Origin: Octopus sinensis
Lineage: Eukaryota
Length of the DNA stretch: 64,000 nucleotides
Direction: 5' to 3'
NCBI RefSeq assembly: GCF_006345805.1
Contig: NC_043018.1
Span: 23,684,001 to 23,748,000, forward strand
The number at the start of each line of letters is the position of its first letter. Positions within the stretch are counted from its first letter, which is position 1. The position numbers and the translations under genes are program-made. Below, in pieces: positions 1 to 64,000 of the stretch. The notes beneath the pieces are model-generated. The model searched no databases. It was given only the letters and a program-made list of their open reading frames with translations, and was not told where the DNA came from.

Positions 1-700
1 GGAAGAGTGGAGAAAAGCAGTTTATAGTCAGTTATACCAACCCTAGTGTTTTACTGGTACTTTATTACATCAACCCTGAAAGGGCAAAAAGTGGGATCTG
101 AGTTCAAATTGTGCCGAGGTCAATTTTGCCTTTCCTCCTTTCAGGGTTGATAAAATAAGCAGCAGTGGAACACTGGGGTCAATGTAATTGACTAGTCCCC
201 TCCCACCAAATTTCAGGCCTTGTACCTACGGTCAAAAGGATTATTATTAATATTATAAGGGCAGTGGACCAGCAGGAAAGATACTTCGCAGCATTTGTTT
301 CAGTTCTTTACGTTTTATGTTCAAATCCCACTGAGGGAAAGTTCCCCTTTTGCTCTTTCAGGGCTGATGAAATAAACATATCAGGCCACAGCTAGATGCC
401 CCTCCTAATGCCAACCACTTTACAGAACATACTGGGTGCTTTATGCATGGCACCAGAACTGATGGGATTACCAAGTAACTTGCAAGACAAAGGGCTCCTT
501 TCAATTGCCTTCAACCAAATCCACTCACACTTGCCCAAGGTGCCATGTAATGGGACTGAACCTGAAACTGTGATTGAGAATCAAACTTCTTACCCACATA
601 GCCATGCCTGCATTTCATTTGCATATAATTAATGTACAAATTATTACTCATGGAACCCCTAGAAAACTGATGGAATCCCAGGCTTCTGAGGAAAGTTCAC

Positions 701-747
701 CTGCAAAATGTTCATCAAGAACAACAGGTGTGCTTCTTTTACAAACG
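701..747 (-). CDS. SPAG17: SPAG17 probable exon 11 (FVKEAHLLFLMNILQ)
   Basis: Acceptor ttttatcttag in phase 1; aligns by eye to vertebrate EVERAFKVFTFESLK; donor CAG|GTGAAC is uncertain. Confidence 0.55.
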
Positions 748-3581
748 CTAAGATAAAAGTAAAACTCACTATTAAAGGTAATACTTCTTTTACAAAGACT
801 AAAATCAAAGAACTCACTTTTATGAGAAGTGCCATCTTTTGAGCAGAAGTGAAGAAATTCACGAGCTTCTGCCTCCACGATATGCCTCAGCGCTGTGACT
901 GGAAAATGTTCAATTCTAGAGAAACCAAACTTATCCAACATTTTGTCTACAACAGTATTTGGTACAAAATCATGGAAAGATTTCAAGTGATGGAAAAGCT
1001 TGCTGCTTTCATCCTGGTAACTGATTAGCCTCAATGGTTCTTCCTTGGGAACTTCTTTCTCTTCCAACTTATCATCAATCACCTATAACCAATCAATTAA
1101 TCAACAAATCAGGAAACCAGAGTCTAATATTCCATGCTAACTATTTTAGACAAAATTACAATTCAATGGCATTCCTTAACCCTTTCATTACTGTATTTAT
1201 TTTGAGATGCTCTGTGTTTCTTTCAATTACTTTAAATATAACAAAGAATTTAGTAAAATAACTTAGTTATCATTCAGCTAGTGTTAGGAATATAAATTAT
1301 GACAAAGGTTTGGTGGAAGATTTTTATTTAAAACTTATGTAAACAAGACATTCGTACACAGAGCCAGAGCCAGTTTCAGCCGGGTTGGTAACGAAAGGGT
1401 TAATGTTCTGCTTCCACAAACATCCAAATCTGTCAGTTCACCAACAAGTTTCATTCTCCCTATCTACCTACTTTATATATATATATATATCTACCTACCT
1501 GTTTATCTATCCATCTCTCTCTGTCTTCTGACTCGTCTACCTGAATATCTCTCTTTCTACCTGAGTATCTACCTGTCTATATATATATCTGATACCTATA
1601 CTTTTCTCTCTGTACCAGACTACCAATCTATCTCACTGCACCATCCTACCTTCTTACCTCCCTACTAATCTGTGTATTGACTGCTTGATGGTTAATGGGT
1701 TCAAGGAGGAGCAAGAATTCCTGAAATATCTACATACACCCATCACCTATTTTTCTACCTTCAATTGCATTGTTTAGACAGATGTACTTGTATACAGAAT
1801 CTTGTAACTTTCAGTGTTGGCTCTAAATTCTACAGAAAATCTGTAGAGATACTATTAAAAATGAATTACCTATCTATCTATCATTTTTTCCCTATTTCTC
1901 TCTCTGTCTGTCTGTTTCTTTCTGTCTATCTATCTGTCTCTGTCTCTCTCTGATGATGATGGCAATCCCTCAAGGTCAAGGATGATGGTCTTCGCGCAAA
2001 TTTACTGGTGAGTCCGTAGGTGACCGATAAGACCAATTCTTGCTTGAAAAGATCGGTCGCAGTGCAGACATCTAGTGCCGGAAGGGAGAGTCGCACGTGG
2101 TTGTTGTTGGCGCTCCTTCCGTAGTCGTCTTTTCTCCTCTTTCGATACGTGTGATAAATGCCAATACAGGAAATTCTCAAACCTTGAGTTACTACATTGC
2201 TTCTGCTAAATCTCTCTATATATAAAGCTGAAGTTATCTGTGTGTGGCAGGTTTGGTAGCCTTCAACTAACACTATCTCCTCCGAGTTTCTGTGGCGCAA
2301 GTTGACAAAAATTTAGAGTATAATAGAAGAAGGCTTGCTCTTCCTTCCGTAGAAGAAAAAATTCAAATCGGACCATGTTAACACCAAAAATGATTTACAT
2401 CATAAAGGTGCTTTTTTTTTTTTATGAAAATCCCTATTTTTTATGATTTTTTTACTGCTGTGTCACCATTTTTTGGTGTATTTCAACCAGAAAAATGTTC
2501 ACTTAAAGAGAATAACAAGCTACATAATGCAAAATTTTTACTTTTCAAAAATTCCAATTCTAAAGGGTTGAAACAAACCCGAGCAACACCGGGCGATACT
2601 GCTAGTATTAATAAAAATATACATATATTCATATTTTGAGTTCTATTTTTCCTGTTTCAGCCAATCGTAGCTTGGCGTGGTGGTAATTTGTGACGATGTC
2701 CTTCACTCTAGTTCTATCCCTGATCTCCTCATACCAGATGTGATCTCTTAGCGAGATTCACAACACTGACCTTTCCATGGCTCTCTGTACCATAAGCAGA
2801 TGTTGTTGTTCTCTCTTCATCAAGGACCAACTCTCACATATGTATAGCATTGCAGGCATGACTGTCCTGTTGAAGAGATTGGTACAGGTTGCCTTGTCTA
2901 GGTTCACCTTCAGCACATCATTCATTGAGCTGAATCTTCTCCATCCGGCTCTTACCCTCACAGTCACTTCTTCATTGTCAGGTCACTCTCGAGTGCCACT
3001 GGTAACTTGTTGCATCATCGGGTCATTGGCAACCAAACTAGCAACCCCACCACTGAGCTTGCTTAGTGAGGAGGATGTTGGACACCCTGCAGGACAAAAA
3101 ACAAAACTCATCAAAGGGCAGAGGAACTCATGAGTAGTCATCCAACAAAAATGCCATGGGGATTGAAGAGATACAAGGCTACAGGAGCACACCCCAAATG
3201 AAAAAGCAGCCAATGGCCTGCCTGCATATCAATTGGACCATTCCAAGGCAGTGGGGCATAATCCAAGCAATGAGAAGCTCCTGAGAATCTCAGGTTGCAA
3301 GAAGTCGCCAAGGAAACTGACCAATCTTGCCATATGCACCTACAACTGAAGTGACATATATAAATATATATTCTTTTATTCTTTTACTTGCTTCAGTCAT
3401 TTAACTGTGACCATGCTGGAGCACATTTAGTCAAACAAATCGACTCCAGCACTTATTCTTTGTAAGCCTAGTACTCATTCTATAGGTCTCTTTTTGCTGA
3501 ACTGCTAAGTTACAGGGATGTAAACACACCAACATTGGTTGTCAAGCAATGGTGGGGATACAAACACAGACAAACAAACAT

Positions 3582-3622
<41 letters not shown>

Positions 3623-4494
3623 AATACAGGCTTCTTTCAGTTTCTATCTACCAAATCCACTCGCAAGGCTTTGGTCGGCCTGAGGCTATAGTAGAAGACA
3701 CTTGCCCAAGATGCTATGCAGTGAGACTGAACCATGTGGTTGGTAAGCAAGCTACTTACCACACAGCCATTCCTGTGCCTACATATATATATATTACGGA
3801 GATGTACTTGCATAGTAAGTGACTAGATCTGAGATCATGTGCTGAAACAAAAACAATTGCAGCGTTGAAGGGGTTTATAAGCCATCACACAAAAACATAG
3901 CGATGGATGAAATACTGCTAAGCGTTTCATCCAGCATGCTAACAGTTCTACCAGTTCACCACTTTAATAATTGTAGTGAGTGCGCGATTTGAATATAGAG
4001 GCACCTACCTTCTCTTCTTAGTGACGGAGACCCTCCAGTGATGACTAGTCCTTCCTCACAGCCCCGACCCGAACACTAACGATAGCAGCTGCTAGCCCAA
4101 ACCCTTAGCGACGTCCTCACACGTCTTGTCACCTGCACGACCCACGTTGGAAAGGGCGCAATTTCCGCTCCCTGCGAACGCCTGACGGCTGACCCCTTCC
4201 GCTTGCCCCAGCTTCCGGTCAACGCACCCGGCTGCTGACGTCCAGCTGCTGACGTCATCCCACAATAATAATAATAATAATAATAATATATAATTGCGTT
4301 TGGGCATTTAGTGCAAATACAAGAGAAGATAACTCACCTCAGAGCAGTTGTCATCCAAAATAAGCTTCTGAAGCATCATAGACAGATGTTTTGCCAAATC
4401 TTGGTTCAAACCATCAAATGTAGGAGGTGGCTGATACTCTCGGGGAGGCAGTATACGTCTCTCTATTGCAACCACCTAATAAATAATACATTTT

Positions 4495-4528
<34 letters not shown>

Positions 4529-7500
4529 AGAGAGGCAATTACATGGAAAAATATATTAATTACAATAGTTTGGGTATGAAATACAAATGAGAAAAAAAGG
4601 GGCATTGAAGGGGCGATGCATACCCTACATGCAGATAAATTTTTTTTTTCAAATTCTAGTGTGACTTACAATGTGTTGCTTACCCATGTTTTTTAATTGA
4701 ACTGAATTCATTTCTCATTTTTTTTTTTCAAGTATCACCCGTATAGGTATTTATACTCTATGTTCTGAGTTCAAATTCTGCCAAGGTTGACTTTGCCTTT
4801 CATCATTTCGGGGTCGATAAATTAAGTACCAGTGAAACACTGGGGTTGATGCAATCAGCTAGTCCTCTCCCTCAAAATTCAGGCCTTGTGCCTTGAGTAG
4901 AAAAGATTGCTATTATTTACAGAACGTAGGAGTGGCTATAGGCGTAGGAGTGGTTGTGTGGTAAGTAGCTTGTTTACCAACCACATGGTTCCGGGTTCAG
5001 TCCCACTGCGTGGCACCTTGGGCAAGTGTCTTCTACTATAGCCTCGGGCCGACCAATGCCTTGTGAGTAGATTTGGTAGACAGAAACTGAAAGAAGCCTG
5101 TCGTATATATGTATATATATATATATGTGTGTGTGTATGTTTGTGTGTCTGTGTTTGTCCCCCTAGCATTGCTTGACAACCGATGCTGGTGTGTTTATGT
5201 CCCCGTTACTTAGCGGTTCGGCAAAAGAGACCGATAGAATAAGTACTGGGCTTACAAAAGAATAAGTCCCGGGGTCGAGTTGCTCGATTAAAGGCGGTGC
5301 TCCAGCATGGCCGCAGTCAAATGACTGAAACAAGTAAAGAGTAAAGAGAACTTTCACATGTCACTGCTTTTATATATATATATTACTGATATATATATAT
5401 TATTTGTCTCAGTCATTTGACTGCAGCCATGCTGGAGCACCGACTTTAGTCAAGCAAATCAATCACAGGACTTATTCTTTGTAAGCCTAGCACTTATTCT
5501 ATCAGCCTCTTTTGCCAAACCACTAAGTTACAGGGACGTAAACATACCAGCATCAGTTATCATGCAATATTGGGGGTACAAACACAGACACACAAGCGTG
5601 CACATGCACACACACACACGCACACACAAAGGGCTTCTTTCAGTTTCCGTCAAGCAAATCCACTCACAAGGCTTTGGTTGGCCCAAGGCAACAGAAGAAC
5701 CCAGAACAATGTGGTTGGTAAGCAAGCTACTTACCACACAGCCACTCCTGTGCCTATATACATTTGCTTCTATCTAGAAATCAAAGCAAATGACTACTAT
5801 CCCCTTCAAACTTTGTTCGATTTGCTTGTTGTCTTTGGTCAGTAAGTGCTATTTCCTATTTTGTTTCTATCTAGAAACCAAAAGAAATCAATACTATTCC
5901 CTTCGAACTTTGCTTTTGTGACCTGGACATCAATGTTTTGGAACTGACCTATTTTCCATTATATTTCAAACAGATTCAGTGCTGAGTTACTGAATTTCAG
6001 AAATATCATTATAGCAAACATTCTGCTCAGCACCACAGATTTGCTTGTCAGTTGCTTGACCTTAACCACTAGAGCATGTCCCTGAGTGGCTAACAATATG
6101 TTCATGATCTCTGATCATGAGCAGGAGTAGTGGAGGAGCATCATAGCCATATGCTGTGAGGGATTGGGGGGGGGGGGGGTTGAATAAATATCATAACAAA
6201 AGCAAAGTTTGAAGGAAGTATTAGCCATTTTTCATACTTTCTTGGGGTAAGCAGATAGGAAATAACAGTTGCTATCCCAAAATCATGTTACACAGTATAA
6301 TCCTTAACCCCTTACCCAACAATTATTTTTAAAATAAATGCATTTTTTCAGACATATTTTTTAATTGTTTTATTTTACTATGTTTTGAATGGTGATTTTG
6401 AGGTATATTTCAAACCTTATTTATTATGAATTTTAATTCAATAATATTGATTTTAAGTTACCGCTTTGGGCAGAAATGAGTTAACCCGTTTTTAGACGAA
6501 GGAACTTGTTTGCTGTTGATTTTGGCGAGTCTATCTTTTGACGAGTTAACTCGCCAGAGATAGAAAAAAACGATTTCAGTCAAAATGCATATATTCGTTT
6601 CTGCCGGGTAAGGGGTTAAGCAACCACACATTTGACACTGAAAAGATATACTCATTGTAAGAGATTGTCCAGTAAGAAAGGAGACAGCAACAAACCTGTT
6701 CGATCATGGCATGCAAAATGAGGGGAACGGTGACACACTCCATGGGAATGGTATCCATTAAGTCATCATAATAACGCATGTCCAGAGTGGTAAAAGTACG
6801 TGGCTCAATTAACGGATATTGAGGTGGGGGTGGCACGATGCACAAATCTAATAAAATAAAAAATATAGAAAAAGTAAGCAAACAAGTAAAACAATTCGGA
6901 AAAAAAAGGGAACAAATGGTAAAGAAGATTTTAGGGTGTTCTCTAAAATCTTCTTTTCCATTTGTCTTGGAAAGAGAATTGGAAGAAAAAGATAATAGAT
7001 TTTTACCAAACGGCACGTAAAAAGCACCATCCATCCGTGGCCGTTTGCCAGCTCCGTCTGGCACCTGTGCGGGTGGCACGTAAAAAGCACCCACTACACT
7101 CACGGAGTGGTTGGCGTTAGGAAGGGCATCCAGCCATAGAAACACTGCCAGATCAGACTGGGCCTGATGCAGCCTTCTGGCTTCACAGACCCCAGTTGAA
7201 CCGTCCAACCCATGCTAGCATGGAAAGCGGATGCTAAATGATGATGATGATGATGAAGAAGGCCTCCTTCTTGTCCGAGTTTGTCATCTGTTTTACATTC
7301 ATAATTGATTTCAATAGTTTTACTTTGGGCAGCAGAGTTGTGAAGTTTGCTTTGCAAACACAAGTTTTGGATTCAGTCCCATCCCATGATGCCTTAGGCA
7401 AATGTCACCCACTATAGCTGAGGCCCAACCAAAGTCTTGTGAGTGAATTTGATAGATGGAAACTGAAAGAAGCCCATCATAGGTATGCAAGCAAGCATGT

Positions 7501-9304
7501 ATGTAGGTATACACATACAAACACACATGTGTGCATGTGTGTATGAATACCTGTGAAGGAAGGAAGGAAGGGTGGGTGGGTAGACAGACAGACAGACAGA
7601 CAGATAGAAATCCACTCACAAGATTTTGGTTGGCCTGAGCTATATCAGAAGACACAATTTGCCCAAGGTGGGACTGAACTTGGATCCATGTGATTGGGAA
7701 GCAAACTTCTTACTACAAAGCCCCAGCTGCACCTAAACTGCATGAGTTCTCATGCCAGGAATTGAACCCTAGTTGCCTGGGTGAAAGCCAAGAATCCTAT
7801 TTTTTCTTTTATTTTTAATAATTAAAAAATAAACATAACATAAAAAATACCCAGCTGTGTGTGTGTAAATACTCACTGCTTGAGATTGGGACAGCTCTAG
7901 GAGGTATGGGACCAATGGTCGGAACTGCGATTATTTTTGTGTTCCTTATGAAATTCCGATACATGCGCTGTTTTTCAACAATGCCATAAAGCGTGAAGGC
8001 AAACTTCTCATAGAGTTTGGCACACTGGAAAAGGTAAAAATAAAGACATGGATGTGAGGTGATGCACTAATACAGTGTGAGGAGCAGAACAATGTAAGGG
8101 GAAGGGCAGCGTGATGGGGTGATGAGGGTGATGGGGAGGGGAGGAGCAGTGTGACGGGAGGAATGGCCTGGTGGGGTGGGATGATGGGAAGGGGCAGCAT
8201 GATAGGGAGTGGTGATATGATGGGGAGGGTCAACATGAGAGGAGGGACAACATGAGGGGAGGGACAACATGAGGGGAGGGACAACATAAGGGGAGGGACA
8301 ACATGAGGGGAGGTACAACATGAGGAGAGGGACAACATGAGGGGAGGTACAACATGAGGAGAGGTACAACATGAGGGGAGGGACAACATGAGGGGAGGGA
8401 CAACATGAGGGGAGGGACAACATGAGGGGAGGGACAACATGAGGGGAGGGACAACATGAGGGGAGGGACAACATGAGGGGAGGGACAACATGAGGGAAGG
8501 TATGGTGTGAGGTGGGGTACAGAGTGCGATGACACAGGGTGAAGTGAAATGCAGTGTGATGAGGTGTGAGGTGAGGTACAGTATGAGGTGAGGTACATTG
8601 TGAGGTGAGGCACTTTGTGAGGTGAGGGATAGTGCAAGGTGATGTATGGTTAAGTACAGTGTCTAGTAAGGCTAAGTTGGCGAATTAGTAGTCCTAGGAT
8701 CCTAAGTTCAAATCTAGCTACAGCCATTGTCAATTCCAGAGGAATATTAACCATGAGAATCTCATGTCCCACTGCACAGCATCTTGGTTAATATCTTCTA
8801 TTTTAGCCCCAGGCAGACCAAAGTCTTTTTAGTGGAATTGGTAGCCATAAGCTGAAGCTTCTTGCATGTGTATATGTATTTTTCTATCTTGTTTTTTACT
8901 TGTTTCAGTCATTGGACTGTGGCCATGCTGGAGCACTGCCTTGAAGAATTTTTAGTCGAATAGATCGCCCCCAGTACTTTTTTTTTAAAGCCTGGTACTT
9001 ATTCTATCAGTTTCTTTTGCTGAACTGCTAAGTTCAGGGGGCATAAACACAGCAACACTGGTTGTCAAGCGAAGGGCTTCTGTCAGTTTCCATCTATCAA
9101 ATCCACTCACAAGGCTTTGGTCTGACCGAGGCTATAGTAGAAGATGCTTGCCCAAGGTGCTACACAGCGAGATTGAACTCAGAAGCATGTGGTTGGGAAG
9201 CAAGCTTCTTTCCACACAGCCACACCTGCATATATGTATGTATGTATGTGTGCATGTTTGTGCACCAATGTCTTGATATCAGGTGATGATCATACGTGGG
9301 CATC

Positions 9305-9335
<31 letters not shown>

Positions 9336-12300
9336 GCATACAAGTGATACTTGTTTTCTGCCTTCCGTACTTGGAAACGAGTAAGGATCAGTGACAGGAA
9401 AGGCATCCAACCACAGATAATCTGTCTCAACAAATTCCATCTGAGCCATTCAAACATGGAAAAGTGGACGTTAAATCAATAATGTTCAAATACACAATGA
9501 AATGCTTACAGTCGTTTTGAACTTAAAACCTCCAAGTTGGGAGTCCACCACTATATCCACACAGCCATTTCACCTCAACGACCAAAGATTGAGATAAGAT
9601 ATGATTCAAGAACACTATCTTATTTCTTTATTGCCCACAAGGGGCCAAACATAGAGGGGACAAACAAGGACAGACAAAGGGATTAAGTCAATAACATCAA
9701 CCCCAGTGCATAAGTGGTACTTCATTTATCAACTCCGAAAAGATGAAAGGCAAAGTCGACCTCGGCGGAATTTGAACTCAGAACATAAAGACAGACGAAA
9801 TACCGCTAAGCATTTCGCCCGGTGTGCTAATGTTTCTGCCAGCTCGCCGCCTTCAAGAACACTATCTGACACCAGTACATCTGTGGTATGTATTTTATCA
9901 ACTTCAGGAACATGAAAGCTAAAGTTGACTTTGATAGCATTTGAACTCATGATGTGAAGGGAAGCAACTAAATACCCAAGATGTTTTATCTGTTGCTCCA
10001 TAATCTACCAAACTCTGATAGCATGTAGCTTAGTGGTTACGGTATTCAGCTCATGATCGTGAGGCCGTGAGTTCAATTCCCTGTGGCGCACTGTGTCCCT
10101 GAGCAAGTCACTTTATTTCACATTTAATTCACTAAATTTAGTTCATTCAGCTGATAAAATTGAGTGGTCCCTGTATTTCAAAGGAACAGCCTTGTCACAT
10201 TCTTTGCCACCCTAAATCTCCCTGAGAATTACACTAACCCTTTCATTAACAACCCGGCTGAAACTGGCACTGAGTACAAATGTTCTGTTTTCATAAGTTC
10301 TGAATTAAAATCTTCCACCAAACCTTAGTCACAATTTATGTTCCTAACATTAGCTGAATGATAAGTCATTTTACTAAATTCTTTGTTATATTTAAAATAA
10401 TTGAAAAAAACATAGAACATCTCAAAATAAATACAGTAACGAAAGGCTTAAGATTATACATGTCTATGGAGTACTCAGTCACTTGTGCATTAATTTCATG
10501 AGCAGGGGCTGTTCTGTTGGTCAGACCAACCAGAACCCTCATTGTCGTAACTGATGGAGTGCCAATTCAATTTACCAAAAGACAATTCTGCAGATGAAAA
10601 GAAGGAAGAAAGTCCATAAGAAAAGAAAATCTTACATCGCTTTCTAAATTGGATTCCTTGTCATCTAGAAAGTCTGTGACGTAAATGTTACGAGTTTGTG
10701 ATGTTGCAGATTGCTCATTTAGGTAAATCATGGTCCACTTCCAGAAATAATCCATTGCTTTCTTTAGGCGTTCAGTCTCAGCGGCCACAGCTTCTTCTTG
10801 AGCTGAAATGTTGAAATATTTATCACAAAGACATCATATATACACGAGGGTGTGCCGAAAAGTTCCTGGCTTTTGAGTAAAAGAAAGTACAGGAGGATCG
10901 GTTAATTATGATTTTATTCAACATATTCTCCTCTCAGATTCCACACACTTATAGCAGCAGTCTTTCAGTTTTTCTAAGCGTTGTAAAAAAACTCAGAAGG
11001 TTAGGCTTACAACCAGGCCAGGAACTTTTCACCACCTCCTCATGTATGCATGTATATATGTATATATATATATATGTATGTATATATATATATATATATA
11101 TATCGTAAGGTGTATTAGCCATCTGAATGTGGCTAGCCACTGGGGGGGGGGGGGGTACTGATGCTTTTAGCCCCAGGCGATCAATGTCACCAGAAGGACT
11201 TTAGACACTATCTCAGTGCCCTTGTGTTATTTGCAAAGGGAGGTCATCCTCCCTCGAAGACCCGAGTACTACATACGGACTATAGTTTCAAGGTAATTGC
11301 CTCTCGTCAACGCATATATCAGGTTGAGTAAAATGCAAGCAACATTTTGAACCATGGAGAATTAGGGGTGCATTTTTGCAGAGTTTTGAATTTTTTTTTT
11401 AAACATTTTTTTGAAATTGTCTGATAATACAGACACAGACTTGCCCAAATGCATCAATAAATTAACATTGATGTTTTTTTCACCGTTGTTACAATCATCT
11501 GAAATGGAAGGACATAAAGCAGCTGAAACTGCTCATGACATCAACAAAACGTTTGGTGAGGAAATGACCAGTGAGTGGTCAGCTTGAAAATGGTTTAAAC
11601 GATTTCACAGTGGAGACCTGAGCTTCGAAGATCGTGAGAATAGTGGACGCCCATCTGTCATTGATGACGGTCAATTAAAGACCGTCATTGAGAAAGATCT
11701 GCATAAAACCACTCAAGAACTGGGAAAGAACTTCAAGTTAGCCAGAAAACTGCCTGCAACCATTTGCATGTGATCGCAAAATTAAAAAATCTCAACAAAT
11801 GGGTACCACACGATTTGAATGAAAATCAGAAAATGCACGGGTATGAAATTTGCCTATTGCTTCTTCTCCATAACCAGACTGATCCAGTTCTCGACCATAT
11901 TGTAACTTGTGATGAAAAGTGGATTCCATACCTTAATAAAAAAACTTTATATACGACAGGTTGCTTTCAGTCACTGTCTACCAAATCTGTTAATAAAGTT
12001 TTGGTCAGTCTGGGGTATAGGAGAATGCACTTGTCCAAGGCACTATGAGGTGTGACTGAATCCAAGACCACATGGTTTGGAAGCAAAATTCTTAATTACA
12101 CAGCTATGCCTACACCTGTACCTACACACACACACACACACACACTCAGGTGTGTGGGTATGTATATATATTTATGCTTTTATCTCTAAGCAATTATATT
12201 TTTATACTGTCCAATCCTGTTTATTTACTTTGTGCAGGGTTTAGTACCAGGTAGGCTATGGCACACAAGGGACCCACTAAGGTGTTTCTGATGGACTGTG

Positions 12301-14669
12301 AACCCTCCCTAAAATTTTTCAAATATATTGCATTTGTGGGACAGTGAAGTTGGTGGTTTTTAGATAGGCTTTTGTGCCATGATTTATTCAACCCTTCAGC
12401 ACAAAGATTACTCTGTCAAATGAAATATTTATTTATTCACATTGTTTTGACTCAATCATGCAATCTGGGACACCACAGTCTGCGACTATTTTGCACCCCT
12501 CCATATGCTGGATACTGCAGTAAATGGGAGGGTCATGAGGCTATAGTAGAAGATGCTTGCCCAAGGTGCTACACAGTGAGATTGAACTCAGAAGCATGTG
12601 GTTGGGAAGCAAGCTTCTTTCCACAGAACAAAACCCTGTTGTATCAGGACCTGTCAGTGAACTATCTCTTCCAGCCTGTGGCGCTTGAGACATTTGGAGG
12701 GGCTGGGCCACTAACAGTGAAGTTCTTGTCATCATTGGCTGCTGGACTTACTGAGGTGTTAGGTGATGCCTGTGAGGGTGACTGGCCTTTCCAATGCCTC
12801 ACCATTACCCATAGTAATGCAGTGGGCATGTTGGCTTGCTTCAGTAGGTTCCAATGAACTGTGTGGTATGCAACTAATTGAGGCACTTAGTGTAACACTG
12901 ATGTTTTTTCTCTTTCTCCTTTTTGTTTCCTTTCATAAAATATATTTCTTTTCGCTGAATTATTGCAAATTGTAACAATTGTTTAGTACCTCCCAACACA
13001 ATAGTAAGCCCGTCAGATGTCGCCGAAAGAAAAACAGTAGAGTGTTGCTAAAAAAAAAATTATGCATTAACTCAAAGCTTTGAGACTTCAATGATATGAT
13101 TATTTATTTTTAGAATGACATTGTAGAATAAGTATAAGAGGTAGGATCTGGCTGGTTTCAACATAAAATGAGTAGACTATTTGTGTCTGGTGGTTAGTTA
13201 ACTGCAGAAAGGTTAATCTTAGCATACATAAGCATTGCCTGATACAGAAATGTTAGGGGAAGAATATGAAAGGATATTTTTATAGATAAGATATGATATA
13301 CATGCTGGGCCAAGAACAAATGTAAAAAAAGACTCAAATGTAGGTCATTCCAGTAGTTTGTATTTACCAATTAATCTTGAGTCTTTAGGTATGAGGTTGT
13401 CCTTGTTTATCACCTCAACGGCCAAACCAGTATAATGGATAGAACCAAACTTCACAACAACATCAATCAGGATATCAATATCAGCTAAAAGTATTGGTAA
13501 ACTGGGTTCATAGAATCCGCTAATAACAGCATAATAGTTAGGACCGAATTCTGGTTCATCATCTGTGCAGAGAAACAAACAATCTGTATAATTAGTCAGA
13601 AAATATTGTAGAGAAGAAAATTCTGTGATTAAATAACTAAATGGCAGGATTGGTAAAACACCAGACAAAATAATGGAATTAATTGGTAGAGCCGAGAAGA
13701 AAATGATTCTTCTGCCATGACACTGCATCCTTTAAGGCCCTCATGCTTTCCGAAATCCGTCGAAACTACACCTGATTATATATGCACTTTAGATGAGTTG
13801 TAGTGCACCTGAGCACTGTACACAATGTTTATTATTATTATTATTATATTATTATTAATTGAATCATTTTGTCCCCTTCTCTGTTGATTATTAATTTATT
13901 CAATGGAACATACAAGTAAGGCATAATCCTGGCCCCCAGCTGAGAGGGGCAATAATTCTCAATAAGGTTGACGATTTGTGATAACTAGGCCATCTCATGC
14001 CAACTTGCAAAACAGGCATAAAATTGATGATGAGAAAGATGCAGCTGCTGTTGCTGATGATGATGATGATAAAGCCACTACCAACCCTGCTACGACCAAT
14101 GATGATGTTGACAGAGAAAATTAGATGTCAATTAATTAAGCAATATGATTTTTATAAGAAAAATAGGAGCAGGAGTGGCTGTGTGGCACCTTGGGCAAGT
14201 GTCTTCTACTATAGCTTCAGGTCAACCAAAGACTTGAGTGGATTTGGTAGACAGAAATGGAAAGAAGTCCATCGTGTGTGTGTGTGTGTGTGTACTTGTG
14301 TTTGTCCCCCTAACAGCGCTCGAGAATCGATGTTTGCATGTTTACGTCCCCGTAACTTAGCAGTTCAGCAAAAGAGACCGATAGAATAAGTACTAGGCTT
14401 ACAAAGAATAAGTCCTGGGGTAGATTTGTTCGACTAAAGGTGGTGCTCCAGCATGGCCACAGTCAAATGAGTGAAACAAATGAAAGAATAAAAGAATACA
14501 AATATAGGCGCAGGAGTGGCGGTGTGGTAAGTAGCTTGCTAACCATCCACATGGTTCTGGGTTCAGTCCCACTGCGTGGCACTTTGGGCAAGTGTCTTCT
14601 ACTATAGCCTCGGGCAGACCAAAGCCTTGTGAGTGGATTTGGTAGACGGAAACTGAAAGAAGCCTGTCG

Positions 14670-14712
<43 letters not shown>

Positions 14713-15636
14713 GTTTGTGTGTTTGTGTTTGTCCCACAAGCTTTGCTTGACAACCGATGCTGGTGTGTTTATGTCCCCGTTACTTAGCGGTTCGGCAAAA
14801 GAGACCGATAGAATAAGTACAAGGCTTTACAAAGAATAAGTCCTGGGGTAGATTTGTTCGACTAAAGGTGGTGCTCCAGCATGGCCACAGTCAAATGAGT
14901 GAAACAAATGAAAGAATAAAAGAATACAAATATAACAAAAAAAAACTGAATTTTTTTTTAAAAAGTCAAGAAGACTAGGCGCAGGAGTGGCTGTGTGGTA
15001 AGTAGCTTGCTAACCAGCCACATGGTTCTGGGTTCAGTCCCACTGCGTGGCATCTTGGGCAAGTGTCGTCTACTATAGCCCCGGGCCGACCAATGCCTTG
15101 TGAGTGGATTTGGTAGACGGAAACTGAAAGAAGCCTGTCGTATATATATATATATATGTATGCGTGTGTGTGTTTGTGTGTCTGTGTTTGTCCCCCTAGC
15201 ATTGCTTGACAACCGATGCTGGTGTGTTTACGTCCCCGTCACTTAGCGGTTCGGCAAAAGAGACCGATATAATAAGTACAGGGCTTACAAAGAATAAGTC
15301 CCGGGGTCGATTTGCTCGACTAAAGGCGGTGCTCCAGCATGGCCGCAGTCAAATGACTGAAACAAGTAAAAGAGTAAAAGAGTAAAAGAGTAAGACAGTA
15401 ATTTACCAATATATTTGTAGTCATAGATTTCTTCGGAACGTTTCTTTAGGTTTGTCCCTTCTTTGATGGTGCCTTCTTCACCTGTTTTAGCAGCAGCCGT
15501 TTTCTTCCCGGCCGCCTTGTTCCCTTTACCAGTTTTAACCTTTTTCAGGTCGACAGTCTGCAAGGATGCTTTACGCTGAACAACACGAAACAGTTTGGGA
15601 AAACGTGAACACTCGTGCAGTGCAAGAACAGTGTGA

Positions 15637-15676
<40 letters not shown>

Positions 15677-16122
15677 TGTGGTGGGGTTTACAAGTAAATG
15701 TGTGCAAGTGCATAAATGTGCAAATGTGCATGTGTGCATAGCTGCATGGACATAAGCAAGCATGTGTGTATATATATATATATATATATAATATTAATTA
15801 GAGACAAAACCACTATTTTGCAAAACAAACAAGGAAAGACTTAATCAATACATAAAATTTTAATAAAAAGTAAAAAAAAACCGCCACTACAATTGTTTCA
15901 TGTCTTGAACGACAATCTTCAGGTGGATTTCCGATTTTCAAGTCAGTTTCAAATTTTTACTTTTTATTAAAATTTTATGTATTGATTAAGTCTTTCCTTG
16001 TTTGTTTTGCAAAATAGTGGTTTTGTCTCTAATTAATATTATATAATATTTTACTATAAAATTGGATTTAATCCTAAATCTGATTTTTTCCCTGTAAATT
16101 TGGATTTATTCCTAATATTTAT

Positions 16123-16156
<34 letters not shown>

Positions 16157-19100
16157 ATAATAAAACAATACTGGGAGGATAAGAAACGGAACGAAGCGAC
16201 GAATCGAAACGAACCCGACGCGAAGCGCTGTCAGACAATAGTGTAATAAATAAAATATATGCATACATACAAACGTATATGTACGTACCTACATCTACAT
16301 GTATATATACTGTTGAGTTCTACATCTTTTTGTGGTGTCCTGTACGTATTTTTTTTTTTTTTTACTTGTTTCAGTCATTTGACTGTGGCCATGCTGGAGC
16401 ACCGCCTTTAGTCGAGCAACTCGACCCCGGGACTTATTCTTTTGTAAGCCCAGTACTTATTCTATCGGTCTCTTTTGCCGATATATTTATATATGCATGT
16501 ATATATACATGTAGATGTAGGTACGTACATATATGTTTGTATGTATGCATATATTTTATTTATTACACTATATATATATCATCATCATTTAACGTCCGCT
16601 TTCCATGCTAGCATGGGTTGGACGGTTTGACTGTGGGCTGGCGAACCAGATGGCTGCACCAGGCTCCAGTCTAGATCTGGCATATATATATCTATATATA
16701 TACATGTGTGTATGTGTGTGTGTGTGTGTTTATGTGCAAATGCATGGACATCTATGCATTTCTATGTATGTGTGCATATTTATGCGTGTGTGTGTGCATT
16801 TCCATATATTTGTGTGTGAGTGTGGATATGTATCTCTACACAAGTGTGTGTGTGTGTGTGAATGTGTGAGTGTGAACATGTGTATGTGTGTGTGTGTGTG
16901 TGTGTTGTGAATGTGTCTCTATGCAAGTGTGTGTGAGTGTGAGAATGTGTCTACGTAAGTGTGTGTGAGTGTATGTATGATCATATGTCTATGTATGTGT
17001 GTGCGTGTGTGTGTGTGTAGAAAATAAAGAATGTCAGGAGTTATGTGATGAATATATTTATTTCACCAATTGATATCCATAGGATATATTGGGCATATGT
17101 TGGTGTGTGTGTGTGGGTGTGTGTGCACGCATCTACATATGTGTGTGTGTGTGTGTGCACGCATCTACATATGCGTGTGTGTGTGTGCACGCATCTACAT
17201 ATGCGTGTGTGTGTGCACGCATCTACGTGTGTGTGTGTGTGGTGTGTGTGTGTGTCATCATCATTTAACATCCATCTTCCATGCACGCATGGGAAGGACA
17301 GGGTATCCCTGTTTCCTTCCCATCATGCTCTTGTCCTTTCCTTCTCACCCCTTCTGGTCCTTCTGATGCTGTTGTTCCTTTTATTTATTTTTTTTTTTTT
17401 ACCTCTTTTATCCCTTTTCTGGGTCACCTATCCAAATCTACATACACACATTTACTAATTACTCACTACACCTGCATTTCTGCCCCAATCTCTACCTGGA
17501 GACAGTGAAGTTTGATGCCTGCTCAATGGACTTCCAGGACTCTTGTCCACTGACTTATTCATAATAGTTTCTAATTCAGGTGCAAGGGTAGAGACAGCCA
17601 GTGCCATCTACCCTACTACTTCACTAGTACTTTATTTTATTGACCCCCAGAAGAACGAAACGTAAAGTTGACTTTAGTGGGATTTGAACTCAGAACATGA
17701 AGAATTCAAAGAAATATCGCAAGATATTTTTTTCCTGACACTTTAATGGCCCTGACAACTTGCCATCCTTTTTCGTCTAAATAACAGTAATAATCCTTTC
17801 TACTAAAGGAACAAGGCCTGAAATTTTGGGGGAGGGGACCAGTCAATTACATTGAACCCAGTGTTTCACTAGTTCTTATTTTATCAACCCAGAAGGATAA
17901 AAGGCAGAATCGACCTCGGCAGAATTTGAACTCAGATCGTGAAGACAGACGAAATGCTAGTAAGCATTTTGTCCAGTGTGCTAACAATTCTGCCAGCTCA
18001 CCATCTTAATAATCATAATATTTCTTCCTTCTTATTTTGGTACAAGGCTAGTCAATTTTAGAGGGGTGAAGTGGATTGCATTGACCCCAGTACATGCCTG
18101 GTACTATGCTTTATTGATCCTGAAAGGATGAAAGGCAAAGTCAGCCTCAACAACAACTGAATGAAGAACATTAAGCCAAAAGAAATACTGGTAAGAATTT
18201 TGTCCAGCAAGCTAACAAGACCACAAATTTTGGGACAAGGTTCAATCAAAATGATTCGACCCCAGTATTTTATTGGTATTTATTTTCTTGAAACTAAAAG
18301 AATAAAGGACCAAGTCAGCTACAGCAGAGTTCAAACACACACATCACATACATACACAGAGGGAGAGCGGGGTGCATATGCGTATGTGTACAAGCTTGTG
18401 CATGTTAGTTGCATATAAGGTAAACAGGATATGTTAATGTTTGAGAATGGACGGAAGCTCATAAGGATAATAAACAACAACAATGTTAATCCTTTCTCTG
18501 AATAATTAGATTCCCAAAACACATACAAAAAGCTATAAATTTTTGCTTGCTTTGCTTTGCTTCATGCTCTTGTTTGATGGGGTTGGGGGGTCATCCCAGG
18601 TTAGTGGTCCCGGAGACGTCATCATGCAGAGAACTGACCAGGTCCACCAGTGCTCTCCGTCGCTAGCAGTCCCATGCCAACCCTTCTGCAACCTCCAAGG
18701 TGATGTCAAGCCTCTGGAGATCTTCCCCCAGTCACATCCAGCCATCTGGTGTGGGGCCTACTTCAAGGCCTCTTGCAGCCCACAGCTGCTGCATCAAAAG
18801 AGACTAAAACCCTGGTAGGTTGACCTAGTGGGAGATGGAGGACACGTCTGCACCAGCGCATGCGATGGACAGCTACGAGGTGGGAGGCTGCAGGCTGATG
18901 CATGCGCATACAGTTCTTTGTTGGAAACATGATGGTACCATCTGATGCTCTTGATGGTTCTCAGGGCTCTGCTATTGAGGCTGCCGATCCTCTTTTCCAG
19001 GGTCTTCAAGAGGGGCCACATTTCTGCTCCATAGATAGCTTTTATTTATAGCTTTATGTGTGCCACAAGAATCCACTATTTCAAAAAAGAATTATTTTGC

Positions 19101-22100
19101 ATTCTCTCAAAAGTTTAGAAAATTCTTATAACAACAATGATGATGATGATGAGGCAATAATGGAAACAATGATGATGATAAAAGCAATGATTAGTATTAC
19201 AACAACGATGATGATGATGATGAAAATGTAAATCTACCTACTTTTTCTACAGGTTTAGATTTGGCTATGTCGTCAGCTTTTAATGACAACAACTTAAACT
19301 TGATGAGTTTGGCCAAAAGCTCACTAGGAATTGGTTCCTTGCTATCAATAAAGGCTTTACATGCCTCGCATACCTCAACATATTGAGGGGCATCTTTACC
19401 TCGACCTTTTGGATTGCCATAAACGTTTACCTAGAAAATAAGATGTACAATATTACATATATGTGTGTGTGATACCCCTTATTGGTCACAGCTAATACAA
19501 GGGAGATAATCATGTATTCACAATATTTGGTGGGATTTTGATAGTAACTTTGAAGTTTCACTCGATGACTTATTCAGACAGTTTGAATAAACCATGAGAT
19601 GAAACTCCAAAGTCACGTTCAGTAATAGTAGCGAGTCTTTTAGTCAGTTACTATATCTGGGGTTTTTTTATGAACATAAAAAACATTTTTGGCAGTGTGT
19701 GTGTGTGTGTCCTTGTCAGTGGTTTTCCTCCCCTCACACATTCACGACACCAACCATGTTCTTTGTTTATTTAATTCATCCCTTTCAACTCCTGTTCACC
19801 CTCATTATTAAATCTTTATACACTGTAATCCCACTACACAGCACACATACATACACATATATATATATATATATACATACACACGATGCACTTCTCTCAG
19901 TTTCCATCTATCAAATTCACTCACAAGGCTTCTGTTGTCCTGGGACTATAGTAGAAGACACTTGCCCACCAAGGTGCCATGCAGTGGAACCGAACCCAAG
20001 ATAACATGGTTGGAAAGCAAGCTCCTTAACCACACAGCCACATCTGCACCTATAACCATACATATCTGTATCTATTTATACATGATGCATATGCATTACA
20101 TGCATGCAAGCATGTGTATGTAACATGTATAGTGTGTGTGTGTGTGTGTGTGTGTGATATGTATGCATGCATGTGACAAACACGTTTATGACATGAATGT
20201 ATGTATATGTGATGTGTGTGATGCATGAGATGTGTTTATGATTATACATGATGCGTATGTGTTACATGCATGCATAGGTGTGTATGCAATGTGTCTATGT
20301 GACACTGTATGATTGTGTGTATGTAAAACATCCAATAACAGAAAACAATTGCTCCTAAAAACAAAAGCTTGAGCTAGTCGTTCAGGTAGACCCAAGAATC
20401 CCAAGATCTTAACCCTAACCTGACTGAAAGTGTTCGTCTAAACCAGTGATTCTCAATTAGGGTCCATATGACCCTTGGAAGGCCATACAAGATTTGGATC
20501 TTTTCAGTTTGAACGGCAGTTTTTTAAAATAATTTCCACGTAACTAAACACTTTTAAACTTCGTATACTGGTAGAATGTGTTTATAAAACATCTTTTTCT
20601 CTTGGCTTTATTGAGAAAATTCTATGGTTTGTAAGATATTTGCTGTTTTTTTTCTTCAATTTCTGCAATTTCAACCAATCAGTGACGTCTATTGAGTTAA
20701 AAAGCATTCTGCACCATATGAATATGTCCCTCGTTTAAGAAACAGATTGGGTTTATTTACATTTGTGAAGAAGAAAAGATACCCTTCCCCCCACCCCTAA
20801 CCCTAAAACAGATTGAAATGCAATAGATCGATACTAGGGTCATAATTATGGGTGACAATTTCATATGACACTGCTAGAAAAAACTGCCGTTCAAACCAAA
20901 ATGATTCCAAGATTTTGTTGTCGTTTAAATTTATGTACAATAAGCTACTTATATTTCTAAAATGTGAAGGCGCGTGGCTCAGTGGTTAGAGCGTCGAGCT
21001 TACGATTGTGAGGTTGTGAGCTCGAATCCCGGACAGGGCTGCGTGTTGTGTTCTTGAGCAAGGCACTTTATTTCATGTTGCTCCAGTTCACTCAGCTGTA
21101 GAAATGAGTTGCGACGTTACAGGTGCCAAGATGTATCGGCCCTTGCCTTTTCCTTGGACAACATCGGTGACGTGGAGAGGGGAGGCTGGTATGCATGGGC
21201 GACTGCTGGTCTTCCATGAAACAACCTTGCCCAGACTTGTGCCTCAGAGGGTAACTCTCTAGGTGCAAAACCCATGGTCAGTGTCTGACCGAAGGGGGTC
21301 ACCACCACCATTTCTAAAATACACCAAATATCTTAATTTCTTATTTATACAATTCCTAATAATATATTTGTTGTTGTTGTTTTTTTTTTGCATCTCAGAA
21401 ACTTTAACCCTTTAGTGTTTAAACCGGCCATACCAGGCCAAAATTGTCTTCCAGTTTTATGCTCAAACCAGCCAGCTCTGACCTCTCACACCTACCCTAC
21501 AAAGTCAGGGGCATCATCAAAATCTGAGTTACAAGATGCTGTACAATTAATTTAAAACAATGTAATTAAACAGGCTTTACATTTGACAGATTAATCTGAA
21601 TGCTAAAGGGTTAAATGTACTTGGGTATAGAATTCCAGGTACAAGTAGAATACATATAGCTGTTTATGTACCAAGTTTAATTCTACCACCACAATTAAAG
21701 ATATGGTTGCAGACTCAAAGACTTGGATTTCCTAACAATATTTGATTTTAAAAAATATAACAGGAGTTTTTTTAATTATCGAATGGCTATGATGGTCCAC
21801 CCGAGTAAAATAGCAATCGAAGGGTGTCCACAGGTAAAAAATGATTGAGAAACACTGGGGTAAACAAAGGTAACCAAAAAGAGAAAAGGAGAGAGGAGAG
21901 ACAGACAGACAGACAGAGCAGTGTCATCAGAGACTTGAGCTCACTGAAGAATTATCTGGGAGTCTTACAAGTCAAGGATCCTAATTATGATCTCTGTATG
22001 CTGTGGTTTACTGTCAATAAATGTGGTTTAGTGGTTAGGGTGTTGGACTCATGATCGTAAGATTGTGGTTTCGATTCCTGGACCAGGTGATCTGTTGTGT

Positions 22101-23252
22101 TCTTGAGCAAGACACTTCATTTTACATTGCTCCAGTCCACTCAGCTGGCAAAAACGAGTAATCTATCCAGGTGGAGAATATATATGTCATGGAAACTGGG
22201 AAACCAGCCCTTATGAATCGGCATGACCCAAGAAGGTAACTTTACCTTTACTTTATTGATTAGCCCTGGGGCCTATAATGCTAAGATGGCCTTGTCTGAC
22301 AGAGAGAGAGAGAAAAAAAGATTGAGAGCAGTGCCATCATGAGGCATTAACACACTGGAGAATTATCTGGGAACCTCATGGATCAAGGGTCCCAATTTTT
22401 ATTTATGTATACTGTGGCTTACTGTCAATAAATAAATAAGGCCCAGTTCATTGATTTGCCATGGGGCCTATAATGCAAAGATGACTCTGTCTAAGAGAGA
22501 GAAACTGAGAGGGAAGAGAGAGAGACTGAGAGGGAAGAGAGAGAAAGAGAGAGAAACTGAGGGGGAAGAGAGAGAGACTGAGAGGGAAGAGAGACAAAGA
22601 CAGAAAGAGGGATTGCAAAGGTAAAAGAGACACTGACCTCCTTGTACAGACTTTGTTGTGTGATGATACCAAAACGTCTCCGAGATCCACCGTTGATTGC
22701 CGAAGTTAAATTATTGACGTTGATGACATCCTCTGGTTTGTCCTCAGCAATGAGGGCAATAAACACTTTCCAGCTAGACTGTAAGAAATAATAATAATGA
22801 TGATGATGAGGATTTCAAATTTTGGCACAGGGCCAACAATTTCTGGGAGGTGGGTAAGTTGATTACTTCAGCCCCAGTGCTCAACTGGTATTTATTTCAT
22901 TGACCTCAAAAGAACAAAAAGCAAAGTTGTCCTCAGCGGAATTTGAACTCAGAATGTAAAGAGGGACAAAATGCCACTAAGCATGTTAATGATTCTGCCA
23001 GCTCTAACCCTAACCACCCGAAGAATAATAATGAAAATGGCTTCAAATTTTTCCACAAGGGGGGCCATTTTGGAGCAGGGGACAAGTCAATTACATCAGC
23101 TCCAGTGTTCAGCTGGTATTTTATCGACCCCAAAAGGATGAAAGGCAAAACTGACCTTAGTTGAATTTGAACTCAGAACAGAGCAACAGATGAAATACTG
23201 ATAAGCATTTTGTTCAGCATGCTAACAATTCTGCCAGCTCACTACCTTGATG

Positions 23253-23288
<36 letters not shown>

Positions 23289-26200
23289 CTATGGTCAATG
23301 AAAAGGGTGTATATCATGCCTATAATTGTTGGTTCCCTAGGTAGACTGAGCAAAAAAATTTTTAAAAATAAAAAAGCTTTTTGGAAAAGGAAGGAATAAA
23401 AAAAAATTGAAAATAGGACATATCCAGAAAACAGCATTATTTAGCAGTGCAAGGAAATTCCACAAAGTCTTTGGAACTTGAAAAGAACACACCATTTCAA
23501 TTCATGACAAGTGTAAAGCTGGTATATTAACGGCACCTCCAATGATAATCCGTTTAAGAATTTGTTTTGCAAGATTCTTGCTGTGAAATTGTGTGTTGGG
23601 ACAGATATTGTTGTATTTGGAAATGATTGTTTTTTTTAATTATTTATTTGACCTTCACTTTAGCTTTATTGTTGTTATTTTTTAGTTTATTATTATTAAT
23701 ATTTGTTTCTTTACTACCCACAAGGGGCTAAACAGAGGGGACAAACAAGGACATACAAATGGATTAAATCGATTATATCGACCCCAGTGCTTAACTGTTA
23801 CTTAATTTATCGACCTCGAAAGAATGAAAGGGAAAGTTGACCTCGGCGGAATTTGAACTCAGAATGTAATGGCAGACGAAATATGGCTACGCATTTCGCC
23901 CGGCGTGCTAACGTTTCTGCCAGCTCTAAAGCATCAAGCAGGCAGAATCACTAGCACACTGGGCAAAATGCTTGGTGGTATTTCACCTGTCTTTACATTC
24001 AGAGTTCAAACTGGCCCGGTCATGTTTGTTTGTGTGTCTGTGGACAAGATATCTCAAGAACCACTAGATGGATTTGGATGAAACTTTCAGGGATGTTTGG
24101 TCTTGTGACTGGCATGAACTGATTTGGGGATCAATCCAATACCGGACAAGGATTCTGGATTATTTTTCCTCAATTTTTCTTTAATTTTTGAGAGTGGTCA
24201 GGTTCATTTTGAGTATTCTAGCTTGTGAGAGTAGTCCAGTTTATTTCAGATAATCTCATTTTAAAAATCATCTCCGGCTAATCATTGAGAGGATGTTGGT
24301 GTTGCCTTGGTGGAGGTTTGTGCTCTTGTTATTATTATTATTATTATTATTATGTAAAGCAGCAAGTTAACAGAATCACTAGCACAGTGGGCAAAATGCA
24401 TAGAAGTATTTCACCTGTCTTTACATTCTGAGTTCAATTTCCACCAAGGCCAACTTTGCTTTTCATCCTTTTGGGGTTGATGAAATAAGTACCCATATAG
24501 CACTGGGGTCAATGTAATTGACTGCCCCCACTCCTGCCCGCATCCCCCCAAAACTTCAGGCTTTGTGCATATTGTAGAAAGGGTTATGTTTAGTTTATTA
24601 GTCAAAGTTATTTTGTCACACATTCTCTGCCCCTTCAATGACTTTCTGTCTCATGTGTTTCCTCTTGCCCAAAATGGAATGGGTAGAGTGCATGCGTTTA
24701 ATTGGCAAATTATGACCATCCCCAACTAAAACAATATGCAGTTTGCAACTCTGAGGGGCCGACTTTGTACTAGGGGGTGAGAAGCAAAAGATGGGTAAAA
24801 GTATGAGGTAAGGGGCCACAGTGGTAGAGGTTTCTTGCAGTAAAAAGTTTACATGAACACTTACATTCAGAAACGGTAATACGAAAACAAAAGTACTAGT
24901 TCAAAAATTTCCATAAAAGAATTTTTATTTCTTTAATTTCTTTCAGCTCACACACACAGACCTTTACATACAAACATATATATATATATATATATATTTT
25001 ATGGCTGCCCCCTCGTTATCGAGTATGGCCATTGCACGAAGCTTAACTGTTACTGGTGCTGTGATCGAATGTGACTTTTTAGCCCAGCTAAAGATCTACA
25101 ATGTCTTGTACAAAATTGGAACTAAGACCTTTACTGGTAATAGCCGGCTGTAGTTGTAACTGGGCTTCATGTACCTTTGCATGTCGTTTAAGTCCTCCTG
25201 CCGAATTAACTTTCTTCCACATGCCCGACAGATATGATTAGTATGGTGTGTTACACCACCACCAGTGGCCAGGTTGTCACTCATCTGTCTCGTTTTATGA
25301 CAACGAAGATGACTCATGAGTCCAGCTTTACTGAGGCAGGGTCTTGCACAGACATTGCATGTCAGAATCAAAGGAAGACCCTTCCCATGTATATATATAT
25401 ATATACATACATACATACATACATGCACATACACTTCCGTACACAAATATATATATACTTATACACACGCAAACACATACATAGTCCATGTGTGTTTGTG
25501 CAGTGGTTGTCTGACTACCGGCGTTGGTTTGTTTATGTTTCATTAATACAGCAGTTCAGCAAAAAAAAAATTGATAGACTAAGAACTGGGGTTGATTTGT
25601 TCAGTTAAGCCCTTCAATGCTGTACCCTAGAAAGGCCAATGCCTGAAATAAATAAAAGAATATATACACATATATACAGGGTGCAGTGAATAAATTGTCG
25701 TCTAAGTTGCATAAAAATGGAGATTCAACACGGAGGCCTACATCAAGTACGTGGAGGAGGTAGTGTTACCCTAGGTGAAGAGGGTGGCTGCTGGAAGTCC
25801 GTGTGTTTGGCAAGACTCTGCAGTATGCCACACAAGCAGGAGAACCCAGTCATGGCTGTCAGACAATTTCTGTGACCACACCACCCCTAACATCTGACCA
25901 CCTAACTCCTCACACTACGACCCGCTTGGCGCTGTTGAGCGAGACCAACAAAACTCCTTGTAACACCAAAGATGAACTGAGGGCAAGGATTATGGCAAGC
26001 ATTCACCAACAACGAGACCGTCCAAAAGAGTTGCAGGAGATTCCGAAGTCGTCTGGAGCCATGGTTAAAGGCAATGGCGATTTCATTGAATAAATTTACT
26101 CTTTAGAATTTCAAGATATATTAATATAATTTTGGTAAATATATCTGTTAAAACGAGATGTCAGTGTCATTTTCATTTTTGCATAGTTTAGACAACAATT

Positions 26201-27541
26201 TATTCACCGCATCCTGTATGTACATATATGTGTGTGTGTATATATATATATATACTAGCAGTATCGCCCGGCGTTGCTCGGATTTCTAAGGGAAATAACT
26301 ATATAAGCATTTTTAGAGAGTTACTTCCCTTATATAATAGCAAAAAAATACATTAAAAATGGGAAAAAATGATGGTAATTTTTTTTTTAAATCGTAGACT
26401 CATCGTAGACGCGCGCTAATACCCAGAAGGGCTCGATATGAATCACGACTATAAGATACCCGCTTTTGGTTAAACTGCACTGCAAAATGTGGGAGTAGTT
26501 AGGAATCTAAATCGTAGGAGACAGACACAGAACTTCACTTTTATATATAAAGATATATATATATGTTACGTATTCTTCCCTCGTTGATGATGTCCTGTAC
26601 TTGATGTATTTTATATTTATATATATCGTCAGTGTATTATATATCCAAAAAAAGAAACACACTCTAAGGCATAGAACAGTAATGTAACCCTATTTCTTAT
26701 AAGCTATTGACTGGGCAATAGCTTAACTACTTATATACCCACCCACCTCATTTCGTTGCCTCATAACTGCCAGAAAAATGGATACTTTTTAACGAAATTT
26801 TCAACAAATACCGCTTATATGCTATAGATTGAGAGTATATAGAGAGTAATGGGAAAGAATTTTTCCGAGGGGGTGGGAAGACCATATAAGTTGTAATGTC
26901 TCCGTTTTGACGGGGATTTCCCCAATTTTTTTTCACCACAGCGCTTGAAACGATTGCAGGGTGGGCATCTTTTTATGAAAAAAAAAAGTTTTGAATTTTT
27001 TTTAATACTCCTCTCCCTCCCACTCCGGACCGGTTTTGGGCCTTTTTTTTTTTTTTTTTGCACTTAAAAATCATGAAAAGAGCTTTTTCGGGGGAAAAAA
27101 ATTGTAACTATTTTCTGAGGAAAAGGTGTGTTATTCAAGAACAATTTAGCTGTTGTTTCCAGCAAATCCTAAGACCACCTTCCAATATTTTTCTCTCATT
27201 AAACACATTTAATGGAATAATGATGCCAAAGTAACACACGCGATAAGCTACAAGAACATTCTTTCCCATAAATCCATATATACTCTCAATCTACGGCATT
27301 TAAGCAGAATTTGTTGAAATTTTCGTTAAAAAGTATCCATTTTTCTGGAAGTTATGAGACAAAAATGTAGGGTAGGTATTCAACTGTAGTTATGCCTATA
27401 TATATATGTTGTGGGAGGGAAACCGTTTTGTGTGACGAAAACAGAACGGAAAATAACTTTTAAAAGTTCTTCCAAGTTTTTATGAAAACTGTCAACAAGA
27501 AAAAAATGTGTTGAAAAACTTGTTTAATCTTGTTTTCAACA

Positions 27542-27580
<39 letters not shown>

Positions 27581-28006
27581 GCAGAAGCAACAGGGCTAGT
27601 TTGATAAATGCTAACACAAATGGAACAAGAGACGGACTGTTGAACGACGTGAAAGGTTACAAGGGAACAATTCAAAGGGTGACAGACAAAATGCAAAAAT
27701 ACAAAATTTAAGAAGTTGTGCACAATAAACTGTAAGCTGAAAAAAAGGGAAGATGGTAAAAGAAATAAGCAGTCGTTTCAGGTGAACCCTTTATCAAATA
27801 GTGAGAAAAGAAGCAAGAAAAATATATAAAACTGCGCGTGTGTATGAATTCGTGTTTCTCAAAGAATATAATATAATATACACAGAACGAGGAAAAAAAT
27901 AACCGAAACAGGATAAACAAACCTCATGCAGCTGTTCCCTAGCAAGACTTTGTTCCCATTTCGCTGTAGCGTGTCCATTAGCATACTTTCCTATTTTCTT
28001 AGACAT
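701..28006 (-). CDS. SPAG17: Sperm-associated antigen 17 (PF6 homologue, axonemal central-pair protein), 5' part; 11 exons, 565 codons in window, presumably continues left of position 1
   Basis: Hand-spliced GT-AG exons with matching phases: 27923-28006, 22638-22778, 19242-19430, 15407-15575, 13368-13562, 10636-10802, 7877-8024, 6696-6847, 4338-4475, 818-1082, 701-747. Peptides are collinear with vertebrate SPAG17 as I recall it (KWEQSL; LLAKLIKFKLL; LKKRSEE..YIDDEPEFG; TTLDMRYY..VPLILHAMIEQVVA; DGLNQDLAKHL; EFLHFC). Confidence 0.9.
818..1082 (-). CDS. SPAG17: SPAG17 exon 10 (VIDDKLEEKEVPKEEPLRLISYQD...EFLHFCSKDGTSHK)
   Basis: Acceptor ggttatag, donor A|GTGAGT, phase 0 to 1. Confidence 0.82.
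1180..1399. mobile_element. piggyBac-like MITE (TTAA target)
   Basis: TTAA|CCCTTTC...GAAAGGG|TTAA; related elements at 6308-6615, about 10238-10448, 21408-21610, 39519-39729. Confidence 0.8.
1950..2190 (-). mobile_element. RTE-clade LINE 3' end
   Basis: C-terminal zinc finger CLHCDRSFQARIGLIGHLRTHQ*, short 3' UTR and (CAT)n tail. Confidence 0.75.
2211..2605 (+). mobile_element. Non-autonomous Helitron
   Basis: A|TC start, CCCGAGCAACACCGGG hairpin, CTAG|T end; relatives at 26255-26553(-) and about 56493-56830(+). Confidence 0.8.
2640..3010 (-). mobile_element. RTE LINE reverse-transcriptase C-terminal fragment
   Basis: RVRAGWRRF..LFNRTVMPAMLYICESWSL..QRAMERS. Confidence 0.8.
3972..4264 (-). 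mobile_element. Solo LTR (Gypsy-like)
   Basis: GC-rich 293-bp island with TG...CA ends (minus strand TGTGGGA...CACTACA), ATAAT on both sides. Confidence 0.65.
4338..4475 (-). CDS. SPAG17: SPAG17 exon 9 (VVAIERRILPPREYQPPPTFDGLNQDLAKHL...)
   Basis: Acceptor atttattag, donor GAG|GTGAGT, 138 nt. Confidence 0.88.
4941..5349 (+). mobile_element. tRNA-derived CORE-type SINE, family A (octopus OR-like), full length
   Basis: A/B-box head GGCG.AGGAGTGG..GGTTCAGTCC, CCTTGGGCAAGT core, internal (TA)(TG) tract, CCAGCATGGCCGCAGTC tail. Further copies near 3371-3780(-), 5401-5756(-), 8890-9230(-), 32160-32500(+), 37932-38260(+), 40485-40890(-). Confidence 0.88.
6696..6847 (-). CDS. SPAG17: SPAG17 exon 8 (...TTLDMRYYDDLMDTIPMECVTVPLILHAMIEQ)
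   Basis: Acceptor ttttattag, donor CAG|GTTTGT, phase 1 to 0; strongly conserved motif. Confidence 0.9.
7877..8024 (-). CDS. SPAG17: SPAG17 exon 7 (CAKLYEKFAFTLYGIVEKQRMYRNFIRNTKIIAVPTI...)
   Basis: Acceptor ccttttccag, donor A|GTGAGT, phase 0 to 1. Confidence 0.86.
8231..8495. repeat. 17-bp G-rich minisatellite, about 15 copies
   Basis: (ACAACATGAGGGGAGGG)n. Confidence 0.92.
9619..9853 (-). mobile_element. SINE family B (Nin/Deu-domain-like), full length
   Basis: GGCGGCGAGCTGGCAGAA head, GAGTTCAAATTCC B box, GCCGAGGTCGACTTTGCCTTTCATC domain; dozens of copies, e.g. 38810-39040(+), 23705-23925(-), 17795-18005(-). Confidence 0.82.
10636..10802 (-). CDS. SPAG17: SPAG17 exon 6 (QEEAVAAETERLKKAMDYFWKW...)
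   Basis: Acceptor catttcag, donor GAT|GTAAGA, phase 1 to 0. Confidence 0.86.
10843..11044. mobile_element. Mariner-type MITE
   Basis: TIRs CACGAGGGTGTGCCGAAAAGTTCCTGGC / GCCAGGAACTTTTC..CCTCATG, TA flanks. Confidence 0.75.
11271..11317 (-). ncRNA. Minimal hammerhead ribozyme motif, U3 core variant
   Basis: ATATGCG-TTGACGA-GAGG CAATTA CCTT-GAA-ACTATAGT-C^CGTATGT: 7-bp helix I, 4-bp helix II, palindromic helix III. Confidence 0.65.
11318..11945 (+). mobile_element. Decayed mariner transposon (5' TIR and transposase remnant)
   Basis: GHKAAETAHDIN..KWFKRFHSGD..SGRPS..KWVPHDL..IVTCDEKW with stops and a frameshift. Confidence 0.85.
12640..12860 (+). mobile_element. CRE/NeSL-like non-LTR element C-terminal fragment
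   Basis: YLFQPVALETFGGAGPLTVKFL..SNA, typical of the region after a restriction-like endonuclease. Confidence 0.6.
13368..13562 (-). CDS. SPAG17: SPAG17 exon 5 (DDEPEFGPNYYAVISGFYEP...)
   Basis: Acceptor ctgcacag, donor G|GTAAAT, 195 nt, phase 1 to 1. Confidence 0.88.
14165..15393 (+). mobile_element. Three head-to-tail family A SINEs
   Basis: Heads at about 14165, 14507 and 14978; the first two share an identical variant tail, suggesting local duplication. Confidence 0.85.
15407..15575 (-). CDS. SPAG17: SPAG17 exon 4 (RKASLQTVDLKK...LKKRSEEIYDYKYI)
   Basis: Acceptor gttgttcag (an in-frame CAG 18 nt downstream is an alternative), donor G|GTAAAT, phase 0 to 1. Confidence 0.82.
15884..15926 (-). 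ncRNA. Minimal type I hammerhead ribozyme motif (Penelope/retrozyme type)
   Basis: CCAC-CTGAAGA-TTGTC GTTCAA GACAT-GAA-ACAATTGT-A^GTGG: intact core, helix I CCAC/GTGG, palindromic helix III, GUA cleavage triplet. Confidence 0.75.
18545..19035 (-). mobile_element. RTE LINE 3' fragment
   Basis: YGAEMWPLLKTLEKRI..RALRTIKSIRWYHHVSNKELY. Confidence 0.75.
19242..19430 (-). CDS. SPAG17: SPAG17 exon 3 (VNVYGNPKGRGKDAPQYVEVCEACKAFIDSKEPIPSELLAKLIKFKLL...)
   Basis: Acceptor ttttctag, donor AAA|GTAGGT, 189 nt; absent from the ORF track. Confidence 0.88.
20496..20907. mobile_element. MITE with ~30-bp TIRs and 8-bp TSD (possibly Merlin-like)
   Basis: GGATCTTTTCAGTTTGAACGGCAGTTTTTT / AAAAAACTGCCGTTCAAACCAAAATGATTC, perfect TSD CAAGATTT. 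Confidence 0.8.
20965..21305 (+). mobile_element. tRNA-derived SINE family C
   Basis: GGCGCGTGGCTCAGTGGTTAGAGC..TCGAATCCC head then GTGTTCTTGAGCAAGGCACTT; relatives at about 10020, 22020, 43393, 54858. Confidence 0.8.
22638..22778 (-). CDS. SPAG17: SPAG17 exon 2 (SSWKVFIALIAEDKPED...SLYKE)
   Basis: Acceptor tttcttacag, donor GAG|GTCAGT, 141 nt. Confidence 0.88.
23290..23560 (+). mobile_element. Second R4/Dong 3' fragment after a (TAA)n tract
   Basis: LWSMKRVYIMPIIVGSLG, homologous to 60082-60300. Confidence 0.75.
24015..24330 (+). mobile_element. Helentron/HINE-like non-autonomous element
   Basis: GTTTGTTTGTGTGTCTGT..GATTTGGATGAAACTT..CCTTGGTGGAGGTTTGTGCTCT architecture. Confidence 0.55.
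25000..25390 (-). mobile_element. RTE-clade LINE 3' end with tandem zinc fingers
   Basis: TCNVCARPCLSKAGLMSHLRCH..HICRACGRK. Confidence 0.7.
25677..26216 (+). mobile_element. Internally deleted Tc1/mariner element
   Basis: TA|CAGGGTGCAGTGAATAAATTGTCGTCTAA TIRs; remnant ETNKTPCNTKDELRARI. Confidence 0.78.
26255..26553 (-). mobile_element. Non-autonomous Helitron
   Basis: Reverse copy of the same TC...CCGAGCAACGCCGGGCGATACTGCTAG termini. Confidence 0.8.
26724..27396. mobile_element. Long-TIR (~90 bp) foldback MITE; a related copy lies at about 28161-28884
   Basis: CATAACTGCCAGAAAAATGGATACTTTTTAACGAAATTTTCAACAAA and its reverse complement at 27309-27356. Confidence 0.7.
27923..28006 (-). CDS. 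SPAG17: SPAG17 coding exon 1 (MSKKIGKYANGHATAKWEQSLAREQLHE)
   Basis: ATG at 28006, donor GAG|GTTTGT, 84 nt, phase 0. Confidence 0.85.
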
Positions 28007-28073
28007 TGTGTCACCCTGAGGTTGGCGAAGTTATAAAGTTCTGTCTCTCAATTCATGACCACACAACGCTGCC

Positions 28074-28086
28074 GTTACTAGGAAAC
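28074..28086. promoter_or_regulatory. RFX X-box upstream of SPAG17
   Basis: GTTACTAGGAAAC 68 bp upstream of the ATG of a motile-cilia gene. Confidence 0.6.
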
Positions 28087-29606
28087 GGGGTACGCTATAA
28101 TTAGTGTCACGCAACCAACTATGGAACGTCAAAAGTACAATAAATAACTTTCGCATAACGACATAACTGCAGATACGTGCCTCTTCCTGATATTTCTTTT
28201 TTTTTTTTCCTAACTTTCTGAAAAATGCATATTTTTTAATGAAATTTTCCAGAGATACATTTTAGATGGTGTAGATAAGGGTTATATCAGAATTCGTTGT
28301 GAGAGGGGAGAGGAGTTTCGGATAATTCACACACCTTGATGTTTCCTCATAATTTTCTGAAACATTTCGGATGGTGTTGATAACGATTATGTCGGAATTT
28401 AATGTGAAAGAAAAATGGGGTGGTGTCGGATAATTCACACATCTCGATTTTGTTTCCTCGTATATTTTGATAAGGTGTCTTAATTATCCGTCCCACTATT
28501 TTTGTCTCATCAAATTCGATAAATTGTAATCTACACCACAACTTCCCAACAATCCGGTCGTAGAACACTTGGTACCGAACTGCACAGAAAGAATAAATTT
28601 TTAAATCTTTATTTCTATTTTATTGATTCTCGCAGTCTACGGGGGGGGTTGTTTTATATATGTAATATCTATTTATTATATATGTAATAATTAAATTTAT
28701 ATTATGCACGTAATCGCGTTTTGTTATGCGCTTGATGCCCCGGGTCCATGCCGCAAAAAAAAGCTGGAGATCGCTGCTCCACACCATTTAAAATGTATCT
28801 AAGGAAATTTTCATTAAAAACGTGCATTTTTCAGCAAGTTATGATCAAACAAAATTGAATGGAGGCACAGATCTGTAGTTATGCTCTCATAGCTAATCTA
28901 TTTCAAATACGACAACCACTCAGCTTTTACACTTCGAAACCAAAACAGAGTAGAAAGTCACAGCTGCGCCAATGCGTTTTTTGTTGGTTATATTGATATT
29001 TAGCGCTTGGGTCAGCTATTGCTTGGCAGTAGATCTACGATGGAAAGCTTTCCAGAACTTTCTTGAACTTTCTTTTATCTTGAACTAGTTTCAGCCATTA
29101 AACTACGGTCATGATGGGGCACCGTCTTGAAGGGTTAAGTCGAACAAATCGCGAAGTTACGTTGGCATAAACAAATCAAGCTTAGTTGACAAGCGATGGT
29201 ATGACGGATTTCAACACTGTTCCCGTCTGCCAAATTCACTCACACTTGGTCGGTCGGGGCTGTAGTAGAAGAGATACGTGTCCAAGGTGTCGCAAAGTGG
29301 GACTGAAGCAGAAACCACGTGATTGCAAAACGAAATTCTTAACCACAGGGCCATACCGGCGTTTTTTTTTTGTTTGGCATTATTTATTTATTCAGATAGT
29401 GTGTCGTTAAGGAAATTTGGCTGTTATTTCTAGCGTATCAAATGGCTGCTTATTTACTGATAAATTTACTAGGGCAGGGGAGATTTTAGTTTCAACGATA
29501 TAGAAATCATGATGCACCACTGATATGATGCGAAGTGCTTTCCATTCTGAATGTTGAACTACCAAAAGCTGACAAGCTTCAAAAATCAATTTTTAAAAAA
29601 TAAAAA

Positions 29607-29995
29607 GGCGAAGGAGTGGCTGTGTGGTAAGATGTTTGCTTCCAGCTACATGGTTTCGGGTTCAGTCCCACTGCGTGGCACCTTCAGTAGATTTCTTCTG
29701 CTATAACTCTAGGCTGACCAAAGCCTTGTGAGTGGATTTGCTAAACGGAAACTAAAAGAAACCCGTCGTATATATGTGTGTGTGTGTGTTTATCCCCTAC
29801 CGCCGTTTAACAACCGGTGTTGGTTTGTTTACATCTCTTTGACTTAGCGGTTCAGTGAAAAGAAGTTGATAGAGTAAGTACCAGGCTTTAAAAGAAACGG
29901 TAAATTTTTTTGAGTGACTCAAAAAATTTACCGTTTAGGGTGATGCCCCAGCATGGCCGCACACTAACAACGACTGCAACAACATAAAAGACAAA
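29607..29995 (+). mobile_element. Family A SINE immediately upstream of MECR
   Basis: Family head, core and tail; ends about 40 nt before the MECR ATG. Confidence 0.8.
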
Positions 29996-30035
29996 GTTTA
30001 CGAAGGGAGATAACTCTTATATTACTTCTTTGAAC

Positions 30036-31157
30036 ATGGCGGCTACGGTATTGAGAAACCTGGTCCGGGTCAGTGTTATTCCCAATTACTCGATAATCAG
30101 ACATTCTTGTTCACGTTTATTCTCTAGTAATGCACGAACATCGTTTGCTGTCATTTACGAACAGAATGGAGATCCTAAAACGGTATTGAAAAGTAAGGAG
30201 CATCCATTGCCCTCTAAAATCAAGGACAACGAAATTTTGGTGAAAATGTTGATGTCACCTATTAACCCAGCGGACATCAATATGATTGAAGGAACGTACA
30301 TGATAAAGCCACCACTTCCTGCTATCGCTGGAAATGAAGGTGTCGGTGAGGTGGTGGAAACCGGTGATAACGTTAAAAAGTTTAAACCTGGAGACTGGAT
30401 CCTCCCTCTGAAAACAGGTTCTGGTACATGGCAAACACATGCAGTCTACAGTGAATCCGACGTACAGAAGATCCCGAACGACATCCCGCCCTTAGTAGCA
30501 GCTACCATCGCTGTTAATCCTTGTACTGCTTATAGAATGATGAAAGATTTCGTCAAACTTGAACCTGGCGACGTGATTATTCAAAATGGTGCTAACAGTG
30601 GAGTTGGTCAAGCTGTTATTCAGTTGGCTTCCGCATGGGGGCTTCGGACCGTCAACATAGTTCGAACGAGACCTGACATCGATGCACTAACTGCGGACCT
30701 GAAATCACAAGGTGCTACCCATGTTGTCACTGAGGAATTCTGTCGTACCCCTGATATGAAAACTTTGATTAAGGATCTTGGCAAAGCACCGAAATTGGGC
30801 TTTAACTGCGTTGGCGGAAAAGCGGCCACCGAACTACTTCGAAACCTCGCCCCTAACGGTTACATGGTTACCTATGGAGGTATGTCTAAACAACCAGTTA
30901 CTGTTCCTACTGGGGTGTTTATTTTTAAATCCTTAAAGCTGGTTGGTTTTTGGATGAGCCAGTGGAATACTGACAATTTCAACACACCCCAGAAAACCGA
31001 AATGATGCTAGACCTTTGTCATCTGGCACGCCAGTCTAAACTATTAGCGCCAATTTCTGACCTGGTTCCTATCACATCCTTTGATAAAGCAATTGCTGAG
31101 GCACTCAGGGGATTTAGCAAGAAACAAATTCTGGTTATGGATAAAACTTTATTGTGA
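30036..31157 (+). CDS. MECR: Mitochondrial trans-2-enoyl-CoA/ACP reductase (MDR superfamily), intronless, 373 aa
   Basis: Uninterrupted ORF from aacATGG. R/S/L-rich acid-free N-terminal transit peptide; SPINPADINMIEGTY (catalytic Tyr), GNEGVGEV, ATIAVNPCTAYRMMKDF, QNGANSGVGQAVIQ (NADPH loop), NCVGGK, MVTYGGMSKQP, GFWMSQW. Confidence 0.96.
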   Translation: MAATVLRNLVRVSVIPNYSIIRHSCSRLFSSNARTSFAVIYEQNGDPKTVLKSKEHPLPSKIKDNEILVKMLMSPINPADINMIEGTYMIKPPLPAIAGNEGVGEVVETGDNVKKFKPGDWILPLKTGSGTWQTHAVYSESDVQKIPNDIPPLVAATIAVNPCTAYRMMKDFVKLEPGDVIIQNGANSGVGQAVIQLASAWGLRTVNIVRTRPDIDALTADLKSQGATHVVTEEFCRTPDMKTLIKDLGKAPKLGFNCVGGKAATELLRNLAPNGYMVTYGGMSKQPVTVPTGVFIFKSLKLVGFWMSQWNTDNFNTPQKTEMMLDLCHLARQSKLLAPISDLVPITSFDKAIAEALRGFSKKQILVMDKTLL

Positions 31158-31939
31158 TCTAAATAGCTTAATGGAAGGACCAATATATTTTTAAGACTTG
31201 CGTAAAACTTTTCTTTTAATTAAAACACTGAATGCTATAACAATTAACTCGTGCAATTAATGCAATAGGTAAAGCTTTAAACATTTTAAAAATATACTGT
31301 ACATATATAAATATCTTTGCACAATATATATTTGTGAAAATATTGCATATTTATGTTTTTTATTTGGAATTGCAACGAGTGTTGTAGACTAGGTTCCTAG
31401 TAAGCTTACATACATTTCCATTCCTTGTTTAATCTAATAATTCTTCAAAAATATGATGATGTTGACAAAGTACCTAAATTTCATCTGGAAGGTTAAAAAA
31501 AATATTCAAGTTTTTATAGCAAAACAGTAATTTGATGAATGTTTGGCTGTTTGCAACAAAGGTTCTGTTATCATTGCCATCCTGTTTCACCAAAGTATCA
31601 GGTGATGATCTTAGGAATGCTTAGGTCCCTGCAGTGCGGTAATGCTTGACAACAGGTATTGGTTTGTTCATGTCTCTGTTATTCAGCAGTTTAGCAAACA
31701 GAGTCTCATGGGGTAATTACCAGGCTTTCAGAAGAAAACAAGAGTTCCGGTGTCAATTCTTTCAATTAAAACCCTTCAAAGTGACACTCCAGCATGGCCA
31801 TAGTCAAATGACTGAAACAAATAAAAGATATATACACACACTCATGTATGTATATATGCATATATATATATATATATAAAAACTTGAATATTTTTTTTAA
31901 CCTTCCAGATGAATTTTAGGTACTTTATATATATATACA

Positions 31940-32150
31940 CAGTAACCCCTCGCCATATCGTGGTTCACCTATTGTGCCCTCAGTACATCGCAGATTTTTC
32001 TGGCTAATATATGTAAATTTATATCGCAGACTCCGTAGTATATCTGGGTTTCTGCAGCTGATAAGTATAAGTATTTATATTCCTTTAGGATTATATTATT
32101 TCTGTTGGCGGTTTTGGAACGTAACACCTGTGATAGTCAAGGGATTACTG
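31940..32150. mobile_element. pogo/Tigger-like MITE
   Basis: CAGTAACCCCTCG / CAAGGGATTACTG TIRs. Confidence 0.65.
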
Positions 32151-32498
32151 TGTGTGTTGTGTGGTAACTAGCTTGCTTACCAACCACATGGTCATGGGTT
32201 CAGTCCTACTGCATGGCACCTAGAGTGTCTTCTACTATAGCCTCAGGCCGACCAAAACCTTGTGAGTAGATTTGGTAGATGGAAACTGGAAGAAGCCCAT
32301 CATGTGTGTGTGTCTGTGTTTGTCCCCCCAACATCGCTTGACAACCAATGCTGGTCTGTTTATGTCCCTGTAACTTAGTGGTTCAGCAAAAGAGACCGAT
32401 AAAATAAGTACTAGGCTTACAAAGTATAAGCAATGGGGTCGATTTGTTCGATTAAAGGCAGTGCTTCAGCATGGCCACAGTCAAATGACTGAAACAAA

Positions 32499-32536
<38 letters not shown>

Positions 32537-32882
32537 GACAGCTTCTGTGCAGTGTCCATCTACCAAATTTCATTCACAACATCAGTGGCATGGAGAGGGG
32601 AGGCTGGCATGCATGGATGACTGCTAGTCTTTTATAAACCACTTTACCCAAACTTGTACCTAGGAGAGGAACTTTCTAGGTGCATCCCATGGTCGTTCAT
32701 GACTGAAGGGAGTCTTCTAGTTTGGTTCTTAAATTAGCTAATAATTCGATTTGATATTTAATAGGATATTTACTTTTAAAAACTAAAATTTAAAGGAGCA
32801 ATTAACCAAAATTTTAAAAAATTGTACTGTTCTAAACAGGGGAGTTATCGGCTCCATAAGGAGAACATGGGGTCAAACAACA

Positions 32883-33318
32883 CCAACCATGGTTCATGGT
32901 CTCAAAAATTTGTCCTACGAAGAAAGGCTGAGGACACTCGACCTTTATTCTCTTGAAAAACGCCGCCGCTGTGGTGATCTCATTCTCGCCCACAACATCA
33001 TAAGCGGAAAGTGTAACCTCTTGAAAGAGCTGTTCTTCACTCCTGCTCCAGAGCGTCGGCTGCGGGGTCATTCCGAAAAGCTCTACCTGCGACGATTTCA
33101 TCTCAATCGAAGGAGAGGAGCTTTCTCCGTCCGGGTTGCGGATCTGTGGAACAAGCTGCCAGACGAGATGGTGAAGACGCCGACGACCGCTTTGTTCAAA
33201 GCCTCCCTTGACCTCAAGTGGCCTGAACTCTTTACATGAACACCACCCTGTACTTAACTCCATGTCCCCCTACATGGCCTTGCTATTTGCTTTTGAGCCA
33301 AATTAACTAACTAACTAA
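32883..33318 (+). mobile_element. CR1-clade LINE 3' end, 5'-truncated, young-looking
   Basis: Intact frame LSYEERLRTLDLYSLEKRRRCGDLI..RGHS..FSVRVADLWNKLP, (CTAA)n tail. Confidence 0.88.
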
Positions 33319-33837
33319 CATATCTGTAGAACTATTCCAACTTTTGATATGAATGATAAAAGACAAGCAATTAACCTAGAAATAGAACAATTTTATTATT
33401 CCTCAATCTCATACAGCATTTGGTTACCAACTTGATTCTGAAAGATACAAATTTTTTTCCTTATTTATTTATTTATTAATATTATTATTTGTAACATTAG
33501 CATTATTCTTTTATTACATTAATATATATATATATATAATTAGTGAATGGAAGAAATGGAGCTGAACGAAGATTCTTCCATTCACTAATTATATTAAACT
33601 TCAATTATCCGCGCCAACGCATGGTTGCAACACCCTATGGTCATAACTCCAACCGTGTTTTTTCTGCTGTGATTTTTGCTACCCAGGTATCGGTTAAACT
33701 TTTGAATAATCCGTAACAAGATAATTCATCTTTCCATTTCAACAAATATATATATATATATATATACCGGAGTAAACACATAAATGTGAAACAAGGTGGA
33801 AAAAAGAGTACTCAAATACCAGTGGTAGAGTAATATG

Positions 33838-33995
33838 CTTTATTTAAAGCAGCAGAAAATTCAACAAAATCTGTTACTCTGAGTTTCTCGTTGCCGTTCA
33901 TCAGACAGTTTTTGCTAGCAAAAACTGTCTGATGAACGGCAACGAGAAACTCAGAGTAACAGATTTTGTTGAATTTTCTGCTGCTTTAAATAAAG
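33838..33995. repeat. Perfect 158-bp palindrome
   Basis: 79-nt arms, no spacer, centre GCT|AGC at 33916/33917. Confidence 0.95.
33921..33967 (+). ncRNA. Minimal type I hammerhead ribozyme motif (mirror copy on minus strand at 33866-33912)
   Basis: AAAACTGT-CTGATGA-ACG GCAA CGA-GAA-ACTCAGAGT-A^ACAGATTTT; helix II is short and opens with an A.A mismatch. Confidence 0.7.
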
Positions 33996-34113
33996 TATAT
34001 ATATATATATAAAGTTAATCCAAACAAGAAAACAAAAACAAAAAAACAACAACGCAAGGACGTGGAACAAATAAAGTATTATTGGATACTCAGGAAAGAA
34101 GGGAAGAAGGAGG

Positions 34114-34148
34114 GTTTGACGTTTCGAGCGGAGCTCTTCGTCGGAAAC
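34114..34148 (-). ncRNA. Minimal hammerhead ribozyme motif, C4 core variant
   Basis: GTTT-CCGACGAA-GAGC TCC GCTC-GAAACGTC^AAAC. Confidence 0.6.
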
Positions 34149-34213
34149 ATAGGAGAAGGAAAGATCCCAAGAAGGGAAGACGGGAAAAAAATCGCTAGTG
34201 ATACAGACGAGGT

Positions 34214-34281
<68 letters not shown>

Positions 34282-34283
34282 CA

Positions 34284-34427
34284 CAGTCATGGCCAAAAGT
34301 TTGGAACATAGGTCTAAAAATTAGAATTTTAATATTAAATGCCCAAAGTTATATTTGGTCAGAACATATATTGGGCATCACAATTTTAATTTTTTTTTTA
34401 AATGTTCCAAACTTTTGGCCACAACTC

Positions 34428-34429
<2 letters not shown>
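34284..34429. mobile_element. Tc1-like MITE
   Basis: CAGTCATGGCCAAAAGTTTGGAACA / TGTTCCAAACTTTTGGCCACAAC TIRs. Confidence 0.75.
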
Positions 34430-34469
<40 letters not shown>

Positions 34470-34894
34470 GAGAGAGATATATAGACAGACAGATATTAGA
34501 AAACATGAGTTCAAAAAGAACAATTCAAACTTTTGCGGGGGGCCAGAAAGAAAGAAAGAATGATTTCTAATAAAGATTCATCATATTCATAAGAATCAGC
34601 CAGAGCAAGTAGTAAGAATATGAAAATAATATTTGAGGAGATTCATTATAGATATAAAAATATACCAAAGCTGCAAAGACATCACAAAAATTGTTCCCAT
34701 TCCGTTCTGTTAGATATTTGGAAGAAATATTACAACAAATATTAACAAGAAAGGTAACAAATATTTTTTTAAAATGGAACATTTTCTCCACAAATGTGCT
34801 TAGTCTTTTAATGTTCTGTGTGAGTAATTGATTATAGTTACCAGTAATTACTATATAACCATTGATATTATTATCCATTATAAACACCAACAGC

Positions 34895-35380
34895 CCACAA
34901 AGAAGGTTGTCTATAGACGCTCAACCTGCTAGAAATAGCAGCCAAATATTCTTCAAATTACAGAATCTTTGAAAAATGTAAGGAAACATCAGAAAATGTT
35001 CTGGATATGGTCATGCTTGGAATCCCTCTGATTATGGGCCTTTTTGATCAGGGTTGGCTTGGAACTAAATAACTAATGGCAACAAATATTAAATACCATA
35101 GCTACAAATACTGATGTAGCCACCAATACCAGAACCCTCTATGTGGTCACTCGATCTGCTAGAAATAGCAGCTAAATTTCCTTCATACTTCATCCTACCA
35201 AGTCAGGAAAGCAAATAACACATTGAATGAAGTGGTCTGTGGTCACAGCTGAAAAGTTTTTGATTATAAGCCTGCTTGGCCAAAGCTGACCTGGAGCTAA
35301 ACAACAAAAACAACTATAGGTACCAATACTAACCTTCATGGACACTATACCTGCTAGAAATAGCAATCAATTATCCTTCG
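34895..35380 (+). repeat. Dispersed repeat family with CTGCTAGAAATAGCAGC motif, three adjacent copies
   Basis: Motif at about 34926, 35156 and 35352; also 53385, 53562 and reversed near 29420, 35785. Confidence 0.6.
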
Positions 35381-36204
35381 AATCCAATGACCATCCAATC
35401 TTTTTTTTTTTGAAAAGCATCTAGGACTTCACTATAACTATTGTAACTATGACAACCACAGTTCCCACTACCATTGTAACTATGACAACCACAATTCCCA
35501 CTACTATTGTAATTATGATAACTACATTCCTCACCACTACAACAACCACAATTCCTCCTTACCACTGTAACTATGACAACCACCTCTAAGTCTGTTGCAG
35601 GTGGTATTGCCTTATCATTGTTGAAACCCAGGTCAGTCCTGACCGAATAGGCCTATAAGAAAAGGCATTCCAGACATGACCATCATGTCTTTTTTTTTTT
35701 CAGGTGTTATATATTTAAGACATTACATCATGATCCAATTTGCCTTTTATTTTAAGACAGTAGGTTGTAATTTAAAGATTGGAGCACTATTTCTAGCAAG
35801 TTAAGTGGCTACATAGAGACTCCCACATCTGCTCAGTCACATTGTTGTGATGGTGACAGAAGGAGTATCATAAGATGAGTCACAATGATGGAAACTACAA
35901 ATCTTAGTACTGATATGGCGACGGAAGCAACATTGTCAAGAAATGACACTGTAATCATAAAATTTAGTGTCATATGGTAAAGTAATTTGCAGGGGCTGTT
36001 CTAGGATATCTAATTGATTAGTTATAGATAATTATGAAAATATTATTATCTATGAAGTATAGAAAGAAATCATTAAAGCACCCCACCCCCAAGTAGTGTG
36101 ATTCAGTCATAAAGTTTGATCACATTGCAAAATGTTATCTTAAGTATAAAAGATACCACAAATCTTTAATCTGGGATTAGTATGTGGGACGTGAGTTGGG
36201 GCAA

Positions 36205-36662
36205 ATCTTAGGTTAAAACTCCAAGTTATGATTGATCTTAAGCTAAAATCCAAGATATGACTGATCTTAAGCTAAGATCCAAAGCATGATTGATCTTAAG
36301 CTAAAGATCCACAGTATGATTGATTTTTGGGAAAGATCCAAAGATATGATTGACCGTCAACTAAATATCCAAGGTATGATTGATTTTTGGTTAAAGAACC
36401 TAGGTATGATTGATCTTCAGCTAAAGATCCAAAGTATGATTGATCTTATGCTAAAGATCCAAGATATGATTGATCTTAGACTAAAGATCCAAGATATGAT
36501 TGATCTTAGACTAAAGATCCAAAGTATGATTGATCTTAGACTAAAGATCCAAGATATGATTGATCTTAGACTAAAGATCCAATGTATGACTGATCTTCTG
36601 CTAAAGATACAAGGAATGGTAGGTCTTTTGGTTAAAGATCCTAGGTATGATTTATCTTAGGC
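36205..36662. repeat. 30-bp minisatellite, about 15 copies, internally self-complementary
   Basis: (TATGATTGATCTTAGACTAAAGATCCAAGA)n. Confidence 0.92.
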
Positions 36663-36867
36663 TCATTATTGATGTCCCTGTTACACTTCACTCTGTTACG
36701 TGTGTGGCTGTGACATCCTAAAGTTTATAAGGTGAGTGTCACTAAACTTCAGCCATTATCACTAAAGGCACTGCAAATATGTGTATGGTATTCGTGTAGG
36801 GATTAATGAATCCTGCAACATTGTAGAAGCTGTAATGTCCTTTTCAACCCACATATATATACACATT

Positions 36868-36978
36868 TCAATGAGCAGCATCCATTAAGTCCAACAGGTC
36901 TTCCTCAACTTCTGATGCAGGGTTCACCTCAACAGACATTTCTCCCATGATCCGATTCAGTTCATCACTTGATTGTTT
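36868..36978 (-). CDS. OSCP1: OSCP1 last coding exon
   Basis: KQSSDELNRIMGEMSVEVNPASEVEEDLLDLMDAAH then TGA. Confidence 0.9.
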   Translation of the reverse strand, partial: KQSSDELNRIMGEMSVEVNPASEVEEDLLDLMDAAH

Positions 36979-39900
36979 CTGTCAAGAGAAAACAAAACAA
37001 AAATATAAGCATCATCATCATCAGCACCACCACCACCAGTCATCATCATCATCATCATCATCTCCATCATTGTGACTACACAGCTATTCTTACCACCATA
37101 CACACAATCCAAACCCTGCACTAACCACACACCCAGTCTTTCCCTACAGAATTTCTTCCTTGCTCATATTTTTCCTACAGATAGAAACTTTCAGCTGTTC
37201 AAAATGATCATCTACATCAGTGGTTCTCAAAGATTTTGGGGGGTTCCACGCAACAAAATACTAAACTGGGGGTCCACAATAGTATTTTAAGGGCCCCTAA
37301 AAAGTTTTGCTTTAGATGATGTGTGTATTGGTTATGCATTGCAAGAAACAGCTGAGTTTCTTTCTCGAACATTTTACATTGTTCAACCAACGCAAGTGAA
37401 TGTGTGATAAACAAAATGGGAATTTCGAAACAAGTGTCTGTAAAACTAGTTTTTAAACATCAAATGGAGGCGGGGCGCCACCAGAATAAAATAGTAATCA
37501 AAGGGGTCCAGAGATAAAAAATGGTTGAAAACCCCTGATCTACATCATTTGATCTAACCAGTCTTGGAGGGACCTGCAAAAGCTATGGACACAGCCCCTT
37601 CCCTTCCGCTGTATTGATGTAATCCAGAGATTATATCAATTGAAAAAAAGAACAACACAAAAAACCAAAAAGCTGAAAATAATAATCCTTTCTACTCTAA
37701 GTACAAGGCCTAACATTTTTGGGGAGGGGGGCCAGTTGATTAGATTGACCCCAGTGCGTAACTGGTACTTAATTTATTGACCCCAAAAGGATGAAAGGCA
37801 AAGTCGACCCCAGCGGAATTTGAACTAAGAACATAAAGACAGACAAAATACCGCTAAGCATTTCACCCAGTGTGCTAACGATTCTGCCAGCTTTATGCCT
37901 CAAAAAAACAATGAGCTGAAAATAATGTATAGGCGCAGGCGTGGCTGTGTGGTTAAGAAGTTCGCTTTGCAGTCACATGGTTTCAGGTTCAATCCCACTG
38001 CATGGCATTTTTGACAAGTGTCTTTTACTATAACACCAGGTTGACCAAAACCTTATGAGTAGAAAGAAACCGTGTGGAAGCCCATCGTGTATGTCTGTGT
38101 TTGTGTTCCCACTCTTACAGTTTAGCAACTAGTATTGGTTTGTTTGCATCCCCATAATTTAGGGGTTCAGCAAAACAGACCAATAGAGTAAGAACCAGAG
38201 CTAAAAATGAAAATAAAAACATTTGGGTTGCAGTCCAATGACAGAAACGTGTCGAAAAAAGATAATTAATGTTAATCATTTCTGTTAATTAAATAATAAC
38301 AAATAGCAAACCTTTGAGGCATCAATCATAATCTCCAAGGGTTTTGTAGCATCTCTGATAATAGCAGGTCTGAAATGAAAAGAAGAAAATAAAAAAAGGG
38401 AAAATGCCAAGAATTTAGAGAAGAAGCGTGGCTGTGTGGTTGCTTTGCAGCCCCATGGAGTGTAGTATTGAGGGAAGTGGCTTTATCTCAGATGATGAGA
38501 GGTTTAAGTATGATAGAGGGGACAGAAACAAGTTTTTTGTTGTAGGGAAGATAGATGGTTACCCCAGTTGGAAAAGAGAGAAGATGGTGGTAATGATGTG
38601 TGAGGGTGTATACTGGAGTTACAGGACGGTGAACATTAGAGAAGTGGTCCAGAGGACTGGACAGGTAAGTTCGTGAGCATGTGAAAGGATTGTAGCAGAT
38701 GGATGGAGATGAGGACAGAGGTGGATGAAGGGAATGGTGAACACAAGTGGAGGTGTAGTCAATGGTGAATATCAATCTGGAGGAGGAAAGGTAATAGGTA
38801 GCAGCCTAGGGGCGGCGAGCTGGCAGAAATGTTAGCATGTCAGGTGAAACGCTTAGCGGTATTTTGTCTGCCGTTACGTTGTGAGTTCAAATTCCGCCGA
38901 GGTCAACTTTGCCTTTCATCCTTTCGGGGTCGATAAATTAAGTACCAGTTATGCACTGGGGTCGATGTAATCAACTTAATACCTATGTCTGTCCTTGTTT
39001 GTCTCCTCTATGTTTAGCCCCTTATGGGTAATAAAGAAATAGGTAGCAGCCCAGAAGATATGGAGTGTGGGCAGTGCGCAAGAGATGCAGTGCCAGGGAT
39101 GAGGTACGTAGGGGTGGAAACTGTGGGAGACAAATGTAGGTAGAGGGTGTGGCCATTGGCAGATTGAGAGGGTGTGGCGGTGAAGAGGCATTGAGTGGAA
39201 AATAAGATGGTAAGGAACAATACTAAGAATGCAAGAAATAAATAAGTGGCTCCAGGGACGGTGAGTGGGAGCAGAAAAAGGGTTGGGGATGAAATATGTT
39301 CAGGTCTGCTCTTATTTAATTACAACAGCTGAGTGAATAGTGTTATAGTCAGAAGGATGGGGAAGAGACACATCTGGCACAGATTGGATCAGGGACATAA
39401 ACAATATGCTTTTAGGGGCCCTGTTTGTGGATGGGTCTTCTTGAACACAGAAATCACCAATCATTTTGATTCTGAATGTTAAAAACAAACTCAACACAAA
39501 ATTTTTTTTTTTTATTAACCCTTTAGTGTTCGCATTATTCTGCCAAAATTAATCCTTTTTTATCCTCATTGTTTTGAACTAATCAAGCATTATCTTGTAG
39601 CGATGAGATTTTGATGAGGTAGCTGTTAATATTTAAAATGATATTGTAGGGTTGGTGTGAGAGACCAGATCTGGCCAGTTTGACTATAAAACAGGCAGAA
39701 TACTTTTGGCCGGTTTAAATGCTAAAGGGTTAATGTCAGTTTGCACAATTGTTTTAAATTTACAGACCTAGTCTACCGCAGGACAACAACACACCACCTT
39801 AAACTTACACAATAAATCAAACAACAAACAAAGCTAAACAGAGTAACGTACGGAGTGATGGTGTTTTCATCATCATCTTTGTCCTCTGGAGTTGAACAGA

Positions 39901-40704
39901 ACAGGTTCAGTTCTATTTCTGGTTTCTGTGACGTACTTGCCATTCCAATCAGACGGGAGAGAAGCTGTAGCTGGGCCAGTGCATTAGCATCAGAACTGTT
40001 ATCTGTCTGGAAGTAATAAAGAAAGGAGTGATTAGAGAAGTAGGGGGCTTACGATGGACAGTAGGAGGCATGTGGTGGTGTGGAGAGGACATCTGGAGAT
40101 ATGTTGTGTGTGTACAGCAGCCAACTGGCACTCCCTCAGAATGTGATGAAGCCGGCCCTTTGAAATACATACACACACACACATATATATATGTATATGT
40201 GTGTGCATGTATGCATGTGTTACTGTCGCCTGGCCTTAACACTGTGTGACAGTTGTAAACAAGCGTCACCATCATGCAAGCAGGGTTGTTTGTGTCCAAT
40301 CTTCCATGGAAACATGGGCAATGTATCACCACACTCGGAAACAGGTGAGGGTTAGCGAGAGAAGAGCATCAAGCCACAGAAAATCCTTCTCAACAAATTC
40401 CATCCAACCCTTGCAAGCATGGAAGACGGGACGTTAAACGATGAAGATGGTGATGACTAACTTAGTTCCTTTAATCTCTTAATTTTTTTACTTGTTTCAG
40501 TCATTTGACTGTGGCCATGCTGGAGCACCGCCTTTAGTCGAGCACATCAACCCCAGAACTTATTCTTTATAAGCCTAGTACTTATTCTATCGGTCTCTTT
40601 TGCCAAACTGCTAAGTTACAGGGACGTAAACATACCAGCATCGGTTGTCAAGCAATGTTAGGGGGACAAACACAGACACACAAACATATACACATACACC
40701 CTCC

Positions 40705-40749
<45 letters not shown>

Positions 40750-43032
40750 AACGGGCTTCTTTCAGTTTCTGTCTACCAAATCTACTCACAAGGCTTTGGT
40801 TGGCCCGAGGCTATAGTAGAAGACACTTGCCCATACAATGGGACTGAACCTGGAACTATGTAGTTCGTAAGCAAGCTACTTACCACACTGGAAAAAGAGA
40901 TTAGAAAGTGAAGAAAACAGAACAAAAACAAAAGAGGAAAAGGCATAATACCCCGTCTGGTCCACCTCGACAGGATAAAGAACTCTTGCTTTTGCCATCA
41001 GCAGTTACAATGTGATTGTCATCGGAATATCTGGCAAAATATAAAACATGAAAGACATATTAGTTTCAAATTTTGCCACAAAGCCAGCAATTTCAGGGGT
41101 GAGGGTCAAGTGGATTACATCAGCTTCAGTGATCAACTGGTACTTAATTTATTGACCCCCAAAAGGATGAAAGGCAAAGTCAACCTCGGCAGAATTTGAA
41201 ATCAGAACATGAAAAAGGATTTTGCTCAGTGTGCTAACAATTCTACTAGCTAACTGCCTTGATAATAATAATAATAATAATAATAATCCTTTCTACTATA
41301 GGAATTTGTAGGGCATGGAATTTGTACGGAGTGGGATAGTCGATTACATCAACCCCAGTACTTGACTGGTACTTCATTTATCAACCCCGAAAGAACGAAA
41401 GGCAAAGTTGATCTCGGCAGAATTCGAACTCAGAACATAGCGGCAGACGAAATGGTGCAAAGCATTTTGCCCAGTGTGATAACAGTTCTGCCAGCTCACT
41501 GCCTAAAGGCATCCAGCCATAGAAAAACATTGCCAGATCAGACTGGGCCTGGTGCAGCCTTCTGGCTTCACAGAGCCCAGTTGAACTGTCCAACTCATGC
41601 TAGCATGGAAAGCGGACGCTAAACAATGATGATGATGATTATTATTATTATTATTATTATTATTATCCTTTGTATTATAGGCACAAGAGCTGAAACTTAG
41701 CAGGAGGAGACTAGTCAGTTACATCGATCCTAGTGTTTCGCTGGTACTTATTTTATCAGCCTCAAAAGGACGAAGGGCAAAGTCGACCTCAGTGGAATTT
41801 GAAATCAGAACATAAAGCATTTTGCCTGAATGGGCTAATAATTCTGCCAGCTCGCCGCCTTTGTGCAAGACATTATATTGATTTTAAATTTTGGCACAAA
41901 GTCAGCAGTTTCAAGGGAGGGGGTCAAGTCAACTACATCAACCCCAGCGCACAGCTGGTACTTATTTTATCAGCCTCAAAAGGACGAAGGGCAAAGTCGA
42001 CCTCGGTGGAATTTGAAACCAGAACATAAAGCATTTTGCCTGAATGGGCTAATAATTCTGCCAGCTCGCCGCCTTTGTGCAAGACATTATATTGATTTTA
42101 AAATTTTGGCACAAAGTCAGCAGTTTCAAGGGAGGGGGTCTAGTCAACTACATCAACCCCAGCGCACAGCTGGTACTTATTTTATCAGCCTCAAAAGGAC
42201 GAAGGGCAAAGTCGACCTCGGTGGAATTTGAAACCAGAACATAAAGCATTTTGCCTGAATGGGCTAATAATTCTGCCAGCTCGCCGCCTTTGTGCAAGAC
42301 ATTATATTGATTTTAAAATTTTGGCACAAAGTCAGCAGTTTCAAGGGAGGGGGTCTAGTCAACTACATCAACTCCAGCGCACAGCTGGTACTTATTTTAT
42401 CAACCCCTAAAGGATGAAGGGCAAAGTCAACCTCAGGGGCATTTCAACTCAGAATGTAAAGACAGACAACATGCAGCTAAGCATTTTTCCCAGCATGCTA
42501 ACAATTCTGTCAGTTTGTTACCTTCATGAAAGACATTCATATCTAAAACATTATGAAGTTAAGAAGTTCAAAATCACGTGGTTTCATGTTCAGTCCCAGT
42601 TACGCAACTCAAAATATACAAAAATTTCCCCTTACATGTTACATCCCAGTTTTGTTCCTCGGTCCCCTTTTGGCTCTATGGACCCTTTCGCTGATGGTAA
42701 GTACCGACCTCCAGGATTTGCAGAGATGGATTTCACAAGTTTGCCGTTTTCATCAAAAGACCTAAGAAACGAATTGAAAATTTAAATTTAAAGTATGGAA
42801 CTGGTAAACACGTGCACACTTTTGCAGGCACAAGAATTTTTTGGCAAGCTCTTCAGAATACTTGTAGCAGACAAAAAATTCTTAAATGTAATAATGTAAA
42901 TATTCTAAATTATTTTGTTTCATTCTATTTTATTTCCTTGGAAAATTGTAAGACTTTCTGTATGTATATATAAATAAAGTAAGGAAAAATTCCCTCATTT
43001 CTTCTAACTTTATTCCTATCAGCAACATACTA

Positions 43033-43063
<31 letters not shown>

Positions 43064-46000
43064 TGTGTATGTAATCATTATTCAGTGTCCGTTTTCCATG
43101 CTGGCATGGGTTGGACAGTTTGACAGCAGCTGGCAAGCTGGAAGACAGTACCAAGCTCTATCTTCTTTGGCATGGTTTCTATAGCTGGATACCCTTCCTA
43201 ATGTCAATTACATTACAGAGTGTACAGGGTGCTTTGTTTATGTAGCACCAGCAAGGTCACAAAGTAAACTTGCAAGATGAAAACCCTTCAACTGAAGCGG
43301 AGGTAGCTTTTGTGCCAGGTGATGAGAGATTGGAATATAATAGAGGGACAGTATCAGATGTCTTACAGTGAAGGAGGTACATGGGCTATAGTGGAGGCAC
43401 ATGGCCTAGTGGTTAGAGCAGCGGACTCGCGGTTGAAGGATCGCGAGTTTGAATCTCAGACAGGGCGATGTGTGTGTTATGAGTGAAACACCTTAGCTCC
43501 ATGCGGCTCTGGCAGAAGGTAATGGTAAACTTCTGCTGACTCTTTCGCCACAACTTTCTCTCACTCTTTTCTCCTGCATCTTGCTGCTCACCTGTGACGG
43601 ACCGGCGTCCCGTCCAGGTGGGAAACCGGCCCTTATGAGCCACGCCTGGCTCGAGAAGGAACAAACAACAACAACAACATGGGCTATCCCAGTTAGAATA
43701 AAACAGAGGAGAGAGAAAGAGAGAGGAAACGGTGAAAAAGATGCGCTGGGGCTTGCAAGGAGGTGTACCAGTGCCACCGGCACTGGTATCACAGCTGCAA
43801 TTTCCATTGATGTTGATCGAATCGAAATCGATCAACATCAATGGAAATTGCAGCTGTGATACCAGTGCTGGTGGCATGTAAGAGAACCATCCGAACGTGG
43901 CCATTGCCAGTGCCGCCCTGACTGGCCTCGTGCAAGTGGCACATAAAAAGCACCATCCGTTCATGGCCGTTGCCAGCCTCGCCTGGCCCCCGTGCCGGTG
44001 GCACATAAAAAGCACCATCCGATCGTGGCCGTTTGCCAGCCTCGTCTGGCACCTGTGCCGGTGGCACATAAAAAGCACCCACTACACTCACGGAGTGGTT
44101 GTCGTTAGGAAGGGCATCCAGCCGTAGAAACATTGCCAGATCAGACTGGGCCTGGTGCAGCCTTCTGGCTTCCCAGTTGAACCGTCCAACCCATGCTAGC
44201 ATGGAAAGCGGACGCTAAACGATGATGATGATGATGATGAAATGAAGATAGTAATTAAATCTCTCACCTAATAACAATAGGAATCTCCGTATTCCATGCC
44301 ACTTGACCAGACCGAGACAAAACAAATGAACCGTCAGCATTTTGAATTTTCTCTTTTAAATATATGGATACCTGGAAAGTAAGTAAATGTATAGAATACA
44401 ATATAAGATAATATTATGTGTGTGAATGTGTAAACGCCCATGTGTGCATGCGTGTGTGTGTATGTAGACATGTGTATGTGTGTGTGAGGACGAGGATAGT
44501 GGTCACTTACCCTGACGTGAATATCTTGGAAGAAACTTAACGCCGTCTGACGCAAAAGCTGAAATTCACCATCTGATAACTCAGAATACATCTGTATACA
44601 GAATCAAAAGTCAGAATTCAGGGAAAAGCATTTCAGCAAATTTTCTTTTATACCAAAAAAAAAAAAAAATGGTGGGTACAGAAAAAATTCCTGATACCAT
44701 GAACATTACATCCATTGTATAGCATTCGCTATTTTCAAGTGTCCATGAGATTGCTAAAGGTCAGTGGGGGACACACACACACACACATACAAAATATACC
44801 ATGTAAGTTTATCATCACAATCATCATCATCATCGTCATCATCATCCTCATTATCATCATCATCGTCGTCGTCGTCATCATCTTCATCATCATTTAACGC
44901 TCCTGTTCCATGCTGGCATGGGTTAGATGGTTTTACAGGATCTGATGTATCCAAGGACTGCATCGTACTCCAGTGTCTGCTTTGACATGGATTCTATGGC
45001 TTGATGCCCTTCCTAATGTCAACTACTTTACAGCATGTACTGGATACTTTTCTTTCTTTCATGGTACCAACACAAATGAGGTCAACATGCAGCACACAAG
45101 ACTGTGAAATGTGAAGTGGGGTGAGGTAGGCTTTATGCTCGGAGATGAGAGGTTAAAGTATGAGAGAAGTATGAGGGAGCAGATCAGGGTCTTAGGGTCA
45201 AGAAGCTAACATAACTACTGACAGAAGAGAAGACGAGAATGATCCGTAGGAGCTGCAACGAGATAATTAGGGGTGATGAGGTGTTCAGTTGGCCCCTCAA
45301 GGTCTTCTTTGGAGCAGCTGAGGAAGAGTGTTCCCACTGCCTGGATTGTCTCTTTGTCTCTGGCTCAAAGTGATGAACCCAACACTCATCTTGAATTTGC
45401 CTCAAACAATGTCAGATTTTCCTATGATATAATCACTTAATGCAGTGCTTCTCAAACTATCTGATGCGGTGTACCAGCAGTTTTTTCCCCAATGTGCCAG
45501 GGACCGGTAATATTTCTTAGTAATATTAATTTATACCAGAAAAAATAAATATAATCTCTATATATATAAACGGCAAAATGTCTGTGTGTGTGTCCTTTAT
45601 ACAAATCCACAATTTTTCAGTTAGCAGACTCGCACTTTCTATGGTCATTCAAAACCGTCCAAGGGTGGTCGTGCACATCTTTACATTTCCCCAGTCACCA
45701 CGCAAAGCCATTAAAAAAATCAATAGAAGTGACTTTTTTGTGAATTTTCTATCCAAAACCCAATCAAAATGCCTGAAAATTGATATGCCAATTGAATTCC
45801 AGCTAGCTGTATGTGATTGGTCAGAGATTTGGACAGTACTCGCATGTATGTGTGCACATACACAGCAACGCCGGGTCATAGTGCTAGTGAATATAATAAA
45901 AGTTGACAATTTTTAAAATCTTATACTTATTTTGTAAACAAATAATACAATATTACCTAAACATTTTATAATGTTTCTTTCTTTTCTGGAAACGTGCCAC

Positions 46001-47004
46001 ATACCAGCAGCTGATGGCTCGCGGACAGGCACTGGTCTGCAGACCACCACTTTGAGTAGCACTGACTTAACGTGCTTTTGATCAAGTGTCGGAAGACAAG
46101 GCGCCCACTAAACAGGAACCTTTATCATGCCAAGTTCATTGTTCAGAATATTCTCAACTCTCTCACAGGATATGCTAATTGCATTGACTATTTGATTTAT
46201 AGTCAATCACCTGTCATCCACCACCATGTGGTGAATACAATCAATGTTTTCCCAGGTGGTGGCAGTTGCAAGGTGTCCAGACCTTCGGTCATCTCCAAGA
46301 CTCTCCCTTTTGCACTGTTGATCAAGTTGGAGCATCATCCCCTTGTATAGCAACCAGGTCAGTATGAATGCCATTGAGGGCTAAATCCCTTTTCTGCAGG
46401 TTCTTAATAACACCATAATGCCAAATTTTGTCCCTTTTCATGAGTAATTGCTATTAGTTACTTTTGAAGTATTCTTTGAACAGTCAGACGTCAGTTTAAC
46501 TGGAAAGAAACAATGCAGTTATTAATAAGAAGAGCTGAAATTAACACATGCAAGATTTCACATCTCTAGCATCACTCCTTCACAGTCAGCCTCTGAACAT
46601 TTCAGCCCACACACGTAAATATATACAGCAGGTGAGCTACACTGCAAAATCGGACCCTTTGAACTTCTCTGTGTAACTCAGAACTATTCCAAAAGTAGGT
46701 AGGTAGGTGGTGGTGGCGGCATAGGCGGCAGTGGTGATAGAGTTGGTAGTGATAATGATGATGGTAGTGGTGGTGGTGATTAACACAGAGACAATCAAAA
46801 TAAAACAAACCTTGATAAACTTTCTGCTGATGTTCGTCACCTGCTGGAATGTGCTGGCGTTGTCCTTGACCATTTCCATAATGCCCTCAAGGTGGTTCAT
46901 TGTAATGAAGAGGATCTCTTTGGGCTGGAGACACATCAGAAATTGGTACTTCACACCCATTGTCATCAAATCATATAACTGAAAACAACAACAACAGTAA
47001 TAAT

Positions 47005-47051
<47 letters not shown>

Positions 47052-49133
47052 TAATAATAATAATAATCCTTTCTACTATAGGCACAAGGCCTGAAATTTG
47101 AGGGAGGGGAATAGTTGATTACATTGACCCCAGTACTCAACTGGTACTTATTTGATCGACCCCAAAAGGATGAAAAGCAAAGTCGACCACGGCAAAATTT
47201 GAACTCAGAACGTAAAGATGGGCGAAATTCCACTAAGCATTTTACCTGATGTGCCAACGATTCTGCCACCTTTCTACTAAATGCACAAGGTCTGAAATTT
47301 TGGGGGAGGAGACTAATCGGTTAAATCAACCCCAGTGTTTCACTGGCATTTAATTTATTGACCCCAAAAGGATAAAAGGCAAAGTCAACCTTGGCAGAAT
47401 TTGAACTCAGAACATGAAGACATGAAATGCCACTAAGCATTTCGCCCAGCATGCTAACGATTCTGCCAGTTCACTGCCTTATCAACAACAACAACAACAA
47501 TAATAATAATATTTTCTACTTTAGGCACAAGGCCCGAAATTTTGGAGAGGAGGCCAGTCGATTAGATTGACCCCAGTACGCAACTGGTACTTGATTTATT
47601 GACCCTGAAAGGATGAAAGGCAAGGTCGACCTCGGCGGAATTTGAACTCAGAACATAAAGACAGAGGAAATACTGCTAAGCATTTCGCCCAGCATGCTAA
47701 AGATTCTGCCAACTCACCATCTTATCAACAACAACGATGACAATAATAATAATAATAATAATGGTTTCAAATTTTGGCACAAGGTTTGCGATTTTAGAGG
47801 AGGGGGCTCATCGGTTACATCAGCCCCAGTATATAACTGATATGACTGAGGGGATGAATGGCAAAGCTGACCTCGGTAGTATTTGAACTCAGAACATAAT
47901 GAGGCGCAGGAGTGGCTGTGTGGAAAGTAGCTTGTTTACCAACCACATGGTTCCGGGTTCAGTCCCACTGCGTGGCACCTTGGGCAAGTGTCTTCTGCTA
48001 TAGCCTCGGGCCGACCAAAGCCTTGTGAGTGGATTTGGTAGACGGAAACTGAAAGAAGCCCATCGTATATATGTATATATATATATGTGTGTGTGTGTGT
48101 GTATGTTTGTGTTTGTCCCCCTAGCATCGCTTGACAACCGATGCTGGTATGTTTACGTCCCCATCACTTAGCGGTTCAGCAAAAGAGACCGATAGAATAA
48201 GTACTGGGCTTACAAAGAATAAGTTCCGGAGTCGATTTGCTCGACTAAAGGCGGTGCTCCAGCATGGCCGCAGTCAAATGACTGAAACAAGTAAAAGAGT
48301 AAAAGAGTAAAGAAATGTAAAAATTACCGCACTTACTTTGTCCATGCTGGCAGCATTCAAACGCATGACAGAAGAATGTGCAATACGATCAAAGACTGCT
48401 CTCATTGCTTTCTTGGAGTAAACAGGCTGTAAACGGAATAACTCATCCATGAAATGTTTGCTGAACATCGTACCAACGATTTCCTGCAGAACTGGAATGA
48501 CCAAAATGGAATTGCGTAGTTTTTAATTAGAATTAAGTTAGGTTTTAATACATTTAAGGTATTGCCACCACTACCTCAACTGTTATAACACACATATAGA
48601 GACAGACAGACAGAGAGACATAGAGAGAGAGTGATGACAGGACAGAAACAGATTTTATGTGGTAGAAGAGATATGAGATGCATTCCAGAAGTTTTGGAAT
48701 TTCTTATTTAGGATCCTCAAGTTATAACTGTTCTAAATTATTGTAATTTTAGTGTATCATTACCATACTTGTTAAAAGCTGACCTGCCAACCTTCTTTTA
48801 CGAGACTGAAGAAAACAGCTGCAAAAGCACTTTGAACACATCCTACTAAACACAGCTTGTCACGAGTGGCTAAATTTGTAGAATACAGTCGCGACAGTTG
48901 GAAGTTTTCTATGAAATAATGTTTTGTGTTAAACTATGCAAAAACTTTACAGAAACCTATGAAACCAATAGGCGCAGGAGTGGCTGTGTGGTAAGTAGCT
49001 TGCTTACCAACCACACAGTTCCGGGTTCAGTCCCACTGCGTGGCACCTTGGGAAAGTGTCTTGTACTATAACCTCGGGCCGACCAAAGCCTTGTGAGTGG
49101 ATTTGGTAGACAGAAACTGAAAGAAGCCTGTCG

Positions 49134-49205
<72 letters not shown>

Positions 49206-52200
49206 GTATATATATGTGTTTGTCCCCCCAACATCGCTTGACAACCGATGTCGGTATGTTTACGTCCCCGTTACTTAGCGGTTCAGCAAAAGAGACCGAT
49301 AGAATAAGTACTAGGCTTACAAAGAATAAGTCCTAGGGTCGATTTGCTCGACTAAAAGGCGGTGCTCCAGCATGGCAGCAGTTAAATTACTGAAACAAGT
49401 AAAAGAGTAAAGAGTAAGAGTAAATGTGCCAGACTACTTCTGGGTTAACTTTTTTGGTGGCACAAAAAGTTCAAGGATGGCAGAGAGGAAGTGAGAGAAG
49501 ATGAAAAGTGAGGGAGGGAGGGAGAAGGATGTCAGAACATCAGAGCTGGCTGAGATAAGGAATATTGCTGTCCTAGAATGGATGATGTTACTGTCATTTA
49601 GCCCCAGGAAACATTGTTTCCAGCTGGCTATACAACACAATATCTGTGTCCTTATATTTTTGAACAGGGGCTTCAGCACTCCGATCCAGCACAAGACAAC
49701 ACCCGTGGACTGGTTTCTGGGTTATTGCTCTTTATCAACGCAGGATAGCTGCTTGGCTGGGTGGCACTGCTGAACTCACAATTTGAATATAGTTTTCAAA
49801 GTGACACACAATCACTGATTTAATAAAATAGAAATACTATTATTTCTAAAATTCACACTTTTCTCGATGAAGACTGGCACAGTGATGAATTTAGCATACA
49901 GACGACTGTTGTTATCACTAGGCCTAACTCATCGTAAAGTCAATACCACCATGACTGATATCCAATCTACCGTGGAGAAGGCTAGCCACTGGATTTGGTT
50001 AAAAAGAAACAATGAGGATATTGAGTTTAACTTCATAACCAGCTGATCTAGCAAGTGGGGCCTCATATTAGTGAGGGGGCCAGTGCGCATTGATGCCGTC
50101 GAGAGGTAGGCCCCAAAACGGCGCGCATTCTCTCCTGATGACCCCATACACTTGCTGGCTTCTGGTATATGGAGCTTTTGACTGGTAGCACTTGCATCTG
50201 CAAGTCGTTTGCAAGACATCACCAAGGCTCAGTCTTCAGCCCCCTCCTATTCATCATTGTCCTCTAGGCCATAACAGATACTGGGCCACACAGAAAGAAT
50301 AAATTTTTTAATTTCATTTGTATTTTATTGACTATCACAGTCTGCAGAGTGTTTTTTGCATTATATGTAATAATTGAATTATATATTATGCCCTTCATTG
50401 TGTTGTGGTATTCATGGAAAGACTGTCTTGCATGAAACTGTCCATGGAGCAAAAAATGTTGTGGGTCACTGGCCTACATGCTTTAGGTTACTTATTTCTT
50501 TATTGCCCACAAGGGGTTAAACACAGAGGGGACAAACAAGGACAGACAAAGGGATTAAGTCGATTACATCGACTCCTGTGCGTAATTGGTACTTAATTTA
50601 TCGACCCCGAAAAGATGAAAGGCAAAGTCAACCTCGGCGGAATTTGAACTCAGAACGAAACGGCAGACGAAATACCTATTTCTTTACTATCCACAAGGGG
50701 CTAAACACAGAGAGGACAAACAAGAACAGACAAACGGATTAAGTCAATTATATCGACCCCAGTGCCTAACTGGTACTTAATTTATCGACCCCGAAAAGAT
50801 GAAAGGCAAAGTCAACCTCGGCGGAATTTGAACTCAGAACGAAACGGCAGACGAAATACCTATTTCTTTACTATCCACAAGGGGCTAAACACAGAGAGGA
50901 CAAACAAGAACAGACAAACGGATTAAGTCAATATATCGACCCCAGTGCCTAACTGGTACTTAATTTATCGACCCCGAAAAGATGAAGGCAAAGTCAACCT
51001 CGGCGGAATTTGAACTCAGAACGAAACGGCAGACGAAATACCTATTTCTTTACTATCCACAAGGGGCTAAACACAGAGAGGACAAACAAGAACAGACAAA
51101 CGGATTAAGTCAATTATATCGACCCCAGTGCCTAACTGGTACTAATTTATCGACCCCGAAAAGATGAAAGGCAAAGTCAACCTCGGCGGAATTTGAACTC
51201 AGAACGAAACGGCAGACGAAATACCTATTTCTTTACTACCCACAAGGGGCTAAACACAGAGAGGACAAACAAGAACAGACAAACGGATTAAGTCAATTAT
51301 ATCGACCCCAGTGCGTAACTGGTACTTATTTAATTGACCCCAAAAGAATGAAAGGCAAAGTCAACCTCGGCGGAATTTGAACTCAGAACGTAGCGGCAGA
51401 CAAAATACTGCTAAGCATTTCGCCCGGCGTGCTAACGTTTCTGCCAGCTTCCACTTTTAGGTTACTGTGTACAAGGTTACATGCTTTAGGTTACTGTGTA
51501 CAAGGATCCCAACCTACTGCTCATACTATAAAATGGTTTGCTAAGGATCAAAGAAAGTGTAGTGTTGTGAGGTCCTTCTAGTCCTGTCTCACCAAGGATT
51601 ACTCAATCTCTGCCTTGTTTTGATGCCAAATGTACTCAGTAGGCGCAGGAGTGGCTGTGTGGTAAGTAGCTTGCTTGCCAACCACATGGTTCCAGGTTCA
51701 GTCTCACTGCGTGGCACTTCGGGCAAGTGTCTTCTCCTATAGCCTCGGGCCGACCAAAGCCTTGTGAGTGGATTTGGTAGACGGAAACTGAAAGAAGCCT
51801 GTTGTGTATATGTATATATATATATTTGTGTGTCTGTGTTTGTCCCCCCAACATCGCTTGACAACCGATGCTGGTGTGTTCATATCCCCGTAACTTAGCG
51901 GTTCGGCAAAAGAGACCGCTAGAATAAGTACTAGGCTTACAAAGAATAAGCCCTGGGGTCAATTTGCTCGACTAAAAATGGCGGTGCTCCAGCATGGCCG
52001 TAGTCAAATGACTGAAACAAGTAAAAGAGTAAAGAGAGAGTAGAGTCTGTTAAAAGGTTGATGGTAGGAAGAGCATCCAGTTGTAGAAACGAAGTGACAC
52101 AAATTCATTCACAAGGTTTAGTGGCAAACCTGAGACTAAGACCCTTGCCTAAGGTGTCACTTGGAGACTGGACCTAGAATCATGCGGTTGCAAAGTGGAC

Positions 52201-52822
52201 CTTTCAACCACACAACCTTGGCTTAAGTGTGTAAAAGTTTGTTTAAAGTAAGGGGAGAGGGAGGGGGAGAAACCAGAGTTTGTTTGGATTGAGGGAGTGA
52301 GAGACAGACAGACAGACAGATGCGAAATTATACACAAAAGGAATAGAGGGAAATTTGGGGAATGAGAGAAAGAGAGAGAGGGAGGGATAAGGAGAGAGAG
52401 AGAGAGAGAAAAAGAAAGAGTAGGAGACAATGAGGACAATAAGCACAAGGAGGATGAGGAGGAGGGAAATTTGGGGAATGAGAGAAAGAGAGAGAGGGAG
52501 GGATAAGGGGAGAGAGAGAGAGAGAGAGAAAGAAAGAGTAAGAGACAATGAGGACAATAAGCACAACGAGGATGAGGAGGATTATACACACATGCACACA
52601 CACACACACATATACGTGCACTAATATACATACATGTACAAACACACACACATTTACATACGCATATAAAAGTTAAAATCTTTTAGTACTTTTTTTTTGT
52701 TGTTTTTTACCTTTTTGTGTTTTGTCTTCCATCACATTCTGTGCATGAAGCCTTTGGTCTAAGATGTACATCATTTCTCCTCCAAGATTTAAAATCAGGG
52801 CCGGCAGAGTACGCAACGACAT
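36868..52822 (-). CDS. OSCP1: Organic solute carrier partner 1 (OSCP1/NOR1), complete 10-exon CDS, 1149 nt, 382 aa
   Basis: Exons 52711-52822, 48337-48491, 46811-46978, 44511-44591, 44268-44371, 42636-42761, 40952-41030, 39852-40006, 38312-38369, 36868-36978; all GT-AG and phase-consistent. Motifs MSLRTLP..LNLGGEMMYILDQRL, RLNAASMDKLYDLMTM, EFQLLRQT..FFQD.HVRVS, ELNRIMGE..DLLDLMD. Confidence 0.95.
37218..37537. mobile_element. hAT MITE
   Basis: TIRs CAGTGGTTCTCAA / TTGAAAACCCCTG, perfect 8-bp TSD ATCTACAT. Confidence 0.9.
38312..38369 (-). CDS. OSCP1: OSCP1 exon 9
   Basis: PAIIRDATKPLEIMIDASK; phase 2 to 0. Confidence 0.82.
39852..40006 (-). CDS. OSCP1: OSCP1 exon 8
   Basis: ...ALAQLQLLSRLIGM...IELNLFCSTPEDKDDDE...; phase 0 to 2. 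Confidence 0.87.
40952..41030 (-). CDS. OSCP1: OSCP1 exon 7
   Basis: YSDDNHIVTADGKSKSSLSCRGGPDG; phase 2 to 0. Confidence 0.8.
41700..42525 (-). repeat. Tandem array of about 177-bp SINE B-derived units
   Basis: Repeated GCATTTTGCCTGAATGGGCTAATAATTCTGCCAGCTCGCCGCCTTTGTGCAAGACATTATATTG junction. Confidence 0.85.
42636..42761 (-). CDS. OSCP1: OSCP1 exon 6
   Basis: SFDENGKLVKSISANPGGRYLPSAKGSIEPKGDRGTKLGCN; phase 2 to 2. Confidence 0.9.
43828..44240 (+). mobile_element. SINE family D (MetaSINE-like domain, (GAT)n tail) with internal ~50-bp repeats
   Basis: CGTTAGGAAGGGCATCCAGCCGTAGAAA domain, CCCATGCTAGCATGGAAAGCGGACG tail; another copy at 7010-7255. Confidence 0.7.
44268..44371 (-). CDS. OSCP1: OSCP1 exon 5
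   Basis: VSIYLKEKIQNADGSFVLSRSGQVAWNTEIPIVIR; phase 0 to 2. Confidence 0.92.
44511..44591 (-). CDS. OSCP1: OSCP1 exon 4
   Basis: MYSELSDGEFQLLRQTALSFFQDIHVR; GTAAGT donor. Confidence 0.93.
45443..46064. mobile_element. hAT MITE containing a Helitron
   Basis: TIRs CAGTGCTTCTCAAA / TTTGAGTAGCACTG, 8-bp TSD ACTTAATG / ACTTAACG. Confidence 0.85.
45555..45887 (+). mobile_element. Non-autonomous Helitron
   Basis: A|TCTCTATATATATAAA start, GCAACGCCGGG subterminal motif, CTAG|T end. Confidence 0.8.
46811..46978 (-). CDS. OSCP1: OSCP1 exon 3
   Basis: LYDLMTMGVKYQFLMC...RKFIK; ttttcag acceptor, GTTTGT donor. Confidence 0.93.
47066..47890 (-). repeat. Chain of diverged SINE B copies, mostly separated by (TAA)/(CAA) tracts
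   Basis: Four same-orientation copies; similar chain at 57075-59175. Confidence 0.8.
47902..48312 (+). mobile_element. Family A SINE, young-looking
   Basis: Near-consensus copy abutting OSCP1 exon 2. Confidence 0.88.
48337..48491 (-). CDS. OSCP1: OSCP1 exon 2
   Basis: LQEIVGTMFSKHFMDELF...RLNAASMDK; cattccag acceptor, GTAAGT donor. Confidence 0.93.
48971..49423 (+). mobile_element. Family A SINE
   Basis: Near-consensus copy. Confidence 0.88.
50493..51449 (-). repeat. Tandem pentamer of family B SINE (182-184 bp units)
   Basis: Unit starts 50493, 50677, 50861, 51043, 51226; near-identical. Confidence 0.92.
51641..52040 (+). mobile_element. Family A SINE
   Basis: Near-consensus copy. Confidence 0.88.
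52347..52580. repeat. Tandem duplication of about 118 bp, purine-rich
   Basis: GAGGGAAATTTGGGGAATGAGAGAAAG...GAGGATGAGGAGGA occurs twice. Confidence 0.85.
52711..52822 (-). CDS. OSCP1: OSCP1 coding exon 1
   Basis: MSLRTLPALILNLGGEMMYILDQRLHAQNVMEDKTQK; donor G|GTAAAA. Confidence 0.93.
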
Positions 52823-52931
52823 TGTTTTGCCTCTTCTCTAATCCTCTGGACTTACAGTTTTTTTTTGTCTTCGACAAGTTTTTAAACTTTTTCCTAGCGC
52901 TCTCTCTCTCTCTCTATCTATCTGTCTATAG

Positions 52932-52963
<32 letters not shown>

Positions 52964-52998
52964 CTATAGCTCTCTCTATCTATCTATCTATCTCTAGT

Positions 52999-53032
<34 letters not shown>

Positions 53033-53269
53033 TCCGATATATAGATATATATGTACGTATGTATTATATTTATGTATATGTAGTTTGCGTGTATTTGTTT
53101 GTGTGTACGTGTTCTGTTAGTAAACTAAGTTTCTCTTTGCTAAAGTGTTGGCCTGTTGCAACAGACAACTAAGAATGAAATGTCTTCCAAATTCCGAACA
53201 ACTTCGTTATGTTTGTCAATATTGTGTTTTTGCCTTCTTTTTAAAGTTCAGAGAGAAGCTTCCTCACGC

Positions 53270-53282
53270 TTTGCCTAGCAAC
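53270..53282. promoter_or_regulatory. RFX X-box-like site upstream of OSCP1
   Basis: TTTGCCTAGCAAC (reverse complement GTTGCTAGGCAAA); further GTTGC half-sites at 53155 and 53294. Confidence 0.5.
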
Positions 53283-54147
53283 TGGGACAAACTGTTGCTA
53301 AACGGTCGTCACACGAATGTAGCTCTGACCACTGTTACACGGGTCCTCATGTGGATTACACGCCTCTACGTGGTCACAGAATGTGCTAGAAATAGCAGCT
53401 AAGCCACTCCTAAATCCCTACATTTATAAAAAAAAGGAAGTTCTCGATACACCTAAAAAAAACGGATAGCCATGGCGGGAACGTCTTTGATCACACTCCA
53501 GAGTCTACGTGGAACTAAACAGAACTACAGTGGGATTGTCTCACCTGCGTGGTTTTTTGACCTGCTAGAAATAGAAGCCTAATCTCCCTCAAACCACAAT
53601 CTTTGAAGAAACACATTTAATGATGTAGTCCGAGATACCCAATGACGAGAAAACTTGCGGCGTGTGTGTCTTTGATGGATCTTGTTTTATCATCGTCCTT
53701 CAAAAATGTTTATACATTAGAGGAATGTTCGAACACGACATTCTTACTGTGACCATCACGTCTTCCGATCAGGTTGAATTTGGACAACAGTAGCAATAGT
53801 AAAACAAATACGTATAACTACACATACATGTAGTGCGTGTGCGTGCGTTTGTGTGTGTGTGTGTGTGCGGTTCTCTGTCATGAACACAGACACTATGAAC
53901 AGTTCCGTTCACATTGAGAAGTTGGGTGCAGTTTTATTCTTGGATTACATTGTTTATAATAGGTTTTTCTTTAATAGCATCCAGGGAAACTGTTTCCATG
54001 GGAGCCTGTACGTGACTGTATTTGTGATTAATGTGTGGGTGTGTGTGTGTGTGTATTGATCAGCTCTGGTTCATGATAAATACAAAACAGTACTCAACGA
54101 TATGACAATAGTAAGGATGCATAATACAATTTAACGATAATAGCTTT

Positions 54148-54717
54148 CTAACAAATGCTGCTACATGACTCCGAGTTTCGTGTAAGATTCATAGGCATTT
54201 TTTTTTTCATCTGGCTTGTTCTGAGAACAACTTTCTCCCTTATATCTGAGATCTTAAAAAGGGCCGTGGGTGTTGACTGTGAGTATATAGTGACGCCGTC
54301 CATTCTGGAATTATTTTCTGTCGGTGATACAACCTGGTTAAAGCACCTTCGCATCTCACTTCTTCTACACACATTCCCATTATCATCATTTAACGTCTGT
54401 TTTTCTATGCTGGCATGGATGAGACGGTTTTATAGGATCTGGCAAGCTGCAGGGCTGCATTGAGCTCCAATGTCATCTGTGGTATTATTTCTACAGCAGG
54501 ATGCCTTCTTAACACCAACCACTTTACAGTGTGTACTGGGCGCTTTTTTTTTTTTAAGCAAACGACACTAGTGAGGTCGTCAAGTCATTTACAAGACATG
54601 AAAATAACAGGTAAAAGGTAAAACCTGGCCACACTATCTCAATAGACTTACCTGCTGTTGTGATGATGCTTGTCAATTGCTGCTGATATTAAAACAGGAG
54701 AAAATGTTTCTATATTT
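54148..54717 (-). other. Two candidate terminal exons (54652-54717, 54148-54364) of an unidentified gene
   Basis: Strong CAG|GTAAGT donor, phase-2 join into a 72-codon open frame, AATAAA about 210 nt past the stop. Confidence 0.3.
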
Positions 54718-55859
54718 CTGAATTAAATTTTTATATATTTCATATAAACAATCACTTGTACAAGTTTTACAAGCACCAATCTAGAACAGAAAACATAACT
54801 AAAGTGAGACATTGTTAGTATAATCCTTCAGAATTGAGATTACGCTGTCAAAAAGTGTGAAGGCACATGGCTCAGTGGTTAGAGCATCAGGCGCACAATC
54901 ATGAGGTAGTGAGTTCGATTCCTGGACTGGGTTGTGTGTTGTATTCTTGAGCAAGACACTTTATTTCACGTTGCTTCAGTTCACTCAGCTGTAGGAATGA
55001 GCTGCAATGCCACTGGTACCAAGCTGGTGAGGAGAGGAGAGTCTGGTATGCATTGGCAACTGCTGGTCTTCCATAAACAACCTTGCCTGGACCAGGCTAT
55101 GTTGTGTTCTTGAGCAAGACACTTTATTTTCATGCTGCTCCAGTCCATTCAGCTGCAGAAACAAGATACATCACTGGTGCCAAGCTGTATCAGCCCCTTT
55201 GCCTTTCCCTTGGATAACATCGGTGGCGTGGAGAGCGGAGACTGGTATGCATGTGCAACTACTGGTCTTCCGAGGTGCAAATCCCATGGTCATTGTGACC
55301 AAAGAGAGTCTTTAAAAAATATTTTTATCATGCCAAACCATTAATCCCTACACATTTTTTTCTCTCTCCATTTTTTTTGCTTGTCAATCCTTTCTGTCAA
55401 AGAGAGTAGGCTCAAAACATCAAAGACTTTTCCATTCTTCCTAAACTAATACACCTGCTTGCTGTTCTTTCACCTGTCATTTGTTTTCTGTAAATTTGAA
55501 CTACACACACACACACACACACCTTACCTTACTATGCCTTTAAACTGTGCATATCTAACCCAGACGTTCTACCTGTTTTATATACAAACTTGTCAGGTCT
55601 GGCCTCTTATACCTACCCTACAATGTCATTCTAAAAATAAACAGCCACATCATCAAATTCTCAAAGCCACAAGATAATCCATGATTAACTCAAACCAACG
55701 TGAGCTAATAAGCATTACATTTGACAGAGTAATCAGAAAGTTTAAGGATTAAAGGGTTTAACTGAACAAAAGGACCCCAGTACTTTCTTTTGAAGTCTGA
55801 TACTTATTCTATGAATCTTCTTTTGCTGAACTGCTAAGTTAAAAGGATGTAAATATACC

Positions 55860-56235
55860 ATCATCATCATCATCATCATTGTTCGACCATGGTCGAGACA
55901 ATGGAATTTACCATGCTACGCCAGACTTCACGGTCCATTATGGCATTACGGAGGTCCTGTTGCTGGATGCCTGTATCCCTGGAGATTACATCAGGGTAGG
56001 AGAGTGTGTGCCCTCTGGTATTGCGAGTAGATGGCTTCCAGAGGAGAAGAGTAGAAATTACCTCTTTTTCAGCTCTACAACAATGTCCAGCAAACTGGAC
56101 TCTCCTACCTTTCACAAGAGATGACACAGGTGGTAATTTCCCATATATTTGCATTTTGGTTGGATGGCGCTTCCACGAGAGATTTTGAGCTCTCATAAGG
56201 AGGCGAGTGTAGGTTCCATCCAACCGCCTCTCAAA
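55860..56235 (-). mobile_element. RTE LINE 3' end
   Basis: LDGTYTRLLMRAQNLSWKRHPT..RRVQFAGHCCR..MDREVWR, (GAT)n tail. Confidence 0.85.
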
Positions 56236-57307
56236 TATACCAACATAGATGGTCAAGTTGCCATGACGGACTAACACAAACACACACATACAAAAAGAGA
56301 CAGATAGGATACTTTGATACTTTGATAGGTTTCGGCCATTATTGGCCCAGGCCATGTCTAACTTAATAGCACCACCTGGGTAAGTAACAGATTTTTGAAA
56401 AAAAATTAAGTATTGGGAGTTGGTTTGTTCAAGTAGACCCTTGAATGTGATGCCCCAGCATGGCCACAGTTCAATAATTGTAACAAAGGAAATCTATATA
56501 TATAAAACTCAACTTGTGTGCATCTGTGTGTGTGTCTGTGTGTTTAACTTCCCGGCACATCTCCTCCTAGCCAACAAATCGTAGAACCACCAAAAATGGG
56601 TCACTTAAAGTTTAGGCGAATGAAAATTGAACTGCGCTATTTCTGTTCCGAAATTAATCTCGCAAGTGCAAAAATCGATAATGTGTTTGTTTAGGCCTTA
56701 TCCCATGCATTGAATAGTGAACTTTACTCAGTCAGCTGTTTGACCTGAACTGTGTTCACCACGCATGCAAGCATGTGTAAATTGCATGAAAAATAAAAAA
56801 TCAAGATAGAAAAACGGACAATACTGCTAGTAATATACAAAGAAACACAGTTATTATGTTTATAGAAGTCTTTATTATACAACATTTACATGGATTTTGG
56901 TTTTTATTTGAAAATATAATAATATATTACAAGTTAATCATTAGAAATCATCAGTCAAGTAGATAGCTGCAATCAGATTTGTTGGAGACCACATAGGAAC
57001 AACAACAATAACAACAACAACAACAATAATAATAATAATAATAATAATAAAATAATAATAATAATGATGATAAGGATTCTTTCTACTAAAGGCACAAAGG
57101 CCTGAAATTTGTGGCGGGGGACCTAAGTCGATTACATCGACCCCCAGTGCTCAACTGGTACTTATTTCATCAACCCCGAAAGGCTGAAAGGCAAAGTCAA
57201 CCTCTGCAGGATTTGAACTCAGAACGTAAAGATGGACGAAATACCACTAAGCATTTTTTCCGGTGTGCTAACAATTCTGCCAGTTCGCTACCCTAATAAT
57301 AATAATA

Positions 57308-57338
<31 letters not shown>

Positions 57339-57861
57339 CATCATCATATCATTACGTCCGTTCCACGCTAGCATGGGTTGGACGGTTCGACGGGGATCTG
57401 GGAAGCCAGAAGGCTGCCCAGGCTCCGGTCTTATCTGGCAATGTTTCTACAGCGGATAAGACCAGAGCCTGGGGCAGCCTTCTGGCTTCCCAGATCCCTG
57501 GTCGAACCGTCCAACCCATGAAGCATGGAGAACGGACATAAACGATGATGATGATGATTATATATTATATTATTATTATATTATTATTATTATTATTAGG
57601 GTAGCGAACTGGCAGAATTGTTAGCACACCAGAAATAATAATAATAATCCTTTCTACTAAAGGCACAAGGCCTGAAATTTGCAGGGAAGGGTCTAGTCGA
57701 TTACATCGACCCCAGTATTTCACTGGTACTTAATTTATCGACCTCGTAAGGATGAAAGTCAAAGTCGACCTCAGCGGAATTTGAACTCAGAATGTAACGA
57801 CAGACAAAATACCACTAAGCATTTTGCCTGGTGTGCTAACGATTCTACCAGTTCGTTGCCT

Positions 57862-57917
<56 letters not shown>

Positions 57918-58239
57918 CTTTTCTACTATAGGCACAAGAACTGAAATTTGGTGGGACGGGGCTAATTGATAATATTGACCCCCAAAAGGATGAAATAATA
58001 ATAATAATAATAATAATAGTGGTTTCAAATTTTGGCACAAGGCCAGCAATTTCTGGGAAGATAAGTTGATTAGATCAATCCCCATTGCTCGACTGGTATT
58101 TATTTTATTAATCCCAAAAGGATGAAATACAAAAGTCAATCCTGGTGGCATCTGGACTCAATGTGAAGTCAGAAGAAATGAAGCTAAGCATTTTTCCCCG
58201 ATCTGGTAACAATTCTGCCAACTTGGTGCCTTTCTTTTT

Positions 58240-58690
58240 TGTTTTTTTTTTCTCTCTAGTTTCAGCTCAGAGCTGTGGCCATGCTGGTGCACCGCCATTT
58301 TGCTACACTGTTATTACTGAGAGCCTCCTCTAATATGTGGCACTTGGTGAAGAATGGAGTTTGATGTAGCTACCCTCATTTTACACCTCTTGCCGTAAGG
58401 TAGATTCGTCTGGGACTCTTGACAGGGAGAGGTCCAGCTTTGATTTAAAAACACCTACATCTACTTTGTGCAGGTTCCTTAGGCTCTTTGGGAGAATATT
58501 AAAAAGCTGTGTGGCCCTGAAACCCAGACTGTTGCAGTAATTGGTCCTGAAGTGCGATGGCATTGCTGGGATCTTTGGCACTATGCAGTATCGTCCCATT
58601 CTGGCATTGGTGTAGTTTTCAATGCCAAAATTTGGCACAATTCCTTCCAGGATCTTCCAGATATATATTACTGCATACCTCTCCCTTGAT
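58240..58690 (-). mobile_element. CR1/L2-group LINE 3' end whose tail matches SINE family A
   Basis: NSLGFRATQLFNILPKSLRNL..FKSKLD..VPDE; 3' end GGCGGTGCACCAGCATGGCCACAGC..CTGAAAC. Confidence 0.82.
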
Positions 58691-58694
58691 GATC

Positions 58695-58726
<32 letters not shown>

Positions 58727-59179
58727 CCTTTGTACTGGAAGCACAAGGCCTCAAATTTGGGGGAAGGGATTAAGTCGATTATATCGACTCCAGTGCATAA
58801 CTGGTACTTATTTAATCGACCCCAAGAGGATGAATGGCAAAGTTGACCTTGGCAGAAATTGAACTCAGAACATAGCAGCAGATGAAATACTGCTAAGCAT
58901 TTCACCTGGTGTGCTAATGATTCTGCCAGCTCACTGCCAAATGATAATAATAATAATAATGGTTTCAAATTTTGCCACAAGGGCAGTAATTTTTGAGGAG
59001 GAGATGAGTCAATTTACATTGACCCCAGTGTGTAACTGGTTCTTATTTTATTGACTCTGAAGGGATGAAAGGCAAAGTCGACCTTGGCAGAATTTGAACT
59101 CTGAACGTAGTGGCAGACGAAATACCGCCAAGCATTTCATCCTGTACACTAACGATTCTGCCAGCTCACTGCCTTGATG

Positions 59180-59229
<50 letters not shown>

Positions 59230-59519
59230 CTCAGGAAAATAGTACTAAACATTTAGGCTCAAACTCTTCAAAAGTTCTTGTCCTTGTAATATATTCTGTA
59301 TATATTCGTGTCTTATCACATGAGTCAAGAGTGAGAACCCAACAGGACTGGAAACATTTACATTATAATGCCTGCCCCAGGTTACTAGAGTGGTTGTTTG
59401 GCAGGTATTCATTATCTAGTTGACATCAAAGGGAAAATATGAATAATAATATTTATTTTTTATTTAACACATTTTTTAGCCTTCAACATCTCCGTTAACT
59501 TTGAACAAATTTGCTCATT

Positions 59520-60355
59520 TTAAACAAAGGTGTTAAATTTGAACATTTTTGCTAATATCTTTTGTATATCTTGAACACTTAAATGCATGTTCTCCAGGAT
59601 GAACTTAATTCTTCTTTTGGGAAAGGAAACTTGATGCAAAAAAAAAAAATAATAAAAAAAAAATAATAATAATGATTCTTCCTCTGTGCAAAGCAGAGGG
59701 GTACCATAGCGAACGGTGATTATCTGAGGTGTGGCTATTGCTAGTTGAAATAATAATATTAATACAAGAGAAGGTACGACAAGGTCACCAGAATAATCCA
59801 CTGGGAACTATGTAACAAATTCGGTGTGGGAAAAGGAAGAAAACAGGATGATCTTGAGTCAATGGGTGCAGTAGAAAATGACAGGGTTAAGATCCTTTGG
59901 GACTTAATGATTCAATGTGATCAAAAAGTCAAACATCAAAAACCTGATATTGTACTGACAGACAAGGAAGAAAAGTCATGCCTGATAATAGATATTGCTT
60001 GTTCTGGTGACAGCAGAATCATTGAAAAAGAAGTAGTTAAACTGATGCAATATGAAATTCCGAGGAGAGAAATCAAAACACTCTGGTCAATGAAAAAAGT
60101 GTATATTGTCCCAATAATTGTTGGTGCCAAAGGTACAGTGAGTAAAAAATTTTTTTAAAAATTGGTTGCAAATATTAGGAATAAAAATGAAAACAGAACA
60201 GCATTTGTTGGTAGTGCAAGGGGTCTCTGCAAAGTCTTTGAGACTTGAAATGAAAGTATGACCTTAGTTCATGAGAAGTGGTCAGCCGGTACAATAATGA
60301 CTTCTCCAGCAACAAGCTGAGTATGTTAGATATAATAATAATAATAATAATAATC

Positions 60356-60386
<31 letters not shown>

Positions 60387-60667
60387 TGATGATAATAATA
60401 ACTGTTCTTGTGGGTACTGCCCACATCCTAACAAAAGCACTGTTAAGCAGAAAATACCTAATTCTCTTAAAGCTTTTTTCAAAATGGAAAAAAAATTTAA
60501 CAGATTCTTAGTTCTCAGATTCTGGTCTCCCTCGCCTGCAATAAATGTACCATTGCTAATCATAAATAACATCCATAGTAAACATCCAAGTTGCTGTTGC
60601 TTGAGTTCTTTGGAAGAAACTTACAGCAGCTCCTCTAAAACAATGCAACAACAATGAAATAATAATA

Positions 60668-60702
<35 letters not shown>

Positions 60703-61247
60703 GTGATTTCAAATTTTGGCACAAGACCAGCAATTTTGGGAGATGGGATGAATTGATTACATCAACTCCTGTGTTCAACTGGCACTTATTTTACTGATCC
60801 CTGAAAGGATGAAAGGCAAAGTTGACCTCAGCAGAATTTGAACTCAGAATGTAAGGATGGACAAAATGCCACTAAGTATTTTGCCTGGCATGAAATTGAT
60901 TCTGTCAGCTTGCCACCTTGATAATAATCTTCTATTATAAAAGCTGATCTCCATCACAACATATATGCAGAAAAAGAGAAGGGGAGGTTCAAAATAGGAG
61001 ATAACCTCTGTTACAACATATATGTAGAAGAAGAAAAAGGGAGGATTAAAGTTGTTGATGATGAGAGAGAAATACAGTGAGAGAGAGAGTGTGAAAGATA
61101 GATAGATAGGTAGTGTTGTCACCATAGTAACTAACAAGTTTTGATTAAAAATGCAAGAATTTTAAGTGCAAGTGTGCCAACACAATGCAACACAGACTCC
61201 AAAAAGAAGACTCTCACTATATAACAGTCTACTATTAATTGGCCGTA
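59520..61247 (-). other. Candidate exons of an unidentified gene or pseudogene (61136-61247, 60458-60619, 59520-59629)
   Basis: Three non-repetitive, AG/GT-bounded, phase-compatible open segments; two use rare AAG acceptors; no family recognised. Confidence 0.35.
59762..60330 (+). mobile_element. R4/Dong-clade non-LTR element 3' fragment (restriction-like endonuclease)
   Basis: YKRRYDKVTRIIHWELC..ENDRVKILWDLMIQCD..KPDIVL..IIDIAC..VPIIVGAKG, followed by (TAA)n. Confidence 0.85.
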
Positions 61248-62654
61248 CTATAGAAGGTTGTGACATTTGTCCACCACACTTTTTTGTATATATATATAAT
61301 ATGTAAAGTTACTTTTTTGATTGTTTGTGTGTGTTTCCGTATGTTTTTCAACATATAGACAGTGCAATACAAACTGTAAAAAAAGACTTTCACTTTGAAC
61401 AATGAAGGTACAAGCATGATTAATAAATATTTTTACTGGCAGCATAGCGATGGATAATAATAATAATAACAATAATAATATTTATTATTATTTCTAATCT
61501 AGGCACAAGGCCTTGAAAATTTTGTGGGGGAAGGGGGCTAGTTGATTACATCGACCCCAGTGTGTAATTGGTACTTATTTTATCAACCCCGAAAGGATGA
61601 AAAGCAAAGTTGACCTTAGCAGAATTTGAACTCAGAACGTAGTGGCAGACAAAATATTGCTAAGTATTTCATCCAACGTGCTAATGATTCTGCCAACTGA
61701 CCACCTTAATAATAATAACAACCAGTACCCATGGAAATTCTACAGTAAATACAAATTTTTTTAGATGGTTGTAAGTTTGTATAGAGCCATAAAAATCAGT
61801 GTTCTTTTACAAATTGTATATTCTGCATTATTTTCATCTAAAAAACACCTTTCAGTTCTTCTGATAAAGGCTGTAATTGAGGGAGCATGACTTTCCCATT
61901 CTCTCAACAGTTCATTTATAATTTCTAAGAGCTTCCCAATGATTACAGAGAATATTCATGTCACAAATGTAACTTTCAACCATATGTTTACAGTTTTTTT
62001 TTTTTTTTACTTTCTCTCTCAATTTCATCTTGTATTCAATCTTGAATATGTTCCCTTATCTGTTGTAAATACTCACTCTATACTCTTTGATTCATATTTT
62101 CTGTTCTACACACTGGTGCTCCCATGTTTTTTCCAGTGATTCAACCCCTTGCTTTTCTCATTGCATATACCATCCCAATCTTTCCCTTGTTAGCTTACAT
62201 CATCTATCGTCCATATTTTATAAACAAATACCAATTTTCAAATGAGATGATAAATAATTGCATTTATGTGCATGCATTAAATGATAGGTAATAGAAAAAA
62301 ATTATATAAATTTTAAAAAACTACACTTTTCACTATTTGCTCACCACTTCCAACACCATCACCACCATTATAGTTTTCAGTAACAATGCTCAGTCTAAAT
62401 TGTTTACCAACCAAGATTATTTCATTTCATTTCAGTTCAATTTATATCTTCTTTTCTTGCTGTCAATACAAAGTTTGAATTATAAATTTTAAGAAAATAA
62501 CATCCACAGTTATTTTGCTAAGTTATTTCACTTTCATTGAAAAATCTATCTTCCTGTCTATGATGAATTTATTACCATATCTAATGTAAGCCTTCCTTTT
62601 TCCATCCAGCCATTGACGTATTTGTCAATGTAGATAAATAGATCAACAGATTGT

Positions 62655-62830
62655 ATTGGCATCCTTTCTGTCTCGGGAGACAATGGAGTTGCGCATGAAG
62701 TAGTCTAGTCCGGCTTTTATATTTCATGTCCTGATACATTTCCTGCTGTGGCTGTGTAGTCCTATCCTGGACAAACACTCCCTCTGGCAGGTACCGCAAA
62801 TGTAGCGAAGACTGTTCCTGGCTGGTTGTA
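62655..62830 (-). mobile_element. RTE-clade LINE 3' end
   Basis: YICGTCQRECLSRIGLHSHSRKC* plus CATTGTCTCCCGAGACAGAAAGGATGCC 3' UTR. Confidence 0.75.
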
Positions 62831-64000
62831 ATCAACAGATTGAAGATATAAAAACATCAAATATTAAAGTGTTATAAAGTGATATAAAAACATCAAATAT
62901 TAAAGTGTTATTTTCTTGTCAACCACAATAATATATGATGTATAAAATTTCCTTCTGCTAAGCAATTTATATTTCTCTCTACTTCTAACTTCAACAAACA
63001 TTTTAACCATGTCATTCCCCTCTTCACCTCATTATCACTTCTCTCTTTTACTTCCACTGAGAACATGACAGCTTCATGCATCAGCTGATGCCCATAATGC
63101 CCTCTGCTAAATATTGTATTTCTAACTCTCTTTCTCTGTATCACTCCCTTCAACTAACTTTTAACTATAAGTATTACATCCCCCCTACCTCACATCTCTT
63201 TACCTTTCCCTTCCACTAATCATGTGACATTTCAGTCGAAGCAATTTATAGATACTCTCTCCATTTACCTTTCTTTAACCTCACTCCTCTGCTAAAAAGT
63301 CTATTTCTCACTCTCTTTATATCACTCACTTCAACTAACTTTTTAATTATGTTGTAACTATTACCTACTCTCTACCTCACATTGTCAACACTTCCCTCTC
63401 GCGTTTCACCTTTCCCTTCAACTAATCCTGTAACAGCATATAGCATTTCGGCCGTAGCATATTAATGTATAGATTCTTTTTACTATAGACACAAGGTCTG
63501 AAATTTGAGGGAGGGTTTAGTCAATTACCTCAACTCAAGTGCTCAACTGGTACTTATTTCATCAACCCTGAAAGGATGAAAAACGAAGTCAACCCCCCCT
63601 TGGGGGTTAATGTAATTGATTTTTCCCTCCCCTCAAAATTGCTGACCAAACTTAGAAAGAATATTACTCAGAAACAAGTAGGACCTGAGTGATATTTGGG
63701 GCCTTTTCCCTATGATGTTAGTAATATAACAAATTGTTCCAACTTAAAATTGAGGCCAGGTCCTGTAGTCAACTTATCAAGGAGCTCACCACTGCAATCC
63801 AGTGTCTGTCAACAGGAATGTAGTTTCTGATTAAAGAATATATATATTTCTTTTGTAACTACCACTCTCAATAAACTGAAAGACAAACTACTTATCTGAA
63901 AGGGAAGTAATTCTTCAAATAAATTCTGATACAGGGTTCAGGTGAAGTCTTCTGTAGCAGCACATATCATCAGTCAGTACAAACCTTTGTCCTCTTCCTC

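Follow-up and report, generated by a model that had tools for sequence, protein, structure and literature searches.

The closest described systems are Penelope-like elements (PLEs) of several clades and the animal non-LTR retrozymes. Hydra-clade PLEs carry a C-terminal GIY-YIG endonuclease, a DKT motif, a CxCX5C linker and an RWK motif, insert into (TA)n, and combine a 3' hammerhead of near-palindromic helix III with a tail and with truncated arms in inverted orientation (Craig et al. 2021, PMC8557442). One of them, the (TA)n-targeting Hydra-1_Obim of Octopus bimaculoides, is tabulated with its hammerhead in the supplement of that paper, so the arrangement seen here is already known. Together with the 235 hammerhead-1 matches reported in giant squid (PMC6962438), this corrects the sequence-only reading, which knew of no such description in cephalopods. 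Neptune and Nematis PLEs have a CX2-5CxxC linker and a Cys/His-bearing GIY-YIG domain, and the Schistosoma hammerhead shows a U3-A8 core variant (Cervera & de la Pena 2014, PMC4209133). In Drosophila virilis Penelope the intron ends next to helix I, the sequence upstream of the hammerhead depends on whether the RNA is spliced, and an internal promoter lies near the intron (PMC4209133, PMC8557442). Animal retrozymes are head-to-tail non-coding units of 150-450 bp with one type I hammerhead each, which occur as monomers and dimers and alongside PLEs (PMC7229834; bioRxiv 10.64898/2026.07.22.740005); the words "octopus" and "cephalopod" are absent from the main text of PMC7229834. What hammerhead cleavage contributes to PLE retrotransposition has been called unclear (PMC8557442).

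We analysed a window of 64,000 nucleotides of Octopus sinensis (NC_043018.1, positions 23,684,001 to 23,748,000, forward strand). The MECR protein encoded in it shares 93% identity with the Octopus bimaculoides protein, in line with the cephalopod host supposed by the sequence-only reading. Our best explanation, to which we give a probability of about 0.9, is that the hammerhead-like sites in the window are scattered repeat copies, four of them PLE 3' ends and two from a short non-coding lineage likely to borrow a PLE enzyme, each with a hammerhead-shaped motif predicted to self-cleave. Family membership, the ORF link (RT and/or GIY-YIG) of families A, B, D and G, the inverted arms and the insertion into (TA)n are established. 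The features were assigned as follows, with window positions.

11104..11315, minus strand: family C, incomplete unit, truncated at helix I, of a non-coding repeat with ~355-bp units arranged head to tail (97.6% to a unit of dimer L134; 217 pattern matches)
11310 (core TTGACGA starts), minus strand: family C hammerhead, predicted cleavage after 11278
15790..15957, minus strand: spliced short retrocopy of a second Hydra-type PLE (family B), ending in (TA)n (1300 pattern matches)
15936/15935, minus strand: exon junction of this copy, with a ~20-nt exon, hammerhead core from 15922 and predicted cleavage after 15888
15954..16159, plus strand: family B inverted arm, the sequence 3' of the hammerhead plus tail, without the hammerhead (95.3% over 212 nt to long copy L127)
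27624..27822, minus strand: family H, old repeat, core TTGATAA from 27797 (3 pattern matches; 70% over 207 nt to L226)
33770..33918, minus strand: family A inverted arm, 5'-truncated Hydra-type PLE 3' end with a ~70-nt tail (97.3% to the pLTR of full-length copy L031)
33904 (core start), minus strand: hammerhead of this arm by motif descriptor, predicted cleavage after 33875
33915..33996, plus strand: family A direct copy, with the short 3' end lying in (TA)n (exact genome-wide matches of a 30-mer: 2705)
33929-33935 (core CTGATGA), plus strand: hammerhead of the direct copy by motif descriptor, helix III ACTCAGAGT, predicted cleavage after 33958
34014..34217, minus strand: family D, Neptune-like PLE 3' end with (TA)n at both ends (93.2% to L112; 429 pattern matches)
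34144 (core CCGACGA, C4, starts), minus strand: family D hammerhead, predicted cleavage after 34118
49561..49850, minus strand: family F, worn copy of an older relative of C, core TTGATAA (U3-A8) from 49738 (76-82% to four fetched copies; 48 pattern matches)
55347..55491, plus strand: family G, a second Neptune-like PLE, of which a decayed 3' end is left (six fetched copies at 72-83%; 15,089 pattern matches)
55390-55427, plus strand: family G hammerhead-shaped motif with T at core position 6

The two family A motifs are the arms of one fold-back. With a descriptor allowing one core mismatch, the type I hammerhead fold was found at four loci as five motif matches, compared to a mean of 0.1 and a maximum of 1 in 30 block-wise dinucleotide shuffles; an exact CUGANGA core gave three matches and none in 30 of 30 shuffles, the descriptor having been relaxed post hoc once a first, stricter version gave no match in the window. 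All four loci called well-formed are confirmed, but two depart from the consensus core (U3 at 11.3 kb, C4 at 34.1 kb) throughout their families. Copies were counted by sequence-pattern search of the genome because a DNA query with 79 bases of family A returned no candidates, despite the abundance of copies found by pattern. Each of the seven sites is matched by related copies elsewhere in the genome; the three described as decayed (at 27.8, 49.7 and 55.4 kb) are likewise members of repeat families, and the reversed-pattern controls run for A, B, C and D gave zero. Copy number with controls at zero is stronger proof of the motifs than the shuffle test. Could they nevertheless be chance matches in AT-rich repeat DNA? 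The failure of the first descriptor would fit, as would the Rfam scan of the window, where no hammerhead family was among 99 matches at E<=5. Against this stand the shuffle result, thousands of copies, and a family A motif (ctgt CUGAUGA ... GAA ACTC a GAGT A acag) whose layout nearly equals that published for Hydra-2_aMil (PMC8557442). Copy counts and the position of the motifs at PLE 3' ends refute the idea, for which we see practically no chance. MiRNA-like Rfam matches in the window were rejected, as they reflect fold-backs and microsatellites.

Inspection covered 10-30 copies per family (three for H), nearly all from the first contigs, and helix conservation inside the motifs is partly built in because the search patterns themselves fixed those helices. 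The consensus core CUGANGA-GAAA-NUH with three helices is present in A and B; C (U3), D (C4) and G (U6) each show one family-wide departure, and F and H a covariant U3-A8. The window copy of H has lost U16.1 and forms helix I poorly. A (TA)4 lies just 3' of the motif in 30/30 fetched copies of A, 30/30 of B, 16/30 of C, 29/30 of D, 14/20 of F and 9/10 of G, compared to a background frequency of 0.17-0.21, in agreement with the proposed targeting of TA repeats. Downstream of the motif each of A, B and C has two fixed 3' ends, at ~37 and 108 nt, ~92 and 178 nt, and ~172 and 218 nt, respectively.

Judged by their ORFs, the motifs at 33.9 kb (A) and 15.9 kb (B) are the 3' ends of PLEs with Hydra-clade protein motifs; the clade names of A, B, D and G rest on such motifs rather than on a tree with reference PLEs. 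In A the motif is repeated directly at a spacing of 3345 bp around an ORF (L031), and another copy (L033) holds a 723-aa stop-to-stop frame with LRWK, SDKT, YRDD, CxCx5C, VVY..YTG, CxxC and CxH. The A protein has 1812 homologues at E<=1e-20, and a profile of 27 sequences matched a retron RT in PDB weakly (E 0.022); Pfam gave no match for the A and B ORFs, and the homologues are mostly blank. Both families have a single ORF with RT and C-terminal GIY-YIG, marked by YRDD and a C-terminal VVY..Y[TI]G. They share with the Hydra clade the change from DKG to DKT (SDKTR in both), the CxCX5C linker in place of CX2-5CxxC (CNCKSESSC in A, CTCRDKSNC in B), a canonical 3' hammerhead whose helix III is nearly palindromic, truncated arms in inverted orientation, a tail and (TA)n insertion. 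The N-terminal RWK is kept in A (LRWK), while B differs in having KWK (IKWK), an Asn-rich insert and an intron with spliced retrocopies. Late Cys/His motifs are CKLC and CRH in A and CYLC in B, with CRH in five other B-type copies; by reading, Cys is absent inside the GIY-YIG span and the endonuclease contains no CCHH. The units of 3.3 kb (A) and 5.6 kb (B; 5626 bp in L172) exceed the Hydra length of generally <3 kb, a tendency and not a strict criterion (PMC8557442). Judged by eye, both hammerheads differ from that of Hydra-1_Obim and mark different families.

The B motif is linked to the ORF in four copies (L165, L166, L171, L172). Between the end of the ORF (859 and 641 aa in L165 and L171) and the splice donor lie 1676-1727 nt, and the distance from there to the motif is ~3.5 kb when counted from the ORF end. 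The intron measures 1.84 kb, and the exact splice junction occurs in 13 of 31 B copies. The copy at 15.9 kb carries it and by its sequence is one of a class of short spliced retrocopies; among 30 copies 10 were classed as spliced and 14 as intron-type, with 6 unclassed. Upstream of the donor the 13 spliced copies match over at most 23 nt; in 9 of them the match ends at 16-23 nt, and in 4 the donor is shifted by 4 nt. A promoter ~20 nt upstream of the intron would yield a spliced RNA, and copying of its 5' end would produce a mini-element, while copies made from the far 3' repeat would keep the intron. This resembles Drosophila virilis Penelope in the placement of intron, promoter and hammerhead, but in B the intron is 1.84 kb long and spliced and unspliced DNA copies are both common. 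A spliced form of A was sought and not established, one copy (L010) differing at the AG adjoining helix I with no matching donor found. A search for ORFs between five inverted B pairs and one D pair gave only one endonuclease fragment.

The motifs at 34.1 kb (D) and 55.4 kb (G) are, as far as fragments of RT thumb and endonuclease allow, the ends of Neptune-like PLEs. In D the end of a GIY-YIG ORF, a CA-rich UTR and the motif are continuous in three copies (L144, L186, L188); in G, ORF end, UTR and motif are continuous in two of ten loci (L217, L220). The D ORF has a sub-cutoff Pfam GIY-YIG match (E 0.0013), a CSRSRCNTC linker of the Neptune/Nematis CX2-5CxxC type and an endonuclease with LIYCIKCNLC..YIG and two later His; a broken G copy (L217) shows CRTC and IIYCISCSLC..YIG, the first Cys not being seen. 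As in Neptune and Nematis PLEs, helix I is short, A9 is followed by an unpaired base, helix III is reduced to a palindromic ACGT, and most motifs are single ones from truncated copies, while the family-wide C4 (for U4) of D and U6 of G set these families apart. The 55.4 kb copy is 70-83% similar to G copies but no longer fits the G pattern itself.

Only the 11.3 kb family (C) and its older relative at 49.7 kb (F) look, from their sequence organisation, like non-LTR retrozymes. In a C dimer (L134) the two motifs enclose a 357-nt monomer, and at least 8 same-strand pairs lie 352-360 bp apart among the 100 matches listed. Shared upstream sequence reaches at most 766 nt in 52 oriented copy records, and in the 33 loci fetched, of 217 matches, it did not extend beyond two units and no linked ORF was found. 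Covariation in C came down to one compensatory pair in the extended helix I (AU in 12 and GC in 8 of 21 distinct rows); two-sided pair changes did not beat shuffles (481 of 500), and 10 of the 21 rows do not form pair 18-70. C and F align with 70% over 111 nt, so that the elements form several distinct families but are not all unrelated; two of 48 F pattern matches look like another family. Unlike in animal retrozymes, the core is U3·G8 (for C3, family-wide) in C and mostly U3-A8 in F, and there are a PLE-style double 3' end and inversions in (TA)n. Contigs of four sequencing runs taken to be RNA, though not on record as such, showed neither joints nor end pile-ups, an outcome without bearing on transcription, cleavage or circles. 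A search for a parent of C with a canonical core gave 15 matches compared to 4 in the control, one being a 5'-truncated C copy, and no PLE ORF in the 15 loci. No parent element was found for C, F or H, and the link of the flanks to RT/GIY-YIG Penelope copies holds for A, B, D and G. "Non-autonomous" thus applies to C and probably to F, which likely borrow a PLE enzyme, but is wrong for four of the seven sites, whose copies, 5'-truncated or otherwise short, come from longer elements with an RT/GIY-YIG ORF; the suspected affinity to both Penelope and retrozymes stands.

A more sweeping proposal would make all the short elements dedicated non-autonomous retrozymes, spreading by themselves in the form of small RNA circles. 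Family C, with its tandem unit, long helix I and missing ORF link, would fit it, as would the defined 5' ends and mini-element-like behaviour of short spliced B copies and the shortness of most A, B and D copies. However, copies of A, B, D and G reach to differing extents into elements with ORFs, with a maximum shared upstream sequence in fetched copies of 3138 nt (A), 1871 nt (B) and 1019 nt (D), and the 5' ends of A spread from 0 to over 1200 nt, which fits truncation. The proposal is refuted for A and D and very improbable as a whole.

We propose that the GIY-YIG domain would nick a (TA)n tract, where the RT would prime, and that synthesis would begin downstream of the hammerhead at either of two internal positions. 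These start sites would account for the two 3' ends and the tail, which resemble the tail of a PLE for which internal initiation by the RT has been given as the explanation (PMC11167929). The stubs of 80-250 bp would result where synthesis ends early and folds back. The palindromic helix III would permit cleavage of dimers by two motifs. PLE hammerhead dimers were reportedly a subject of Lünse et al. in 2017.

Since copies in the genome run across an uncut site and U6 is found in the largest family, hammerhead cleavage is likely dispensable for insertion. In G, with over 15,000 copies, A stands at core position 6 in only 177 of 15,089 matches, and this changed letter likely weakens or disables cutting, as far as sequence can tell. 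It is unlikely that all motifs, including the U6, C4 and U3 variants, are active ribozymes whose cleavage every family requires. For it speak the retained helices and GAAA and, among 100 G matches listed, T at position 6 in 99 while position 7 varies freely; moreover, U3-A8 and U4C variants can remain functional, and efficient cutting with Mn2+ is described for a natural A6C variant, but position 6 changes strongly reduce activity in Mg2+ (PMC3088659, PMC7151607). Also against it, in addition to the uncut copies, insertion of an anole PLE in vitro was unaffected by hammerhead catalytic mutants (PMC11167929), and Xenopus retrozyme dimers showed no cleavage in 8 of 9 (bioRxiv 10.64898/2026.07.22.740005). 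That the G hammerhead works with U6, possibly switched by ions like the Mn2+-preferring A6C variant, is similarly doubtful. No natural U6 variant came up among the listed matches of the literature search.

The families are further members of a described element class, and octopus families may be catalogued in Repbase or in subscription literature outside the search scope. Spliced B mini-copies next to intron-keeping long copies suggest a simple explanation for intron retention in PLEs, and also one for the many short hammerhead-only PLE copies. Hammerheads with a canonical (A, B), covariant (F), wobble (C), C4 (D) or U6 (G) core occur together in a single genome, U6 being the commonest, and are of value for testing whether PLE retrotransposition depends on their cleavage. 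If the G motif works, U3·G8, U3-A8 and C4 in its sister families would be a natural active-site mutational series under selection. If U6 cuts, the known hammerhead core would be widened; if it is dead, it would be natural evidence that the fold serves another role or is just carried along.

A descriptor search found the four main hammerhead motifs where the sequence-only reading had placed them in the window. The type I descriptor, with palindromic or short helix III, gave three matches with an exact core and five, at four loci, with one core mismatch, compared to 0 and a mean of 0.1 in 30 block-wise dinucleotide shuffles; since it had been loosened once a stricter version found none, this control favours the claim. 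Rfam reported no hammerhead family in the window. The decisive evidence for the motifs, above the shuffle test, is their copy number: family patterns (letters are our own labels) were counted over the 2.72-Gb genome, and reversed-pattern controls gave zero.

Hammerhead-bearing families, window sites and genome-wide pattern matches
Family A, 33.9 kb: 2705 matches
Family B, 15.9 kb: 1300 matches
Family C, 11.3 kb: 217 matches
Family D, 34.1 kb: 429 matches
Family F, 49.7 kb, read as decayed: 48 matches
Family G, 55.4 kb, read as decayed: 15,089 matches to the family pattern
Family H, 27.8 kb, read as decayed: 3 matches

The three sites taken for decayed also have relatives elsewhere in the genome. 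In G, the window copy has worn beyond a fit to the family pattern and was assigned by 72-83% similarity. The window MECR ORF, with 93% identity to its O. bimaculoides counterpart and 82% to that of Argonauta, identifies the host as an octopus. This gene for mitochondrial enoyl-ACP reductase is an uninterrupted ORF of 374 aa (30033-31157, plus strand), its coding part lacking an intron. Two near-perfect fold-back palindromes (43782-43866 and 57394-57497), with weak miRNA-family matches in Rfam, are probably repeat inversion junctions.

An endonuclease fragment at locus L128 led to family B ORFs of 859 and 641 aa containing IKWK, SDKT, YRDD and CxCx5C. Long B copies have an AT/TG-rich body; the ORF ends 1676-1727 nt upstream of a GTAAGT donor, itself ∼1840 nt upstream of the motif (loci L165 and L171), and the unit measures 5626 bp in L172. 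At four other ORF-bearing loci (L167-L170) the B pattern was absent from the fetched stretch. In the protein, RT and linker are separated by a long insert of low complexity, rich in Asn and Lys, whose length differs among copies (L165:5488-8064, minus strand). Immediately 5′ of helix I, long copies read ...TTTTAG|ATTGGAAGT, and in 13 of 31 copies, all short and including that of the window, the donor-side exon is fused directly at this point; under a stricter classification of 30 copies, 10 count as spliced, 14 as intron-type and 6 as other. A change of the donor T shifts splicing to a GTATGT donor 4 nt downstream, which leaves four extra bases in 4 of the 13 spliced copies, the window copy among them. 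The junction is direct DNA evidence for a spliced RNA intermediate. Upstream of the donor, the spliced copies match for 23 nt at most, and in 9/13 the match stops at 16-23 nt; we infer that transcription starts at this limit. D. virilis Penelope likewise has an intron that ends at helix I (PMC4209133).

For family A, locus L031 carries two motifs on the same strand, 3345 bp apart with an ORF between them, and L033 an open frame of 723 aa with LRWK, SDKT, YRDD, a CxCx5C linker, a C-terminal VVY..YTG and late CxxC and CxH. This set matches the marks of the Hydra clade of Penelope-like elements (PLEs) in section 11 of PMC8557442. The window locus joins an inverted truncated copy with a tail to a direct tail-less copy, an arrangement that the Fig. 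2 legend of that paper describes. Among 30 copies, some of them the two arms of one insertion, 5′ ends lie from 0 to >1200 nt upstream of the motif (≤20 nt in 13). An AG behind a pyrimidine-rich stretch lies 10 nt 5′ of the core, and many fold-back junctions coincide with this palindromic CTAG (window 33915-33918; L031). Like its counterpart in family B, this AG may serve as a 3′ splice site; a search for its donor found none. A third Hydra-like ORF, a fragment of 418 aa (L036:6131-7384, minus strand), shares ∼43% identity with family A along a portion of its length.

Upstream of family D follow a CA-rich UTR and an ORF end with CSRSRCNTC, LIYCIKCNLC..YIG and two His (loci L144, L186, L188), with a Pfam GIY-YIG E-value of 0.0013, below the cutoff. 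Family G continues upstream in the same way (L217, L220). By their protein motifs, both are Neptune-like, possibly Nematis. Core position 4 (numbered on CUGANGA) is C in 95/100 listed D matches, and T4 in the other five would fit CpG decay. In G, position 6 is T in 99/100 listed matches, with A6 in only 177 of all 15,089, and position 7 takes all four bases.

The elements had been considered non-autonomous, which holds for family C, a head-to-tail unit of 357 nt (among 100 listed matches, 8 pairs on one strand have spacings of 352-360 bp) for which no linked PLE ORF was found at the fetched loci, but not for A, B, D and G, which join ORF-bearing elements. Upstream sequence shared among the compared C copies never exceeds two units. 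Complete units form a long helix I, with 95-99% of cells paired in its two segments in an alignment of 24/30 copies that omits six with truncations or gaps. The upstream strand of this helix I extension is lost from the window copy. The alignment shows one compensatory pair, and another pair is broken in 10/21 rows. U3 stands with G8 in 100/100 listed C matches; a separate canonical-core search gave a single copy with C3. Nor are the elements all unrelated, as F aligns to C with 70% over 111 nt. The 48 F cores comprise 32 U3-A8, 10 U3·G8, 3 C3·A8 and 3 C3-G8, three matches being near-identical duplicates and two resembling another family. All three H matches have U3-A8, with a weak helix I. 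Fragments of another PLE-like endonuclease family, with a CxxxxCxxC linker (L128:3-557, plus strand; L190:339-947, minus strand) and only ∼25% identical to that of D, occur near several C and F copies. Further canonical-core matches with a ACTATAGT helix III (L239, L240, L243, L248, L249, L250, L252, L253), some sharing flanks in small groups, suggest more old hammerhead-bearing families.

Families A, B and C each have two fixed end points, 45-85 nt apart, beyond which (TA)n follows. In an anole PLE, this tail was shown to result from RT starting at two internal sites, and hammerhead mutants did not impair insertion (PMC11167929). Based on both, we propose that the PLE RT/GIY-YIG protein would carry out target-primed reverse transcription at nicked (TA)n, with frequent early termination and fold-back during copying, and that family C would use this enzyme in trans. 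Cleavage as a dimer via the palindromic helix III is predicted from PMC4209133. Different PLE families lie side by side in one (TA)n tract, A adjoining D (window 33996-34014; L109) and B-like tails adjoining D or A (L099; L031:1900-2080), which would follow if every insertion creates a fresh TA target.

Such elements are already in print for cephalopods, where the sequence-only reading knew of none: the supplement of PMC8557442 lists a hammerhead for the (TA)n-targeting Hydra-1_Obim of O. bimaculoides, and giant squid has 235 hammerhead-1 matches (PMC6962438). Non-LTR retrozymes, proposed PLE derivatives, were described in mussels (PMC7229834; bioRxiv 10.64898/2026.07.22.740005). Natural cores with U3-A8, U3 with G8, U4C and A6C appear in PMC3088659 and PMC7151607; for A6U, no report was found in the literature searched, which covers only part of the field. 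The hammerhead families are real and well supported, and they add to element kinds already known. The value of the finding lies in core variants that run through whole families and in the miniature spliced copies of family B.

What the first reader, a model, noticed from the sequence alone, without database searches (positions are those of the whole stretch)
15784..16130. Hammerhead displayed in the loop of a ~93-bp inverted repeat in SPAG17 intron 3, in the sense orientation
Seen: arms about 15784-15876 and 15954-16047 pair almost perfectly. The ~77-nt loop holds CCAC-CTGAAGA-TTGTCGTTCAAGACAT-GAAACAATTGTA^GTGG on the minus strand, the strand of SPAG17 pre-mRNA, about 310 nt upstream of the exon 4 acceptor. 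Unlike the 33.9-kb case the ribozyme has no antisense partner. Inference: it could cut the nascent intron.
Basis: partly seen in the sequence, partly recalled or inferred. Interest (0 to 1): 0.72.

Follow-up and report, generated by a model that had tools for sequence, protein, structure and literature searches.

The report
Spliced Penelope retrotransposon leader copy
The hairpin with a ribozyme motif in its loop is one of well over a thousand short, head-to-head copies of a Penelope-type jumping gene; it lacks the intron found in the long copies, so it was likely copied from the element's spliced messenger RNA and likely does nothing to the host gene, but the family is a useful record of how these elements move.

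Summary
Observation confirmed: 92-nt perfect arms and a minimal type-I hammerhead on the minus strand, inside an intron of a SPAG17-like gene. It is not a locus-specific device. It belongs to a genome-wide family whose long copies carry an RT plus GIY-YIG-type ORF with Hydra-clade Penelope-like (PLE) motifs. Short copies sit in (TA)n as head-to-head pairs, with an ~80-nt tail on exactly one arm (60 of 61 pairs) and a variable junction. 23 of 61 pairs have the hammerhead in both arms, so 'no antisense partner' is a truncation accident. Unexpected result: the window copy joins an 18-nt exon to the hammerhead exon exactly across a ~1.04-kb GT-AG intron present in long copies. The genome holds 1,714 spliced versus 1,414 intron-retaining junctions, and paired arms agree in splice donor (34 of 34). 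This points to twin priming at two internal sites of one spliced, uncleaved sense mRNA, against the published antisense-template idea for intron retention. Cleavage of host pre-mRNA is unlikely (2-bp helix III, one copy only, predicted active fraction ~3e-4) but untested.

The parts
15785..15953 (-). Tail-less arm: spliced 5' leader of the PLE mRNA, from about +7 of the inferred start to the first (upstream) 3' end
   Evidence: nt 1-18 match parent exon 1 at 100%, nt 19-169 match parent exon 2 at 98% (L211, L213); mapped +7..+176
15936..15953 (-). Remnant of PLE exon 1, ending at the alternative donor used by this subfamily
   Evidence: in L211/L213 these 18 nt are followed by GTATGT and a 1,038/1,030-nt intron ending in AG
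15935..15936 (-). Exact splice junction of the PLE 5' UTR intron
   Evidence: 1,714 such junctions genome-wide
15884..15926 (-). Minimal type-I hammerhead: helix I 4 bp, CUGAAGA, helix II 4 bp flanked by U.U, GAAA, helix III 2 bp with palindromic AAUU loop; predicted cut 15888/15887
   Evidence: no Rfam match
15954..16045 (+). Inverted arm, 5'-truncated at about +81 (just 3' of the hammerhead)
16046..16125 (+). ~80-nt tail, on this arm only; in long copies the ORF begins about 50 nt after it
15769..15790 (.). (TA)n target, left side
16121..16158 (.). (TA)n target, right side
15407..15557 (-). Host exon (SPAG17-like gene) downstream of the insertion
   Evidence: open frame; contigs of two runs guessed RNA end at its borders; exons further downstream match SPAG17
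19242..19430 (-). Candidate upstream host exon bounding the intron
   Evidence: AG/GT borders and in-frame join; no PDB match; likeness to SPAG17 is recalled

Best explanation
The feature is a short head-to-head insertion of a Penelope-like retrotransposon with Hydra-clade motifs; it lacks the element's 5' UTR intron and was likely reverse-transcribed from the spliced mRNA leader. Shown: it matches the terminal repeat (pLTR) of ORF-bearing long copies, sits in (TA)n, has the tail on one arm only, and crosses an exact GT-AG junction. Inferred mechanism: transcription starts at an initiator-like TCACTTC in the pLTR and the intron is spliced out. The element's RT/endonuclease nicks both strands of (TA)n. 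The two ends prime cDNA at two internal sites of the same uncleaved RNA (tail start and tail end). Each cDNA runs toward the nearby 5' end or stops early, and the two are joined head to head. Here one cDNA reached +7 and the other stopped at +81, which leaves the hammerhead unpaired in the 'loop'. The hammerhead is the element's own passenger and is likely inactive in the host pre-mRNA.
For: Family: 1,776 candidates. Parent L160/L161: pLTR + tail, then ORF pieces with DKT, FDIPMG/YRDD-type RT motifs, CxCx5C linker, YIGST, CYLC and CRH, then a second pLTR 7.3 kb on; kb-long inverted arms of 4.8 and 5.6 kb. The EN piece is 37% identical over 91 aa (E 5e-16) to a GIY-YIG-hitting ORF; Atlas neighbours of the RT piece score 0.96-0.97 (HTH_animal 26-28% of members; RVT_1 42% at rank 20). 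An ORF with DKT also lies in the window's own subfamily (L212). Anatomy: of 72 sites, 61 simple head-to-head pairs, 60 with one tail, 1 with none, none with two. Splicing. Spliced 1,714 vs intron-retaining 1,414 exact matches, controls 0. In the first 100 spliced rows only the two donor positions occur (87 and 13). One template: 34 of 34 spliced pairs agree in donor and subfamily, and 0 of 89 spliced rows have an intron-retaining junction within 15 kb. Two primings: in the window and in 6 of 16 chromosome-order pairs neither arm contains the other; in 4 of 16 the tail arm stops within 25 nt of the first end. 5' ends: 81 of 128 arms end between -14 and +11 of the initiator-like A. Matches in vitro two-site internal initiation, two-strand extension and uncleaved template (PMC11167929).
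Against: Pfam does not hit the five parent ORF pieces tested, and no phylogeny was built. The parent ORFs examined are broken into pieces. The start site is inferred from cDNA ends only, and L168 is a spliced copy that extends further upstream. The 72 sites are not a random sample (30 picked for likeness to the window, 21 for the loop, 21 for carrying the spliced junction). Concordance of arms could also come from two RNAs of one source locus and one compartment. Some short copies could descend from intron-less genomic masters. No target-site duplication can be read in (TA)n.
Confidence: 0.85

Rival explanations
1. The hammerhead cleaves nascent SPAG17 pre-mRNA in this intron and affects its expression.
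For: Core complete and in sense; helix I predicted 70% formed, and the long arms insulate the loop from flanking sequence. Free-energy models ignore tertiary contacts and protein help.
Against: Active fold about 3e-4 in all four contexts, 4.9 kcal/mol above the ensemble; a dimer with one active core is -18.7 vs -24.2 for two monomer folds. One copy of the motif in the window. U.U instead of the usual G-C next to the core. The insertion is young (98% to parents) and one of thousands. By eye, 24 of 32 family junctions run through the cut site. Contigs of two runs guessed RNA are spliced at the next exon.
Confidence: 0.05
2. The short copies are a non-autonomous, intron-less PLE derivative (SINE- or retrozyme-like) that multiplies from its own genomic masters, not directly from spliced mRNA of long copies.
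For: Intron-less copies with upstream sequence exist (L168, four arms); non-autonomous PLE derivatives are described (bioRxiv 10.64898/2026.07.22.740005, abstract and first part).
Against: Spliced copies occur in several subfamilies, each matching an intron-bearing long form in its diagnostic bases, and with two different donors, so the intron was lost repeatedly. No head-to-tail arrays of the short unit were seen among 72 sites.
Confidence: 0.15
3. The inverted repeat arises by self-priming (fold-back), on an antisense template as proposed in PMC3846280.
For: Some junctions are near-perfect palindromes with both arms ending at the same base; arms are concordant.
Against: An antisense RNA would keep the intron, yet 1,714 junctions are spliced in sense. 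Fold-back needs one arm to be contained in the other, which fails in the window (7-176 vs 81-252) and in 6 of 16 chromosome-order pairs. It may still apply to long, intron-retaining copies.
Confidence: 0.07
4. A MITE or fold-back DNA transposon with fixed terminal inverted repeats that captured a hammerhead.
For: Short, AT-rich, non-coding, long inverted arms, in (TA)n.
Against: The inner junction differs from copy to copy, the tail is on either arm, a splice junction is present and the parent encodes RT.
Confidence: 0.01

Closest known systems
Hydra clade of C-terminal EN+ Penelope-like elements (PMC8557442)
   Same: DKT, CxCx5C linker, CxxC and CxH around E and N, hammerhead in the pLTR, (TA)n target, inverted 5'-truncated copy, tail at one end
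   Different: Unit about 7.3 kb with a long repetitive 3' region and a 1.0-1.9-kb 5' UTR intron (described members generally <3 kb); tail ~80 nt rather than 30-40; KWK where RWK is described; N-rich stretch in the ORF
Penelope of Drosophila virilis (PMC2377424, PMC4209133)
   Same: Start site in the pLTR, short first exon, 5' UTR intron ending just before hammerhead helix I, small palindromic helix III
   Different: Described genomic copies retain the intron; here more than half of the junctions counted are spliced
Poseidon PAc of Anolis carolinensis in vitro (PMC11167929)
   Same: Two internal RT start sites bounding the tail near the ORF start, both strands extended, AT-rich target, uncleaved RNA as template
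   Different: That work does not address spliced templates or the origin of head-to-head pairs (no 'spliced', and 'intron' only in references); here the tail ends about 50 nt before the ORF
PLE minimal hammerheads / non-LTR retrozymes (PMC4209133; bioRxiv 10.64898/2026.07.22.740005)
   Same: Type-I motif, 4-bp helix I, unpaired base before helix II, palindromic loop 3; opposite-strand pairs 100-700 bp apart already noted
   Different: No head-to-tail arrays of the unit; no G10.1-C11.1 pair
LINE-1 twin priming (recalled, not read here)
   Same: Two primings on one RNA give an inverted 5' part joined by microhomology
   Different: Here both start sites are fixed and internal, and the two cDNAs usually overlap, giving an inverted duplication

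Membership tests
Penelope-like elements (EN+) | Single ORF with RT and C-terminal GIY-YIG endonuclease between pLTRs | tested here: met
   Long copies L160/L161 and L158/L159; EN piece 37% to a GIY-YIG-hitting ORF; no direct Pfam hit; ORF in pieces
Penelope-like elements (EN+) | Partial tandem plus inverted 5'-truncated copy | tested here: met
   4.8- and 5.6-kb inverted arms and a direct pLTR; 61 of 72 short sites head-to-head
Penelope-like elements (EN+) | Tail at only one end | tested here: met
   60 of 61 pairs
Penelope-like elements (EN+) | Hammerhead in the pLTR | tested here: met
Penelope-like elements (EN+) | Intron retained after retrotransposition | tested here: inconclusive
   Retained in 1,414 junctions, lost in 1,714, including the window copy
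Hydra clade | DKT, CxCx5C linker, CxxC and CxH motifs | tested here: met
   read in translations; definition from PMC8557442 section 11
Hydra clade | N-terminal RWK motif | tested here: inconclusive
   KWK at the likely place
Hydra clade | Insertion into (TA)n | tested here: met
Hydra clade | Generally short (<3 kb) | tested here: not met
   hammerhead-to-hammerhead 7,299 nt in L160/L161; ORF region about 2.5 kb
Hydra clade | Placement in an RT tree | not tested
   no reference Hydra-clade sequences were at hand
Type-I hammerhead ribozyme | Core CUGANGA / GAAA / UH with three helices | tested here: met
   across 118 family motifs that pass the descriptor, variation is mostly in N7, loop II, loop III and the bases flanking helix II (core required by the descriptor)
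Type-I hammerhead ribozyme | Self-cleavage | not testable with these tools
   predicted active fraction ~3e-4
Type-I hammerhead ribozyme | Match to an Rfam hammerhead model | tested here: not met
Non-LTR retrozyme | Head-to-tail tandem units, each with a hammerhead | tested here: not met
   not seen among 72 short sites
MITE | Fixed terminal inverted repeats and fixed interior | tested here: not met

The most novel reading that the evidence does not exclude
This family is a genomic record that Penelope-like elements copy spliced sense mRNA by twin priming at the two tail boundaries of one RNA. More than a thousand intron-less 'strong-stop' leader pairs mark the start site and both RT start sites, while long copies keep the intron. 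That would explain the head-to-head repeat and the one-sided tail in one step, and would turn the intron-retention puzzle into a question of which RNA (spliced leader or unspliced read-through pLTR) is primed.
Probability: 0.55. Interest if true: 0.7.

Novelty: new variant of a known kind. Interest (0 to 1): 0.5.

Why it matters
The locus itself is an ordinary young transposon insertion, and the host-cutting idea should be dropped unless an assay says otherwise. The family matters for an open question: how PLEs make tandem/inverted structures and why they keep introns (called unknown in PMC8557442; an antisense self-priming model is offered in PMC3846280 as needing tests). Exact splice junctions in both arms, a one-tail rule and non-nested arms give testable constraints. 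They extend the in vitro two-site initiation result (PMC11167929) to a genome. It also warns that lone intronic hammerheads in hairpin loops in such genomes are expected by the thousand.

Tried and rejected
Rfam: no hammerhead match, only chance miRNA-type hairpin hits. A search of the own genome by a recalled Pfam accession was not possible, as the family is not in that library. A pattern search for sequence continuing past the tail (156 matches) and two follow-up regions did not reach the parent; one was a minisatellite of the tail end. Two GIY-YIG ORFs lying near family copies belong to other PLE families: their 3' regions do not lead into this element. Pfam did not hit 5 of 5 parent ORF pieces. 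Test for cDNA ends at the hammerhead cut site: of 40 rows, 32 looked like family junctions by eye (8 set aside; control 3 matches); 4 are compatible with an end at the cut, but all 4 coincide with a 4-nt microhomology to the leader's 5' end, so no evidence of cleavage. Sequencing runs: no RNA holder listed on record; all four runs laid are contigs, and cover of the element comes from many copies, so ends, strand and locus-specific cleavage cannot be read. The folding value for L164 is invalid (1-nt deletion broke the constraint) and was ignored. The candidate upstream host exon had no PDB match. Earlier scan notes: nothing.

Full report
Observation. The arms are real: 15785-15876 and 15954-16045, 92 nt, 100% complementary. 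The 77-nt loop holds a minimal type-I hammerhead on the minus strand, with the predicted cut between 15888 and 15887; a descriptor scan finds only it and the two motifs at 33.9 kb in the window. Rfam has no hammerhead match. Two downstream minus-strand exons match SPAG17 in the PDB, so the motif is in sense. Contigs of two runs guessed to be RNA cover the adjacent exon 15407-15555/15557 only, which puts the acceptor 330 nt from the cut site. The intron number was not established; a candidate upstream exon lies at 19430-19242.

It is a repeat. The stretch has 1,776 first-look candidates in the genome and the loop alone 1,498. Aligned copies all sit in (TA)n and share outer ends, but the inner junction differs in each. 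I mapped 72 distinct sites (30 chosen by likeness to the window, 21 by the loop, 21 in chromosome order among spliced junctions) on one intron-less copy. Result: 61 simple head-to-head pairs, 6 single arms, 5 other. Of the 61 pairs, 60 carry the ~80-nt tail on exactly one arm, 1 on neither, none on both. The hammerhead is whole in one arm in 36, in both in 23, in neither in 2. The window's 'loop display' is therefore the case where one arm stops at about +81, just 3' of the motif.

The parent. A pattern at the 5' limit of short copies (762 matches) showed a shared upstream sequence in most of the first 100 rows. Fetched long copies show a pLTR with hammerhead and tail, an ORF starting about 50 nt after the tail, a long 3' region and a second pLTR 7.3 kb on, with inverted arms of 4.8 and 5.6 kb. 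The ORF is in pieces in the copies read. It shows DKT, RT motifs FDIPMG and YRDD (YRYD in one copy), an N-rich stretch, CxCx5C, YIGST, CYLC and CRH. These fit the Hydra clade as defined in PMC8557442, except for length and KWK for RWK. Pfam misses these pieces. The EN piece is 37% identical to another family's GIY-YIG-hitting ORF, and Atlas neighbours carry HTH_animal (26-28%) or RVT_1 (42%, rank 20). The window's own subfamily has long copies too (L211-L215, 95-99% to the window; ORF with DKT in L212).

The window copy is spliced. In long copies the first exon ends at GTAAGT, or, in subfamilies where that donor is mutated, 4 nt later at GTATGT; the intron (about 1.0-1.9 kb to the nearest first exon) ends in TTTTAG directly before the hammerhead exon. 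In the window, 15953-15936 equals that first exon (18 of 18) and 15935 onward equals the second (98%), across a 1,038-nt intron in L211. Genome-wide, exact patterns give 1,714 spliced and 1,414 intron-retaining junctions, reversed controls 0. In the first 100 spliced rows the spacer is 0 nt (87) or 4 nt (13), the two donors, never another of the allowed 0-5. Spliced forms occur in several subfamilies with matching diagnostic bases, so the loss was repeated. 81 of 128 arms end within -14..+11 of the A in TCACTTC. By eye, 16 of the first 100 rows stop exactly there, 3 a few bases upstream, and the rest continue into parent sequence. The same TCACT initiator-like word is noted for a rotifer Penelope (PMC3846280). 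The start site is inferred, not measured, and L168 is a spliced copy that starts further upstream.

Mechanism (inferred). PMC11167929 shows in vitro that a PLE protein cuts and extends both strands of AT-rich DNA, starts RT at two internal sites bounding the tail, and uses uncleaved RNA. Applied to a spliced leader of about 250 nt, this predicts a head-to-head pair with one tail and 5' ends at the start site, as seen. One template is suggested by 34 of 34 spliced pairs agreeing in donor and subfamily, and by 0 of 89 spliced rows having an intron-retaining junction within 15 kb (first 100 rows against 99 of the first 100). Two separate primings are required where neither arm contains the other: the window (7-176 and 81-252) and 6 of 16 chromosome-order pairs; in 4 of 16 the tail arm stops within 25 nt of the first end, as if blocked by the other cDNA. 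This argues against fold-back on an antisense template (PMC3846280) for short copies; long copies remain open. Two RNAs from one locus, or intron-less masters, are not excluded.

Does it cut the host RNA? Helix III is 2 bp with a palindromic loop, the dimer-type design. The window holds one copy of this family's motif. The active fold is predicted at about 3e-4 with or without arms and flanks, and lower in two parent pLTRs; these models omit tertiary contacts. A PLE minimal hammerhead showed no monomer cleavage (PMC4209133), and another needed the PLE protein (PMC11167929). Family cDNAs mostly run through the cut site: 24 of 32 junction rows by eye, with 4 compatible ends explained by microhomology. 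No data here test cleavage at this locus.

Literature seen: PMC8557442 (outline, section 11, passages); PMC11167929 (parts 1-2 of 4, passages); PMC4209133 (parts 1-2 of 4); bioRxiv 10.64898/2026.07.22.740005 (part 1 of 5); PMC3846280, PMC2377424, PMC13282606 (passages). No supplements were opened; those of PMC8557442 and PMC11167929 may list this family or intron-less copies. Searches turned up no report of large numbers of spliced PLE leader copies or of twin priming in PLEs, but subscription papers (such as the 2003 and 2005 Penelope papers cited there) are outside the library. LINE-1 twin priming and the YYANWYY initiator consensus are recalled.

Verdict. The family-level finding, spliced head-to-head leader copies obeying a one-tail rule, is a new-looking and testable constraint on PLE retrotransposition. 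Interest 0.5.

Noticed in passing
window 33835-34000: A second hammerhead family with both arms complete; 1,910 pattern matches, with long paired copies and many short ones whose 5' ends cluster just upstream of the motif. ORF and splicing not checked.
   Followed up: partly
window 33520-33745: Very short inverted arms plus a tail in (TA)n, 78-88% like the 3' end of another ORF-bearing Hydra-like PLE family (L125-L154), which shows two alternative 3' ends and a hammerhead-like motif with a long helix II.
   Followed up: partly
window 16145-16571: Adjacent repeat of a third family (1,031 candidates): 73-nt inverted arms, an extension on one arm, and a SINE-like fragment between the arms. Same anatomy; parent not found.
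   Followed up: partly
L091 8100-9470 (G000:C13): About 34 tandem copies of the last ~40 nt of the tail inside a long (TA)-rich tract, suggesting repeated re-priming at the second start site.
   Followed up: partly
L160/L161 9486-11521 and other long copies: The 3' region of long copies holds ~1-kb tandem units, each with the first-exon and donor motif.
   Followed up: no
L095-L124: A very abundant young PLE with a CxxxxCxxC finger before GIY-YIG (20,564 candidates, several 784-aa open frames); no hammerhead core found in the 3' regions printed.
   Followed up: partly
window 29988-31154 (+): Intron-less 389-aa frame of a zinc-binding-dehydrogenase-type oxidoreductase (PF00107, PF08240), divergent from the SPAG17-like gene; possibly a retrogene.
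   Followed up: no
L160 7294-7938: Asparagine-rich stretch between RT and EN in the parent ORF, like the N-rich inserts described for rotifer Penelope (PMC3846280).
   Followed up: no

What the first reader, a model, noticed from the sequence alone, without database searches (positions are those of the whole stretch)
33838..33995. Perfect 158-bp spacerless palindrome encoding a hammerhead on both strands
Seen: 79-nt arms are exact reverse complements. The right arm reads CTGT-CTGATGA-ACGGCAACGA-GAAACTCAGAGTA^ACAG on plus and the left arm gives the same on minus. It lies between the converging 3' ends of MECR and OSCP1, between (TA)n tracts. Inference: a Penelope-type inverted pLTR. A transcript from either direction meets the antisense arm first, so the 79-bp hairpin would compete with ribozyme folding and could be an ADAR or Dicer substrate.
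Basis: partly seen in the sequence, partly recalled or inferred. Interest (0 to 1): 0.78.

Follow-up and report, generated by a model that had tools for sequence, protein, structure and literature searches.

The report
Twin-primed Penelope retroelement stub
The palindrome is one of about 500 near-identical stubs of a young Penelope-like jumping gene, and together they point to two small conserved RNA hairpins that likely tell its enzyme where to start copying on each strand of the cut DNA.

Summary
The 158-bp palindrome is exact. It belongs to a young Hydra-clade Penelope-like element: 2,397 exact hammerhead cores, about 500 head-to-head stubs like this one, and ORF copies without stops. Inverted copies, tails and hammerheads are all known for these elements.

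Three regularities I did not find in print:
(1) One arm carries the tail and the other does not (43 of 44 stubs).
(2) Each of the two 3' ends lies 6-8 nt upstream of a bulged hairpin (RCTC...GAGY(N)AC). The hairpin covaries across relatives, is doubled in 24 of 34, and 9 of 9 ends of relatives lie 6-9 nt before one.
(3) Arms pile up 10-13 nt upstream of the hammerhead, not at its cut site.

Likely mechanism: a dimeric RT-endonuclease primes both DNA strands on one uncleaved RNA, both cDNAs run off its 5' end, and they join through CTAG. The hammerhead is a weak dimer-type passenger. No evidence for a role in MECR or OSCP1 regulation.

The parts
33767..33995 (.). Whole insertion (229 bp): inverted tail + inverted arm + direct arm of a Hydra-clade Penelope-like element
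   Evidence: the 150-nt tail arm differs at 1 base from ORF-bearing copy L277
33767..33837 (-). 71-bp 'tail' = RNA between RT start site 1 and RT start site 2
   Evidence: same sequence runs from the pLTR end towards the ORF in full-length copies L031 and L277; most tail copies end at the same base before (TA)n
33808..33831 (-). Hairpin 1 (ACTC/GAGT stem, 3-nt bulge, 4-bp upper stem), starting 6 nt after site 1; candidate RT-binding signal
   Evidence: MFE fold; motif in 49 of 60 related loci with room, against 4 of 765 ORF windows; covariation
33838..33918 (-). Left arm: 3' end of the pLTR reaching 10 nt upstream of hammerhead stem I
33915..33995 (+). Right arm, tail-less, ending at RT start site 1 next to (TA)n
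33915..33918 (.). CTAG self-complementary overlap at which the two arms are joined
   Evidence: overlap 4; the same centre in 11 of 50 junction records
33925..33962 (+). Type I hammerhead motif, dimer type; predicted cut between 33958 and 33959
   Evidence: stem I, core and the paired bases of stem III as in Hydra-2_aMil of the Craig supplement
33871..33908 (-). Mirror hammerhead motif
33747..33766 (.). Left part of the (TA)n target
33996..34011 (.). Right part of the (TA)n target

Best explanation
This is a short head-to-head insertion of a young Hydra-clade Penelope-like retroelement in a (TA)n tract, likely made when a dimeric RT-endonuclease nicked both DNA strands and primed each on one uncleaved element RNA, after which both cDNAs would run off the RNA's 5' end and be joined through CTAG. 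Shown: family, clade motifs, (TA)n target, two fixed 3' ends, the one-tail rule, the pile-up of 5' ends at -10 to -13 (counted from hammerhead stem I), and two conserved hairpins 6 and 8 nt downstream of the two 3' ends. Inferred: each protein subunit binds one hairpin and starts 6-9 nt upstream of it, so the tail is the RNA between the two start sites; TA-like bases there help align the (TA)n primer; the wall at -13 is the 5' end of the RNA, probably a start site at an initiator-like CCATTCT (consensus recalled). Long copies likely come from a second template pool with no such end (tandem read-through, or hammerhead-cut and circularised RNA). The hammerheads in the stub are passengers.
For: Family: 2,397 exact 38-nt cores, 6,749 3'-end anchors, 3,345-bp unit in L031. 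The ORF carries RWK, DKT, CxCX5C, CxxC-E and N-x-CxH (against Craig 2021 section 11). One tail per pair: 43 of 44 scorable among 47 short stubs and 37 of 38 pairs in a sample anchored on the 3' end; none had two tails. Solo copies end at either site (25 tail-less, 12 tailed of 37). Hairpin: 49 of 60 related loci with room; doubled in 24 of 34, 55-73 nt apart; TATA/ATAT within 10 nt before hairpin 1 in 26 of 39 against 3 of 39 control windows; 94.5% of cells paired, 36 double-sided changes, 0 of 500 shuffles as high. 9 of 9 natural ends of relatives lie 6-9 nt before a hairpin, with up to 25 allowed. Wall: 500 pairs with core gap 0-30 against 70 with gap 31-61; 45 of 47 longer arms do not pass -13; 42 of 80 arms end in -14..0 against 3 of 38 in -29..-15, p 1.6e-6; genome-wide counts 3124, 2115, 1276, 1050 at 0, -10, -15, -30. 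Both arms share a subfamily base in 38 of 39, and one centre occurs in both subfamilies. In vitro precedent in another clade: both strands cut and extended, two internal start sites, predicted dimer, uncleaved RNA used (Frangieh 2024).
Against: No RNA 5' end was observed: only contigs were served. 0 of 15 full-length copies stop at -13 on their second pass, so the wall does not hold for all templates and a simple strong-stop-and-jump model fails; a second pool has to be assumed. In D. virilis Penelope the start site lies 46 nt before a 75-nt intron that ends at the hammerhead, not 13 nt before it. Upper-stem pairing is weaker for hairpin 2 (6 of 26 with 3 or more pairs, shuffle maximum 7), and 10 of 34 relatives with room showed no second hairpin by my pattern. 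The lower stem is nearly invariant, so it may be read as sequence rather than as structure. At site 1 of this family the base facing the primer end is C, a mismatch. Calls of -12 are ambiguous with -10 because of the A run. The older subfamily has many ends inside the hammerhead. The related loci are not all independent families.
Confidence: 0.68

Rival explanations
1. Same twin priming, but the pile-up at -10 to -13 is not a transcription start. It would come from an RT pause, from an exonuclease stopping at the base of the extended hammerhead helix I, or from CTAG being a favoured joining site.
For: Helix I can extend to about -10 in the predicted fold and to -13 by my reading of the sequence. 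CTAG is self-complementary. Ends also rise gradually through the hammerhead (8, 10, 15 per 15 nt). Full-length copies pass -13 freely.
Against: A longer self-complementary site 10-17 nt further upstream and an AATT site are used far less (70 pairs in all). 10 of 47 stubs reach -13 and join with 0-2 nt overlap, without using CTAG. A pure pause should also act on second passes, yet 0 of 15 stop there.
Confidence: 0.25
2. Fold-back self-priming: one strand snaps back at a short palindrome and copies itself, as proposed (on an antisense template) by Arkhipova et al. 2013.
For: Perfect centres sit at self-complementary words. Both arms share subfamily bases. It is the published reading (PMC3846280 Discussion).
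Against: The -13/-11 (8 of 47) and -13/0 (2 of 47) joints leave no room for a loop. It does not explain why the second arm ends exactly at the other start site, next to (TA)n and 6-8 nt before its own hairpin, nor solo copies ending at either site.
Confidence: 0.12
3. A non-autonomous palindromic (MITE- or retrozyme-like) element copied as a ready-made unit from a master.
For: 11 of 50 junction records have the window's exact centre.
Against: 26 different spacers among 50 records. The same centre occurs on both subfamily backgrounds (7 and 4). Arm lengths run from under 40 bp to over 3 kb with the same architecture. Stubs lack hairpin 2.
Confidence: 0.04
4. A host-used dsRNA or ribozyme switch for MECR or OSCP1 (ADAR or Dicer substrate).
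For: It lies between converging genes and would form a very stable hairpin if transcribed.
Against: It differs at 1 of 150 bases from an ORF-bearing copy, so it is very young. About 500 like it exist. It is 2.6-2.9 kb past both stops, behind five poly(A)-type hexamers on each strand.
Confidence: 0.04
5. Assembly artefact from fold-back chimeric reads.
For: The junctions were not confirmed in independent reads.
Against: The flanks differ on the two sides. Both outer ends are the family's fixed ends in (TA)n. About 500 loci share the architecture, each with its own junction and mutations.
Confidence: 0.01

Closest known systems
Hydra clade of Penelope-like elements (Craig et al. 2021, PMC8557442; read: passages, section 11, supplement parts 2 and 53 and search hits)
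   Same: C-terminal endonuclease ORF with RWK, DKT, CxCX5C, CxxC/CxH around E and N; (TA)n target; hammerhead near the 3' end. Penelope-13_HM is listed with an inverted 5'-truncated copy and a hammerhead on both strands.
   Different: New family: hammerhead and 3' end differ from the listed Hydra-1_Obim. The unit is 3.35 kb (published: mostly under 3 kb), the tail 71 bp (30-40 bp given for other clades), stem II only 2 bp. 'Hairpin' does not occur in the main text, though the motif is visible by eye in several supplement consensus sequences, doubled in Hydra-1_Ajap.
Poseidon element PAc of Anolis (Frangieh et al. 2024, PMC11167929; read: parts 1-2 of 4; its supplements, held as text, had no hit for my terms, and figures were not seen)
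   Same: Two internal RT start sites that define the tail; both strands cut and extended; predicted dimer; hammerhead cleavage not needed.
   Different: Other clade. It describes an AC-rich stem loop at the start sites, not two conserved hairpins at a fixed distance downstream. I saw no count of one tail per inverted pair and no pile-up of 5' ends.
Inverted pLTR plus optional tail in Adineta vaga Penelope (Arkhipova et al. 2013, PMC3846280; read: passages and Discussion)
   Same: Head-to-head inverted copy, palindrome at the junction, tail at one end.
   Different: Few copies; explained by self-priming on an antisense template.
Dimer-type hammerheads of metazoan PLEs (Cervera and de la Pena 2014, PMC4209133; read: parts 1-2 of 4)
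   Same: Core, palindromic stem III, motifs 100-700 bp apart on opposite strands, low monomer activity, proposed circular template.
   Different: Here stem II is very short and lacks G10.1-C11.1, and the two motifs are 16 bp apart.
Non-LTR retrozymes (Li et al., bioRxiv 10.64898/2026.07.22.740005; read: part 1 of 5)
   Same: Type I hammerhead derived from PLE ends.
   Different: Retrozymes are head-to-tail arrays; this is a single head-to-head pair.

Membership tests
Hydra-clade PLE | Single RT + C-terminal GIY-YIG ORF | tested here: met
   [quoted passage not shown] Pfam itself finds nothing in it; relative P0003 carries GIY-YIG. By eye it matches the Hydra proteins of the supplement.
Hydra-clade PLE | RWK and DKT motifs | tested here: met
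   LRWKAFF and NSDKTRN (definition)
Hydra-clade PLE | CxCX5C linker; CxxC and CxH around conserved E and N in place of CCHH | tested here: met
   CNCKSESSC, CKLCLLE, NLCRH
Hydra-clade PLE | (TA)n target | tested here: met
   window; 128 of 170 site-1 records read exactly into TATATA (overlapping loci partly counted twice)
Hydra-clade PLE | Hammerhead near the 3' end | tested here: met
Hydra-clade PLE | Placement in an RT phylogeny with the reference set | not tested
   the reference proteins were seen only as supplement text
PLE insertion architecture | pLTR tandem, inverted 5'-truncated copy, tail at one end | tested here: met
Type I hammerhead ribozyme | Core CUGANGA, GAA, A15.1-U16.1, H17; helix I | tested here: met
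Type I hammerhead ribozyme | Stable helix II with G10.1-C11.1 | tested here: not met
   A.A followed by 2 bp and a GCAA loop; no Rfam match. Several listed Hydra hammerheads also have a mismatch there, but longer stems.
Type I hammerhead ribozyme | Self-cleavage | not testable with these tools
   needs an assay; the monomer fold is -0.4 against MFE -10.9 kcal/mol
Non-LTR retrozyme | Head-to-tail tandem units each with a hammerhead | tested here: not met
   single head-to-head pair
MITE-like palindromic family | One fixed internal structure copied from a master | tested here: not met
   26 spacers in 50 records; same centre in two subfamilies

The most novel reading that the evidence does not exclude
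Hydra-clade Penelope elements carry a doubled, clade-wide RNA hairpin that is the binding signal for a dimeric RT-endonuclease. Each hairpin sets one priming site 6-9 nt upstream, the spacing of the two sets the tail, and one RNA primes both target strands at once. About half of all arms here are strong-stop products that map the transcript's 5' end in the genome, while full-length copies come from hammerhead-processed circular or multimeric RNA. This would explain tails, inverted pLTRs and the hammerhead in one model.
Probability: 0.45. Interest if true: 0.78.

Novelty: new member of a known kind. Interest (0 to 1): 0.55.

Why it matters
The palindrome alone is ordinary retroelement debris. 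But how Penelope-like elements (the sister group of telomerase) make tails and inverted repeats is stated as open in the papers read. This family supplies young copies, ORFs without stops, a defined candidate cis-signal with covariation across relatives, and counts in the hundreds. That makes the question directly testable by moving or deleting one 24-nt hairpin. The motif also gives annotators a way to find the ends of Hydra-clade elements.

Tried and rejected
- DNA search of G000 with the arm returned nothing, because common words are skipped; patterns were used instead.
- Rfam at gathering scores: no match in the window. Pfam: no family in P0001.
- Pile-up at the hammerhead cut site: not found. 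Only 24 pairs have one arm ending in about +16..+46, 7 of them at +33..+36 by my reading, against about 500 at the wall.
- Spliced copies using the TAG just before stem I: 1 match, not at the AG. These elements keep introns, so this is weak.
- Strong stop plus jump for long copies: rejected, 0 of 15.
- Sequencing runs: no RNA holder listed, contigs only. Laying 4 runs on 31150-34200 was swamped by other copies and showed neither an empty site, nor unique contigs across the insertion, nor editing. The T>C differences at 33870 and 33888 are subfamily variants, also seen in the two genome-sized runs. No verdict from it.
- One search used a structure string 3 columns off and was redone. mis-aligned diverged palindromes and was replaced. 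One search was irrelevant.
- Literature searches without a description of the doubled hairpin, the one-tail count or the 5' pile-up: (open-access library only). Repbase and Dfam reports and supplementary figures were not seen and may hold it.

Full report
Observation. 33838-33995 is an exact 158-bp palindrome and folds as one hairpin of -138.1 kcal/mol. The hammerhead core occurs once on each strand, the only two matches in the window. Rfam finds nothing at gathering scores. MECR (ORF 30036-31157) and OSCP1 (Pfam hits in 2 of 40 minus-strand frames; last exon read by me) converge on the region, 2.6 and about 2.9 kb away. The genome is 2.72 Gb; that it is an octopus is my recall and was not tested.

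The family. A 38-nt core matches exactly 2,397 times and a 3'-end anchor 6,749 times. L031 holds a 3,345-bp unit flanked by direct repeats. The 723-aa frame of L036 shows the motifs that Craig et al. 2021 list for the Hydra clade (section 11): RWK, DKT, CxCX5C, and CxxC and CxH around E and N. The (TA)n target fits as well. Of 63 scored ORF matches, 8 cover residues 15-723 without a stop. The family differs from the published Hydra-1_Obim in hammerhead and 3' end. I built no tree.

The real insertion is 33767-33995: (TA)n, a 71-bp inverted tail, left arm, right arm, (TA)n. Its 150-nt tail arm differs at one base from L277, so it is very young. Head-to-head pairs with 30 nt or less between the cores number 500 on each strand (overlapping matches count a few twice). 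Inverted copies, a tail at one end and hammerheads on opposite strands are published features.

One tail per pair. Among the 47 loci behind the first 50 matches, 43 have one tailed and one tail-less arm, 1 has no tail, 3 could not be scored and none has two (after merging a triplicated locus and a double match). A sample anchored on the 3' end (the first 100 anchors) gave 37 of 38 distinct pairs, and 37 unpaired records ended at either site (25 and 12; some are pairs with a decayed partner). Both ends are fixed to the base in most copies. Both arms share a subfamily base in 38 of 39 scorable stubs, and the window's centre occurs on both backgrounds. So the arms come from one template lineage and the joint is made anew each time.

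The signal. The tail folds a bulged hairpin starting 6 nt after the first end. In full-length copies a second copy starts 8 nt after the tail end, 73 nt from the first. Of 79 related loci, 68 have a hammerhead core, 60 have room for a tail and 49 carry RCTC...GAGYAC 25-70 nt after the cut site, against 4 of 765 ORF windows. Of 39 distinct versions, 34 have room for a second copy and 24 show one, 55-73 nt on. On 33 aligned rows, 94.5% of cells pair, with 36 double-sided changes and 0 of 500 shuffles as high. The rows were picked by the lower-stem motif, I left 7 of the 39 first hairpins out of the alignment as near-duplicates or oddly long, and related rows inflate this test. TATA or ATAT lies within 10 nt before hairpin 1 in 26 of 39 (control 3) and before hairpin 2 in 12 of 26 (control 4). 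In all 9 cases where a relative's end in (TA)n could be matched to a read-through copy with a hairpin within 25 nt, the distance was 6-9 nt. Against this, the upper stem of hairpin 2 is often weak (6 of 26, shuffle maximum 7).

The wall. Counting from stem I, the longer arm stops at -10, -12 or -13 in 38 of 47 stubs and passes -13 in 2 (-12 is ambiguous with -10). Pairs with gaps of 31-61 number 70. In the 3'-anchored sample 42 of 80 arms end in -14..0 and 3 of 38 in the next 15 nt (p 1.6e-6). Genome-wide counts at 0, -10, -15 and -30 are 3124, 2115, 1276 and 1050 (the last uses a shorter core). That is a loss of 9.6% per base between -10 and -15, against 1.3% beyond and about 1.2% from sequence variation alone. 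There is no comparable pile-up at the hammerhead cut site (24 pairs in all). Yet 0 of 15 full-length copies stop at the wall on a second pass, so there must be two template pools.

Mechanism. Frangieh et al. 2024 showed for a Poseidon element that both strands are cut and extended, that RT starts at two internal sites bounding the tail, and that uncleaved RNA is used; they predicted a dimer. I infer that here each subunit binds one hairpin and primes one strand. On an RNA that begins at about -13, both cDNAs run off after about 84 and 155 nt and are joined, in this case through CTAG. That gives exactly this insertion. Position -13 is the A of CCATTCT, an initiator-like word (consensus recalled). 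No RNA end was seen, the D. virilis start site lies further upstream, and pausing or trimming at the extended helix I remains possible. Long copies would come from tandem or circular RNA, the role Cervera and de la Pena proposed for the hammerhead. Fold-back self-priming fails on loopless unequal joints and on the two fixed outer ends.

The ribozyme. The core is intact. Stem II is 2 bp without G10.1-C11.1, stem III is palindromic, and the monomer fold is -0.4 against -10.9 kcal/mol for another fold. It is likely active, if at all, as a dimer in a tandem transcript. In the stub the two motifs lie on opposite strands and are passengers. No host role is shown.

Verdict. Real, young and common: a new family of a known clade. 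The value lies in the doubled hairpin, the one-tail rule and the wall, which I did not find or 95 (open library only; Repbase, Dfam and supplementary figures not seen). Interest 0.55.

Noticed in passing
L098, L130, L156, L159 (G000 C1): An older subfamily has C in place of U4 in the hammerhead core, and G or T before GAAA; its arms more often end inside the hammerhead.
   Followed up: partly
L033, L036, L163: Kilobase-scale head-to-head insertions (arms up to 3.2 kb) follow the same one-tail rule.
   Followed up: partly
L197:394-501: In a relative, a (TA)n run sits between the tail and hairpin 2, as if the TA alignment bases had been extended.
   Followed up: no
L089, L121, L127: Stubs whose tailed arm stopped inside the tail, leaving an inverted tail piece joined to a full arm.
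   Followed up: partly
window:30036-31157: MECR is a single uninterrupted ORF here, while neighbouring OSCP1 has many introns; possibly a retrogene.
   Followed up: no
window:32787-33239: Decayed 3' piece that looks like a CR1/L2-type LINE ORF (recalled resemblance; no Pfam hit), high-copy.
   Followed up: no
window:34284-34430: Short element with about 27-bp inverted ends between (TA)n tracts, MITE-like (I2).
   Followed up: no
window:31467-31926: 52-bp inverted repeats 356 bp apart in the MECR 3' region; one contig of run X5 joins 31505-31816 (+) to 31889-32022 (-).
   Followed up: no
window:33517-33556: Small inverted repeat with 33578-33596 next to (TA)n; another possible small insertion.
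   Followed up: no
window:36205-36672: 30-bp tandem array just past the OSCP1 stop.
   Followed up: no
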